Below are positions 1-64,000 of a DNA stretch of 64,000 nucleotides, in pieces. The position numbers and the translations under genes are program-made. Source of the stretch: Trichoplax sp. H2. Its lineage: Eukaryota. How positions within the stretch are numbered: position 1 is the first letter of the stretch; each line of letters begins with the position of its first letter. Location of the stretch: NCBI GenBank assembly GCA_003344405.1, contig NOWV01000014.1, forward strand, positions 806,001 to 870,000, read 5' to 3'. The notes below the pieces were generated by a model, which worked only from the letters and a program-made list of their open reading frames with translations, was not told the DNA's origin and did no database searches.

Positions 1-3000
1 TGTGTTCAGGTTCACAATTACATTGATAAGTTGTGGGTGATTTTGTAGTACATGTGCCTCTTGGACATGGAGATGAGTAACATGGATCATCTAGAATCGA
101 AGGTTGTGGCGGAGTACAGACTCCGTCAATTAATTGTAGCATTAGCCTTAGTAATTAGTAATTAAGATTATATTAATTGTTAATAACATTTATTTATTGG
201 GTATGGGATAATTGTAACATTATTAGTAGTCTAGTTATACTTGTTGTAGACTCTGTGCAGAGTAGTGTATTTACAGAAATGATAACTAATAGTAATTTCT
301 GTTGCTTTGTGCTGAGCCTTTGATTGTTAATTGGCTCTTAATTAGTTCATAACTCATTAGTGTTGTTTACGCCGTCTGCCATACTAAACCATATAGACAG
401 TCGGCTATACAAAAGCTGTATACTTTTAGAGTTGTTTACCTAAGCTGTGCACCGAGTGCAACCGGGCTAGGGTATATAAAGCCCAGCGCTCTCACTAGCA
501 GTACAGTTGTCGATTGACCGTGTAGTTAGAGTAGTCTTGGATGGCAAGATTACCTTGTTTAAATAAACTATTTTAAAAGCCTAAGACTAGTCTACACTTA
601 GCCCGTTAGGGCATACTTGGCTGTTATAGCCTTAGTATTCGTACAGCTTCAAAGGCCCAGGTTTCCTTGTCGTGGGCTGATCACGACAAAGGTGCATTGG
701 AGTGATTAATTTGTAATTTTGTTTAAGGTAATAAATAAATCAATCTAAATCAACGCAACATACCGGCACATTGAATTCCGACCAGACTAAAGTAGTCGCA
801 AGATGGAGAGATCTTTGTATTTAGTTTACAGTCTAAGATGGAAGTTTCATTTCCGGAGCATAGAATACCAGCTGTAAATGAAAATGTGATAGCATATACC
901 GACGATAAGATGGCTTGAAATTACAACTAAGATAATCTAGCCGTAGTAGTAGATTTTACTTGACATCTAAATTAGTTCCGATGATGTTGTGATCTACATC
1001 TACTGTATAAATATTTTTGTGAAAGAATTTATTGCTACCATTTCCTTTCTAACAACGTTCAATTACTTCTCTTATTCTCGAAACATCGCTCGTGTTCATT
1101 TTACAGCTAATAATTTCATGATAGAATGATTACTATATCTTTCATTATTACTACGCTATTGCTTTGAGATAGGAAATTGTTTTACTAATTCTAGCAAACA
1201 GAATAAATTTGATCGGATCCATAGAAGCGAGATATTACAGGTCATGAAATGTATAGCACAGGTAGTAAAAGTCTTTCCTATTGATTCTAATATAGTATGT
1301 TAAGTAAATATACTATAAATTATGATCTTATGATGGCAATTTTATTATAAAAACGTTGGCGAAATTTATCCCATCTTAAAACATTAATAAATTGCTAATT
1401 CATAAAATAGCTAAATAAAAGAATATACTTGCATCTCTAACTTACAATAGAATATTTTTCCTGTGACATGACCATAGAAGCTCCTCTGGTAGCGATTTGC
1501 CATATAAGGATAATTTAGCTTCGAACAAATAAGCGAAGCAGCCGCGTTATTGAAGGTATTTTGATCACAGACACTGCCCCAAGTTCCATTGTGATATATT
1601 TGCAGCGTTCCTGCCATTACATTATTGCCTTGAGAAGATGTAAGCCTAACATCGCCTTCAGTCGCTCCTAAGTAAGCATAATGCTAGCTATTATTATACG
1701 CGTAAGTGCGCTCACGATACTTTATCGCAATGTTCTAATTATGATGCTAACTAGCGTATAATATATGGCTACTACGAATAATTTCAAGTTCTTTTACAGT
1801 TCTAACTAACTTTCTGTACAAAATCTTCCATGAAATCCTTGAGGACAATAGCAACTATATCCGTAAGGATGATCCAAACATGTGGCAGAATTACCACAAG
1901 GGTTATTATTGCATTCAATTTCTGTAATTTAAAAAGCAATGACATGTAATTATCGGTTATATTATAAACATTGAAGTCTATAGTGGCTTAGAAAATTTAA
2001 TGTTTACAATGCAATATTATGCAATCTTCTTATCACAACGTTAATTAATCACGATCATCAGCACCTACTTATATAAGAACTAAGATTTGAGATCTACAGT
2101 AAAAATACTAAATTTATGCATCTGCAACTTTTTAGCGGATATCAATCTAAAATTAATTGATATATTTACGAATAATGAATTGAGTAGTCTCTAAATAAAA
2201 TATCTTTAGAGGTTATTTTCATGCCAAACTACTGTACTTCAAAAAAGCTTAGCAGGTTTTATTACAGTGAAGAAAGATAGTGTGATCGCGATAGGATCTT
2301 ATAATTACTTAAATAAAGTTTCATACTATTTTTTAGAAATATTTTCAAATGGATAGCAATCAACTCCCCAAATTTTATAATTGAAATTAATACACGTGAC
2401 CAGCAATACTGCATAGTATATTGTTGTTCTGCAGCTATTTTTTATTGGCTCATCCTAATATATCATAAATTTAAATAATTTATATTTAAAAAGAAGCTTA
2501 CTTGATGAACAATCTTGGCCGGTGTAGCCAACGATGCAGACACAAGAATAAACGTTTATGTCGCCATTTACTAAAGTGCACTTTCCCCTTGAACTACAAG
2601 GGTTGTTTGAGCAAGCATCCGCTGTTATAAGAAATATAGAAGAAATTAGGATGTAAGCTGTATAATAAACTGTACTATCCAGTGAAGATTAGCAAATGGG
2701 AAATACAAGAGTAGTGCAGTGAAATGGACTTGTAATTTATTAATAATTAGATGACCAGTATGGCATAGCTAATATAGTCGGGATAATTTAGAATTACAGA
2801 GTACAGTTATTATATTGTATAAACTCCAGTATTATGTAAAAGTGATTATTCACGATTGATTTTATAGAATATAAAATTGGTATCGTAGAAATAGAGTTTA
2901 TTTCAGGGCTATTAAAATTCTATTCTTATTTAATTCTGTAAATATTAGAAAATGCTGTAAGCTTTAGTAAGGTCACGTATCCTAGTAGATTCAGATTTTA

Positions 3001-6000
3001 TTATAAATTAAGATATGATGATCTATTTAAAATATGATTAGGGTTGTAGAAGCATTTCTCATTGGATTTAGATTCGGCTTAACTGATACAAAGATTTCTT
3101 TACAAGGATAGTATAAAAGATACTGTTGCTTACAATACAATATAGTAAAATTTTTGGTAAAACCTTTACTTTCTATATTTGGATTATTGGTCGCTAATAA
3201 TTACTAATAGGTGTAGAAAACATTACTGAATTTCAGATATGAGACTGTGAATATTGGTAAGTACGGTAGTTTCAAATTCTTTTTAAGCTCTTCTTACAAA
3301 TATATCAAATTACAAGCCGGAATATAAAATTAATATATGAGTGGAAATGTTATAAATCAAATTTGCTGTTTTAATAAGCTGCTGTATCTGTATACTTGCT
3401 TTATAAATGAGATTCATTATTTAATGAGGCAGTGTACCTGTACATTCGAGTCCGACAACGTCATTGGATCTGCACTTAATGTTATCAAATGATTTAATAT
3501 TACAATTTGCCAGTCTTGCTTCACTTCCATTGCAGGTTACACTGTTTAGCCAATAGCTTCCAAAATATCTCCCATCCCATCGTCTCTGTTTTAATCCCAA
3601 AAATCCTAATTGCCTACAGGCAACCTGGGCTTCTCTGTAGGTGAATTCATAATTGCATACAGCTCTCCATTTATTCTTGTGAAAAATTTCTAAGATGCGT
3701 GTTTTGCGTGAGTAATTCACCAAGCGTAAGGCCAAATCGCTTACTAACAATTAACAGAAGATAATTAATAAGTGCCTGTAAGCATCTACCATCTAAATGT
3801 ATAACAAATTTCTCTATAATATATTAGGATATTTATATATAAATATTTATTTACTTGTGCATAAAATTCTTCGTAACGTATATGTATGGTACCGGTAGAT
3901 ATTATCTACGTTAGAAGATGATACAAGGCATTCTATTATAACATACCAGATACACAATGTTTCCCGGTGTACGGTGATTTACATCGACAAATATAGTTTG
4001 TAGAGTCTGCCAAACAAGTTCCTCCATTTTGACAGGGAGATCGTTGGCATAGCTTTGCTAGAATTTTGTTGTACGAGTGCAATAATTAGAGTTATACAGA
4101 TTTAGTAAATAGAAATACTCCAGAAGTGTATAGCAATGCTAATGTGATAACCTCATATATTAAAAAATTGAGGATGCTGTCATTCCTAACAATCATTAAC
4201 TATAGTGTCATTTGTCACCGATCTCCTTAATTCTCCATTACTTACTGCTGCATAATATGCTGACATCATTGGCATGAGAACAATCAGATTTCTCAATATT
4301 AACCGGTTGGATATTGCAAATTCTAACATTCGGCTCATTGCCACTGCAGTTAGTTGACAAAACGACAGTGTTACTGCCTTTACCAAAATATGCATCGGGC
4401 ATAAACTTAGAAAATGTAAGATTTAATTGACGGCAGAGAACCATCCCATCGTTAACAGTTATTAATTTACTACATAATGTTCCCCATTGCTTGTTATGAT
4501 AAATTTCTACTCGGCCTTCGGTAGTATTAGCGCCATTGAGAAGACGAATATCCCCTTGTATTGCCGGTCCTTCAAGTTTAGTAGAATCATAATCGAAACA
4601 TATTAATCAAAGAAGTTCAGAATAATTCAAAATTTGATGAAACTTTTTGTCCATATTCTGGATCTAACCTATGTAGTTTTCACAAAGTATCCCAGAGTAA
4701 AATGGGGTGCATATGCATTTGTATCCATAAAACATATTTTTGCATGTTCCACCATTGCTGCACGTTATTTCAGAACAAGGATTTAGTACTACAATAGATT
4801 AAATGAAATTAAAAAGGCTTGATTTTAATTTTAAATTGATTATTTGTTAAAGTATACCTAGTCTAGTATTGTATTGATAGAATAAGAGATACAAGTTACC
4901 ATTAGCCGGTATTAGAAATATACTATTATCCTTTCAGCTTTAACACAAACTTACATTGATTGCATATAATAGCAACATCATTGCTATGATCACAAACAGA
5001 CTCAGCACTACTTGAATCATATTGGCAAGCAGTTAACGATGGTTCATAACCAGAGCAACGAACATTAACCATGCCTATCTTTCCAGTTGCTGAGCTATGA
5101 TAGGAGCTGATGTAGTTAGCTTTGGCCCAGCCAAGTTGCTGACAAATAACGTTGGCAGCACCTTCGGAGAAATTTCTATGGCACACGGTTTGCCAGCTGC
5201 CTTGCAAAAAAATTTCAACGCGACCAAAAGACCCATCACTATCAGCTTCTGGAATGATATTAGCGTCACCATTTTTAGGTGGACCTGTAAAATTAGGTTA
5301 TTCTCAGTACGGTGATTCTAATTTGAATTAAATAAGTTAAATTTAATAACTAGACTTTATTTACTTAGTAATTTACCGTGATAATATCACGTATACAAAA
5401 ACTAGGACAATATCGTTTAATTCTAATTTTGAAAGCTTGTAGTACTTTTTATCTTTATTGATGATATCATTAGTAAATCTGAAAATTAGCCGCTCAAAAA
5501 TTACAGGTGCAATATTATTTTTATTGATTAATTATTAGTAATGTATTCGTAGGGAGTTTTTCAAACACTATTTAGTAAATAAAATGCGCTATAGCTATCT
5601 TATTCGATTTATCGCGATGAAGAAGTTCACTAGTTAATATAATGTATCATTTTGTAAATATCGTCAGCGGAATTATGCTTACTTTAAAGTTAAATTATAT
5701 TTCTTAAAATGCAGTCCCGTAAATATTCGTAATCACTAATTTTCGCCAATAACTACCGAATGATGTTTCAATAGAAATAATTTTAAATTACAGTAAAAAA
5801 AATTTGTGGTTTGTGTTCAGTAAGAGATAAAGAAATAAGTGTAATGAACATGACTAATAACCGTAAAGCTTATTTAAATAAATTACTGAATTGACAGAGT
5901 AGCTGGAATGCGACATTTAAAGCATTTCTTAAAAGATTAAATTAATTAAAACTATAGCCTTACCGTGTTCACAACGAATTCCATAGTAATTATTGAGACA

Positions 6001-9000
6001 CTGGCATTTGTAATAATTGAATAAATTGGTGCATAAGCCACCGTTCATGCAAGGTTCACTATCGCATGATGTTTTGTATTGACAGAGACGCCCATGATAG
6101 CCAGGATTACAATGACAAAATTGGGTATAGTAAGTTTTACCATCCACTTTGCTACTGTTATATCTGCATTGCCCATGAACACAGTTATTTGGCTTGCAAG
6201 GAGTGTCTGGAACGTACAAAAACGTATTTGTATTAGTTATTTCCAGATTAATATCAATAATTTTAGTGTAACTTACTAGAACAGGCAATGTTTGTGCGAC
6301 GGTAGCAATTAATCCCATTTAAGCCGTATGTAAATCTGCATTGGGAAATTTTAGTTTCATTTCCAGTACATTTCATACTGTAGACCCAAACTTTATGTAT
6401 GTTACTGCAACATTCTAATGAAAGAGATGTAACATAACCCAGTTGCCGGCAGATTACATTAGCTTCGGTAGTTGTTATTTTATCGTGGCAGAAGGCACCC
6501 CAGACTCCTTCGTGATAAACCAAGGGTGTTCCTTTCACAGTATGATTGATATTTGATGTTGCGAATAATGCTAAAGTTCCATCTGCCCTAGGAACTAATA
6601 CAGGATGATTAAAATAACGAATAGCGTGAGTTTGTTATTATTTTAAATTCATAATAGGACTTGATAAAGCTGATGTTATGCGTAAAGGAGGACTGTGTAA
6701 TGCAAGGATGGGTCGTAACTAACCAATAATGGCGATAACCTACACAAATGATTTGATGAAATACTGTATGCAATATAACTGTTATTAAAAGTTAGGTATT
6801 ATTATTAAGAATAAATAGATTTAAAAAAAATTATGCTATCCTATAATTCGCCTGAAAGAGCTTGTGATAACACTTTGTTTGATTTACGCAAATATTTTGA
6901 ATGAAAATAGGTTTCCTAATATTCAGTATTGGATGACGAAGGACATTATTACGATGATAAAGATAGTAGGAAAATATCGTTACCGTAAGAAGAACTGATG
7001 TGAATTTAAGAAATTTATTTTACATTCTACGATAAGGGATATCTACCGATAGGAGTTTGGCACTTGCTTCCAGTATAACCAGCTTTACAGTAGCACGTTG
7101 GTCTATAAAAGGCATTGGATTTACAGTATCGGTTTATTCTGCTACACAGATTTACGGCTGTATTTCCGCAATTGCTGCCACCTAAGGATGATGAATAGTG
7201 TAAGTCAATGAAAGAATAGAAATGAAAATTTTATTTTCTATTTATTAGCTATCATGTAGCACGAAATTTCTACCAATTGACAGTTAAGGAAGAATTACCA
7301 TAGCAAGAAATATATAAATCTTGCGAATGATTTTGGCAATACTGTGGCACATTATACCAACCGCCGGTATTACATCCAGTAATTTTCCATTCCGTTCCTA
7401 AACATCTAACGTTATGTAACATGACGGGACCATAGCCGAAAAATGTTGTTCTTTGGCCTTGAGCGGAATAATATCCATAAAATCCTAGTAGTAGGCAGAT
7501 TTTTTTGTAAGTTGTCGTGCTGAAACCAGAGCGGCAAAGTACTCCCCACGTGCCGTTATGGTACACTTGCACTATTCCTTTACGTTCACTAGTACCAGCT
7601 AGTCGTAGATCTCCGTTCTTTGCAGTATTACCTAAATTGCATAATAGGGATGAAATGGGAGTATTAACTATTAAATTCGTGTTATCAAAATACTATCTTG
7701 CTTCTTACCTGAACAAGATAGAGTTAAGTCAAAAGAATGTCCACATCTGTCACGTCCATGTACTGCCAGAACTCGGTACGCGCAATCTTTAACTGAATTT
7801 TCATTACCTTTACAATTAAGTTGATACGAGGCAGCATTTGAGGCACTTTGACCAAATACAGGTGTGGGAAATGCATTTGCGAAAGTGTAACCCAATTGTT
7901 TACAAATAACTCTCATATCATTTAGAGATGTTTTGCGAAGGCACACGGCGGCCCAGTTATTATGTAAATAAATTTCCACGCGCCCGCTTAATGGATTAGT
8001 GCCGTTGACCAGACGCACTGAACCAAGTATTGGACCTTGAAATTTTAGAATGTTAAATTCTATTAGTAGTAAGCCTATTACGTTCTGGTCTAGTAAAAAT
8101 ATGTATTAGCATTAAACATTAACATTGAAGTTGTTTAATATCTTTGTTTACGGCAGGATTATGTGACTGTTGAAGGAATATTTGACTGCTTTGGCTTAGA
8201 GGGTGAGAGTTTTTGCCAAAATCGTTTGAATGATAATGTACTGCACTGTATATCGTAACTTTAATAACAAGTATTGTTTGTAGCTCCTTTATTTACTGTC
8301 ATGGTGAGCTGTTACAGTTTGAAAAAAAACCTACTCGATGAAAGTTGACAGTTTTTGCCCTTAAACTGGTTTGTACATTTGCAATAATATCCGTAAAATC
8401 TAGGTAAACATGTACCACCGTTAGTACACGGATTTGAAGAGCACGGCTTTATTGCTAGAGAAATTGATAAATAGCAAATGCTTGTAATTAATCATAAAAG
8501 TTTTTTTTGAATAAACATTAACTGATCGTAGATCTACTTTTTCTAATTAAATTGAGAATTGATAAATACTTGAACAGTAGACTCCGGCAAAATTGTGGAA
8601 GCAATATGAACTTCTAGACGGATCACTTCCAGGACAATCGAATATAGATGACTCGTAACCTGTACATTTCATATTTATCATTCCAGATGATGTAGGTGGT
8701 ATTCCAAACGCTGTACCTGTAGTAAAACTTGTAGCACCTGCAAAGCCAGCTTGCTGGCACACTACATGAGCATCTAATAATGAAAAATAGGTAGAGCAGA
8801 TAGGTCTCCACAGACCATTATAAAAATATTGAGGGCGTCCAACATTAATATCATTTGGTTTTCCTTCGACTATGACTAAGGTGCCGTTTAGTATTGGTCC
8901 TACAGTAAGTAAACGCATAAAGGTTACTGTAAGTTTTATTGGCAAACATTACAGTTCGTAATCGTAGAATGGCATATTAAATAGCTTATAAAGTGTTGAT

Positions 9001-12000
9001 TACAGCATGCATATATACATTTATAAGAGTATTTAAATTTCTATGAGTGTAAAAGCCTTCACTTTACCCTTTTCGCATGTTTTTCCCAGATAGCTCGAGG
9101 TACATTTACACGAAAACGATATTGAATCCAAAAGCGAACAAATACCTCGATTTTGACACGGATTTGGGTTACAGAAATTCTTATACTGACAATAGTCGCC
9201 GTAAAAGCCCTCTATACATTGACATTGGATAGCAATCGCGCTAATCCCAGCGACAGAGGTTTGATTTAGAGAACAATTACCGTTATTAAGACATGGATTT
9301 GGCTGACAACTGGCATCTAACAATTCAATTAATGGAAAAATAAAGTTGAGCTGAATACGATTAAAATGCTACTTTAGCAATTGCATTATATAATTTTTAA
9401 TCAGACTTACTGATACATTCAACTTTATAACGACTACAAATAGCAGCGTCCGTTTTATATCGATATAAGCAATCTGTTATCTTAGATTCATTGCCAAAGC
9501 AACGCATTGAGCTAACCCAAACTTTCAGTGACGGTATTCTACGGTCACAGCAATAAGATCTTCTATAACCAATAGTATAACCCAACTGCTTACAAGCAAT
9601 TACAGCGATTCTTTCGCTATATTGGTAACAAACTGCTCCCCAAGCGCCATTATGAAAAATTTCGATTGCTCCTTTCGCCGTATTAATTTGAGAGGCTTTA
9701 GAAACATTATACCAATCATATACACGAATTGAACTTTCCAGAGGTTGAGTGACTGTCGAGAATAGTTCGATATTGTGGTTATTTTCGTTTTTTATGTATT
9801 TATAGCGCTTTACTAGATTATAATATATACGGATTCCAAGATAAAGTCATATATACTTAAGAAAGTAATTTCTGTGCAAAATGTAAGTTCTGTTTTAACC
9901 TATAAATAGCTTACTGATTGGAATTGTACAATTTTCGCCTGTGTAGCCATATCTACATACACATTGACCAGCAGAAGGCAACCCTTGCGAACGGCGACAA
10001 ATTTTGTTTTCAACGGCACAAAGTGCACTCTTGTCCGCACTACAAGAAAGTGCAGCTGTATAGGAATGAATTTTTTGTTTTGAGTAATTATTGCATTAGT
10101 AGTTAGGTTAATTAGCCAATCGATAATGGCGATATAAAGTTCATTAGACTAAGCTAATAATAGTAAAACCATATGACAGGTATAGCCACTCTTGTTGACA
10201 AATACACAGTAGACAATAATATTATACGACAGTATACCGGTATTACCTATTACTATGAATGTAGTAGAATGAGAATTCTCACTTTTATACAATGTTACTA
10301 TAAGTATATACCTAAACTGAAATTATATCTAATAATAACTGTCGTGTTGCTAAAAAAGTATTGGCTTTAAATTTTGATTTTGAGGAATTTACAGTTTTCG
10401 CCATTAGTTTGACACAAATCTCCAATCTAACCGTTTATATGCCTGTTACCGTCCAAGTACGAAATCCAGTCAATTCGCGAAATGCCTAGTCAATTCGCCT
10501 AGTCAGTTCGCGAAATGCCTAGTCAATTTGCGAAATGCCCAAATATATTTCTTTGCTGATTGCGTCAATTCGCTTGCGAAATTTGTAGCTTTTGAACAAA
10601 TTTACGACATTCTAGCAGTATCTAGCTCATAACAATAGCACATAGCACCTAACAACGGGGAAAGACCGGGTACTGCCGGGAATGAACAGTAACTTCGGTC
10701 AATCCCGGGATTGGCCGGTTATTCCTGGAAATTCCCGGCCTATCTCAGGAATGAAAAACATGCCCATTCCAGTATAATGTATTGAAAGTCAAACCACTAT
10801 CGTCACGGAAAGGTCTGTAAACTTCCCTTACAATAGATTAATCTGTTGCGAGCTATTAAAGTCTATATACTTACGTCTACATCTGACAAAGATTAAGTCA
10901 TCATTGGGACATTCAAGAGAATGGTTGCCGATATTGGCGTAATTGCACATCAGAATTGATGATTCACGACCACTACATAGTATGTGATCTATTAAAGGAC
11001 TGGTTTCTGCTGCTTTCGATTTATACTTGTGATACATGTTTACACCAAAGTAGCCTAACTGTCTACAAATGACATTAGAAACAAAGAGGTTGTAATAGTG
11101 TTGCAATTGCAGACAAATTCCTCCCCAAACACCATGGTAATAAACTTGAGCTAATCCGGAACCAGCTCTATCCGAGTCAATCAGGCGCACGTCTCCGTTT
11201 TGCTCAGGTCCTATAATAAATTTCGTACGCCTTTGCTTTTAGTATCTTGCGAAGTTTGCGATAGTAATCGATTGTAAGATATACGAAGGTTTCTGACTTC
11301 AATTTTGTTAGTTTCAGCTGTCGGAGTATTAGTACTTCGTGAGCTACTTCACGACAGCCTAGATAACGCCCTACATTAACTGCTATACTCAATATAAATT
11401 GGAATCTCTAATACTGAATACGTTTTCTACTGAAGTCTTAGTATAATTTTCGGAAATGGCGCCTATTTCCGCTCATGCCTGTTCATTGAAATATTTATCA
11501 CAATTACGAAAAACTTACCCTATTGCAAAGTTAAGTGTAAACTACAGAGGTAGTAGTCTGGCGGAAGCTGTTATTCATTTCAGAATATCAAGCAACCAAG
11601 TAAAGTAAAACTAAGCAATTTATTTGTTAAGTACGTACTATACTATAGTGCAACAAACTGGCATAAAATAAGACTAATTGTAGCCAATGTAGCCTAAATT
11701 GATTAGGTACTATACGGAACAATATGCTATATTAATACTACTTATACAACATTGTAGCCATTGAGCATCTTAACGTTAATAAGGAAGTGCGCTATTAATT
11801 GCAATGCACCATGCAAGCCTCAGCTAAAGCTTGTCGAATGAATATAGCAATAAAATATTGGAAAAAGTTTGAACGCACTTATTTGACATCGATTTCCTTG
11901 AAAAGGAAACAAGCACTGGCAAAAGAAACCATTTTCCTTAGCTTTACAGATTCCACGATTCATACATGGATTTCCATTACAAGGTGAATCTATTCGATAT

Positions 12001-14796
12001 TGACAATCTATATTAGATATTTTATATGGGGTCTGAAATCTTGTATAAACGTTCATTATTCCAATTCTATTCTGTAGCAAATGAAAAAAGTACCGCTATA
12101 GTACCATAGATTTTGTAATATTAGCCACTATCACAATTACTTTCTTAAATGTTAAACTGATTATTCTATGCCATAGACTTTTACTGGTAAGCTTATAGCA
12201 TACCTCCAAGACCCATCACCACTATAACTAATTAAAATCGTCACAGATATGTGCGTGCACATAGCATGTTTTACAAGAATTGATAAACAATTTCCGTTTT
12301 AGAGTAAAAGTAACAGTTCAAAGCAATATTTTTGGTTTTATTGGAAATTATACGTACATAATTTACACGTTTTGCCAGTGTATGGGAATGGACAATGGCA
12401 GGAATAATTGGCACCACCACCTTGGCTTATGCAAGTACCGTTATTACGACAGGGGTTAGATGAACAGGCAATGGCTATAATAATAAATAGTAGAACACGA
12501 AATTAATTTGAGTATTTAAGGCATAAAAAATTTATTAAGGATGCTCTACACTCGGGTTGTTAACATTTTCAAAAGGAGAAAGCTTTTATAGGAAAATTTC
12601 TCAATATTATAATCTTCCATTTACTTGTTTCACATCTTTCTCCGGAATATGGATAGGGGCAGCTACAATTATACGCTTTATTGTTGTAGTAGGTCGTGCA
12701 AGTTCCACCATTTTGGCATGGATTTAGGCTTGAACATAATTGGGTATCTGGGTGAAGAAATGATGAAAGCGATTAAAAAAGTTGAAAAATAAACAACCTA
12801 ATTAAAGACCTAAAATTTTAAGGTCTATCACAAGTAAATATGAAAAAAATTCATGCATATTGAGATCATCATGAGTATAGTGTACTGTAGTTGATTATAT
12901 GCTTTCTTATAACTGCTTTTTTACGGAATACACAATAATGAGAACATTTTAGTAACTTTTTAAAATTTTATTTATCTTCAGTTCTTTGAGCATTGTAGTA
13001 TATGTTTCATTATAGTTCGATTACTCATTTTGATACAACTACGTATGGAAGACATTTCTTGCAAATAAGACTGGCTCCGATTAATAAATTAAACCAAAGA
13101 CTAAAGAAAGTAGCCTCATATTACATTACATACCTATTTGGCTACAATTTCTTCCAACTTTTCCAGAAGGACAAGAACAAGTATAAGTGGAGTAAGAGAA
13201 ATAGTTGAAGCAAATTCCACTACTACATGGGTTGTCATTACACTTTCCGCGACATTTTTGATCTGCAGTAGTAAAATGTATGTCTTTTGTCAATCGTAGA
13301 AAATAATAATGAAATATTATATCTGTCTTCATGTATCTATCTTAAGTAGATTGAAATAATTCTGCTAATTGATCTTCTCTGAAGTGAAATACTGTTTACC
13401 ATCTTTAAGGACAACCATTACTGATGTAAAGTGATACGGTTCACTTGATATTTATTTTAGTGTATTTTGCTTACTTGGAATATTTAATGCTGCATTATAG
13501 CATTCTTGATTATGAACTCCTTTAGGGCAGGAACAAATGTAGCCTGGCCCTGCAGTAGTAGCAAAGGAAACACATTTGCCAACTCGGCATGGATTACTAA
13601 GACAAGGACTATTCCTGCCATTACTATCTGGTAAATATCGGTGAAGAGACAGAGAATTAAACAATAAAAAAAATAATTATACTGGTAAAATTAGAGTAAA
13701 TTGAGAATATATAGCCTATTAGCGATACGATTACAAATATAATTATATCACGATATAAAATAGCAGTGTCAATGATAAGACAAATAAATACGAGATATTA
13801 TTACGATTATTTGTCTGCCGGAAAAAATCAATTTTTGAGAGAGTTTCAAGATTAAGCTTTAAAATAACTTACCAGTTTGGCAATTTTCGCCGGAGTAACC
13901 CGCATAACAAAGACAAATTTGGGTCCCATTTATAGTTACACAAGCACCCTGTATACAAACTTTATCCGCACAGGTTTGAACTAGACCATTTTCAAAAAGT
14001 AGAGATGAATCATGCAATTTGATATTTTAATTCTAGAAGAGGATCTTGCTACGAAAAATGATAGTTTTAACTAGTAAAATAATTATAGCCTCTTATAATG
14101 CTATAAATTGTTTTTTTATGTCTCTTTGTATAGAAAAAACATGAGTGATGCCTATACTTTTGGTTAGATATACATACTGGTGTAAGTTTAACCGATGATA
14201 TAATTTTTTGTATCTTAAATTATCCAGTATTAAAGGTACTTTCCTGATGCTACTTGGTGGAATTTATTTGTAAATCAAATAACAATGTGATACACCCAAT
14301 ACTTTACTTTTAGTGAGAAATGTTCTTTTTAATACTATAGATTTAATTTTGTCTCTATCACCATTGTGCTATCTGAGAATACCGTAATCAATAGGAAGTT
14401 AGGCTAGCTAGCTAGTAGAAGTCCGATAATAAGCTGCCTTATGTTATGAAATCACTTGAATATTTGCATATATTTTACAAAAGAGAATTAATTATTGGAA
14501 ATAATTTGTAATTGTAGAATAGATTTAGTTGTTAAAAGTGGTTGAGATCAGCTGACAGTTACGAACTTAAATATATAAGTACACTAAATTTATTGTTAAT
14601 TAAATAAGTCAGCTATAGTTATATGTATTACATCGATTAGAATAAAAAAATTTAAGTAAAACGATCAGCTAGCTATGTTATTCAGCTCCTGTGATGAAAT
14701 TTAACGAAGTAAATACTTGAAATATTAATGGAACTTACTTGTAGGTGAGATATCAGCAGTTTTACGTCCTATTTCAGCGTATGTTAAAGAAGCGAA
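1..14796 (-). CDS. Gene D: EGF/SRCR multidomain receptor, 5' part (6 EGF, then SRCR1-10 interleaved with EGF); continues past the left edge; paralog of gene C
   Basis: Phase-1 GT-AG exons. Leader-like exon 14739-14796 ([19 protein letters not shown], lower confidence). EGF ~13873-13980, ~13476-13627, ~13134-13262, ~12625-12746, ~12359-12475, ~11879-11989. SRCR ~10875-11210, ~9411-9752, ~8570-8898, ~7709-8035, ~7299-7631, ~6276-6594, ~4956-5285, ~4246-4570, ~3438-3742, and a split SRCR 1446-1667 + 764-871. Intervening EGF exons at ~9915, ~9069 (x2), ~8335, ~7048, ~5965 (x2), ~4669, ~3946, ~2502, ~1811 and 1-90. SRCR motifs G.VE.Y....W..VC and VIC.QLG are present. The start codon was not found. 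Confidence 0.9.
105..688 (+). mobile_element. Solo LTR (584 bp) in an intron of gene D
   Basis: Starts TGTGGCG and ends CACGACA (TG...CA). Flanked by a 5-bp direct repeat AAGGT (100-104, 689-693). Contains TATATAAA at 473-480 and AATAAA at 562-567 in U3-R-U5 order. The equivalent intron of gene C (~30469-30570) is only ~100 bp, similar to this intron once the insert is removed. Confidence 0.85.
473..567 (+). promoter_or_regulatory. LTR TATA box and polyadenylation signal, antisense to gene D
   Basis: TATATAAA at 473-480 and AATAAA at 562-567 inside the solo LTR. Confidence 0.55.
10446..10813. repeat. Intronic non-autonomous transposon-like insert with a 20-bp tandem subrepeat and a GC-rich CCGGGAATG-type segment
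   Basis: AGTCAATTCGCGAAATGCCT-type units at 10468-10487, 10488-10500 (truncated), 10501-10520 and 10521-10540. GC-rich block ~10657-10770. This intron is ~820 bp versus ~360 bp for the equivalent intron of gene C. Confidence 0.55.
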
Positions 14797-17700
14797 CTGC
14801 AGTACCAACAGATAATGCAATAAATAAAAATTATTATTAGATTTTATTAATAAATATTAATAGTTATGAGATTAATGCTTTTAACAGGAAGTATGGAAGA
14901 GTGTAGTAATACAATATTTTGCAATGATTCAATCGGTGTATTAGGAAATAATCTTGTGCTAGATAGATTTGAGATTCTTTAAATTTGGTATGAGATATAA
15001 AATGCTAAATAAAGTAACTAATAAAAGTTCTACCTGTGATAGAATAAAATAGCTTTTAAGATAATATATTAGAGTTAATATTCCAGATGGGCAAATGCGT
15101 AATACAAATTGTAAAACTAAATACTTAATTGGATTATTCTCAGACTAGGGAAGAATTTAAGCAAATCAAATTATACATAATGTAAAAATAGACTTTCGAG
15201 ATGGCTAACGTAATTCGGGGAAATTCTTGAAATATCACTAACTTACGATTATTAATAGTCTAGCATTTTAAGCTCTCACTTTTCGCACAATTCTTAGCTA
15301 CTTGTGTTTACTGTAAGCTACACTCTGTAATTTGCTATAGATATCAATTAGAGACTGTGGCCAGTGATGTTGTGATCATGTGCTAAACTTATACATGTAC
15401 ATGTTAAGTCTTTAATCAATATGGTGATGCAATCTATCACATAGATCTTTGTAAAGAAGATACCTTTTACTTTATGAACTCGACCTTATATACCGGCTCA
15501 TCTATAGTTTATATTGTACTGTTGAGTTGATAAAGTGTCTTCTCAAAAGTTCAACAAGACTACAGTTTCTTATAAACTTCACTTTATTACGTAATATTAG
15601 GTTCGTCTTACAAATACTAAGTTCTATCTAACTGTAATCAGACTATCTCTGGACTATCTGAATTACCACGGCAATATTCAAAATTTATAAGTAATTACTT
15701 ACACAAACATTTTTTTCAAACACAATCATATCGTATCAATTAGGCTACAAGTTCATATTTAAATTTACTATCGCGCTATCAATTCATAATTCACGCTTCT
15801 AATTAAAGCGTCACAACACAAATCTCGCAGAACTTACCTGCTTGAAGCAATCTATTATCATCTCAGAATCGTAACGTAGGCATCTCAATACAATTACTAC
15901 AACACATAATGTAAAACTTTTCCACATTAGACACTTATGCAATCTTACAATCTAGAGTACAATTTATCTATATTCATATTATCCTATGATCTTAGTCTTA
16001 AGCTTATTAGGGGCTTCACTACAAGTTAAATACTCATATACCAGATATTTACGTTTGCCTGCACGTGCGGTAATATACCATATCACATTATTAATTGCAA
16101 TCATTTGGCAATCGCAATACTGTACTATAGCGCAATGAATATTTCAACAGCAATATGTGAAACATGCCTTGCAAAAAATTTAAATTTCTACAGATATAAC
16201 ATTAGAATGATTTAACTAAGAAAAAGATTATTGTAGGAAAACTACGATGAATAGATTCGAATATTGTAAAACATTTTCATTCCAATTCATGTATTAATTC
16301 CATTAGTAAAAATTTTATTGCGTTCGCACATTATTATTGGTATATGTCAGTTAAAAATACAGTAAATTTTATTCATTAAACTAACCGTAAATAGCAGTAA
16401 AATTTTACTGACGTACATCATCTTGAAAGTTGCCCAGCTTTTAAGTTTTCCAGGTATTATTGATGTTGAACAGGTAGTTTAGAGACTTTCAACAAGTATT
16501 GAGTTTATTGTGCTAGATAAATAGTATATCAATATCCGTACAATAGTGTAGCTGAATCAGTTTCAGTAATTTCTTGAATTTGCCTACTCAATAAAGCTTT
16601 AACTAAGCACGTAACAATTCATAGCAACAATGACAATAAAATAATTACAAAGTGTGGGGATGATCTCATGACGATAGGTTCAATTATACTAGTCTTGTGT
16701 TAGTGTCATTATTCTAAATATTTTTAAGTTCCAGTCTTGCAGTATTTTTAATTAAGAATCGTAATTATCATATTACTGTTGATCGTCCCGTCCGACGTTG
16801 GTATCATTTTAGTTAGATGATTTCAAGTTGCTATATTGGATAACTTTATAATCAGTTTAGCGATGGTTGTACTTATTAACATTGAATTATGCTTCTATTT
16901 TGCTTAATTTTTCCTACTATAACCTGATTGAAAAGTTGAGTAAATTATTTCATGTAGTATGCTACTATTAATATCGTTATCTTAATTTATAAATCTAATT
17001 GTTTATAGTACTAAAATTTATAATATCTACTCTTATAATAGCGGATCTTGGAGACAGGAATAACGTAATTTATTATGGTACTGGCGACTGAAAGCCACAA
17101 TATCGTTCGCTGCTCAAGTTGTGTACTTAAGATTAGAATGTTTCCTTGTGAACATTTGGAAAATTTACAGTTATAACATCCCTCTTTAAAATCAAATGTC
17201 ACCGTACGGCATATACTTGAGATTTGTGCTTAACAAGAAAATATACATGCTTTCATCGCATTAGTTAAGCGTATATTTAGAGAAATAGCTATTTAATTGA
17301 TTTTCACGAAAATCCGAATGGTACTGAATGGTACCTGAATGGTGTCACAGTGTATTACTTTTCTATGGATGTTTTAATCTCATAGGTTTTTTTTTAGACA
17401 GTTACGCGATATTAGTCCAAAAGCGGTATTCCTCTTACAGCTCAGCTGATATATTTATCGATCTTTACTAGAGCTTATTCGATTGCCTATTTTATTCTGA
17501 GTTATGCTAATTATTCAGTTTTTCATGCGACTATACGCTCTCAGCTACTCTTGAGTCAAATTCCCGGTAATTGAATAATTTTACCATCTTCTTGAGTATG
17601 CATTCCCTGCTATTACAGGTACGGTAGCATTAGTGAAGGAAAGTAAATTGTCACAAAATTAAATTAGCAAATTGCCAGGAATAAATGTTTAAATTATGAA

Positions 17701-19167
17701 CATAATTTAGAAAGTGAATACATCATTTTATTCCATCATATCACAATTTTTGAGCAGTTTTGCTTCTAAAAGATTATTAATTAATGTCTCTAATATTGTT
17801 GTATATTTATCTACTCAATTATCAACGCAAGAATTATTTTTGTCTTTGTTCTTAACTCTGTATAGGTAAGTCATGTTCAGTAGGGTATACTTTATGGCAT
17901 AATCGGTAAATGAATAAAACAATTGGGAATGATTACGTATATCACATCACGAAATGTGATAGTTACTTCAGTTGAAACGGCGATAAATTGACATGACACC
18001 AAAATCTATTAATTTTATCATGTAAGTATTGAGAATGGATAAGGTAATTGGAATATCGCATGATCTTTGCATTATTTGTTTGATTATAGATTAGCTTAAT
18101 AAACAAGTGTTATTATTAGTCAAAGTAAATGAAATAAAATTAATCTCAGTATCTGGAGTATATATTTGTAAAGAAGACGACGTATTGCCTAGTGCCGTAC
18201 TGTCATAATCGTTTGCAGTCTATTACTTCCTTGCTTTTCTCAATGACTGAATATATTATGTCGAATTTATAACACTATTGATTGGCTTGGTTGAATATAA
18301 GCAATCAAGTTAAGTACTGATATGGAAGAAAAGTTAATTCGTTGATGAATCAGATTTCCGCTTAACTGAATTTAAGTACGTTCTATTCGTTACAAATGGC
18401 TGAATAAATGTACTAAATGAGGCGCAAATGAGTGCAAACAGTTTATGCGAGCAGTATTAGCTTAACTACAAATATAAAATAAGGTAAACATGATAAAAAT
18501 GGCTCAATACGTACTAGTACATAAGAAAAAAATTAACCTCTATTAGATGTTTAAGTTACATAAAAATTATAAGTAAATTAAGATATATGAAATACAAAGA
18601 TCCTATTATCGGCAATGAAGTAGTTCATAAGCGCGTATACAAATTGAATATCCTCTACTTACGATATGAATTTCTATTCTTTTCGAAAGACACAATATAT
18701 TTTATCTCTTACCAATAGAGAAGATCACCTTGTCAATATCGACCTACGTATCATACTGTACTTTCATTCATATCTTTTTATTCTAGCTTAAAACTATGAA
18801 ATTGATTATCCAATCGTGCTTTGCTCTTTTTAAGCATGGTAAGAATATTGCGTAACGATCATCTTCAGATACAAAGTCCATTTATTAAGAACAAGAGTAC
18901 ACTTTCCCAATTAAGTAACTGAATTTACCATTAATTCTGCAATACAACTTCAGTCGGCACGAACCTCTCGTGATTTACGTCTCAAAGTTCATTAATATTG
19001 ACTACTGGGATAATGCTAACAAAATAATAAATATTCTTGCCATTATACCTAATTAATAATTGATAATAGGTGTGATATTACAGTATAGTCAGCCAATTTA
19101 CGATTTGAGTCATCGCTCTCATTTTACTCAACCACGATAATATGATATAGCATTAACTGGGACCATT

Positions 19168-19390
19168 TGCACCAATCCCGCTGTGTGCACCAATTCCGCA
19201 GTGTGTATCATGCCCGTTATTCTTCATAATAAAATGTGTAATGTGTAGTAAAATGGCCTAATCATAACATAATGTTATAAAATCTTAGTCAGTAAGCATA
19301 ATGCCTAGTCATTTTGGATAATATTTGTATTTTAATGACAGTAAGCTAATCGACTTAGGGTAGAATCTAGGATAGAATCTAGGGTATAAC
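19168..19390. repeat. Short repeat relic with 18-bp and 12-bp tandem units
   Basis: TGCACCAATYCCGCWGTG x2 plus a degenerate third copy (19168-19216). TAGGRTAGAATC x2 plus a partial copy (19356-19390). Confidence 0.5.
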
Positions 19391-20385
19391 AACTTTATTA
19401 CTAAAAGTATTCAAATAATTTATTTATCTGTTGATGTTAATTTTGCTTTACATGCATTATAATTTCTAACTGTACAATGCTAGAATCGAAAAAGTAAAAG
19501 GGTAATATTTGGTTTTACTCAGGAATGCTAAGGCTTTGGATAGTAAGATGTGAAGAATTTTATGGTTTTTTATTAGATATAAACTGAATTTAACAGATCT
19601 CGATATCGACGCAGTTTCTCGACAGTATTAGATAACACATTAGAGGCAAATAATTTTGAATTACACAATGAAGTACATCCATAATTTTAACTTACATGCA
19701 GAATGAGGCAATTCTTACCAATATAGATACTATGCTCATTTTGTACTTAATGTAAGAAAGTTAAAGGAATTTGCTACGGCTCTCCTAGTTATTTGGGCCT
19801 GTCAAAATGGCGAAAAAAGCGTCAATTTATTTTGCATCCACATTTCTAGTTATAATCTAAAGCGAGTTCATTTTAAAGAGTTACAATTTAACGATTAGCC
19901 GAAAAGTATTTTTACATTTGACTTGAGAATACTAATTTTATGAAGCAATGTTCCTGCAGAATAGCATTTATAGTTCAAATCAGTTTCGGGATCGTTTCTA
20001 AGATCACATCAGACGGCTTTAGGTTTATTTAGAATTTACCTAATTTAAAAATTGGCCTCTTAATAGTAACGAACTTCATCCATACAATATTCATAAGACA
20101 AAATCAATTAATTTGGATTCAAGTAGTAGTCTATAATTCTTATTAGCTCTGTTTCTCAAGTAGTATGTGGGTAAAATTATAGCCAAATCATTGTAAGTTT
20201 GAAAGGTATTTGGATAACTTTTCTTTCTCAAGAAGAGGCGTGGTACGACGATGATTAGGTTAGCAACTGCGTATTTAATTCTGACTGTAATTCTAACTAA
20301 TTAGCAGTTAAAACCAGAACAAAATAATATGTAATTCAATGGAAATCTCTATCAATTTAACGGCTGCAAAATATTTCATCGCTGT
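19390..20385 (-). pseudogene. Decayed duplicate of the 3' end of gene C (TM exon, two tail exons, introns and 3'UTR)
   Basis: Colinear nucleotide similarity to ~21130-22255, seen by eye. TM relic AVANLIIVVPRLFLRKK (~20219-20270) vs [17 protein letters not shown]. Exon 20040-20080 MKFVTIKRPIFKL vs [14 protein letters not shown], with its acceptor AG changed to TG. Last exon 19895-19953 TLLHKISILKSNVKILFG* vs [21 protein letters not shown]. Confidence 0.8.
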
Positions 20386-21684
20386 AAATATGCACTGAAA
20401 AGTAAGATAAATCGTTAGTGATGAGAGCATTGTCAATGTTACTGTCTCGATTTTTGAAAGTCGCTAAACGTACCTATGTTTTTCTATAATGATTCCTTTA
20501 AATCATTCTGATCTTAACGAGATTTAATGCATTTAACTGCGTCATAGTATCGAACTATCGATTAATAAAAATTTTCACATTTTATTTCTATTTTGGCTAA
20601 CGTAGAAATCCAAAACCCTAATTATAGAATACGTATTAGAATTGAGGTAGAAATAGTGAAAAATCAATACAAATTTGAGTTAAAAATGACCATGTATATT
20701 GTCCTAACTAATAAAATTGAAGCAGTTTATATCTGGTAGTGTCCAGACTGAGATTGAAATTTAAAACTATAAGAATATTCATGCAGGTTTGTAGAGAGAC
20801 ACCGAAAAAGAAGTGAACATTCATTTTTTAATCGTAAACCATAAAAATAATTGCATGTAAGGTATCATTTAATACGCTTCTTAATGCGATCTCAAGTTCT
20901 ATTAGTTATATCAATGATGATTTATATCCATAGTTCTATTTCAGTTAAATTTTCGTAATAGAATAGTTGCTGCTGCACCTATTATAATTAATAGAGAATA
21001 ACTTTATGTGTGGTCGAGGCTATCAATGAACTGATAATTTTAATTTCAATAGCTATGGCTGATGAATAAGAGGCCCTTGATCTGTCTAGCCGTGCATGTA
21101 TATCTTTTGTTGGCTGCAAGCTAATCAGTTACAACAGCTACTATTACTTGAACTATTTATTCATCTTATTCATCCATTGCTGTTAATTTTGTTATGCCTT
21201 TCTCACGGATTCAATTTGGTTAAGGTCAAAAATTAGCGCAGCAAAAAGTAATTGTCTTTACTCAGGGAATAATAAGGCTTTTATTAGTAATACTCGTATA
21301 AGATGAATTTTAATGAGTCTTCAGTAGGAATAGACTAAATTTTACAGATCGTATTGCCAATACAATCTTTAGAACTACTGTATTCGATAATATATCAATG
21401 AACAATATTTAATTACACGATAAGCCACGCCAATGACTTTAACTTTCACACAGAGCTAAAACATTCTTACAAATATTCTTTGCTATGCTAATGTTATACT
21501 TGAGGTAAGGAAATTGGAGGAATTTACTATATCTTTCCTTAGTTATTCAGAACTATCAAGGTAGTGATGGAGATATACAACTTTTTGCACTCACACTTCT
21601 GGTCATGGACTAATGCTAATTCATTTTATATCGTAAAATTTTAAAATTAGCTAACTATTATAATAAATGGACTAAAGAGTGTCT

Positions 21685-24600
21685 TTAGAGATCATCGTCT
21701 TCTCCGCGATAGACAGGATTGTCTAAATCTTTTGATTTAGACTTCAGAATACTTATATTCTGAGATCTTTGTCCTAGAGAAAAGCATTTATACTTAAAAT
21801 TAGTTTGGGGATAGCTTCAAAGATCATATTAGATGACCTTAAAAAGATGTGTAACATCTTTTGATATAGTTACTTGGATCTTACCGAATTTCAGACTTTG
21901 CCTGTTAATTTTAACGCCTTCGATCATCCTGAAAATTTATATAAGAATTAATTATTTTAAATTTGAGCGGTACTTTGTAACACTTATTAATAATATGATA
22001 AATAATTTCGTATTTCATTTCTCGAGTAGAAAATGCAACTGATTAACTTTAAGTTGCAAAAAAATCTTTTTTTCAAAATTACCCTTTCTTTCTTAAGAAA
22101 ATGTATGCTACAACAACGATTAGGATTGCAACTACGCTTCCAATTGCAATTCCAACATAAGTACCGGCTAAAATCCAAAAACAGAACAAGATAAGACATA
22201 CTTCAAAAGAAATTTCTATCAATTTAAGAGATTGCCATAAATTTTACCGTTTTGTGTAGTCGCACTTTGACAGTTATCCCCGCCAAACCCTCCAGCACAG
22301 CTGCAATTTGATTTTTTATCATAGTAATCAGTCATAAGTATAAATCAGCTTCATTATTGTAAATCAAGTGACTTATCAATAGTTCATTTATGTCGTATAT
22401 TGTGATAACTAATTACCTGCAAATAGGTCTATTATTATTCATGCTGCATTGGCCATTATTGCTGCAATATCCTTGTGAGCATACAAAACCTGCAATCATA
22501 AATCATCAATCTTACGTTTAGACAGGAACTTTATTTAATTTGGAATTGTTCTGTAGTTTTCATCCATTACTTTATTTCTACGTACTTATATCATATATTT
22601 GTGTTTCTATAAGTTGGATATTAGTTGCATTAAAAAAGCGGCATGAATACGCTCCGTTATCGCCGATCGATAGTGGACTAAACACTAAATAAGACGTAAT
22701 TACGGATTTTTGATCGCTAACTACTTGAATAATTTCGGTAGTATTTCCAGCTGTAATAGGAACTTTATTTTTAGTCCAAGTGATAGACGGCAAGGGACGT
22801 CCGTTAGCTTGACATCGGAGACTAGAGTATGATCCAACCATAAATGTACTAGTATTTGAGGTAATGGATACCATCGAAATTGGGAATGCTAAAAATTGAA
22901 GCATAAGTTAAAAGGATTTATATCATTCATTAATAATGTGGCTTCAAAAATCATAAAATTGAATGAAATCTTTAACTTACGTGATAGCTGATTCTCGCAG
23001 TTGGTTCCAGTAAAGAGTGGGTCACAACTAAGAATAACAATAACAGATTGTCAGTTTTTATGCAACTTGTTTATAAAGGTATACATGCCTAAGTTTGACG
23101 GCTTACGTTTTAAAATCAACTATTGCTATTAAGCTGATAATTTTAATAGTACATCAATATATCAGCACTATTACACCAACATACTGTATATTGTATAGTT
23201 AGCGTTTTACCTGCATACTGGCCCAGAACTTCCTGAAGTACATTGGCCTTGCGAATTACAAAAGGCCGGCGAACATGCAAACTCTGTAAGTGTAGTTGTT
23301 AAATTATAATAGCAGAATGAATCGACTTTATTCGTTGTTAAATCTAAAATTATAACTTTTCTTCGATCGTATAACGTCAAAATCAAGTTAACATCATATG
23401 AATAGCTTAAGTTTTGTGAAATTAGATATAGAAAGCAAATCAAAACTTACGGATCGTAGCCACTGCAATTTCTACTATGTCAGTGTTACCGCCAGTATTA
23501 TTATTACCGATGACTCGGCATCGGTAACTACCAGCATCACTTGGTACAACATTTGAAATTACCAGGTTCATAATAGATTTTTGGTTAGAGTTTAAAGGTG
23601 ATAAAAAGGTTGTGAGACGACCTCCAATCGAGATTTGATTGCCGTTATGTAACCATACAAATCTTGGCCTTGGTCGAGCTGTTGCTTCGCACTGTAAACC
23701 TATGGTCGTTCCAACATAGTATCGTGTAACATTTGATTTCCCAGTAACGATACTGATAGGTAGATCTATAAAATTAGCAAATGATAGCAATTAGCTATTG
23801 CATATTTATAATAAAGCCTTTTACTTGTATAACTAATTCTTTACCGTAGACATTATTTTAGTACATGTAGTGAAGTATGAGGAAAACACTATAGTATGAT
23901 ACACGTGTGCAAGTGGAGGGTGCTGAAATTGTATTTTTCTCTTACTAAATAGTAGTAGATCATAGTTTTATGTATCTAGAAACCTGCTATTATTTCATAG
24001 CTAAATTGTTTAGGCTAGCTTTGGATATGGAAAGCAGTAATATATAACTCCCATACAGTCTTAGCTGATACTTATATATCAAATATACCACCAAAGTGGA
24101 TAATGAAAAGCAAAAGTAAACTGAATCTCGTTACATGATTTAACAATTTAAATTTTATAAAAGATTATTACTATTCCGTTCAACAGTTAAAGAAATCATA
24201 ATATGTAAGTTTAAACTCTTTAACCAGAATTTATCAAATATAAGTATAATTACAGTAAGATTGGGAGTTAAATCAAAATACAACATAGCTTACTTGGCAA
24301 TACTGTCTGGCATTGGTTTCCAATGACTCCAAAATTGCAGCTTCAGTAGATAAAATGAAAATTGAACATCAATTCCGATGTTGGATTACAACCTTAAAGT
24401 TATTTGTTACGAGTTTTTGTATGATGATACGGAAACTGTCGGATTAATTAATTAGAATTGAGATATGTATCTACGGTACCTGCATTGCAGCAAATCACTA
24501 CCGGTGACTGTACTGCATATTCCATTATTATTGCAGAATCCTGTAGAACATGACATTCCTATTTGCAGCAAAATTGAGTTAATGTATTAATATTTTAGAA

Positions 24601-27600
24601 AAAGAAAACCGCTTATTTACGTACAAGAAATTCGTAATCATTTATTTAGTGAAATATTTTGTCTAGTACTGATCTAGCATTTATAATTTTGAAATAGCAG
24701 TAAAATATAGTTTGAATGTGATCAAGGCTATAAACTTATTTTGATAATTTGATACATATTAAAACTTACTTATGGAAACAATGGAGCTTTGAGCTGTTGC
24801 TCCGGTTTGATTATATTTCGCGGTACATCTAAAATCACCGTTGTTGCTTAATGTTAGGTTACTAAAGAGCAGGACAGATTTGGCTACTGTTTGATCAGCC
24901 GATGCTGAGTATGTGATCATAACATTACTTCCAGTAGAAATTGAAGCTCCATTCTTAGTCCAAGATAGTCCAGATATAGGGCGAGTTGTAGTTTGACAAG
25001 TTAGAGCGATATAGGCACCGTAAGTATAAGTAGTAGCGTTGCTTGTTACAGACACAGTAGATAATGGGATATCTAAATAGTATAGTACAGTAGTAGATAA
25101 ATATGTAAATATTGCGATATTTATAATGAGCTAGACCTTTCAATTTTAGGAGCATTTATACTTTATGTTCAATGAAGAAGCATCAGCCTTATAATTTGGC
25201 TTACTTTGTATCTATATTTATATGTTATCTGCAGCAACTTTTAGTAATAGATTTTTCTAATGTAAAAACAGCTAGTAGAGTATAAATACAGACGTTAAGA
25301 AAACATACCTGGCAGTCTAGTCTGGCAATAAATGCCGGTGTGGTAAGCATTACAACTAGAATATGTGATAGTAATGACGAAATAATGCGTAAGTTGTAAT
25401 TTTATTTAAAGAAATTATACAAACTATATTTTTATGTAACTGTTATGCTATGTTAACCAGTGGAAAAAGTTTTTGATAGATTATTAAAGATACACAAGTC
25501 TACTGGTAGAATTCATATACATAATATTAGCTATACACTATAGTACCTGCAGATCGGGATCGAATTAACCATATTACATTGACCATTATTATTGCATAGT
25601 AGAGATGAACATGAAAGACCTAACATAAATGAGAATATAGTAGTGTTGGTGATACGTAAAGATTGTGATGGTATATGCATTAGATTTAAAATAGAAACCG
25701 TGTGAAGACTTAGCAACATGAGTAATTTATCAAACTAGGCATCGTAAGCATAGCTTTTTAGTAATGATCGGATCATTCTACATCAATTATGGCTATTATT
25801 TTAGCTATAGATTACTGTATTTACTAGATATTTATTAAATTACTGAAGAATACTGTATGCAGTACGAGTTTAAATGGAAATAAACTGAACAACATGATTG
25901 AGATTCTTGTACTACATTGTAAATTTATCGATAGTCTATATTATAAGCTATTATATTAATTTTCATAATAATTTGATAACGTTTATGATATAAATTTACG
26001 TAGATGATATTTTATTTTTAGGATTGAAGGCTTATAAAATTTAACACTTAACTATGTGTAGTTTCATGATAGAACTTACTAATATTAATGGTGTTGCTTT
26101 TAACCACTTTGCTCGTCGAAGACTGCCTTGCAGAACAACTGTAAGCTCCATTATCATTTATAGATTGCACCATGAAATACATAGAGGATCTAGCTTGGTA
26201 GTAGTTGTTACCAGGGATGGAAACAATGTTATATTTATTTCCTGAAGTGACCAGAGCATTATTTACGGTCCAGGTAATGGTAGATAATGGATAAGAGAGA
26301 GCTTCACAGTCTAATCCGGCGTATTGGCCAACAGTATAGGTAGTAAGATTGGACTTGACAATAACGCTTCTTAGCGGTACAGCTATTCCAAATATCAAAG
26401 AAAATATTGGTGTTTTTGGGTAGATTTACACTTAAGTTGAATAAATCATAATAATTAACATAGAATAGTACACTATATTTGTTAGATTATTGATTAAAAT
26501 TTGATATTTTAAAACTGAATCCAATCGATCATAGTTTTGATTATTTACTGAAATACGAATACTTACGGGGTAAAGCAGATTCGCAATAGGTTCCAGTATA
26601 GCCAGCATTACAGCTACTGTTGATGTTAATGTGAAAATAATATTATTATATCTATAGGTAATATTTAATATGGTTTATGTAGTATGTTATAATACCTGCA
26701 AGATGGCGCATTGTCGGACATGACACATTGACCTTGGTTGCTGCAAAACTGTGGTGAACAGCTAAATTCTGAATAATGAAAAGTTTCATATCACAGTTCG
26801 TAAAAATTGATATAATAGGTTTGAAAATTTCGTGCATTGCAAAATAAGCGTCAAACTTTCATAAATATTATCATAAATGAAATTTATATACTGTAAAATA
26901 TTATTTATGGGTTCAAGTCGTTTCGATATGCTTTGCTTGAGAATTTGAGGTAAATATAGATTGTGCAGTATTGACGTCTTACATATAAAATCAGTACACC
27001 TAAAGTAGCGAATACACCAGTATTCTGTGATTCTAATTAGTTCACATCCATGCTTACAATAGATGGTACTTACGAAGGTTGATGAGATTGCTTTTTACTA
27101 CTTTGCCTGAGGAATCTAAACCACTGCATGAGTAGACACCGTTATCACCGCGCTTTAGGCTTTTAAAATAGAGTACCGATTTCGCGATATAACCAGACGT
27201 AGTACTTGTCACAAATCCAATGTTGGCATTAGATATGATTTGAACATCGTTTTTAGCCCATAAAATACTAGATATGGGATAGGAATAGGCCATACATTGC
27301 AGCGATAAATATTGGCCGACAAAATATTGCGTAGCATTGGCTGCCAGCATAACTTGAGATAAAGTCATATCTGTTTATACAGGTTACAATATGTTAGAAC
27401 AGCTAGAGCAATTGCCTAATAATAATTTAGTGAAGTATTGTTTAATCGAAATGAACTTCGCAAGCTGATCATTTTATTTTATCTAGGCCTGATGTAAAAC
27501 CAATTAAACCTACGAAATTATAAACTCTTTAGATTTACCTTTGACGCAGGCATTTCCGTTCCAATATCCAAAATCACATAAGCATGCATAAGTCTTCGTA

Positions 27601-30600
27601 GGCTTCAATATGTCTAAACATGTTGCTCCTGAATTGCCACATGGTGAGCTAAGACAGGCACTGATCTCTAAATTTCGACATTTATTAAAAAGACAATTAA
27701 ATGAAATTTATTCAAAATTGCTATAAAAATAAAAGTGATGCATTGAAGTCATTTTATAGAATATGGATTCAATTAAGATTAAGGTAAGAGAATTAAAGTG
27801 TTTGCGTTATTACTGTAGCACTGAAAGAATTCGCATTTACTAACCTGTCTGGCAGACGTAGCTGTTATTAGTTCGTGATTGTTTAATGCAGAATGAAGTA
27901 ATTTAATTTGATTTAGCACAAAAAATATCTTAACTAATTTATAAAGATAGCTTGATTTTAATTCTTTAATATTTAAGGCAATATAAGACTGATATCATTG
28001 ATATCTATTTCTAGTTACTATGGTACATACTTGGATGGCAGTTGGTTGGCACCATTGAGGTTGGGGTCTAATGGCTGATCTGTATGTTTAGAGAGAACTT
28101 TATAAGTACACGCCGAAAAATTTTAATTCATAATCGAAAATTTCATAAAATAATTATTTTCTTATTATGATTTATCAATCACAGTAGTATCAGCAAATTA
28201 CCAACGCAGAATGCTTGAGCACCCATAGTAGTAGAACATTGACTTATATCCCCGGCAAGATTGCTTTGGGTGCAATTGGCGAGATTTGGCTCTTTACCGG
28301 TACACCCAATCTTTCCAATGATTGTGGTCATAGAACTATTACCACAGCATTGGCTACGTAATTGCGTATCGGCAAATCCAAGTTGTCGACATGCTACTTG
28401 AGCATCTTGGAATTGCCAGAAGCTATTACAAACTTTACCCCAAGTCTGGCCATTGTATACTTCGACCAAACCTTGACTATATATTGATGAGCCTGTCAAG
28501 CGGATTCCAATGACTGTAGAATCTATGATTGGAAATTTTAAAGAGAAAATTGTGATTCATCACATCTGAAATTAGAAAGTGGCTATAAGTACCGCCAGAT
28601 ACACTAGGAAAGTAACATGATTACTTAAAATTACAATAAGTTTTAGGCTAGTTGTTATTTTGAAAGATCTTTTAATGCTTTATCCGTATTGCTATATTTT
28701 AGTCTGATAATCTTATTGTCGCTCAATCTTACAAAATAGACAATTATATCCGCTATAGCCTTCTGGACACTGGCAAGTATAATATCCGACGTAGTCTTTA
28801 CAAACGGCTCGTCCACCAGCTACAGATTGGCAAGGGTTGTTGGCGCACTCGTTAATATCTACAAGCAATTAAACATGATCATGTAGACGTTATAAAGTAG
28901 TCGATATTAAGGACACAACGTATTTTATTTGATGAAAATGTAGCATTATCATATATCACTTAATTTTCAGTACGCTCATTTTTATGCAACTTCTAGCACA
29001 TTATGAGAATATCAAGTATTTATTTTTAATGATCGATTAAATTTTTGAATTTTACTTTATATTAAGTACCGGTTTGGCAGTCTTTTCCAGTAAAGCCTTT
29101 ATTACATTGACAAATATACTCATCGTCCTGACTCATGGCGACACAAACACCGCGATTGTTGCAACTTTGTTTATTTGTGTAGCAGTAATGATCTGTTTAA
29201 GAACAGAGAAGAAAAGCAGCTTTTTACAACTTAGGATAAGAAAATTTACTTTCTAAATTACTAAACTATTAAGAAAGGCCATAATAAATGATATTTTATG
29301 ATTGATTTCGCAACTATTACTGTGGTAAAGATAGATTTATTATAAATTGATAAGATGTAGCTTGCATTAATGTGATGTCATGCAGTAACTTTAGTTATTC
29401 ATAGAGTAATATAAGATAACCCTTATCTGCTGTCATTTCCTATATAACTTAAATCGCTTCTATTAGACTTACTGCTACATTTGATGGCCAAGTCCATGTC
29501 ATGGGTACAATTAGCGAGAGCTGGGACTCGGCGGGTGCAATCACTTGGAGATGTTTCGTGACCAAAGCATTTTAAGCTATCAAATTGTATTTTTTCTTTG
29601 CCTTTTCCATAGATAGGGAATGAATATACGTTGGTCGCATTACCGTAACCAGCAGCTCTACATAAGACTGATGCAGTAGTAATATCGACATTATTGTTAT
29701 TGCATACTGTGCCCCAAGCCCCATTTTGGTAAACTTCGACGAATCCAGTACCACTAATGATGCTAGTACCACTTATTCGTACAGCTCCATTTGCTACAGG
29801 CCCTAATTGACAGTTGAGACCATAATATCCTGGAGGACATTCGCAATAGAAAGATTCTGCACCCAGTATGGTATGGCAGGTTGCATTTGGAGCACAAACG
29901 CTTGCATTGCACCAATTTCCTTGGCATTCGATGCTAGCAACTTCAAGATTTCCACAGTTTGCAACTCCCCAAGCACTATGCTTACATAAAGATAATGCTG
30001 TTTCAGTGCCTGTGCAGTCAAGATCATCTAGCCAGTATGGGGTCACCTTTGAGCCATATTTTGAGCAACAGGCAAAGTCCTTAGCACTCGCAAATCCAAG
30101 TTGCCTACAGGCAACGTTTGCATCCTTAAGATCAAATCGGTCATCACAAACTGATCCCCATCTACCTTTGAAAAATACTTCAAGATTTCCAGAGTATCGA
30201 TTTGGTCCACCAAGCAGCCTTAATGGCTCAGTGTCAGATACTATAAAAAAAATATTATTTCTTAGCGTGATCTTAAACCAACTCCTTTTGATTGAAGATA
30301 TGTGGCTTTACAATAATTGAAAATTTTAAGATAAGCCATGCTTAAATATTACTTACATTGATTGCATAGGCTGCCAATGAATCCGGGTGTACATTTGCAA
30401 GTAAAAGCAGATGAAGATATTTTAACGCATGTGCCATAATGGCAGGGGGATGAATAGCATGGATTGTCTGGTAGAATTTAGAATTTAACGTAGGTGTAAA
30501 AATGCAGTTATAGTTCGTATGTCTAGCATTGAGTTGATGAATGGAAAGGCCAATACAAATTACATTCTACCTGTACAACTAAGACCAACAAGATCCGTGT

Positions 30601-33600
30601 AGTCACAAAATGATGATACTTGCGTTCTTAAGTTGCAATTTAAGATTGAAGTTTCATTTCCTGTGCAGGTAATGCCGGCTAATTTCAAAGGAATAGATCA
30701 ATATTAGATCATATCAACTTATTTTACCTATAAATTGCTCTAATATAGTAAAGTAATCCTGCTTATGGACTTTTCAAATGAATAAATTTATTAAACAAAG
30801 TTGTAATAATATTCTTGCATATTAACTTACAGTATGGTATACTCCCGGTTGCTCCACCATAAAAGCTGTTCTTTTTGATTGATATTAATATTGGATAGTT
30901 TAATTTTGAACAGATCAGTTTGCCTGCTGCTGTATTGAATGTACCAAAATCACAGACACTACCCCAAGTTCCGTTCTTATAAATCTGAAGTGTTCCAGAA
31001 CTAACATCATTATTGCCTTGGGGTGTTGTAAGCCGGACATCACCATCGGTTGCTTCTATAATTTTAATGAGACGTAGTAGCGAAATTTCATCAAATGAAT
31101 CAGGTTAAAAACGTATTAAACAGAAATCACTCGATCATTATATCCGAATAGCTAAAGCTTTTGTTACTAACTTTCTGAACAATTTTTCCCATGAAATCCT
31201 GGAGGACATAGACAGCTAAATCCATAATTCTGGTTTATGCAGGTTGCTTGTTGGCCGCAAGGATTGGTGGAACATTGAATTTCTATTTGGAGATAGAGAA
31301 AGAGAAACAAATAAATGTAAGAAGTAGCTAAAGCTAATGCAATGGAATCATTTATTATGTTTATAAAGTAAAGCATGCAATAGATTGCTATAGAATCAAG
31401 GGAGTTTTACTACATAAAGAATTCCATTGGTATCCTAAATTTTGACTGTTTTGATACTAAGTTTTATGACTGTCAAACAATTTTTGCTATAAAGCATGCA
31501 GATCAATGATTAGTTCGCTCGCAAGGAGAATAATAAAATAGCAGAATAAATTTCGGATTTTTGAAGATACTTGTATTCAAATTATGCTATCCTACTGCAA
31601 TTGATCCGTTTGAATTAAAGCTAAACTATAGAAAAATTGAAGGTCAATCATAACTTCATGATTATTTCACTTATAATTTTTAGATATACGAATATATCTT
31701 TATGGGTTAAAGAAACACGCTGATGAGAAATGCACTCATCAATTATTATTGACGAATAATATTTATTAATGCGTTACGAATTATTAGTTCTATGAACTAC
31801 CATGTAAATCAATCTGACCTTTACGCATAGGTGACAATTTTCACCTAAAATTACTTATATATTAGTGTAAAACTTACTAGAAGAACACGTTGGTCCGGTA
31901 TAACCTGCTTGACATACACAAGTATATGCGTCAACGCTTCCATTAACTAGCTGGCATGTACCCCTAAAACTGCAGGGACTGCTATCGCAAGCATCGGCTA
32001 TCATTTTAAGATGGGAAAAATCATTTCCAATATTAATACAGTTAACAGATTTAGGCAAGCATACATGCTGTAAACAGAATCAAGATTTGCTTAATATAGC
32101 AATGGATTTGTATAAATTATAATGAAGCCAATATAGCTTATATCGCCAGACTTACTTGTACATTCCAGCATAACTGCACTACTGGATGAACATTGTGCAT
32201 CATAGGATCCAATTTCACACTGTGTTAAGCTTGATTCAGTTCCAACGCAATCTACATTTTTTAACCAGTACTTTCCAAAGTGGGAACCACAGCAGTAATA
32301 CCTTTTATATCCAACAAATCCCAATTGTTTACAAGCTACTTTAGCTTCAACTGTGGTGAAGCCGTCATCACATACTGGTCTCCACTCGTTATTATGAAAT
32401 AATTGCAGCTCGTATCGAGTAAGGAAGAAGCCGATAAAAACTCGAACTAGTTTGACACTGCCATCGGTTACTATTGATCCGATAAATGAATTAAAACATA
32501 TTAATTGAAGCTAAATTGAAATAAATGAAATTCAAATTGAAAATGAGTTACCGAATTGGCAGTATTGGCCAGTATATTGAGGTGGACATTGGCAAAAAAA
32601 GTTTAAACTATCTGCTACACATGTCCCACCGTTTTGACAAGGTTGCCGTTGACATAAGGATGCTGGGATTTCAAAATCAGAAATTGATTAGCAAATAACA
32701 TTGATATGATTAATATTTAATTTTCAAAATAAAAATTAGAAAACTGTGGTGCAGCGTGTTATTATATCTCTTATAGAAGATTACTGCAAAATAGTATAAT
32801 ACGGAAGTAAGTAGCTAAACGTAAATTATTTCTGATAGCTTGGGTCATTTGGCAGTGCGAGTACTTACTGCTGCATAAAATGCTGACATCATTCGCATGA
32901 GTACAACCACTAGCACTGGTGAGTGTTTTAATATTGCAGGCTCTCAAACTTATCTCGTTACCAGTGCAACTAGTTGATACGATAGCTGCTGAGCTATTAC
33001 CTCTACCAAAGTAGGCTTTGGGTAAATATCGAGAAAAGGTCAAATTTAACTGATTGCAGATGACTTTGCCGTCATTAATTGTAGCTACTTTATCACATAA
33101 TGTCGCCCAACGGTCACCAACGTATACTTCCACGCGACCTTCAGTAGCATTAACTCCGTTCTTGAGTTGAACATCGCCTTGCTTAGATGGTCCTAGAAGT
33201 TGAAAAATGATAATATTGATTGGTCATTCCATAAAAATAAACTACGGGCTGTTTATTAAAATCTACTGTATATACTTTTGGATTTGAACCTTCTAACCTA
33301 TATAATTTTCGCATAACTGGCCCGAATAAAAAGTCGTACATAAACATTTGTAACCATAATTCATATTCCTGCAAGTTCCACCATTATAGCATGTTTTTCC
33401 ATAGCAGTAATTTAAACCTGAACAAGGAAAATATTGTTTATATTAAGTAGATAGATTATTATGAAATAATTTGTGTTAGTATTTGCCTCAGGGTAACAGA
33501 AGATGAAACTTATCAGTTGCTACTTAAGATAATGTGTAAACTACCGAACATGTCCGGTACTTTAAATGTAATTATTAAAGATGAGCTTACTTGTATAGCA

Positions 33601-36600
33601 GCTAACTCCGACATCATCATCGTGATTGCATATTGATTCGGCATTATTAGTATCATATGAACATTCGCTCAACAAGAGCTCAAAACCAGAACATCGAACA
33701 TTGTATAGACCAATTTTGCCAGTACCAGAATCATAGAAGGAGCCCGAGGTAATTGCTCCTGCGTAACCACGCTGTTGGCAGACAACATCTGCAGCTTGAT
33801 TAGTGAAGTTCTTTTTACAAACAGTAGTCCAAATGCCTTGCAGGTATACTTCAATACGACCTCGACCGAGATTACTTATAGACTCTGGGATAATATTTAC
33901 ATCGCCCGTCTTAGGTGGACCTATTGAATTGCAAGATTTAAATTTAGCGATAATAAATCAGTGTCGCTGCGGTAGATTCAATTTCTGGCTATTTCTGCTA
34001 ATAGCATTTCAATTTAATTATATTAATCCATTCTATAGCCATCAGAAAGTGCTTAGGTAGTGTAATCTACGATAATTAAATTACCTTAGCTCAAAATTAT
34101 AGCATAAACAGTAGCTTTGCAAGCATTCTATCGTACTAATGGACGAAATCAGTATTTCTATTCGACATTTTACAATCGGGCCCTCTAAGCTAAGATATAC
34201 TGTTTAACCGATATTCGTGCACTTAGAATGGAAATTATGACTGCAAGGACAGTAATTAAATTAAAATAACCTTACCATATTGACATAAATTGCCGTAATA
34301 TCCACTGGAGCACTGACATTGGTAGTAATTCTTGTCTACTGTACTATAGGAATTTACGCATTTGGCACCGTTCATACATGGGCTGCTATCACAGACGGAT
34401 ATGTACTGGCATAAAGGGCCATAAGTACCCGGTTTACATTCACAATATTGAAAGTAGTAGGTCTTGCCATCGACCACCGAAGTATTAAATTTGCAAGTCC
34501 CGTTAACACAAGTATTTGGAGAGCATGTTGTATCTAGAGGATTAAAAAGCGGAAATGCAGTTACAAGCTTGACAATATTCCTATAATACCAAATTAGAAG
34601 AATTAGGCCAACTTACTAGAACATTGCACTTTTGCACGGCTGCTGCAACTGTAAGCATTTAAACCGTAAGTAAAATTACACTGAGAGAACTTCGTTGCAG
34701 TACTATTACATTTCATATTGTAAACCCAAACTTTCTCAAAAGTATTACTATCTGTGTAGCAGCATGAATGCTTAGTTGATGTTGTGTAACCAAGTTCTCG
34801 ACAAATAACATCGGCTTCAAGTTTTGTCATCTGAGAGTAGCAGAATGCTCCCCAAATGCCATCATGATAAATCAATGGAGCACCTTCAATAGTATTACTT
34901 GTCGTAGTCGATTTAACTAGTTTAACTGTCCCATCTTCTGGCGAAACTAAAATTGAAAATATAGTAGAGAATGAAATATCATGCAGAAAAATAATTTTAA
35001 TGACATCCTATCGGTCTTTCTGATCAGTCTAGTGATACTAAAATAAGTGCATTGCCTAATATTTAAATGAAAATTGGATAATTGTGATTTTCGTATAGAA
35101 GCTGCTGATACATTCGGAATAATAACATAATCAAAGATTATGCTTAGTCCTCGTTGCTAAAGATAGTAGTCTACTTAATTTTAGAATTGAATAATTGTAT
35201 ATCAATTGATCGATTTTACTTAAACAAAGTCTATAAAGATCTAATCTTTAATGCTAAACTGCATAAATATCTGGTAATATAATGAATTCACTGGATATAG
35301 CAGCTTTAGGTGAGTTTATATTCGCTTAGAGGTCAAAATTTAGGTAGTTACCTATTGGTGATTCACACTTGGCACCGGTAAAACCGGATTTGCAGTAGCA
35401 TAGTCCATAGAAACCTTCAGAAGTACAGTACTTATTTTGGGGTGCGCAGCTTTGTATTTCGGTAGCATCGCATCGGCTTCCAGCTACAATACAAAATAGA
35501 AGTCAAGGGAAATTTGATAATTTGATATACATTCCGTATTTCGGGGATTTTATAAGGACATTTTCACGAGTTAGTGAAAGAACATACTAAGACACTCGAT
35601 GGATAAATCTTGAGAATGATCTTGACAGTCTTGTGGAACATTATACCAGCCCGCACTATTGCATTCATCAATGGTAAATTCTTTGCCTTCGCAGGTAACT
35701 TTATTTACTATCGTTGGGCCATAACCGAAAAATCTGGTTGCAACAGCTTTTGTTGAGGAGTACGTGCGAAATCCTAATTGTTGACAAACTTGTCTAAACG
35801 TTAAGAAGCTAGAACTAGAACGACAAATAGTTCCCCATGTCCCTTGATAGAATACTTGAACAATTCCACCCGTGTTACTTGTACTAGCTAATCGGAGATC
35901 TCCATTTTTTGCATTAGCACCTAAATAGGAAGGCGTAAAATGAAGGTAAAATCAATTCGAAATAACTAAAGTTATACAAGATAGTTTTGTCTTATTTGTA
36001 AACAATTCCAAATCTTGCAACTTTACATACCTGAGCAAGCAAGACTTAAGTCCCACTGATGAGTGCAACCACCTTGATTAGTAACCGCTACAGCTGGACA
36101 GTCTTTAACTGAATTTTCAGTACCAGTACATTTAAGCTGATAGATAGTAGCAGTATTACCTTGGCCAAATACTGGCGTTGGGAATGCATTAGCAAATATA
36201 TAGCCCATTTGTTTGCAAATGACTTTCATATCTTGGATAGAAGATTGGTTAAGACAGACTGTAGACCAGTTATTATTTAAATAAACTTCAACACGTCCAC
36301 TTAATGGGTTACTGCCGTTGACTAATCGAACAGAGCCTGAAGTTGGAACTGTATAATGTGCCAAATATAGAAGAAGAATATGAATCCAATTTATTACAAT
36401 CATCTTATATTTTTATTAAACTACAAATGACCTTTCAATTATGATAACTACGGTAAATGCGGGTTAGAATATCAGATAAAATTGCGTTTCTTACATGTGT
36501 TTACGATTCATTAACAGTATAAACACATATACTACAGTCATAAAGTCGAGAAGTGAAAGTAAAAGGCTTAAATTAACTTTCATGTTCACAAATTTAAGAT

Positions 36601-39600
36601 AATATCGTCAAGTTGAATACGTACATGTCGCATCTTGACAATTTTGGCCTGTAAATTGACCGCTACATTTACAAGAATACCCGTAAAATTTGTTGGAGCA
36701 GGTGCCACCATTCGTGCATGGATTTGACGAACAAGAATTATTAGCTTATAAAAATGAAAAGAAAATTTCGAAAGGTTTCAATTTCACTCTTCATCCACGA
36801 TAAACGTATCTCAGACTAACTATTTTAATTTTTATCAGCTTACTTGCGCAGTAAACTCCAGCATAACTAGAGAAACATGCCACAGTATTATTAGGATTAC
36901 TACCAGGACAATCAAAGATGGATGATTCATAGCCTGAGCATTTTAAGTTTCTCATTCCACTTGTAATTAACGGGCTTCCAAATGCAGCACTGCTAGTAAT
37001 GCTAGTAGCACCAGCAAAACCCATTTGTTGACATACTACATGAGCATCGTAGAGCGTGAAATCACTGGAACAAATTGGTCTCTGTTCATTATTGTAGAAA
37101 TATTGAACACGTCCAACATTGGGATGATAAGGTCTTCCAGCGACAAGCGTTATTGATTTATTCGTGAATGGCCCTATAAACAGTAGCAAGAAGATTAGTT
37201 GCTCATCTATTGATTTTAACATCTTTATCTGATCGATCATTGCTGCTCTATCCTATAATATGATCATTATTTATAATGGATACGCAATCCCCAGAGTAAA
37301 ATGTCATTTAAAGTGTTCATAAGAAGACTTAGAGAAAGCTGATCTATCAGATTTCGCAAACAGCATACCTTTTTCACATCTATTTCCTGCATAGGAATAA
37401 CTACATTTGCATGTATATGAAACGGTACCGACTGGCGTGCATTGACCGTTATTTTCACAAGAATTGGGATTGCAAAAATTTCTGAGCTGACATTTGTCTC
37501 CATAGTAACCTTGTGGACAGTGACATTGCGCGATTGTTGCAGGAATACCAAAAACAGTGGTATGATTGAGAGAGCAAACACCGTTGTTAAGGCATGGATT
37601 AGTTTGGCAAGTGGAATCTACAAGTTATTATTTTGATAAAAATGAATTTCTTTTGAAAAGCATTTGCATATTAGCAATTAATCAGGGAAATAAATTATTC
37701 AATTTAGAAATATGAAATGTTATTCGAGTTATATACTTGTTAACATGATCTATTATTTTGATGAAAGTAAATTTCGTTTTAAACCAATTGCATACTAGCT
37801 ACGGTATTAATTAGCGCGTTGACTTGTTCAATTTAGAAATATGGAATGCTATCCTAGCTATATACTTACTAATACACTCTACTCTAAATCGATTAAAGCA
37901 AGTAAATGTGTTTTTTCCATAAGTAAAGGAGCAGTTAGCAATTGAGCTTTCGCTACCAGTGCATGTCATCGTATTGATCCAAATTTTTCTTGAAGGGCCA
38001 GAGTAGTCGCAACAGTAAGATCTTTTATAGCCTACAGAATAGCCTAATTGTTTGCAAGCCATAACAGCGATGGAGTCATCGTTTGACGTACAAATTGATC
38101 CCCAAACACCGTTGTGGAAAATTTCAATTGCTCCTTTTGCTACATTTAGTACAGATGCGTTGGAGGCTTTATAATAGTCATAAATGCGAACGGAGCCTTC
38201 TAATGGTAGAGTAACTAGAGTGAAGTAGCAAATAACAGTTATAATTTAAGAAAGCATCATCATGGTTCTGTTGTACGAAAATGAAATTTCTATTTATATT
38301 GGGTAATCTTGGCTTTATGCCTAACTCTGAATAGTAGTTCTATTTTAAATTTATTAATCGCTTACATTACTTTTAAATTGAGCACGATAGAATCATAGAA
38401 TATGCATTATGATATATAAGTACAATCAAAATTAAGCGCATTTTAGTGATTTAAAGAATAATTTTGTGAATTGTAATAATATACGGTACTATGCTAGATG
38501 AATTCTATTTCGTTTCTTAACAGATTTTTTTTTAGGCTAAATAGGCCTAAATATTCATAGCATGAATAATTTTAGATTCTGATTGGAAAAAGAGCTACCT
38601 ATTGGAGTCGTGCAGTTTGGACCAGTATAGCCGTATTTGCAAACACATCGAGTGGAAAAAAATCCAATTGAACGACAAACTTTATTTTGCGCTGCACAGG
38701 TCTTATTCTTTTCCGTATTGCAGTTGTTTTGATCTATGTTTTATAAGTGAATATCGTTCGAAAAATTATTTACAATAAATAGATAAATAGTTTCATAAAA
38801 CATCAAAACAATTACTGTAGGTTATTTGGGCTGAATGTGCATGCTGAGATTTGCAATGAGCCATTTTTCAGTATTATGATAGGAATCCTCTTAACAAGAA
38901 TATTGAAGTAAAATACTTTGATAGATATTTGTAATATCTTCGTTCTTTGTCGGTGTTTCAAGTAAAGAATACAAATAGTGTATATCGCTATTGGTTACAC
39001 TTTCATTAATTCTGCTTTCGATTTTTACTGGATTATTTTAGGCAGTACCTTTACGGTTAGCCTTGACCGAAATTTATTCAGCTTTATAAAGTACTTACTT
39101 CTACATGTGACAGAAACTGCATTGCTAGTTGAACAAGAGTCGGAAATAACACCAAAACCAGCGTAGTTACACATCAAGATGGAAATTTCATCGTCAAGGC
39201 AACGTGTTCTACCTAGAACATATTTTGTAGCGGTACTCGTTCTTGTATATGCTGATGCGCCAGAGTATCCAAGTTGTTGACATATAACGCTAGCCTCTCC
39301 AAGGCCAAATGTGCCGAAGGAATAGCTACAGATTTCACCCCACGTACCATTGAAGTAAACTTGGGCTAATCCTACTCCAGGTTTGACGGAATTAGCTAAT
39401 CGTACGTCACCATCTTGTTGGGGTCCTATCAAGCATAACTTTTATTAGAGGGTCAGCTAATTTTTCCGCAACTTGATGTTTGAAACTTTGAACACAGCAG
39501 TAAAAGCAAGAATGAATTCAAAACGAGGATATTGCATCGTAAAATTAAAATAAGCATAGCTTAATATGACAAACTGTATCTTATTCGCAGGCGTCACGCT

Positions 39601-42600
39601 CGAATAATTGTATTTAAAATTAATGTCAATGCAACCCTACTTCATGAAGAAGTCATCATTTCCGTGGGAGTGAAATATGAAACTTACTGGTCTGACATTG
39701 AGTTCCTTGATATGGATGTAGGCATTTGCAGCTGTAACTATTACCTACTGGCTGACAAATTCCCCCATTCATACACGGGTTCAGGCCGCAGGGTTGAACT
39801 AATTAAGTTGAATAATTATAAATAAAACGTGTAATAAGTAATGCATAAACTTAACGACTTAAATTTATAGGGAAAAATTGCTTTCTAGGGGCGTTGGAAC
39901 CATATCATCGTTTTAAGCATTTTATAAAAAAATCCACCAAATTGCTAATTAATACCATATTTACTGTCCATAAAATATAAGTTCTAACAATGTTTGATAA
40001 TTATTGGCATCTTACTGCAGCCTTTAAGCACACAAAACCTTAATTATAAAGTATCATACTTATGCAGTCGTATTTAACCTCTACTTTATTACAGAATAAC
40101 TCTGTCGTGATATGCTAATCGGCTACTATACACAATTTAGCATTTGCTATTTATGGTAATCAATTTCTAGCATTAATCTCTACGACTTTTACGGTACTGC
40201 CGATATTAGCAAATTTGTATGTTATTCTGTATTACTTATTTGATAACCGATTTCACTACAATGGTAATCGGTTCGAAAAATAGAATCGATATGATTGCAG
40301 TTTCAGCAGTGACTACAAAGGTTGTCGGTATTAAGTCTATAGGGAGACAAAATCTGCAGGAAAGTTCTAGCTCTTGTACCCGGATGAAATTACTTTAGGG
40401 TGCTTTTATATTATAGCTTAGCAAACAAAGTATTTTGTTTTGAGGAAGAAGCCTAGTACGCACGGTAATACAACATTTCTACTCCTAAGGTTATCGTTGC
40501 TAGCAACGGATTTATTAGTTCTTATTTTAAAGTAGAGGAGTATGATGGATACTGTAGTGAAACTATAACCGGCTATTGGATATACTCGTATGTAGAATCC
40601 ATTACAATTCTTTGGCTCTTTCTAATTGAGATACCAAGTCTACTATTTACTGGTTTAGTGACTTTAGTTTTATTCAGAAAATGATGTTTTATCGTGGTAC
40701 TCACAAGTGCTGCAATTTTGGCCACCATAACTGTTAGGACATGTACAAGTGTAGCTACCACCAGCTTTATCTATACAAGTGCCACCATTCATACAAGGAT
40801 CATTTGCACAGGCAAGCACTTTAACATGAAACGAGATAAAAATTTCATTATTCTAGGTCATTAATACTATAAGAATGCTACCATCACAGTCTATCTTTAT
40901 TCAATGGCTGTTAGAATATAGAAGATCTATAATAACTTGTAGACATACTTGTTGCACAATTGCTACCCGTATAAGGAAAAGGGCATGCACAAGCATAGGT
41001 GGAACCATTCCCTTGGTTGGTACAGTTGCCACCATTCATACAAGGATTAGTAGAGCATGCTAAAGCTAAATGTAAGAAAATAAATTCTACAATAAGTTCT
41101 GCTTAAGGAAATTGTTTTGTTTTAAAATCAATCTTTGAGCGTGAGTAAAAGAAGATGTGGCTTTAGTTCGATCAGTTTAATTCAATTTTATTAAATGATT
41201 GATTTAGATGCCTTATCGTTTATGATAGCTTATATTTATGCCTGCATAATTAAACTTACTTATTTCACATCTTTGGCCAGAAAAAGGGTGTGAACAGTTA
41301 CAACTATAGGCTTTACCGTTGTATGTAGTCATACATCTTCCACCATTTTGACAAGGGTTTGGAGAGCATGAGCTTGTACCTGAGATGAAAGAGAATAGAA
41401 GCAATTAAGCTCTAAGTTATGTTCATACGCGTTTAAGCGAATTCAGTATGAAGGTTGGTGTATGGCTATACTGAAAATACAGCGTATGAATATTTTAAGT
41501 TGATCAAGTCTTTTAAAATTAAAGTAAAAGCACTTTCATATGCAAAAAAGTAATCTTTACGGTGTCTGAATATTGATAAAATACTTATAGCCACTTTATG
41601 CATCAAAAATTCACAATTATTTCAAACACTCGTATCTTTTAAGGTTTGCTTTCCAAACCATAATGGCTTAAAAATAATAAGCAACCAACATACTTGATTG
41701 ATCACAGTTTCGGCCAGAATTTGCAGAAGGACATGAACAATAATATGTTGAGTAAGAAAAGTAATTATAGCATAAGCCGTTGGTACAAGGGTTGTTACTG
41801 CATGAACCTGGACATTTCTGATCTAAAGTTAAAATATCAAGTAAATATGAATATTAAATTTATTGGGTTATTATAAGTGCTATGCTTATTCTTATTTTGT
41901 AATCACAATAATACTTCATTGCCTACTTGGTGTATTAGCGGTTGCATTATAACATTCTGGATTGTTGACACCAGGAGAACAGTAGCAGAAGTAGCTTGCT
42001 GCTCCAGAAGTAGTTAGAGAAATACATTTACCAACTTGACATGGGCTGCTGTTACATGGGCTATTTCTGCCATTGGAATCTGATACAAATATTGCAATAC
42101 AGATGTTTAGATAGCCATGTTACTCAATAATACTAATTTATGATTGTTAGCTATCGTTATCAATTTAAATTAGTATTATATTTCTGAAATAACATTTATT
42201 ACTGATGAATAAATAATTAAAAGATGCATTTGGTAAAGATATTACGCATAATCAAGCTTTATTGATAAAATTAATGGAAATTTTTCAGTTTCACTGCAGA
42301 TGTATATGCGATCTGTAACATTACGATGTCACTGTTTTATTAAACTCCGATGTTATTAAAGGGAGTTATTTTAAAGTAGTAGTTTTGTATTGTATTCGTT
42401 ACTATAAAGTGGATATTAGCATCTTGAAGAAAAGCTTTTCTTTTATTTAATAAATTAATTCACTACGTTTGATCGTTCATTTTCATTTGCTGCTAAATAC
42501 AGTAGCCCAATTTACTTCTTCTAACTACTACATTAATATAACAGATTGAAGATATTGAGGTGATTGATAGAGTAGGATTTATAATTTTTAGCCGTATACC

Positions 42601-43150
42601 TATGAACGTCTTACTAAATAAAATCACTAGTTATCATCTACCTGTTTGGCAGTTAGCGCCAGAAAAGCCATTATAGCAAATACATGTTGGGGTTCCATGG
42701 ATGTTTGCACATTTGCCTTGCAAGCAAGAGCTACCACCACATTCTTGTGAAGGACTTACTACATTAATGTTTTGAGGGAAATAACAATTAGACTTGATAA
42801 ACAGCTTACAATAATCAAAATTATTTCCATGTAGATGTTCACTTCAAAGGTGTAAGAAATACATCGAAAGTATTAAGCAATTGGTAGTAATACAATATAA
42901 ATTATACTATGCCAGTGTTGCAAAATAGAAAGGTTACAACTTCACGAATCAACTCCCTCTACTTCAAATTTAATTTGACAGTTTAATGCATGACATTGTA
43001 GGTATACTGTTTACTTAATTAGACGCTTATCATACTAAATATTTCGAGCTAGGTTTACAAGTAGGGATTAATTAAGCATTGCCATAAATGTATTGATACT
43101 CATCAAATGCTTCGAATACCTACATCTGCTGTTTTATTAATTTTATATTG
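21685..43150 (-). CDS. Gene C: type I membrane receptor EGF7-(SRCR13/EGF16)-(Ig-EGF)5-TM-NPxY tail
   Basis: Possible exon 43120-43150 ([10 protein letters not shown]). EGF 42642-42758, ~41927, ~41694, ~41261, ~40949, ~40704, ~39708. SRCR ~39099-39426, ~37870-38214, ~36844-37173, ~36031-36349, ~35588-35921, ~34616-34946, ~33591-33920, ~32868-33192, ~32156-32470, split ~30831-31055 + 30571-30678, SRCR-EGF-SRCR 29473-30240, and ~28202-28522. Ig ~27074-27370, ~26079-26381, ~24770-25072, ~23451-23766, ~22585-22888, each followed by a two-exon EGF. TM 22083-22167 ([28 protein letters not shown]). Tail 21885-21928 and 21685-21773, ending [13 protein letters not shown]. Phases are consistent in the exons checked. 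The ATG/signal-peptide exon was not identified. Confidence 0.9.
22083..22167 (-). CDS. Gene C transmembrane exon
   Basis: 85-nt phase 1-2 exon encoding a hydrophobic run followed by the RKK stop-transfer signal. Same length and phases as the TM exons of A (57644-57728) and B (48345-48429). Confidence 0.9.
28731..28858 (-). CDS. Calcium-binding EGF exon of gene C
   Basis: [10 protein letters not shown]...[12 protein letters not shown] matches the D-x-N-E-C and C-x-D-x4-Y-x-C consensus. Not in the ORF track. Confidence 0.8.
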
Positions 43151-44075
43151 CTACCTGTTATACGTTCATAGGAACTGAAATACTACTGTATATCGTTGGC
43201 GTTAATCAGCGTCGTTCTGCATCAGTTTCATGACGCAGTTAATTGTTCATGTAGAGTGAATATGAATATTTAGTTTTTGTTAATGAATCTAATCTATTAG
43301 CCATTCTAATTGCCTTATACATACATACATACATAGTAATACAGTTGATGATTTCTATAGTCCATTTTTTGAACTGGACTTTCAGACTAGTTTAATATAC
43401 GTAGAGTCGTTCTAAGATAAATAGCTATTACGGAGTAACGCTTGCATAGCTGTAGTAATATAGTCCCAAAAGATAACTTATCCAGGAATGCTTTAATATT
43501 AATTTATCTATAACATTTCATATATTTTTGATAGATAACTGTATAGTTGTGTAATATTATCGACAAATTGATAATTTATGTTTAATAAATTGATCATAAG
43601 CTGGCTAATACTGCAATAGTTTCGGTTCAATTATGTCTAAGACAGACAAATAGTTACCGTCTCTCTTGATCTCGTGAGATCGTCTGTATTTAGAATCGCA
43701 CTATAGGTTGATGTTGGGGAGGACAAATTTGATAGTAGGCTCATAGTATTAGTTTTCTATAATAGCTTTACTTTTCCTCGACACAAATTTAAATTTGTTA
43801 CAATAGCTAAATATATATTTACCTTACGCTAATGCTTAATTCATGCAAAGGATTGTTAGCTCAGTTTACCGAATAATTGAGCTTAAACGTAGTCAATACA
43901 ACCCAGATTGTTATTGAATTACCTTTCTATTGCATTATTAACTGTCTTTGATCAAGCATTGTATATCAATGATACAAAAGCTCCCTGAATAGCGCTGTTA
44001 AGCAATTTTGAAAACTTAATCATTCTAATATCACGTGGTAAATATAGCTATTGAAATATAATTAAGTATCAATAA

Positions 44076-44222
44076 GAGACTGTCACGGAAAGGGTGTTAT
44101 CCCTGTGTTACCGTAAGTAGTATAGAACTACCATACAGTAGATCTCCAGGTGTAGTGGAGCAAGGCATAAATAATCTATTAGTTTAGTGCAATAGTTCGC
44201 AACATAAGTTTGTGACAGTCTC
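44076..44222. mobile_element. MITE-like element (147 bp) with 11-bp terminal inverted repeats
   Basis: GAGACTGTCAC (44076-44086) and GTGACAGTCTC (44212-44222). No clear direct TSD. Confidence 0.4.
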
Positions 44223-47200
44223 ACTTAGAGTTTTTACTAGTTTCATGTAGGAATGATCATGATATATTACACTAAATGGCAATTAAAATTAGTAAATAGA
44301 TTATCATTGTAGGTAAACCAGTTTAAATGACGAGTATAATATTATTCCAATGTCCTTTTCCATACAATAATCAGATTTCTTCAATCTTTTGATGTTGGTC
44401 CGAACTAAAATGTTTGTGAATCGCCTATATTGATCAAGCTGATCATTTTTCTACTCTCATAAACGTAGTATGCTTTCAATGTTAACTCATATAGTTATAT
44501 GTTCTAAGTACTTTATTAAATTACTTTTTGAATTTTTATCATATATTACTATTACCGTCCAAGTACGGTAACATTACTGTAACAGTTACTACTCTTATCA
44601 ACTTACATTTAGGTACAGAACCGACAATTAGCCTGGATGATTCACCATTCACTAGCAAAATGAGCTAAAAAATAGAAAAATTTATCTTTGAGTTGAAATG
44701 TTTAGTATTAGATTTCATCGACGACTATTATGAATCAGCAATTAATCTATGCTGCTAATCATTGATGAGTATTTATACTATTTTTAGAGCGTTATTAATA
44801 TATAAGAAGGGCAAAACACATCCGCCTGTTGAGGATGGGGATACTGTCTAAATGACGTTTAAAATATGGCTCTAGTTTGGTTACTGTAGCACAATAGTTG
44901 GAACACAAAAGGCTTAAGCGTTGTTAATCTCAATTTTCATCTTTTGCTATCATGGCAAATCTTAAAAATTGGAGTGATATATACGTATCACAGGGCTAAT
45001 GGAAAGTTACATGGCTTCCTGAAGGAATGAATAAAGTTAATATTGCCTATTCGTTCATGATGATTGGATAATTGGTCAAGTCTGCTCATTTTTTAAAAGA
45101 GTTATTTCTTCGATAGTGGTCAACTTCTATTGAGGACCTAACAGGACTAAGAAGCTTTAATGCACTATCAAACATCTAGCTTAATTTAACTTTACAGTCA
45201 CTGTTGCAATAGATAAATCTAAAAACTTAAACTAGTTGTAGAACCTGCGGCTTTGATATAGTAACGACTAAATTCACTGCATGCATTTGGCCTGATCGAC
45301 TGTATCAAAGACTAACATATCGCTACCAATTACAGGCCTAACGTAAACCTTTAAATTCGAACTTCTAATTGCATCTTAATTATACTAGCTTCTGTTTATC
45401 TAGTACATCTGTAGTGAACGAATTAACTTCATCCTAGAAGCTTTCATAGATTACAGTATTTAAGAGTAATATATCGTTTTTACATGTTAGATGAAAATTA
45501 TTAAAATAAAAATTAACAACTAATATGATAACTAAATCAGACCACATAGCGTGGACTTCAAATATATGTATTGACACAGAAAACACTTTTTAATTACAGC
45601 AAGTTTCCATAAATCAATACGTGCTATAGTTGGTATACTTGAAGACTTATAGAATGCAGCTTTCTTTCAAATGGTTACGACAGTGATCAGTGATATACAT
45701 CTGCTAGTTACAAGCTTAACAGTAATAATACTGCTAATGGTGCAACTAATGATGTAAAATATAGCTTCTAAATAACATGCTGAATCATCACCGCATTATT
45801 CACTGTTAACACTTAATATAGCGTGAGCCTTAAAATAAAGTGGAATTTAAGCATAAGTTTTTGCCTTACCGATAAAGTCAAGAATAACCTAGTTAAAGGC
45901 AACATCTTGGAGGAATTAGCGATTGAGCTTTGCTTTATTAAATGAATTTATTTAAATTTGTTATTTTATAGCTAATAGCGTCTATCCGAAGACTGCTATG
46001 TTTTTCTATACTCGTAAAATAATTAATATATGCAAATTTCATAAAAGCGACCTCGTAGTAAGGATGAGATTTATTAGCTCAACTATTACATTATTAAAGT
46101 TTTTCCGTCTTAATTAATTATCAAAGTAGTTGCAATGCGAGATAATCACTGCATTAAAGCGAATTTATATCATAACATCACTGCTAAAGAAGTACTATTC
46201 TTATTTGCTTGTATTCATAAACTTCTTGCAATTTTTGTTATAATGATGTAGGGCGTTAGCTACTTTTTATTCATGCCTAATATTTATTTAGCGCTGCATT
46301 ATCCCTTATTTGCAATGAATTTCTGTTTATTTGCCTATAAAGAAGTTTTCCATAGTAAATATGAACTTTTATCTATTATTTTGATCTTATTTATTGATTT
46401 ATCAATATCATTGTATTAAGGACATTTGTATACTACTTATTCGTTTACATCTTAGTCAGCATACGTAAACATTTTTCATGCAGTATTTGGCTACCTGTTG
46501 AAAACATTGATATGAATTATAAAATGAAGTTTAAATAGTAGTCTGTTCAATACGATACAATATCGATGCATACAAATCAAATTTACACCAGTATTAGCTC
46601 TGAATTATTCATAGTTTTAAGTTTGACAGTCGTACAGTTTACAATGCAGGTAATGCATCTAAAATACTCTAAATACCGGTTCCTTTACGCGTGAATCCCA
46701 GATTGCTTATGCAACTTAACATATATTGCAACTCATAGATGTTAATCTCCACATTTCTAACTTAACTAAATTGCAACTATTTTGTTGAAATGCGAATACA
46801 GTCCTACATAATAAACGAAAATGAATAATGTGCAAGTGCTAAATAAACTTTTATTTGTCAGTTCTTAATAAGCGAAATCTATATGTTTAGTATGTCACCT
46901 AAAATCATTTAGTTTCGTTTTATCTTATTAACGCCAACTTAAGGAGTTGCCCACTCTGTAACGTTGTCCTAGGATTTCAACCGTTTCCGATTCCTTCTTA
47001 CGAAAGACTGAACCATCTAGACTATCGAAACTAACTTATACGTCCTTATTTAGCAAAAATAAGATTGGATTGAAAACCAATCCATTCCATAACAAGATCG
47101 CGAAATATTTCTTTACGAACAATATTTAACGCGGTCATTTAATGAGTAATTTACTAATAGTTTCCACAATGAAAACCAGAAAATACATTTTCAGTGTGAT

Positions 47201-47883
47201 TTGACATTGAATATAAAATGAATGCCTTTTTTTGCGTAAAATTGCTTGGCACAAATATCGCTCAATACCGCATGTTGCATGATAGTATAAAGCTAATTTT
47301 TATCCAAATGAAGTACCGTATGGCTAGATATGAAGCGAATAGTATAACAATTGAAGGGAGCATACATAACATGTTTGTAGAGATGGTATATTTTCATTGC
47401 CTTTATTAATCGTATATTTGAAGATATTTAAGGTGCAGGAACGCTTACGACATAACAAAACTTAATTTATTCGGTAAAATTTCACGATTTATACAGCCAA
47501 TTTTACATTTCTCCATTTAATTAAGGGTTTCAATTTCAATACAACCTCATCAATTGCATTTTAATAAAACACATTCACTAGTAATAGTGATCATTAATGT
47601 TCATAGTGGCGTAGTATCTGCTATTGTTATTGTAGCAATTTTAATATACTGAACTAAGACAGATTTTTACATCAATAGCTTACATTTAATTTGCTATAAA
47701 GAGGCAAGATAAGTTTGAAGTGGTAGATTCACAAATGTAGGCTTTGCATATTAATAAGTCTCTAGATATAAAAATGTACTATCGCTAACAGTTGCGTGAA
47801 AAAGCTACCAGATCGAATTGTCATTTTATAATTCAATTTTTGAGAAGGAGATTTAAATGAGTTATGAAAATAAAATGATAATT

Positions 47884-50800
47884 TTAAAGATCTTTATCCT
47901 GCGTGCCAAAACTCGGATTTTCGTAAATACAATCATCTGCATTTTCATAGGATTGGAGCAAGTTATTCCTAATTGCAGGTTTTCTTCCTGTAAATATGAC
48001 AAATTTGGTAAATTCAGTTGTTGAATCAACGAATAGTGGCGATAGGCCTAATTTATAGAGGTTCTTAACACGAGAAAATCGTTTCTATTGAGTATAACGA
48101 CATACCAAATGCTCTAGAAAAGCCACCAAATGACAGTGTTTTATGCTGGAGTGATCTATATTTTCGTAGAAGCATTAGTTTCTTATCAAAAATTTAATCG
48201 ATTTTTTTAACATAGAATGAAATTTATATAATTCCTTAATTATCTTTTTTTGTTGAAATAAATAAAGTGAATTTACTCAGTTAAGTAAAGCAATTTCTTG
48301 CTGTAAAATGTATTTATATTGGATTTAAACCATAATACTTTTACCCTTTCCTTCTCAATATTGTATATCCCGCTACCAGGATTAGAATACCGACAGCGCA
48401 TCCAATAGCAATGCCGATGTAACTTCCAACTACGATCACAAAATTATTAAATTTGATTATCATCGGTATAATTCTGTTATTACTTGACCTTGCAGTATAT
48501 TTATTTATTTAAGTAAAATTCATAATTTAAGATCAACGAGATTTTACAGTCTTGGCGTGTAAGGTGCTATGAATACTGTACCATTCCGAGTTACTGGACT
48601 TTGACAGTTATCCCCTTCAAATCCTCCTAAGCGGCTAAAATTAAGTTAATAAATGAAAGTTGATTACTAAAAGGGAAATTAACGTTGAAATTGAATTTTG
48701 AATTAGAGCTGTCTAGAAATAATCTCAACAAGAGTTATGACTAATTATATATTTCAATTTGTTGCTAGACGTATCTTTACACTGATTAATTAGATGACAA
48801 ATTACATTTAAAATTGTTACATCCAGTAGCTACGCTGATGATTAAGAGTCAGTACAATAATCGCTATTTTTGTAAGTTTGTAACTTACTATAGATTAATA
48901 AATATATTCTCAGCAAACATCAACATTTTGAGTCTTGCTTAGAATTAAACGTTTGTAATACCTGCAACTTGGTTTATTATTGTTCATTTTGCATTGTCCG
49001 TTATTGCTGCAATATCCGTGAGAGCAAACAAAATCTGAAATAGGACAAAAGCACGAATATTTACCTAATACTTGCCTGTTTTTAAATATCAGTAGTTTTA
49101 TAAAGTATTACTGCTTTCATTTCGATAACATTTGTTTATTTTAGTTGACGTACTCATATCGAAAAGGGGCGTTTGTTGGACTTGACTATCGGTGGAATCA
49201 TGTACGCGACATGAATAGGCACCATTATTACCTATGGCTAACGGACTAAAGACGAGATATGATGTAATTTTAGATTTCGTATCGCTGACGACGTTACTGA
49301 TTTTGGTTGCATTTCCAGGTACGAAAGTAATATTATTTTTCGTCCAAGTAATAGAAGGCAGTGGGCGTCCGACAGCTTGACATTGTAATTTGGCATAGGA
49401 ACCTACCATAAAGTTAGTTATGTTTGCAGAAATAGGCAGAATCGTAATAGGGATATCTAAAGTGTGGACATGTACGAATATATATTTAGCAAAATTTAGA
49501 AAAAGACTGATCCATTATATCAATAAAATGAAAACTATAGTCACTAACGTGCTAATTCAATTTGGCAATTGTTTCCCGTGTGTAGAGGATCACAACTAGT
49601 ATATCAGAATCAATATTGTCATTAACATTATCATAGGCGCTTTACAATTTTAAATGTATATTAAATATCTACGTCCATTTAAGTTGAGTAAATATTAGCA
49701 GCTACTACATTATAACGAAATTCTAATTATAGACATTAGACTAAAGACATAAGCAAAAAAAGAAATTGTGGCTTAGAGACTGAATATGCCTATGTTTAAA
49801 AATGATGCCTACATAAAACTGATAATTACTTGAGAATAACTCTGACCTACATTATCGAATACGGAAAAGGTATTATTCCCGATTTAATGCTACGAAATTA
49901 TTTGCTATTACCTGCATATGGCTCCAGTTTCGGTTTGATGACATTCGCCATGTGAATTGCAAAATTCTGGGGAACAGGTAAACTCTATAGACATAGTGGG
50001 ACAGTTATCAATAATTACAATCGCTAGTAACAAATAAAGCGTCATTCAAGATTAACATTAGAGCCTTCATTTAGAATTCTAATAAAACTGAGCTAATAAT
50101 ACAAAGAAATTAGTTGTACTCGTATACTTTATTTCTCAAGTCTTATAAAATATTTGATAAGTCTGCAAAATAGCTAAGTTTCATCGACTTAAGTAAGTTT
50201 ATGGTATTACTCTTAATAACTTTACTGCTAATGTTGTCCGTGACTTGGCAATAGTATGCGCCCGCATCACTGAGAATAAGAGTTTGAATAACTAAGATCA
50301 TGATAGTGTCTTCATTAGAATTAACATCTCCGGGATACATGTTGATTCGATCTCCAGGTGTAACTTGTTTACCATTGTGATACCAGTTGAACTTAGGTCT
50401 TGGCCTTGCTTTAGCTTGGCATTTTAGGCCAATACGTGATCCAAGTAGAAATTTAGAGACATTTGATTGTGCCACTACTGAGCTCAGGGGAATATCTAAC
50501 AAAGATTTGGATAGTAAACAAATCAGTTAAAGTTTCAGGTGTAATTTGATTTAGGAACCTAAGAATATTGTAAACTCTAATTGAACGTGCCACCACTGTA
50601 AAAATTTAAGAAATTATGCAATGACGACATCTATTAAACTTTAAAAATCTCTTACGTGGCAGCTGAGTCTCACAGTGATTTCCAGTAAATCCAAAATTAC
50701 AGCTGCAGTATAAAATGGTTAAAGGTTTATATGTTAATACAACTTTACCATAATTCATTATTTTTGTGCGATAGAACGTTAAATCGCATTTATAAACTGC

Positions 50801-52777
50801 TATTAGTACTTTTGTAATATCGTTTTTTTGGTAATTGTTTATTATTCCTAGAGTACGAAATGGGATTTTACCTGCACTTCAGCGAATCGCTGCCAGCTAT
50901 CTTACTACATGTTCCTTGACTACTACAAAACTTGACAGAATAACCCATCCCTATTTTGTAGTATTTAAATAAGAGTTATAAATGAAATATTACTTTGCTT
51001 ATAAACATACTACAATACTTCATTCATTGTTTTGTCATTTTTCTAATATACTTACTAATAGAGATTGCGGGACTATTAATCAACGTGAATGAAACATAAT
51101 GAGCGACACATCGATATTCTCCGTTGTTAGATAACATTAAATTATTGATAATCAGAACGGATCGGGCCAGTGTACGATTCGATAGTAATGTAGGCTGAGG
51201 AATAACCATAACATTGCTGCTATTTCCAATTTCAACGCCATTTTTAGACCATTTAAGTTTTGATAACGGGCGAGATACTGCTTGACACGTCATTAAAACG
51301 GAAACACCTTATACATAGGTCGAGGTATTGCTCTGAACCAAAACTTCTTTCACAGACAATCCTTGAAAGGTTGTGATAAAACGATTACTACTTTGAAAAA
51401 GTTAATATAATTGAAATCATAACAATTACAATAATTATAATAAACAATTAAGAGAAAGAATTGTAGCTATTTCAATATACAGTAAACCAATTTATGCAAT
51501 GTAATTACAGTAAATCGAAAATAGTAGTTGTAGGTTAGCTTACCTGGTAGCGAGGTTTCGCACTGAATGCCTGTGTGATATTGATCACAAATAGATTATA
51601 TAGCACACAATAATATCTCAGCAGTAAGATCAAGTCGCCAAGAAATTGATAAATAATGTAAAGAAAATTTTCTTTCAAAGAGAACTATAAGATTTTAATA
51701 AAAATTCTGAGCAAATTTTAAATGTTTGAGAAGTGAAGTGATCTTATCCTTAATTTACCCTGATCAAAGAGCAAGATAAAAAATTACATTTATAAAGAAT
51801 TAATCGATCAAGGAATACGCGTACTATGGGCGTCCTATTGTTGCAATACTATTTTACTGGTAAGACTGTGAAACTTCAAAAATGATATAGGCTACTGCAG
51901 CAGCTTATAAAATACGTTACTGTTAGATCAGACGCAGATTTATTTGAAATTTACCTGCACTGAATTTGGCTACCATTATTAATTTTTCTACAGCTTCCAT
52001 GATAGTTACAGAATGTTGATGAGCATGCCACTCCTATAAAATATTATAATTTAAAAGCTTAAATTATACATATTATCAAAGTTATATTATTGTTGTCAAT
52101 AGAAAATTTATTAATAAACTAAAGTATTGAAAAATTAAAATTTAAGAGGTACAAGATGGATGACTTGCACATTCAGTAATTTTACTTCGTAGGACTTGCA
52201 GTAAAGCTTACTTAAAGTGATTGTTGTACTCTGTATAATTGTGCCGCCATCTTTGTAATTTCCCACGCACTTATAATTTCCATTATTAACCAGTATTAAA
52301 CCCTTTAAAATTATTACTGATTGTGCATATGTACTATTAGCAGATGAAACAGAGTTCATGATATGGACGTTACTGCCATTAATTAATGGAACACTATCTT
52401 TAGTCCAAGATAGTTTGGCGAGGGGAAGCGATGTTGCTTTGCATGTCAGAGCAGCATAGATGCCATAATAATAAGTTGTAGTATTACTTTGAACTGTAAC
52501 CGTGGTTAGAGGAATATCTATCAAGAAGTCAAAAATAGCTCAAGCTTAATATCATCATAATCTAGCAAATAAAGCTGATTTGTATCTATCAAAATTAAAT
52601 AAGTCATTCATAGTAGCAAATGCTTTATGCGTATTGATAAAGCATTCAACGAGAAAAGAAAGAAAGCTGGAATGTAAATTGAGTTTATCTAACCAACCAG
52701 ATAATAAAGATAAAATCTATATTTAATTACCGGGTAGCTTTGTTTCGCAGTTGCGTCCTGTGCTATATCGATTGCAG
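47884..52777 (-). pseudogene. Gene B: 5'-truncated (Ig-EGF)4-TM-tail paralog with splice-site and cysteine lesions
   Basis: Begins with an orphan half-EGF exon at 52731-52777. Ig ~52212-52517, ~51055-51362, 50193-50496, ~49154-49456. TM 48345-48429. Tail 48106-48155 and 47884-47987 (..SYENADDCIYENPSFGTQDKDL*). Lesions: acceptor AG>AT at 51591, donor GT>TT at 50192, EGF Cys>Tyr at 50940-50942 and Cys>Arg at 48631-48633. No stops or frameshifts were seen inside the exons. Confidence 0.7.
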
Positions 52778-55700
52778 CTGTATTTAACGGAAGGAGTAAA
52801 ATAAAACGTTTAAATTTACACAAACACGTAACTGCAGATGAGATAACTTTGAAGGATGATTTATAGTACTGCATATTTGAATTGAAGTAATAATTTTACA
52901 GTATTATAAAACTGTATCCTATATTTCTTCTTCTAGCTAGATAATGTATTTGCTTATTTATTGACGTTTAAAGTCCAGTTGCAGTGATCATTTCGTAAAT
53001 TTTTAATTACTGTAATTAAATGTGTAAAAATTTTAATATATATTAGTTTTTGCTGAGTTTAGGTATCATAGCGAAATTACTAGAATGGAATGACTTTTGC
53101 CGGTAACTATTTAAATGGCTTTTGCTATAGCGGTCACAGCCCTGTAGAAGCACGATAAAATAAACTTTTTTTCTCTTGCGCTATGACCGAATATTCTAAT
53201 TACTACTATTATAGTGTATATTATGCTATATTTATGTTAGAGTGCATATTAATAAGATGTATTATCATATACTTTGTGTTATTAAAAGCTTCGCAACACG
53301 ATAACGTAATGTACGATCAATAAGTCGATTTCGTGATCCACGTATCAGGGAGCAATAGCTACTCTCTCAGAAGTACTTTTCTTATTATACTAGACTACAA
53401 AAAAGACTTAGACACTTCGTATCTTACGTTAAACGCAAATCTTAACAACTCTCTTTATAATACGATATATCGCATTTATATACTCTTTTACAGTAGCAAA
53501 GACATCCGGGTTAGTAATATTAACATTGAAACCTGCTAATGAATCAAAAGCTAATTTTATCTACTGCTACCTAATGAAGACAACAATATATACAATCTAC
53601 CATAAGTGGGTTACAATCACAGTAATTTCAATTGTAAGAAGACTATACGCGATTCCCTAATTAAACTGCTAATTTCAGTAAGCTGTATCTATATATAGGT
53701 TTCGGCCAAAACCCGAAGTTGGCATATTTATATATAAACTAACATATGTATCACCATTAAAGCTGGTGCTATATTTAAATATCACATATCTAACTTAGAA
53801 AGTCTTTAAATAAGGGTAAATCAATAAAATTATCCTAGCATAGATGTTTTCTACTATAATCTTGATATTACAGTGTATAACACTGTAATACCTATTATAG
53901 CATGTAATGTCTATAGTGTATTTCAGATTGCTACTGTGTGTTTGCGTTGATTCGATATTACCTGAATTTATTATGCCACAAGCTTGCTATTGTTACAGCC
54001 TACATAAACATCATAATTGATCATAGTTACTGTAGTATTTAACACTTGTTCATTTTAGGTATTTAATATGAATTATACTACGTATACTAAATGATCCTCT
54101 CTTCTACAACTTGCTATTATATTACATTATAAATGTAAAAGGAATACATATATAAGCGGACTTATTCAATCAATAAAGAGATAATAGGAATACGTAGTTT
54201 ATTTTATAATAACTAAAACTACTTGTTCCATTTCCTTTCTCCGATGCTAATTGAAAGCGGTAAGAACTTCCCATAAGGTAGCTAGCATTAACTCTAGACA
54301 AGAAGACGCAACAATTGCTACGCTTTTGCTTAATCAAAGCTGATAGCAGCTTCAGTATTATAAGATCTTAGATCTGCAATATGATAATCTAATGAGTAAG
54401 CTTATCTTGAAGCTCTGATTTTACATGTAAAAGCTATTGTAATAATAATGTAGTGCAGCAAATGATAGAACTTGCTGTAGGCATACAGCAGTATGCACAC
54501 ACAAGCTACTAGATAGTAGATCATTAACCATAGTTGGAGTTTATGTCTATTATTAGCTTAAGAGCCTAGCATTATTAGGAACATGTGCATTATCCTCATA
54601 AAGGAATAAAGAAATAAAATAGATTGGATTATCATATACATATAGTATATTTAATTTTCTATCATTGTAAGTCGAATTTAAAGTAAAATTAGCTGAAAAG
54701 ACTCAATTAGATTAATAAGCAAAGCTAATTAGTCGATATGACAGAAAAAAAGAATAATAAATGATTCTTTGTAAGTATATATGTGCATAAGTGACGTTAA
54801 TAATGCAGCTATTCTAGGCTTTCAGGGATTTTTCTAATGATTTAATTTAGATCTTTTATTTGCAACAGTAATTACTATAATCTGGCTAGATCATAAATAT
54901 TAAATTGTGAAATTATGTCAAGTCGGCATATAAGTTAGAAAAATCATACATGGCACATTTACTTATCAATTCTTGCATATTTCTTTTCTAGCTAGCTACA
55001 ATATCCTTATCATATTCGAATTTTCACTCCTGAATTGTAAATTAAGCACTTAAATTAATTTAGCTTCAATTTAAAGGGAAAAAAGCTCTTTAGTAAGGCC
55101 TCGATGATAAAAAATAAGATGCGGCATTCATTGGAAGGGGATTGGTAGTCAAAGGTATTACTTTTAGGCCTTAAATGATCGATTGTTGCTAGTGGATGAT
55201 GTAGTGGCGATAGCTGTCGCCTTAAGCGAGAATGTAGGGCGCCTTGTCAGGCGACATCGGAAGAAGCATATTAAGTATAACGCTAAATATATATTTAAGC
55301 TAAATATGGAAATCTATAGATTAAAATGACATTAAACAACTTGACTGAGGAAAAGAAATTGGTAAACATATCTGTCTACATCTTGTAATGAAAGATGCAA
55401 AGACTGACTTATTTAAGCCAGAGTTCAGACTGAGTTCTAACTGAGTACAGGTTACGTTATCCAAATTTGTAACTACGATATTCTATACTAAATTAAAATA
55501 CCAGCAATAAACTATCTTTATCGGCTAACTTTTGCAGACGATATATTAAATGACCTTTATATTATAACTATAAGAATAGTACCTCTTACAGTATAGTTAG
55601 GACAAATTGCTTTATAGTTGTATAAATTACTTTTTCAAAGCAAATCCGGATACCTATTTGCAAATTAAGTAGTAGTCATCTAATCAATCTTTAATACCCT

Positions 55701-56827
55701 ATAGTATTCATAGCGATAGCACTATTGACGAAGAGAATTACAGCGCCAGTACAGAGTTTGAAAATTATGTTAAGATGTAATATACGCACTAGAAAACCAT
55801 TGCATGGATATATATTATTTAGAAATCAATTTGCAAATGACAAAATCTAAAATTAAAGTCGTTTGTTATATAATTTAGTCAAATTTAATGAGTGCCGGAA
55901 CTTCTTAATTGATTTCACAAAAAGAACTTTTAGAGTGTATTATTACTTCCTTAACCATCGTATATTTCTTGCCATAAGAATTGATGCAATTACGATAATA
56001 GAATGATTATATTATGATCGAAATTAAATTAATCTCTTTAGATTTAGCAGTTTAATTAATTTACTTTATGTGATAGAGGGTCCAATGAGTCTGCAGATGT
56101 GGACTCCCCAGGCATTTCACAATAATGATACGAGGGGCTATTAGAAAGATATATTTATTATAGAGAATAACTAGGTACTGTTTGGTAGTTACTGGTAGAT
56201 CAGCGTGTAAGCTGTTGTGAAGTAACGTGTGTAGATATAAACACTACCAAATGCAACTGAACAAATTTGAAACAGAAATCATCAGTTTTTATAGCTTTCG
56301 AGAGAGGAGACATGCAGAGAACAGGATTGTAGAATTAGATACATTATATACCAAAAACAGGCTATTTAATTGTAAATGATTGTAGGAAATAGCGAAGACT
56401 GTAGGTACTATACTGTAAATAATTGAACAGGACAAGCTATATTTGAGCATAGTTGAAATAGACTGTAGAGGTATCTATATTCAGAACATAGCAAAATGTC
56501 GATATTTAAGGACATGTCTAAAATCTACAGTGAAAATTCAACACACTACACTTTAAATTTCTTGGAATTGATTTTACGATATGACAGTAAAATTATCGCA
56601 TGCAAATTGCATTCGAATCTTAGTACCGATTAGTCGTAGATTTTAATATTTAATATGATGGAATATAGGACGAAGAGCATAAAAAAAATATCTAATACTG
56701 TGATTGAAGAAAAAATTTTTAAAATAATTGCTGTATCTAATTCTATAGAAATTTGCATATTTAATAATATGCTCTAACATATAGGTTTAACTTCCAAAAT
56801 AAAAGTTCTATGACTTAATATAGGGAA

Positions 56828-56855
56828 ATGAACGTATTATTTCTAATACGTTCAT
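56828..56855 (-). other. Perfect 12-bp stem with GAAA tetraloop in the putative 3'UTR of gene A
   Basis: Minus strand reads ATGAACGTATTA-GAAA-TAATACGTTCAT, about 70 nt after the stop codon. The stem can extend through GGGG/UUCC pairing. Confidence 0.6.
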
Positions 56856-56926
56856 CCCCTAAGAACAGATATAGATATTAAATACTGTATCACTGAGCAA
56901 TAGAAGTAAAAGTAAAAGGGATAAAA

Positions 56927-59900
56927 TCATAGATCTTTATCTTGTACGCCAAAACTCGGGTTTTCGCGAGCAGTTTTATAATCTGGATCTTCATAGGAAG
57001 GCGAATATACAAATGTAGTCTTAGTTGCAGATTTTTCTGAAACATTAATATAGGATATATTTTTAAGATCGAAATAGCGTATAAGATTATGTTGCTGTTT
57101 TGGTTTACAAGTTTGTACTACGATTTACAATCTTTCGGACTTAGCCGAATTTTTTATGGTAACTGACGTACAGTTTTACAGTAAATGTCATCTTGATGTA
57201 TGTTACACAAAGGTCAACATGCAATAAAGAATTTATTTCTCACTGTCTGATTTGTGTTAATTTTGATAAATACTAAAGCTTTTGTACAATTATTGACTAA
57301 TCGAACGTTCTATCAAAATTGGTGATGCAGTCAGTACATGAGGATAAAACTACTGATTCCAGCAAACTTTTGACATTAACCATTCACATTTTATAATGAA
57401 TAACCACTTACCCAATGGGTTTGATGTTTGCAAATTGCGGCATGGCAAGACTTTATGGTGTAATATCCTACATTTCACACGTATAAAATAGTTTTACAAT
57501 AACTTTTATGATTTTAAAAATTTTTTTCATTGAAATTGCGTATTTAAGGAAATGAATAAAGTAGAATAAAGTAGAATTCAACAAGACCGCTGTTGCATCT
57601 ATAATAAAAGACAATTATTTAATGACCTATGAATGCTATTTACCCTTTCTTCTTCAGGAATATTATTATTCCAATAAAAACTAGCGTAGCACTGATACAT
57701 CCAATAGCAATTCCAACATAGCTTCCAACTATGATTTAATGATACAGGTAAAAGTTTATTTTCAACATAATTTCATCATAGGCAATTATATGCGCTACTG
57801 CGCAAACAAAAACTCTATAATCTATTTTAGATACCGTATATTTAGGATTGGTAAAAGTTTTATTGTCTTTGTTATTGTTATTATATGAAATGTTTTAGCG
57901 TTTTATACAAAATATGCTTATAATGTTATAAATGCAGTACCATTTTGCGCTATTGAACCTTGACAGTTGTCTCCTCCAAATCCTCCTGAGCAGCTAAAAT
58001 AGAGCATTCAAGCATAGATTCTTTTAACATAAAATCATTTTTAAATTGTAATTTAGCAGTTCAATTGCACAAATTGTAGCGTAAAATGGTGTCAACAGAT
58101 ATATGATATATAAAGTATTGATGTTACTGAGAAATTTCTTTCCAATAAGTATTTTAAGAAAATTAAAGCTTGAGTCCCTCGAATACTAGATATATCTAAG
58201 ATAATGAGTAACTTTTAAAGATAGCTACTGTACTGCTAAGTAATTAGGTAGCGTAAGCTTTAGATAAGTATCCAAGTAGCCAAAATTTATTAATATTTTC
58301 GGTACCTGCAACTTGGTTTTTTATTGTTCATATTACATTGACCATTGTTACTGCAATATTGCGGTGAGCAAATGAAACCTGTAGTATGATAATTGACAAT
58401 TGTAACTGTTGTCTAATATTAATAAATAACTTTATTTCTGTTAGAAAAAGAGAAATTTATTTAGTTAACCAATATATTCCGGTTAGCATACTTATTTCGT
58501 AAAGTGTGGTTTTCAAAACTTGATTACTAGTAGGATTATGTACAAGGCATGAATAGGCACCGTTATCACCTATAGATAATGGACTAAAAACGAGATAGGA
58601 TGTAATTTTCGATTTCAAATCGCCGACAATATTAGTGATATTGGTTGTATTTCCAGGCGCAAAAGTAATATTATTTTTGATCCATGTGATGGAAGGCAGA
58701 GGGCGCCCAACTGCTTGACATTGTAATCTGGCGTAGGAGCCAACCATAAATTGACTAATGTTTGAGGAAATAGATTGAATCGCTACTGGAACAGCTAAAA
58801 TACAAATATTATATCAATACGCTATGATCATAACACCAGTAATAGGTCTGCTTGCTAAGACGGTAAGTATATATATATATACTACTAACGTGTTAGTTGG
58901 TTTTCGCAATTATTTCCAGCGTATAAAGGACCACAACTAGAATTAGAAGATTTGCATTATGAGTAAAAACTGTGCGGTTTTCAATATCCGGACGGTGGAA
59001 ATTAAATCCTGACAGTACGTAAACGTATTAGCCTGTACATTCTCATAACTCCGCTATTTAATTGCCAACGTTGATATCAATCACATAAAAGCTAAGAAAA
59101 GCTATTTCTAAAAGTGAATGTATGTGTCATACTGTAATAAAAGAAACTGGTGCTTGAAAGATTTACTAAAAATTTCGAGTAAAAATTTTAAATTCAGGGA
59201 TATTAACTGCAACCTGATGCTGCTTTGACGCTTATCATTACCTGCATACAGGACCAGAATTAGTTTGATAGCATTGGCCTTGTAAATTACAAAATGCTGG
59301 AGAACACGTAATCTCTATAATGCAGTATAAAAATAATTAATTGTGATATTAGCATTTAATCATAATTTAAACTTGATAGAATCTTCCAAATAAGATTATT
59401 TCTATAATAAACATTATGCGAAGGTATACGTAAAAATCATGTACTAGCTGTATGCTAAACCTTCTGAACTTACGAGGTATCTACGTAATATTCAATTTCA
59501 AAGAACTTACGTAGATTCACAGTAGAACTATTAATAGTAATCTTGCTAATTTCATCAATAGCCTGACAGTAGTAAGTGCCTAAATCAGTTGGAATAAGAT
59601 TTCTAATTGCTAATACCACTGACGTAACTTCATTAGAATTGGCGACTACAGGAAAGATTTTGATTCTATTTCCAGCTATAACTTGTTTGCCATTATGATA
59701 CCAATTAATCTTAGGTCTTGGTCTTGCTTTAGCTTGGCATTTTAGACCAACGTAAGATCCGATTAAATATTGGGAGACATTTGCTTGTGCCACTACCGAA
59801 TTAAGAGGAAGTTCTAAAAATGGTATCAAGATTGCCACATTAGTTGCAATTATAGCCTTAAGTATATTTGTGAATCTTAGATTGTTATGTAATATTTATT

Positions 59901-62900
59901 AGAATTATCACTAATACACATCTAAAGATAACTTTACTGTAGCGGTACCTACTACATTAATTAAAAAAAACATACTTGGTAGTGTGCTCTCGCAATGATT
60001 TCCAGTAATTCCAAAATCACAACTATTGCAGATAAGGGACAAATAGATATTAGTATGATTTTAAGCGTAAACTCTATTTACAGGCGACTGAAATAAGAAA
60101 TTTAACATAATATGCTATTAAACAGGCAACAAAATTTGCTTAAACTGCTTTCTATTTCTTGGAATCAATCAATATCAACTTTACCTGCACTGCAGTAAAT
60201 CGCTGTCAGTTACGCTGCTACATATTCCATTGCCACTGCAAAATTTAGGTGAACATGCCATTTCTTTTACATGTAGCGTATGAGCGTAGATTATAAACGA
60301 AATGTTATTTTTCTTTATTAGTCTGCAAATTCATCAATGAGTTACTCAAATTTAAATTTACTTACGAATGGAGATGGTAGGGCTCTTAACTGCTATACTT
60401 CCATTATAATTACCAAGACATGTATAATTTCCGTTGCTTTCTAACTTATTGATGGACAGTACAGATTGTGCAAGCGTGCGATTCGAAGATGACGTAGATT
60501 GAGGAATAATTACGATATTGCTGCTATTTGCTAGTGGAACTCCATTTTTAGACCATGTAAGTATTGATACTGGTCTTGATATCGCCTGGCATGTTAGTAG
60601 TACGGAAGCACCATATTCGTAATTGGAGGTATTACTTTGAACCGCTACGTTACTTAAGTAAATTTCTATTAGAAAAATCGGAAGGCAATGATTTAATTTG
60701 CTATTGATTAAAACGTATCACGAAAAAGCGCTCAATAAATTAAAAAACTCTTTATCTCAATTATGACAATGGCTGTAAATTCTTAAGAACTGAAATAATT
60801 CCAGTTGTTCTATGATGCTTAATTAAACCTTATTATTGAACTTAATTATACTAAAGCTAGTAGAGATAAGTAGGCTTATTTACCTGGTAGTTCTGACTCA
60901 CATCGAATACCGGTATGACTCTGATCACAACTAGAACATATAACATAAAATAACACGAGGCCTGTAAAATCAAATGTTATGACGCTAATAATTATGGAAA
61001 TCCAAGTTTCAGATAATGCTAGTATAAGAATATACTGGCTAAATTCTATGAATAGAAATTAGTAAACCAAAATATGAGGAACTTTAACAGATTAAGGAAT
61101 ACTGTCACACCTCTAAAATTGTTACGCTGTATGCTAACACGACTGCTAACTCTTCAACAAATCAAGAAGTTTACGAAAACAGCTCACAAGTATACTTTTT
61201 ATTAGATCTGATATAGAATTTATTCGATTTTTACCTGCATTGAGGTGTATTGCTATTACCAACATTGCTACAGCTTCCATGTTCGTTGCAAAATTCCGGC
61301 GAACATGTTAATTCTATTATATTTAGCAAAATTAAATCATATAATTTGATTTCACATTAACAGTAAAGTTAATATTTAATAATATTACAGTAGCAATAAA
61401 ATCAATATCAGATGAGTAGATATAAAATGGCATAACTACAGGACATTTTATAAATTAAGATTTGTAGTAAAATAATTGCTTAATTATAGCGATTGCAGCA
61501 CTCAGTAAAATCGTGCCACAAATTTATATAACCTACCAGGTAGCTTAGTCTCACAGTTACGTCCCGTATAGCGTTGATTGCAACTGCGTATATAAGAAGA
61601 TATAGAAATAAGTTATTTTTCGTACTAACAGTTACAAAGAAAAACAGCAAGTGCATGTCATATATAAGTAAAATATTTGGTTTACTGTAATTAGAAAGTT
61701 TGTCTAACTTATATTTCCTAATTTTATGTAAGTAATATCCTTCAACTCGTACTAGTGGTTGGAAACGTTAATGCCATAATGAAGGAAAATTTAGTTTCAT
61801 CTCAGTTATGTATTACGATATATGGCCTTAAACTTGCATCCTATGATTAAAGCTTACCTGCATGTCAATTTATCACCGTTAGAAACTGGACTGCATGCTC
61901 CATTATTGTTACAAAAGTCTGGCGAGCACCTCATTCCTATTCAAAATACCATCAAATACGCGATTTATGAAGATGATTGAGACAACTACTCGGTAGGAAA
62001 TATACTTTATCCTAGATGTCTCATTCTGCTTACTAAGTCTAAATGGAAAACTTATGATTGGCGAGCCTGCACCGTCATTCTGACTTTTGCATCTGTAGTT
62101 CCCGTTATTGTACAACTTTAACCCGGAAAATAATAGAGTAGATTGCGCAAATGTAGAATTGCCAGGTATTGTCAAATATGTGAAGTTGATGTTGATTCCA
62201 CCGATTAAATCCACAAAATCTGAAGTCCATGCAATTTCTGATATAGGGCGTGATATTGCTGTGCAAGTTAGTGCCACATATGCACCTTGCACCAAGTTAG
62301 TAGCGGTAGTGTTGCTTTGGATGGTTAGACTTTTTAAAGGAATATCTTTAGCAGAAATTTATAGGAGAATATGAGAATACAACACCAAGATAACTTTGAA
62401 TGAAACAATATAATGTTGTTGATACGGTAATAAAACTTATAATAAAGTGAGTGAAGGATTTATTTAGTTACCAAGTTACGCTAACTAGATTAATTTATTA
62501 AATCAAAGATACAAATTGCCCTTAAATTGCAATTTGAGAATCTATACCTATCTAGATAAAATACCCTATATACGAAACTGATACACAGCTTACCTGGAAG
62601 TCGAGATTCACAGTTTATTCCCGTATAGTACAGCTCGCAACTAAATTATATCATATGGGCTAGATTAGTGTATGCTGATATCCATGGAAGTTATTTTGGT
62701 AAAATATTATATTATAGTAAATAATATGATCAGCTATAGATATTACATAGATGAAAATTGTTTGTTGGTAGTAAATTAGTGTAAGAGTATAGCACTTGAT
62801 TACTAATTATGAAGAATTTTTTATGAAATTCATGTTCTACTGTTTTTACCTGCACTTTGGTAAACTACTGTCGGTATCGTTGCTACATGTCCCATGACCA

Positions 62901-63912
62901 TTACAGAATCCTTCTGAGCATATCATCTCTATAAATTTAAAAATTAAAAATTAAAATGTTTTCAGATATCAATACTGACTGTTCTGACATGCAGGTCAAT
63001 CATCAGCTTAATTATTTTTAAGCTCTTGTCAGAGAGAAAATTGCTGCAGATTGCTACCAAAGTTATTTAATTGCTATTCGTGCATTATACAATATTCTAC
63101 GTACTTGCTTGCTAAAAATTTCATTAGAATAACTTACTAATAGTGACGGCAGTACTTCGTATTATTATACCCATAGCGGTATAATTTCCAATGCATTTGT
63201 ATTCGCCGTCGTCGGCCAATTTCAAATTATTCAAAATTAATTCCGATTGCGACATTGCTAGGTGAATAAACGAGTATTGGACAATCATATTGCTGCCATC
63301 CGTTATTAGAACTCCATTTTTAGTCCAAGTGAGTTGACTTAAAGGACGAGATACCGCCTGGCATGTCAAACTAACATTTATCCCATAAATGTACGTAGCT
63401 GTATTACTTTTGACTTTAACAGCGCCTAGTGGAATATCTAAGGTAGATAAATATGTTATGAAATATGAATTATAATATTAATCCTGTAATCAGTGACTGT
63501 AGTCACACAAAATGGATGCATAAACGATAAAGAACATCAAAACATAACTTTATCTGAATTGTACCGTAAACTTAATATACTTATATTACGAACCCGGTAG
63601 TTTAGTTTCACATCGAGATCCAGTATAATAATAATCACAGCTGTTTATAATAGGAAGGCAAGTCAGCGTTACAAGTTTGCTGAATGTCAATATCTAATAA
63701 TGTATAATAATTTTCTGACAGTACTATAGTTAAAAATAATCGATTCTGTAGATTATATAGCTATCGTTCCGCAAATCAGAGATTTAGTTAAATATATCGT
63801 TGGAAACGTTGACAGTATTAAGTAATTTACCTGCACTGGATTTTGATGCTTCCACTGTTGACAGCACTACAAATTCCACCATTGTAGCAATATCCTGGCC
63901 AACAATTTAATC
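56927..63912 (-). CDS. Gene A: 3' part of an Ig/EGF-repeat type I membrane receptor (5 Ig and 7 split EGF in the window, TM, NPSF tail); continues past the right edge
   Basis: Ig ~63137-63437, ~62034-62346, 60366-60665 (missed by the ORF track), ~59511-59814, ~58492-58794. Two-exon EGFs, e.g. 63831-63912 + ~63595-63641. TM 57644-57728 (GSYVGIAIGCISATLVFIGIIIFLKKKG). Tail 57412-57467 and 56927-57036 (..YSPSYEDPDYKTARENPSFGVQDKDL*). Splice sites and cysteines were intact wherever checked. Confidence 0.9.
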
Positions 63913-64000
63913 CTATCTCAACGTAACATTGGATTTTTAGGATAAATTTTAAAATAATTACTATATATCGATAATATTACTTGTAAAAACATTTGAATTA

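What the first reader, a model, noticed from the sequence alone, without database searches (positions are those of the whole stretch)
1..64000. Tandem birth-and-death cluster of giant EGF-SRCR-Ig membrane receptors, a candidate innate-recognition or allorecognition locus
Seen: at least four same-strand paralogs plus a relic, in different states. C is intact, D is a colinear paralog, A has lost a module, B is decaying, and the 19.4-20.4 kb copy is a fragment. Established: SRCR domains (DMBT1/CD163/MARCO type) bind microbes and other ligands, and clustered diversified Ig receptors mediate allorecognition in Hydractinia (Alr). Inference: this is a lineage-specific, fast-turnover endocytic recognition-receptor family. 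I do not recognise this domain order from any named protein.
Basis: partly seen in the sequence, partly recalled or inferred. Interest (0 to 1): 0.85.

Follow-up and report, generated by a model that had tools for sequence, protein, structure and literature searches.

The report
Placozoan giant scavenger-receptor gene cluster
This stretch of Trichoplax DNA holds a row of very large, related membrane-receptor genes built from EGF, SRCR and Ig modules, one of which is shown to be expressed as a 3,165-residue protein; they look like old, conserved endocytic scavenger receptors and not like a fast-changing self-recognition locus.

Summary
The window is Trichoplax DNA: named Trichoplax proteins match most of its mapped exon stretches at 96-100%. 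Its minus strand carries only EGF, SRCR and Ig exons.

- Gene C (42758-21685) is a 53-exon, all GT-AG, 3,165-codon open frame. It encodes 28 EGF, 13 SRCR and 5 Ig domains, a TM helix and a tail ending [13 protein letters not shown]. Spliced RNA contigs from two runs confirm it.
- Gene D is colinear over 26 intact exons and runs off the window start.
- Gene A shows only its Ig-EGF-TM end in the window. That end is intact and has an EGF-EGF junction where B keeps an Ig.
- Copy B is a 5'-truncated copy of A's tail with a stop codon, a lost splice acceptor and two lost cysteines.
- Bases 19857-20360 are a dead partial copy of C's 3' end.

An endocytic scavenger receptor is the best reading, from the SRCR arrays plus NPxY/NPxF tails. 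"Fast turnover" is not supported. Synonymous sites between copies are near or at saturation and dN/dS is about 0.05-0.4. Nothing tested points to allorecognition: a second haplotype or strain differs by only about 0.8%. Placozoan SRCR-receptor expansions are already published (PMC6321704). The public gene models for this locus that turned up are fragmentary.

The parts
21685..42758 (-). Gene C: 53 exons without the unfound signal-peptide exon. Order: 7 EGF, then 13 SRCR interleaved with EGF, then 5 Ig each followed by a split EGF, then a TM helix and a 45-aa tail with LDNPVY. 3,165 codons.
   Evidence: Model: all AG/GT, one open frame. RNA joints and contig pieces. Exon-length sums of 1545, 258, 132 and 1017 nt match X10 record 7. 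Pfam.
28202..39425 (-). SRCR block of C: SRCR1-13. Five have 8 cysteines (SRCR2, 6, 9, 11, 13; SRCR11 counts a ninth from the start of the next EGF) and eight have 6. SRCR10 is split by an intron. SRCR11-EGF-SRCR12 is a single 768-nt exon.
   Evidence: The closest solved chains are CD163.
27845..28079 (-). Linker between SRCR13 and the next EGF: a 49-nt exon (28079-28031) and a 17-nt micro-exon (27861-27845).
   Evidence: One search reports joints and 15 letters between them, in both X7 and X10. Placed. Boundaries refined.
22248..27370 (-). Ig-EGF stalk of C: Ig1-5 (27370, 26382, 25072, 23765, 22888), each followed by an EGF split into two exons (73-79 nt plus 47-53 nt).
   Evidence: RNA joints 25355-27539.
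21685..22167 (-). TM exon of C (22167-22083, [24 protein letters not shown] then LRKKG), cytoplasmic exon 21928-21885, and last exon 21773-21685 (...[17 protein letters not shown], stop).
   Evidence: The RNA piece end at 21773 is inferred, table 3.
1..13980 (-). Gene D, 5' two-thirds: 6 EGF, then SRCR1-10 with interleaved EGFs. It is colinear with C and runs off the window start within an EGF exon.
   Evidence: Pfam.
56927..64000 (-). Gene A, 3' part only: 5 Ig, 7 split EGFs (two adjacent at 61936-60884 with no Ig between them), TM 57728-57644, tail ...ENPSFGVQDKDL. The SRCR part presumably lies beyond the window end.
   Evidence: Residues 1-206 of P0003 are absent from the window.
47884..52777 (-). 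Copy B: a 5'-truncated duplicate of A's tail. Order: orphan EGF 3' half (52777-52731), 4 Ig, 4 split EGFs, TM 48429-48345, tail ...YENPSFGTQDKDL. Lesions: stop at 51311-51309, acceptor lost before 51590, Cys>Tyr (exon 50950), Cys>Arg (exon about 48634).
   Evidence: It equals the Trichoplax sp. H2 model P0064, which its source names 'Down syndrome cell adhesion molecule'.
19857..20360 (-). Relic: a partial, non-coding copy of C's 3' end (TM exon plus last-exon flank).

Best explanation
The window is part of a tandem array of paralogous genes in Trichoplax. They encode giant, presumably type-I, membrane proteins of the SRCR superfamily.

The archetype is gene C. Its ectodomain has 7 N-terminal EGFs, 13 SRCR domains spaced by EGFs, and a membrane-proximal stalk of 5 Ig domains alternating with EGFs. 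One TM helix follows, then a short tail with an LDLR-like NPxY signal.

The most likely function is an endocytic scavenger or pattern-recognition receptor. The 13 non-equivalent SRCR domains would bind polyanionic, microbial or food-derived ligands. The rigid EGF/Ig spacers would hold them out from the membrane. The NPxY/NPxF tail would recruit PTB-domain clathrin adaptors for uptake.

The array arose by old segmental duplications. C and D split first; A and B split later, B being a partial copy of A's 3' end. Every domain sits on its own phase-1/phase-1 exon, or on a phase-compatible pair. Whole modules can therefore be gained or lost without breaking the frame: A lost an Ig, and C has one more EGF than D. 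The full-length copies have been held under purifying selection. B is now breaking down, and one tail fragment is dead.

Shown: the anatomy, the transcription and splicing of C, the lesions, and the age and constraint of the copies. Inferred: ligand binding, endocytosis and membrane topology.
For: Organism: P0003 (T. adhaerens TRIADDRAFT_21116) matches window exons at 99% over three of its four aligned stretches. The fourth (79%) spans an EGF that the model leaves out. P0064 (Trichoplax sp. H2) matches at 90-100% over eight exon pieces.

Domains: Pfam is above cut-off on 18 of 20 exon ORFs scanned. All own-HMM hits lie on the minus strand. EGF pattern hits are 36 minus, 0 plus.

One mRNA:
- X7 record 16 bridges SRCR13, the linker exons, an EGF and Ig1.
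- X10 record 7 (6,741 nt) runs from the EGF exons at about 41.7 kb to 28.2 kb.
- 14 of the 15 listed joints are CT..AC on the plus strand, which is GT..AG on the minus strand. The one exception spans the micro-exon.

Model: 53 exons, 3,165 codons, no internal stop, all AG/GT. Exon sums agree with the RNA contig coordinates.

Topology and tail: a 24-residue hydrophobic helix is followed by LRKKG. The tail reads ...[14 protein letters not shown] in C, ENPSFGVQDKDL in A and ENPSFGTQDKDL in B.

SRCR: the closest solved chains are CD163, PIT54, CD5L, SCARA5, CD6, MSR1, DMBT1 and MARCO. A [VIL][EQ][VIL][FYLV]x4-5W stretch is present in 10 of 13 C domains and 7 of 10 D domains. I recall this stretch as the DMBT1 bacteria-binding motif.

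Age and constraint:
- C-D amino-acid identity is 44-74% per exon, pS 0.66-0.92, and dN/dS 0.06-0.23 in the 13 of 26 exons where dS was computable.
- Pooled A-B is dN 0.20, dS 0.96.

Literature: 45 SRCR transmembrane proteins in Trichoplax sp. H2 are described as a placozoan-specific expansion of putative endocytic scavenger receptors (PMC6321704, abstract and section 7 read).
Against: - No signal-peptide exon was found for C or D, so type-I topology rests on the TM helix plus the positive-inside rule.
- There is no ligand, localisation or cell-type datum. No paper names the locus: a search for TRIADDRAFT_21116 found 0 papers.
- NPxY also serves integrin-type signalling and adhesion, so it does not prove endocytosis. 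A and B carry NPSF, not NPxY.
- Ig-EGF stalks are typical of adhesion molecules too.
- Of the first 40 listed differences between the window and contig X1, 16 fall in C's coding sequence and 12 of those are non-synonymous. That looks less constrained than the paralogue comparison suggests. The sample is small, covers 21.3-24.5 kb only, and 175 further differences were not shown.
- The supplement and Fig. 2 of PMC6321704, which may already list this architecture, could not be seen.
Confidence: 0.6

Rival explanations
1. Cell-adhesion or tissue-organising receptors. The Ig-EGF stalk and the EGF/SRCR array would mediate cell-cell or cell-matrix contacts, and NPxY would act as an integrin-like adaptor site rather than an uptake signal.
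For: Five I-set/Ig_3-type Ig domains alternate with EGFs next to the membrane. A source names the B model 'Down syndrome cell adhesion molecule'. A single Ig exon finds giant multi-Ig proteins at about 30-35% identity.
Against: - The name is automatic. No FN3 domain was found in any exon.
- Most of the ectodomain is SRCR, whose characterised relatives are ligand scavengers (PMC6321704).
- The multi-Ig hits are summed weak repeat matches, not orthologues.
Confidence: 0.15
2. Allorecognition or self/non-self determinant. Under this reading the clustered Ig-bearing paralogues are polymorphic labels that control fusion or rejection between placozoan clones.
For: - The locus is a clustered, same-strand family with module gain and loss.
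- 12 of 16 coding differences to contig X1 in the Ig4-Ig5-tail region are non-synonymous.
- RNA runs X7 and X10 share some but not all of X1's variants (table 3), so more than two haplotypes exist.
Against: - Overall divergence to X1 is only about 0.8% (84 of 10,178 and 72 of 9,821 letters).
- Paralogues are old and constrained.
- No paper read links placozoans to an allorecognition locus. A search for placozoa plus allorecognition found 22 papers, 12 listed, none on such a locus by title or abstract start, and one read in passages.
- Homology to Hydractinia Alr or Botryllus FuHC was not tested.
Confidence: 0.05
3. Shed or secreted agglutinin of the DMBT1/gp340 type. The ectodomain would be released and would aggregate microbes or food particles in the extracellular digestive space, with the TM form being only a precursor.
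For: Long SRCR arrays with spacers resemble DMBT1. The top database hits are auto-named DMBT1-like, at 28-35% identity. Placozoans digest externally (PMC12013895, abstract start seen).
Against: - The TM helix and the conserved NPxY/NPxF tails are kept in A, B and C under constraint.
- No CUB or ZP domain is present.
- No cleavage site was identified.
Confidence: 0.1
4. B is not a dying pseudogene. It would be a working Ig-only receptor, or an alternative 3' cassette of gene A, that skips its damaged exons. All of its modules are phase-compatible.
For: - A-B dN/dS is about 0.2 with dS about 0.96, so B was constrained for most of its life.
- The TM, the tail and 3 of 4 Ig exons are intact.
- The orphan EGF 3' half at 52777-52731 keeps an AG acceptor and an open frame.
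- B carries a gene model in Trichoplax sp. H2 (P0064).
Against: - An in-frame TAA sits in Ig2, one acceptor is lost, and two structural cysteines are lost.
- P0064 bridges the lesions only by reading an EGF exon in the wrong frame (mapping).
- Its start has no clear signal peptide.
Confidence: 0.25

Closest known systems
CD163 / class I scavenger receptors (SRCR-only arrays plus TM)
   Same: Long tandem arrays of SRCR domains on a single-pass membrane protein with a short tail carrying an internalisation signal. CD163 chains are the best solved matches (E 3e-145, 7 stretches).
   Different: Class I receptors contain SRCR domains only. Here 28 EGF and 5 Ig domains are interleaved, 6-Cys and 8-Cys SRCR types are mixed, and the protein is about three times longer.
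DMBT1 / gp340 (SRCR agglutinin)
   Same: Many SRCR domains separated by spacers. Database neighbours are auto-named DMBT1-like at 28-35% identity. Most domains carry a VEVxxxxxW-like stretch (the motif is recalled).
   Different: DMBT1 is secreted and has CUB and ZP domains, with SID spacers rather than EGFs. No CUB or ZP was found here, and a TM helix plus an NPxY tail is present.
Placozoan SRCR scavenger-receptor expansion (Kamm et al. 2019, PMC6321704)
   Same: Same organism group. That paper reports 45 SRCR-containing transmembrane proteins with more than 20 partner domains, 'most combinations restricted to the phylum' (section 7 read). This locus very probably belongs to that set.
   Different: The paper's text gives no locus, gene structure, paralogue states or tail motifs. 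Its Fig. 2 and Dataset S3A could not be seen.
Predicted SRCR-Ig-TM proteins of Cnidaria and Echinodermata (P0005 Dendronephthya 'DMBT1-like', P0035 Diadema 'WC1.1-like', P0049) and the SRCR-EGF-TM-NPVY protein P0042
   Same: The same overall order, SRCR array then Ig or EGF stalk then TM. P0042 also has an NPVY tail.
   Different: They lack the N-terminal EGF run, EGFs between SRCRs and the Ig/EGF alternation. Identity is 28-31% over the query exon. Orthology was not tested.
LDL-receptor family endocytic tails (FxNPxY)
   Same: C's tail reads LDNPVY, which differs in one residue from the LDLR signal FDNPVY as I recall it. It lies in a short tail close to the C-terminus.
   Different: There are no LDL-A or YWTD modules, so only the sorting signal is alike. 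A and B have NPSF instead.
Hydractinia Alr / Botryllus FuHC allorecognition loci
   Same: Clustered genes for Ig- or EGF-bearing single-pass membrane proteins in an early-branching or colonial animal (recalled).
   Different: No hypervariability was seen (about 0.8% to X1). Most of the ectodomain is SRCR. Sequence homology was not tested.

Membership tests
SRCR superfamily | At least one SRCR domain (Pfam PF00530) above the gathering score | tested here: met
   PF00530 scores 50.6-161.6 bits against a cut-off of 26.1 on 8 of the 8 SRCR exon ORFs scanned in C and D. Own HMM finds 13 in C and 10 in the in-window part of D.
Class I scavenger receptors (CD163/CD5/CD6 type) | Ectodomain made of SRCR domains only | tested here: not met
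   EGF and Ig exons are spliced into the same mRNA as the SRCR exons.
DMBT1/gp340 | CUB and zona pellucida domains C-terminal to the SRCR array; secreted | tested here: not met
   No CUB or ZP hit in the 20 exon ORFs scanned. All remaining C exons are accounted for as EGF, SRCR, Ig, linker, TM or tail. A TM helix is present.
DSCAM (the name a source gives to the B model P0064) | About 10 Ig followed by FN3 domains, TM and a long cytoplasmic tail | tested here: not met
   B has 4 Ig alternating with EGFs, no FN3 and a tail of about 55 aa.
NPxY-dependent endocytic receptors (works-like test, not a homology family) | Cytoplasmic NPxY (or NPxF) motif in a short tail after a single TM helix | tested here: met
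   C has [11 protein letters not shown] has RENPSFGV. B has YENPSFGT. Function of the motif was not tested.
Type I membrane protein | N-terminal signal peptide | tested here: inconclusive
   No convincing signal-peptide exon lies upstream of 42758 or 13980. No database protein of 89-2000 aa holds C's second EGF exon. The RNA was laid only up to 41299.
Allorecognition determinants (Alr/FuHC-like) | Extreme allelic polymorphism of the ectodomain | tested here: not met
   X1 differs from the window at 84 of 10,178 and 72 of 9,821 positions. Only one alternative DNA-like haplotype was seen, so the test is weak.
Allorecognition determinants (Alr/FuHC-like) | Sequence homology to Alr1/Alr2 or FuHC | not tested
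   No Alr or FuHC sequence was fetched or compared.
Birth-and-death multigene family | Tandem paralogues including pseudogenes or fragments, no concerted homogenisation, and a range of duplicate ages including young ones | tested here: inconclusive
   The tandem paralogues, the decaying copy and the relic are present. Positional orthology shows there is no homogenisation. No young duplicate exists: pooled dS across the three A/B/C pairings is 0.96 or more, and C-D synonymous sites are saturated. Death is seen; recent birth is not.

The most novel reading that the evidence does not exclude
The membrane-proximal Ig-EGF stalk and tail of these receptors may be under diversifying selection between Trichoplax haplotypes. 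12 of 16 coding differences in that region are non-synonymous, and RNA runs carry mosaic combinations of the variants. Frame-neutral module gain and loss would add to this. Under that reading the cluster is a discrimination locus, for self versus non-self or symbiont versus food, in an animal with no known recognition receptors of that kind. B would then be an alternative 3' cassette rather than a pseudogene.
Probability: 0.07. Interest if true: 0.8.

Novelty: new member of a known kind. Interest (0 to 1): 0.4.

Why it matters
Placozoans are among the simplest animals and lack canonical Toll-like and NOD-like receptors (PMC6321704). How they tell food, symbionts and pathogens apart is therefore an open question, and their expanded scavenger receptors are prime candidates.

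This work turns a fragmentary public annotation into a transcript-backed 3,165-residue gene model with an explicit sorting signal. The public models were a 743-aa partial, exon-skipping model and an Ig-only model auto-named DSCAM. The new model gives a concrete target for localisation, ligand-binding and uptake experiments.

It also shows that the cluster is ancient and conserved domain by domain. That argues each SRCR position has its own retained specificity. Finally, the locus is a clean example of evolution by phase-1 exon modules: an Ig lost in A, an extra EGF in C, and a 5'-truncated duplicate decaying in place.

Tried and rejected
- Whole-genome search of the window's own assembly: no genome is held.
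- Earlier findings of this scan: none, by place or by words.
- Long homologues via a DNA reference spanning introns: the call errored because the translation contains 145 stops. I did not pursue it further, so annotated models longer than 2,000 aa could not be retrieved.
- Single Ig exon against 1.84 billion representatives: 3,009 hits at E<=0.001, dominated by giant multi-Ig proteins at about 30% identity. Only P0064 and a 96-aa fragment were close. This was uninformative about family distribution.
- C's second EGF exon against proteins of 89-2000 aa: nothing found.
- Signal-peptide hunt by ATG, hydrophobic core and phase-1 donor, and by C-versus-D upstream conservation: only weak, non-conserved candidates such as 45547-45484.
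- Intergenic stretches 13990-21680, 42760-47880 and 52880-56925: no ORF of 55 aa or more looks like a gene, and apart from the relic and B's orphan EGF half there are no further module remnants.
- Greedy colinear projection of C exons onto D mis-assigned exons. It was replaced by offset-bounded projection.
- Run X18 (organism C) holds 0.08 of the sampled words.
- Haplotype-duplicate artefact: rejected. Copies are only 65-73% identical at the DNA level.
- Paper searches for the locus name (0 papers) and for placozoan fiber cells plus scavenger receptors (9 papers; PMC8639732 read in passages, which reports only cd36 expression) gave no cell-type information for this gene.

Full report
**1. What the window is**

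The window is AT-rich (GC 0.29-0.36) and has the look of intron-rich eukaryotic DNA. Stop-to-stop ORFs of 100 aa or more number 40 on the minus strand and 1 on the plus strand.

A 294-aa ORF finds T. adhaerens TRIADDRAFT_21116 (P0003, 743 aa, partial) among otherwise distant hits of 23-41% identity. Residues 207-743 of P0003 map back onto four window exon stretches. Three match at 99%. The fourth matches at 79% because the model leaves out an internal EGF. Residues 1-206 are not in the window; the best match is 52%. The public model therefore skips most exons and borrows an exon from outside the window.

A Trichoplax sp. H2 protein (P0064, 652 aa, source name "Down syndrome cell adhesion molecule") maps at 90-100% onto 52874-48344. 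So the window is Trichoplax DNA. I cannot tell the H1 lineage from the H2 lineage. No whole genome is held for it, and this scan has no earlier notes on it.

**2. The domains are real and strand-specific**

Pfam gives SRCR (PF00530), EGF and Ig_3/I-set/Ig_2 above their cut-offs on 18 of 20 exon ORFs taken from all four copies. The two exceptions are 44/43-aa six-cysteine exons that reach only 17.9 and 19.1 bits against EGF_Teneurin (cut-off 24.3).

HMMs built from the window's own exons list hits on the minus strand only. A six-cysteine EGF pattern hits 36 times on the minus strand and never on the plus strand. The three intergenic stretches hold no other gene-like ORF.

**3. Gene C is one expressed gene**

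Of four public runs laid on 21300-41299, X7 (on record as an RNA library) and X10 give spliced contigs. X1 gives one unspliced, DNA-like contig pair, and X4 gives short unspliced contigs.

Of the 15 joints listed, 14 are CT..AC on the plus strand, which is GT..AG for a minus-strand gene. The one exception spans a micro-exon. A further 34 joints were not shown. X7 record 16 runs from EGF 28858-28733 through SRCR13, two linker exons and EGF 27669-27539 into Ig1 (27370-27074). X10 record 7 (6,741 nt) runs from the EGF exons near 41.7 kb down to 28202. So the SRCR block and the Ig block belong to one mRNA.

I used those joints plus the rule that introns are phase 1 to build a 53-exon model, 42758-21685. 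Every exon has AG/GT. The 9,500 nt read as 3,165 codons with a single terminal stop. The exon lengths I inferred between RNA-anchored exons add up to the contig's own coordinates (1545, 258, 132 and 1017 nt, and reasoning, table 8).

The order of modules is:
- 7 EGF.
- SRCR1-13 separated by one or two EGFs, except SRCR4-SRCR5, which are adjacent.
- A 49-nt exon and a 17-nt micro-exon as linker.
- EGF, then five Ig each followed by an EGF split over two exons.
- A TM helix ([24 protein letters not shown], then LRKKG).
- A 45-residue tail ending [17 protein letters not shown].

The totals are 28 EGF (two of them divergent), 13 SRCR and 5 Ig. Introns run from 79 to 906 nt with a median of 175.

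I could not find the first, signal-peptide exon. The RNA was laid only up to 41299.

**4. The other copies**

*D.* D (13980 to the window start) matches C exon for exon. It has 26 complete exons, 5,367 nt and 1,788 codons open, all AG/GT, at 44-74% amino-acid identity. The next EGF is cut off by the window edge. D has six N-terminal EGFs where C has seven. SRCR types are conserved by position, with 8-Cys domains at positions 2 and 6 in both. D9 has lost the CC pair that C9 keeps.

*A.* Only the 3' part of A is in the window (64000-56927). It has 22 exons and 881 codons open to the stop, with 5 Ig, 7 split EGFs, a TM helix and a tail ending ENPSFGVQDKDL.

*B.* B (52777-47884) has 4 Ig, split EGFs, a TM helix and a tail ending YENPSFGTQDKDL, but no SRCR part.

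Module-by-module identities:

| Modules compared | Identity |
|---|---|
| C5 / A5 / B4 | 59-70% |
| C4 / A4 / B3 | 38-61% |
| A3 / B2 | 59% |

The flanking EGFs group the same way. A and B are closer to each other than either is to C.

B begins with an orphan EGF 3' half (52777-52731) that is 80% identical to the 3' half of A's EGF "Ab". Then come Ig B1, an "Ac"-like EGF, and B2 (the counterpart of A3). In A, Ab and Ac lie back to back (61936-60884) with 223 nt between them. B therefore keeps an Ig that A lacks. The repeat units are similar to one another, so I rate this alignment as moderately secure.

B's lesions are explicit:
- TAT>TAA in Ig2 at 51311-51309.
- The acceptor of the Ac-like 3' half changed from ctag to ctat.
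- Cys>Tyr in the next EGF.
- Cys>Arg in the last EGF.

The H2 model P0064 gets across this region only by reading an EGF exon in another frame.

*Relic.* Bases 19857-20360 are colinear with C's 21610-22227. The TM exon is 70% identical and the flank of the last exon 76%. The "TM" segment now reads ITVRIKYAVANLIIVVPRLFLRKK.

**5. Age and selection**

DNA identity between copies is 65-73% over the longer stretches that blastn aligns. They are not assembly haplotypes.

| Comparison | pS | dN | dS | dN/dS |
|---|---|---|---|---|
| C vs D, per exon | 0.66-0.92 (saturated) | 0.18-0.53 | computable in 13 of 26 exons | 0.06-0.23 |
| A vs B, pooled membrane-proximal unit | 0.54 | 0.20 | 0.96 | about 0.2 (per module 0.05-0.28) |
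| A vs C, pooled | 0.68 | 0.32 | 1.75 | per module 0.11-0.39 |
| B vs C, pooled | 0.70 | 0.31 | 2.03 | per module 0.09-0.16 |

All duplications are therefore old, and the coding parts have been constrained. That includes B for most of its history. This contradicts "fast turnover". The family shows death but no recent birth.

One result points the other way. Of the first 40 listed differences between the window and the X1 contig (21353-24492), 16 lie in C's coding sequence, and exons make up 36% of that stretch. Of those 16, 12 change the amino acid. The sample is small and 175 further differences were not displayed. Overall X1 differs at 84 of 10,178 and 72 of 9,821 positions. That is an ordinary level and not what a hypervariable recognition gene would show.

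**6. What it most likely does**

SRCR arrays on single-pass proteins are the hallmark of scavenger and pattern-recognition receptors. The nearest solved chains are CD163, PIT54, CD5L, SCARA5, CD6, MSR1, DMBT1 and MARCO.

The tails carry NPxY in C and NPxF in A and B. C's LDNPVY is one residue away from the LDL-receptor signal as I recall it. The basic residues after the helix put the tail in the cytoplasm.

I therefore read these as endocytic scavenger receptors. Thirteen positionally conserved, mutually diverged SRCR domains offer many binding surfaces. EGF and Ig modules act as spacers. This is inference. No ligand, location or cell type is known. No paper names the locus, and the fiber-cell paper reports only cd36 (passages). 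Adhesion, shedding as an agglutinin, and allorecognition remain as rivals, in that order of likelihood.

**7. Comparison and novelty**

Kamm et al. 2019 (PMC6321704; abstract, section 7 and passages read) report 45 SRCR transmembrane proteins in Trichoplax sp. H2, with many phylum-restricted domain combinations, as a placozoan-specific expansion of putative endocytic scavenger receptors. This locus almost certainly belongs to that set. Their Fig. 2 and Dataset S3A, which I could not see, may already show the architecture.

Neubauer et al. 2016 (PMC5119243, passages) describe cnidarian SRCR proteins that have Ig domains together with a trypsin domain.

In my own comparison:

| Protein | Source | Layout |
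|---|---|---|
| P0005 | soft coral | SRCR12-Ig2-TM |
| P0035 | sea urchin | SRCR6-Ig4-TM |
| P0049 | unnamed record | SRCR7-Ig-TM |
| P0042 | unnamed record | SRCR12-EGF5-TM with an NPVY tail |

The general layout is therefore not unique. The regular EGF interleaving, the Ig/EGF alternation and the size were seen only here.

The locus does not fit class I scavenger receptors because it has extra domains. It does not fit DMBT1 because it has no CUB or ZP and does have a TM helix. It does not fit DSCAM because it has no FN3.

I rate it a new member of a known kind. The useful by-products are a transcript-backed gene model about four times longer than the public model, and a clear picture of module-level evolution.

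Noticed in passing
window 27845-28079: A 17-nt micro-exon and a 49-nt exon form the linker between SRCR13 and the next EGF. Both RNA runs carry the micro-exon's letters between two joints.
   Followed up: yes
P0003 residues 1-206 (outside the window): The public T. adhaerens model TRIADDRAFT_21116 starts with an SRCR-SRCR stretch that is not in the window (best match 52%). It then skips all EGF exons and most SRCR exons of gene C. The model looks chimeric, and the cluster continues beyond the window end.
   Followed up: partly
window 3438-3743 versus 32156-32470: SRCR9 has 8 cysteines in C (YYCC) but 6 in D (RRWD). One disulfide was lost in one paralogue while every other SRCR position keeps its type.
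   Followed up: partly
window 52695-52874: The first exon of the Trichoplax sp. H2 model P0064, which includes its start codon, overlaps B's orphan EGF 3'-half exon (52777-52731) in a different reading frame. The annotated start of B is therefore doubtful.
   Followed up: partly
window 37626-37738 and 37751-37867: A direct repeat of about 115 nt, 76% identical, lies in the stretch between C's SRCR2 and EGF-EGF exons; its second copy reaches about the last base of the intron next to the SRCR2 exon's 3' end.
   Followed up: no
window 21353-24492 (table 3): RNA runs X7 and X10 share some but not all of the variants of the DNA-like contig X1. For example, 21726-21755 appear in X10 only and 22592/22598 in X7 only. 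At least three haplotype combinations of C's 3' part therefore exist among public runs.
   Followed up: partly
P0042 (unnamed record): A 1,875-aa protein from an unnamed source has 12 SRCR, 5 EGF, a TM helix and a tail containing NPVY. It is the closest outside parallel to the SRCR-EGF-TM-NPxY logic seen here.
   Followed up: no
window 40705-40818: C has one more N-terminal EGF exon than D (7 versus 6). The extra exon sits next to C's longest intron (906 nt).
   Followed up: partly

Follow-up and report, generated by a model that had tools for sequence, protein, structure and literature searches.

Gene Extent and Exon Structure

The 64,000-nucleotide stretch of Trichoplax sp. H2 DNA analyzed here (GCA_003344405.1 NOWV01000014.1:806001-870000; the window, from whose first letter positions are counted) raises the question of whether an SRCR/EGF array and an Ig-EGF part with a transmembrane (TM) helix form one chain, and what such a chain would do. 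The initial annotation had read a single chain of 13 SRCR, 28 EGF, and 5 Ig domains, a TM helix, and an NPVY tail, and these exact counts were confirmed by Pfam on the minus-strand frames and by the spliced model. The locus, called gene B here, is a single, genuine gene from a Trichoplax-type placozoan and is expressed. It has 53 GT-AG exons on the minus strand (42758..21685), which give a single open frame of 3,165 codons in the spliced model, and its product is a membrane protein of about 3,200 residues that is best explained as a single-pass type I surface receptor. Seven EGFs are followed by the 13 SRCR domains interleaved with 15 EGFs, a 22-residue linker, EGF23, five Ig-EGF units, the TM helix, and a 45-residue tail with NPVY. 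That the exons are phase-compatible and without an intergenic-sized gap was borne out: all 52 introns are GT-AG (79–906 nt, median 175), none is of intergenic size, exon entry is in phase 1 for 46 exons and phase 2 for seven, and the one open frame has no terminal exon between the SRCR and Ig parts. The upper end had been placed at 43150, for which there is no support: no coding sequence was found between 42843 and 43150, and the outermost solid exon opens at 42758.

The Pfam scan was made on 45 raw minus-strand exon frames, with further counts on the spliced model. Several exon calls come from a DP model, which a small 49-nt exon escaped. The exons beginning at 42758, 42079, and 41822 are predicted only, supported by the collinear exons of a paralog, gene A, and by the total length of an RNA contig (the runs X6, X10, and X12 are introduced below). 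The N-terminal EGFs and the SRCR/EGF array are encoded as follows.

42642..42758, -, EGF1 exon; DP model; collinear gene A exon 54% identical; predicted
41927..42079, -, EGF2 exon; DP model; 60% identity to gene A; predicted
41694..41822, -, EGF3 exon (7 Cys); DP model; 68% identity to gene A; X10 contig reaches in by length; predicted
41260..41379, -, EGF4 exon; Pfam EGF 1.7e-8; loose contig end at 41065 in X6, X10, X12 equals 41260-41289
40949..41065, -, EGF5 exon; Pfam EGF; joint 40818>40949
40705..40818, -, EGF6 exon; Pfam EGF 5e-9; joints 39798>40705, 40818>40949
39688..39798, -, EGF7 exon; Pfam EGF 3.5e-9; contig joints
39099..39425, -, SRCR1 exon (6 Cys); Pfam SRCR 2.8e-14; joints 38733>39099, 39424>39687
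38599..38733, -, EGF8 exon; joints 38214>38599, 38733>39099
37870..38214, -, SRCR2 exon (8 Cys, CC pair); Pfam SRCR 5.7e-16; contig pieces X10, X12
37369..37617, -, EGF9-EGF10 exon; Pfam EGF, 2 stretches; contig arithmetic
36844..37173, -, SRCR3 exon; Pfam SRCR 4.1e-16; contig arithmetic
36625..36744, -, EGF11 exon; Pfam EGF; contig arithmetic
36031..36348, -, SRCR4 exon; Pfam SRCR 1.1e-20; 99% identity to P0002 residues 207-313; contig arithmetic
35588..35920, -, SRCR5 exon; Pfam SRCR 1.2e-17; contig pieces X6, X10, X12
35352..35483, -, EGF12 exon; Pfam scan; contig arithmetic
34617..34946, -, SRCR6 exon (8 Cys); Pfam SRCR 3.8e-15; X10 piece
34276..34533, -, EGF13-EGF14 exon; Pfam EGF; contig arithmetic
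33591..33920, -, SRCR7 exon; Pfam SRCR 2e-21; X10 piece 33589-33918
33298..33417, -, EGF15 exon; Pfam scan; contig arithmetic
32869..33192, -, SRCR8 exon; Pfam SRCR 9.2e-20; 99% identity to P0002 residues 313-420
32552..32662, -, EGF16 exon; Pfam EGF; contig arithmetic
32156..32470, -, SRCR9 exon (8 Cys; CDD pair kept); Pfam SRCR 1e-16; cation-site scoring
31878..31997, -, EGF17 exon; Pfam scan; contig arithmetic
31172..31282, -, EGF18 exon; Pfam scan; contig arithmetic
30831..31055, -, SRCR10 first-part exon; Pfam SRCR profile positions 4-76; contig arithmetic
30571..30678, -, SRCR10 second-part exon; Pfam SRCR profile positions 64-100; contig arithmetic
30357..30467, -, EGF19 exon; Pfam scan; contig arithmetic
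29473..30240, -, SRCR11-EGF20-SRCR12, 768-nt exon; Pfam SRCR 6.5e-48, 2 stretches; pieces X10, X12; PDB best match CD163 3e-145
29070..29192, -, EGF21 exon; Pfam EGF 8.9e-9; joint 28858>29070
28733..28858, -, EGF22 exon (DINEC); Pfam EGF_CA; contig joints
28202..28522, -, SRCR13 exon (8 Cys); Pfam SRCR 3.1e-18; joints 28079>28202, 28522>28733 in X6, X10, X12

RNA Evidence for One Transcript

Spliced contigs from three RNA runs of three studies (X6, which is recorded RNA, X10, and X12) were compared with the window. The remaining exons, from the linker to the 3' end, are listed here.

28031..28079, -, 49-nt linker exon; joints in X6, X10, X12; splice sites read; absent from first reading and DP model
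27845..27861, -, 17-nt micro-exon (YVCQT); 15 inter-joint letters in three runs, unique match 27847-27861; context cag, exon, gttagt
27539..27667, -, EGF23 exon; joint 27370>27539
27074..27370, -, Ig1 exon; Pfam Ig_3 2.1e-8; contig joints
26696..26768, -, EGF24 first-part exon (73 nt); joints 26616>26696, 26768>27074
26567..26616, -, EGF24 second-part exon (50 nt); contig joints
26080..26382, -, Ig2 exon; Pfam Ig_3 1.7e-8; contig joints
25547..25619, -, EGF25 first-part exon; contig joints
25309..25355, -, EGF25 second-part exon; joint 25355>25547; contig arithmetic
24770..25072, -, Ig3 exon; Pfam Ig_2 7e-9; contig arithmetic
24480..24558, -, EGF26 first-part exon; DP model; contig arithmetic
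24294..24340, -, EGF26 second-part exon; DP model; contig arithmetic
23451..23765, -, Ig4 exon; Pfam Ig_3 2.3e-13; contig arithmetic
23211..23283, -, EGF27 first-part exon; DP model; contig arithmetic
22981..23027, -, EGF27 second-part exon; DP model; contig arithmetic
22586..22888, -, Ig5 exon; Pfam Ig_3 6.7e-12; contig arithmetic
22417..22489, -, EGF28 first-part exon; DP model; contig arithmetic
22248..22300, -, EGF28 second-part exon; joint 22165>22248 in X12; contig arithmetic
22083..22167, -, transmembrane helix exon, RKK after helix; KD-19 2.99; joint 21927>22083
21885..21928, -, 44-nt cytoplasmic exon; joint 21927>22083 in X12; splice sites read; length demanded by contig arithmetic
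21685..21773, -, terminal exon, coding part, stop TAA 21687-21685; X12 piece 21358-21772; sequence read
21358..21684, -, 3' UTR, to contig limit; X12 contig end

Across 28522-27074 the contigs show canonical joints (27370>27539, 27669>28031, 28079>28202, and 28522>28733), each within one contig in X6, X10, and X12, so that SRCR13, the 49-nt exon, the 17-nt exon, EGF23, and Ig1 are spliced in frame in contigs of all three runs. One X12 contig, 9,990 nt long, begins in the 3' UTR (21358), extends past 41065, and spans both parts; by length arithmetic it has 138 nt left upstream of 42758, and at 21358 it continues into 24 letters that match nothing in the window, which we read as adapter. The X10 contig has 194 extra letters that by length reach into the EGF3 exon. 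The model of gene B reproduces 15 of the 15 contig coordinates listed, save for 2-nt edge ambiguities. The initial annotation lacked two small exons between SRCR13 and EGF23 (28079-28031 and the micro-exon 27861-27845). The RNA contigs revealed these two and also the 44-nt exon 21928-21885, which NPVY requires to fall in frame.

The SRCR and Ig-TM parts are thus one spliced transcript, since the contigs join them into one chain rather than two genes. A secreted SRCR/EGF protein next to a separate Ig-EGF-TM protein might be suggested by an Ig-EGF-TM-only paralog (gene C, P0093) 5 kb upstream, but this arrangement has a negligible probability and is already contradicted for the major transcript by the in-frame joining in three runs, by the single contig across both parts, and by the lack of any stop codon or terminal exon between them. 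Nor does the gene B Ig5 exon occur in any public protein of 176–2,000 aa. The public annotation of gene B is badly fragmented, the T. adhaerens model TRIADDRAFT_21116 being a patchwork of four of its SRCR exons.

The 5' End

Two candidates for the start were considered.

42760..42830, -, candidate 1, ATG at 42830 (MEIIL... ORF); best signal-peptide-like ORF in 42759-47880; adjoins EGF1, out of frame with EGF1
45484..45547, -, candidate 2, first coding exon MWSDLVIILVVNFYFNNFHLT; gtaaaa donor, phase 1 (correct phase); predicted

The best donor of candidate 1, GTAAGT after 42760, would give phase 2 and not the phase 1 required, and the 64 coding nucleotides of candidate 2 fit inside the 138 nt left in the X12 contig. 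Since the signal-peptide ORF misses the frame of EGF1 by one base, the copy in the present assembly or strain might be a null allele, or its start mis-assembled, and therefore yield no secreted or membrane product. The end of the ORF lies 1 nt from the EGF1 acceptor, no donor of the ORF yields phase 1, and one-base differences between window and runs occur elsewhere (3 listed in 20 kb). We nevertheless consider this reading quite unlikely: the remaining 9.5-kb frame is intact, expressed, and constrained, 45547-45484 could serve as a separate first exon with the right phase, and gene A too requires a separate one, its EGF1 being entered through a phase-1 acceptor without an adjacent signal-peptide ORF.

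SRCR, EGF, and Ig Domains

The 13 SRCR domains score 35–162 bits against PF00530 (gathering cut-off 26.1), which places gene B in the SRCR superfamily. SRCR10 is split over two exons (35.0 and 22.8 bits), and the other 12 of the 13 are unsplit by introns, eleven lying on an exon each and one 768-nt exon holding SRCR11 together with SRCR12. Group B SRCR domains have eight cysteines including a C1-C4 pair, each domain on one exon. In gene B eight domains have six cysteines and five have eight; in the latter five, the two additional cysteines sit together as CC in mid-domain and not at the C1 and C4 positions of the customary group definition.

The 28 EGFs of the spliced model comprise 27 cores of the form C-x-C-x(5-14)-C and one C-x-x-C variant (EGF24), and 170 cysteines (28 × 6 + 2) lie beyond the SRCR and Ig segments. 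Eighteen of the 28 have Pfam EGF-type matches at E ≤ 0.01 in raw frames, the others being divergent or exon-split. EGF22 alone carries a calcium-binding consensus (DINEC); the commonly used consensus patterns mark eight sites of the O-fucose type and six of the O-glucose type in the EGFs. The Ig domains belong to the I-set type of IgCAMs, with contactin, DCC, DSCAM, and Robo as best solved relatives, and only one segment is strongly TM-like (KD-19 of 2.99, next best 1.37).

Among solved structures (PDB), the best relatives of the SRCR exon are CD163 (3e-145 over 9 stretches) and PIT54, CD5L, and DMBT1 (~1e-22). SRCR11 matches 6/6 residues of the DMBT1 SRCR8 cation site (D,D,D,D,N,E), and its spacings of 38, 22, and 5 residues equal those from D1020 to D1058, D1059 to N1081, and N1081 to E1086. 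It is the only one of the 13 to keep the full site; SRCR9 and SRCR12 keep 4/6 positions as D/E/N/Q, and ten keep at most three. In DMBT1 SRCR8, site 2 is formed by D1019, D1020, and E1086 and site 3 by D1020, D1058, D1059, and N1081, and binding was abolished in the D1019A and D1020A mutants (PMC7043408). Judged by these residues, SRCR11 would most likely use bound calcium to engage ligands that are polyanionic or microbial.

Tandem Family and Strain Variation

Gene B is one member of a tandem gene family within the window. Gene A is collinear with it exon for exon, with 27 of the first 28 exons of gene B matched in order at 42–74% identity. Gene C is an SRCR-less copy that keeps the same stalk and tail; it bears the source name DSCAM in Trichoplax sp. 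H2, which is an automatic label and not membership.

Between gene B and the RNA runs, 102 differences are listed over 20 kb. Forty of these 102 include 39 coding differences, 21 synonymous and 18 non-synonymous, with no stop or frameshift among the 40 and 1-nt indels only in UTR or introns. The non-synonymous to synonymous ratio from these 39, roughly estimated, is ~0.3 per site and points to purifying, not diversifying, selection; on this comparison, and on the collinearity of gene A, gene B is under constraint. A self/non-self (allorecognition-type) or otherwise highly polymorphic recognition locus, with tandem paralogs supplying individual-specific variants, would accord with a cluster of diverged Ig and EGF paralogs and with the many strain differences, but it is very unlikely given this excess of synonymous changes and the scatter of the 40 along the gene rather than in one domain.

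Cytoplasmic Tail

The 45-residue tail carries LDNPVY 7 residues from the C terminus, a hydrophobic-x-NPxY signal whose tyrosine, in NPVYRGE, is the only one; no Yxx-hydrophobic or dileucine signal was found in these 45 residues. The tails of gene B, gene C, and a further paralog, gene D, all end in NPx[YF]-x4-D-x-D-L (gene C, IYENPSFGTQDKDL then stop; gene D, ARENPSFGVQDKDL then stop), so that the motif and its distance to the acidic C terminus are kept in three paralogs whose tails are otherwise diverged. Genes C and D have NPSF instead of NPxY, and at position -5 gene D carries an R in place of a hydrophobic residue. Strains differ at K3151E and D3152E, just before the motif, with LDNPVY invariant.

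Relation to Known Receptors

CD163, CD163L1, DMBT1 (SALSA, gp340), and CD5L resemble gene B in their long tandem SRCR arrays and include the best solved relatives of its SRCR exon, and DMBT1 SRCR8 shares the SRCR11 cation-site residues at identical spacing. However, DMBT1 is secreted and has CUB and ZP domains, whereas gene B has a TM helix and no CUB or ZP match in 45 frames. CD163-like class I scavenger receptors have an SRCR-only ectodomain, to which gene B adds 28 EGF and 5 Ig domains, placing it outside that class. Relative to vertebrate multi-SRCR proteins as a whole, gene B has interleaved EGFs and an Ig-EGF stalk and has lost the acidic site in most SRCR domains.

CED-1, Draper, and MEGF10 have an N-terminal EMI domain and a YxxL motif besides NPxY, and to our knowledge SRCR and Ig domains are absent from their family, which includes Jedi-1. 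Gene B has no EMI match, its only tyrosine is that of NPVYRGE, and its tail is much shorter; the X12 contig leaves only 138 nt for any N terminus upstream of EGF1. What gene B shares with these receptors is a long EGF-rich ectodomain, a single TM helix, and an NPxY tail, which in them recruits CED-6/GULP and clathrin for engulfment (PMC4055271, PMC3656144, PMC1762421).

The LDL receptor family (LDLR, LRP1, megalin) likewise has EGF domains in the ectodomain and a DNPVY tail core with a hydrophobic residue at -5. The FDNPVY internalization signal has this form. The earlier description of the tail as LDLR-like holds for the tetrapeptide NPVY only; because no LDL-A repeat or YWTD propeller was matched by Pfam in the 45 frames scanned, gene B is not a member, and the likeness goes no further than the sorting motif. 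DSCAM-type IgCAMs share I-set Ig domains of the contactin/DCC/DSCAM type and a single TM helix with genes B and C, but in DSCAM an Ig array is followed by fibronectin type III domains, for which neither gene has a match, and the Ig domains of gene B alternate one-to-one with EGFs.

A known kind of receptor occurs in the same phylum. Dataset S3A of Kamm et al. (2019, PMC6321704) gives Trichoplax sp. H2 45 SRCR-containing transmembrane proteins, with 18 locus tags in the "+EGF" column; these placozoan receptors share with gene B SRCR and EGF domains, a single TM helix, and a lineage-specific expansion, and are proposed endocytic scavengers. Gene B fits their definition of SRCR (IPR001190) plus EGF plus predicted TM (supplement 4 of PMC6321704). 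The Dataset S3A table and the accompanying text passages name no Ig domains, NPxY tail, domain counts, or tandem family. Gene B may add these Ig domains, the NPVY tail, and the tandem family to a known kind, of which Figure 2 of that paper may already draw an SRCR+EGF+Ig pattern.

Proposed Function

The initial annotation had proposed an endocytic scavenger receptor in one chain; the one chain stands through the spliced contigs, and the function we still infer. That the gene B product is an uptake receptor, its SRCR array binding ligand and its NPxY tail driving internalization, has in our estimate an even chance, and an endocytic or phagocytic function is plausible from the predicted protein. 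The long SRCR/EGF array would be the recognition part, with the dual, DMBT1-type cation site of SRCR11 binding polyanionic or microbial ligands via calcium and the remaining SRCR domains offering diversified surfaces, and a rigid Ig-EGF stalk would keep it off the membrane. Upon ligand binding, the hydrophobic-x-NPxY tail would recruit an adaptor of the PTB type (from the Dab/ARH/Numb/GULP class) together with the clathrin machinery, and receptor and cargo would be internalized by endocytosis or phagocytosis, as with LDLR/LRP and CED-1/MEGF10/Jedi-1.

Uptake is supported because NPx[YF] is fixed relative to D-x-D-L in three paralogs with diverged tails, because the motif is invariant between strains while the two preceding residues vary, and because SRCR11 keeps all six cation-site residues at identical spacing. 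Precedents are the NPxY-GULP-clathrin engulfment receptors (PMC4055271, PMC3656144, PMC1762421), the many placozoan SRCR+EGF transmembrane receptors proposed as scavengers (PMC6321704), and the phagocytic fibre cells of placozoans (PMC8639732). Counting against it are the 10/13 SRCR domains with at most three of the six positions kept as D/E/N/Q, the shortness of NPx[YF] (four residues, recognized as well by FERM domains of talin, kindlin, and the SNX17 type), the R at -5 in paralog D, a tail without Yxx-hydrophobic or dileucine signals, and the frame mismatch in this assembly between EGF1 and the MEIIL... ORF beside it. More tentatively, and we think doubtfully, the cluster could be a placozoan-specific modular engulfment system, in which an "Ig-EGF stalk + TM + NPx[YF]-x4-D-x-D-L" cassette stands alone in gene C and is coupled to a diversifying SRCR/EGF array in genes A and B, capturing bacteria or managing intracellular symbionts in phagocytic/digestive cells. 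If true, this would be a family of uptake receptors that arose independently of the LDLR and CED-1/MEGF10 families.

The gene B product might instead serve adhesion, since talin and kindlin FERM domains also read NPx[YF]: stalk and SRCR array would serve cell-cell or cell-matrix contact and the tail would link to actin via talin/kindlin, as in beta-integrin, internalization not being the main function. The sponge SRCR "aggregation receptor" is a precedent, the Ig domains are of IgCAM type, paralogs C and D have NPSF, and the SRCR-less paralog C retains stalk and tail; talin and kindlin attach to the NPxY/NPxF motifs of beta-integrin tails, and T. adhaerens is reported to have kindlin (PMC4325847). 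We regard adhesion as the main role as unlikely, since integrin tails carry two motifs with a defined spacer whereas gene B has one, and SRCR11 retains a scavenger-type ligand site. Adhesion and uptake are not mutually exclusive. Cargo uptake would be secondary in a signaling co-receptor, whose phosphorylated NPxY would recruit Shc/IRS-type PTB proteins or whose glycosylated EGF array would engage Notch-type partners. NPxY can serve as a phosphotyrosine docking site, and the O-fucose- and O-glucose-type sites would suit such partners, but signaling is most improbable: the Pfam scan gave no kinase, DSL, death, or TIR domain, the 45-residue tail has a single tyrosine, and paralogs C and D have in its place a phenylalanine, which is not phosphorylatable.

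Transcript evidence for a single-chain gene model

The cysteine-rich open frames of gene B, the gene under study, are densely packed on the minus strand between 21.7 and 42.8 kb of an AT-rich window (GC about 0.30-0.36). A dynamic-programming (DP) gene finder, which used codon log-odds from Pfam-positive frames and generic splice scores with no one-gene prior, returned one chain of phase-compatible exons for the locus. We compared contigs of four sequencing runs from four studies (X6, X4, X10 and X12) with window positions 21200-41199. Three runs with locus sequence are recorded as RNA, X6 being a recorded RNA run, and X6, X10 and X12 each provided one contig with CT..AC joints, the canonical GT..AG when read on the minus strand. 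The X4 contigs have no joints and run through introns, which shows that the introns occur in unspliced or DNA-like sequence; X4 was treated as such sequence and given no other weight as evidence.

The comparison found 49 joints, against 48 introns predicted in the same interval, and the 15 listed with coordinates include all junctions of the disputed interval between the SRCR part and the Ig-TM part (28522>28733, 28079>28202, 27669>28031, 27370>27539 and 26768>27074). X12 record 2 is a single 9,990-nt contig that extends from 21358 to past 41065, where the sequence beyond the window match is identical to 41260-41289, the 3' end of the next predicted exon. A region of zero depth in X6 and X12 (39876-40542) falls inside a 906-nt intron. 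Three short exons are part of the corrected model.

28079-28031, minus strand: 49-nt exon, added from the contigs
27861-27845, minus strand: 17-nt micro-exon; the 15 letters between the joint sides match the window once only, and the splice sites were read
21928-21885, minus strand: 44-nt exon from the contigs, connecting the TM exon (phase 2) to the NPVY exon

The corrected model has 53 exons (entry phase 1 in 46 and phase 2 in seven) and 3,165 codons plus a stop, and its 52 introns are all GT-AG (79-906 nt, median 175). Cumulative exon lengths match 15 of 15 contig coordinates listed for X12 record 2 and X10 record 1, save for 2-nt splice-edge ambiguities, so three runs from three studies verify 21773..41065 as a single spliced transcript. 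Together with the 9,990-nt contig, these spliced contigs bear out the initial annotation, which had proposed a single chain from sequence alone; of the extent it had given, 21685..43150, the one chain is confirmed, whereas the upper coordinate 43150 is without support. The DP outer exons 21928-21874 and 19221-19153 were rejected because in the RNA contigs the last two exons are 21928-21885 and the one at 21773, and the DP 5' exons 46722-46677 and 44651-44607 were rejected as being without any support.

Three exons at the 5' end are predicted and lie outside the 21200-41199 comparison.

42758, minus strand: predicted exon
42079, minus strand: predicted exon
41822, minus strand: predicted exon

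The sole strong signal-peptide ORF within 5 kb upstream starts at 42830; it adjoins EGF1 in a different reading frame, and phase 1 is not reached from any of its donors. The exon candidate at 45547-45484 is weaker, with the phase that EGF1 requires. In the X12 contig 138 nt remain upstream of 42758, a length that fits either start. Single runs differ from the window by one inserted or deleted base at 21634, 34564 and 36458, all in UTR or introns; 1-nt differences at this locus therefore bear on the out-of-frame ORF at 42830. When the upstream regions of gene B and its tandem paralog gene A were compared, no block was better than E = 0.03 and there was no tblastx hit.

Domain architecture of gene B

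A Pfam scan of 45 raw frames, made without a splicing model, detected 13 SRCR domains (one divided between two frames, two within one 294-aa frame), five Ig domains and EGF-type matches for 18 EGF units. The EGF total of 28 comes from counting the C4-x-C5 core; a greedy six-Cys pattern gave 21 by merging neighbours. The domain counts first put forward (13 SRCR, 28 EGF and 5 Ig) agree exactly with the exon table and these counts.

From the N-terminus the order (E, EGF) is EGF1-7, SRCR1, E, SRCR2, EE, SRCR3, E, SRCR4, SRCR5, E, SRCR6, EE, SRCR7, followed by E, SRCR8, E, SRCR9, E, E, SRCR10 (two exons), E, and then by SRCR11-E-SRCR12 (one 768-nt exon), E, cbEGF, SRCR13 and a 22-residue linker. 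The C-terminal part consists of EGF23, Ig1, E, Ig2, E, Ig3, E, Ig4, E, Ig5, EGF28, the TM helix, which is followed by RKK, and a cytoplasmic tail of 45 residues. Each of the five stalk EGFs is encoded by two exons, one of 73-79 nt and one of 47-53 nt, in phase 1-2-1, a shared pattern that points to internal duplication of the Ig-EGF unit. The calcium-binding consensus is found in EGF22 only, among the 28 EGFs. The linker, encoded by exons 27845-27861 and 28031-28079, has one unpaired-looking Cys (YVCQT) and looks like a half-EGF remnant. EGF3 has a seventh Cys, which adds to the linker Cys to make the ectodomain total even (268).

A canonical ligand site in SRCR11

The best solved relatives of the SRCR exon are CD163 (3e-145), PIT54, CD5L, LOXL2, SCARA5, CD6, MSR1, DMBT1, M2BP, MARCO and neurotrypsin. 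In DMBT1 SRCR8, according to PMC7043408, functional cations are held at site 2 (D1019, D1020, E1086) and site 3 (D1020, D1058, D1059, N1081), and binding is abolished by D1019A and D1020A. An alignment of the 13 SRCR domains of gene B places D, D, D, D, N and E of SRCR11 at these site positions, with spacings of 38, 22 and 5 residues equal to those implied by the DMBT1 numbering. Scored as D/E/N/Q, the site is kept at 4 of 6 positions in SRCR9 and SRCR12 and at 3 or fewer in the other ten domains.

SRCR2, 6, 9, 11 and 13 (exons 38214, 34946, 32470, 30240 and 28522) have eight cysteines each, the additional two being a CC pair in the middle of the domain (YCCD, SCCY, YCCG, ACCS and QCCG), which we take not to lie at the group-B C1/C4 positions. 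CC is also present in the raw frames of gene A that correspond to SRCR2 and SRCR6.

A tandem family with a conserved tail motif

Genes A, B, C and D are all on the minus strand, and the three paralogs of gene B are placed as follows.

about 14026 to below 1, minus strand: gene A, tandem paralog; runs off the window start, with its Ig-TM part outside view
52874-47887, minus strand: gene C, which is P0093 (RDD45647.1); Ig-EGF units, TM helix and tail
about 56930 to beyond 64000, minus strand: gene D; at least five Ig-EGF units, TM helix and tail; runs off the window end
about 57717, minus strand: gene D TM helix, VGSYVGIAIGCISATLVFIGIIIFLKKKG

In strictly collinear order, 27 of the first 28 gene B exons find their best match in a gene A exon (42-74% identity), the exception being the sixth EGF exon, whose best match is the same as that of the fifth. 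The domain order of gene A is that of gene B (N-terminal EGFs, SRCR1, E, SRCR2, EE, SRCR3, E, SRCR4, SRCR5 and onwards). About 4 kb without Cys-rich minus-strand frames separates gene C from gene D, and no SRCR exons were found in this interval. The public protein P0093 is named 'Down syndrome cell adhesion molecule' in Trichoplax sp. H2; it has no fn3 domains, and the DSCAM name is therefore an automatic label.

Gene C shows that the Ig-TM module can stand alone as a gene, and the case raised by the initial annotation against its own reading, that the SRCR part and the Ig-TM part are separate genes, was therefore a fair test. It is ruled out for gene B by the transcripts, which join the two parts.

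The tail of gene C ends in IYENPSFGTQDKDL and that of gene D in ARENPSFGVQDKDL (at about 56962), each directly before the stop. Tails B, C and D have in common NPx[YF], four residues and D-x-D-L at the C-terminus, the remainder having diverged. From typical residue frequencies, we roughly estimate that NPx[YF] would occur in about 1 in a hundred random 45-residue tails. In X10 and X12, K3151E and D3152E alter the two residues directly before LDNPVY and leave the motif unchanged.

In supplement 4 of PMC6321704, the near-consecutive tags TrispH2_002800, _002801, _002803 and _002804 are listed as SRCR+EGF receptors and _002802 is absent. These tags may belong to the cluster described here, and _002802 would then be gene C, which has no SRCR domain; the gap in the SRCR+EGF list is the pattern expected in that case. 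No mention of these tags was found in the literature text.

Proposed function

In the most likely mechanism, the gene B product acts as a type I receptor at the cell surface; its SRCR/EGF array would capture ligands, in SRCR11 at least through calcium-bridged polyanion binding, with the Ig-EGF stalk holding the array outward. The hydrophobic-x-NPxY tail would then recruit a PTB adaptor and clathrin, leading to endocytosis or phagocytosis. By analogy an uptake-receptor function is plausible: the tail route proposed resembles that of LDLR/LRP, and NPxY-adaptor-clathrin uptake is described for CED-1/MEGF10/Jedi-1 with GULP (PMC4055271, PMC3656144 and PMC1762421). Gene B lies outside the LDLR, CED-1, DMBT1, CD163-class and DSCAM families; their defining domains were looked for and not found. 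According to PMC6321704, placozoans are without Toll-like receptors, and their SRCR receptors are numerous and uncharacterised; gene B fits the catalogue of SRCR+EGF transmembrane 'scavenger receptors' in that source and belongs to this already catalogued kind, as a variant. Placozoans both eat bacteria and live alongside them, and their fibre cells are phagocytic (PMC8639732), which an uptake role of gene B fits.

The main rival to uptake is a role in adhesion, in which talin or kindlin would bind the tail; the Ig domains of the stalk are of IgCAM type, and kindlin is reported in T. adhaerens (PMC4325847). That gene B might instead be a hypervariable recognition locus is argued against by the strain differences: among the 40 listed of 102, 39 are coding, with 21 synonymous and 18 non-synonymous changes and no stops, and the three 1-nt indels fall in UTR or introns. 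These data fit moderate purifying selection on gene B. Gene B is of value for its corrected model, its place in a tandem family, its conserved tail motif and its one SRCR domain with an intact canonical ligand site; the transcript-verified model, the motif and this domain offer handles for first functional tests.

Public annotation and other matches

A search with the 255-aa SRCR-EGF-SRCR exon leads to TRIADDRAFT_21116 of T. adhaerens (P0002, 'partial', 743 aa). Residues 207-743 of this protein correspond to the SRCR4, SRCR8, SRCR11-12 and SRCR13 exons of gene B, with 99% identity at SRCR4, SRCR8 and SRCR13 and 79% overall at SRCR11-12, because P0002 omits the EGF between the two domains. By these matches the window is from T. 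adhaerens or from a strain almost identical to it. The model runs on into the intron after SRCR13 and is without any EGF, Ig or TM exon. Judged from these alignments, TRIADDRAFT_21116 is a patchwork model, and surveys of domain architecture based on it will miss the SRCR-EGF-Ig-TM architecture, because it skips all EGF, Ig and TM exons. Residues 1-206 matched nothing in the window above 52% identity, and the model appears to have taken this part from an exon of a different locus. These residues form an SRCR-x-SRCR unit that retains the CDD, LDD and N-C...E site residues. No mention of TRIADDRAFT_21116 was found in the literature text.

The first-EGF frame had no match among public proteins of 119-2,000 aa, and the Ig5 exon occurs in no public protein of 176-2,000 aa, its sole find being P0093. 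Among representative proteins the Ig4 exon matched mostly giant multi-Ig proteins. Four of the 150 listed were examined; P0146, P0174 and P0116 proved unrelated, leaving P0093 as the sole relative of the four. The Trichoplax SRCR proteins P0007 and P0026 were rejected as window genes, being at most 46% identical and from other loci.

Contigs of X6 and X12 leave the window match at intronic positions 24619 and 30268-30269 and continue for at least 255 letters of other sequence, which is absent from the window; the longest contig records compared were 15.9-19.8 kb. These loose ends could be an intronic repeat common to other transcripts, or a segmental copy elsewhere.
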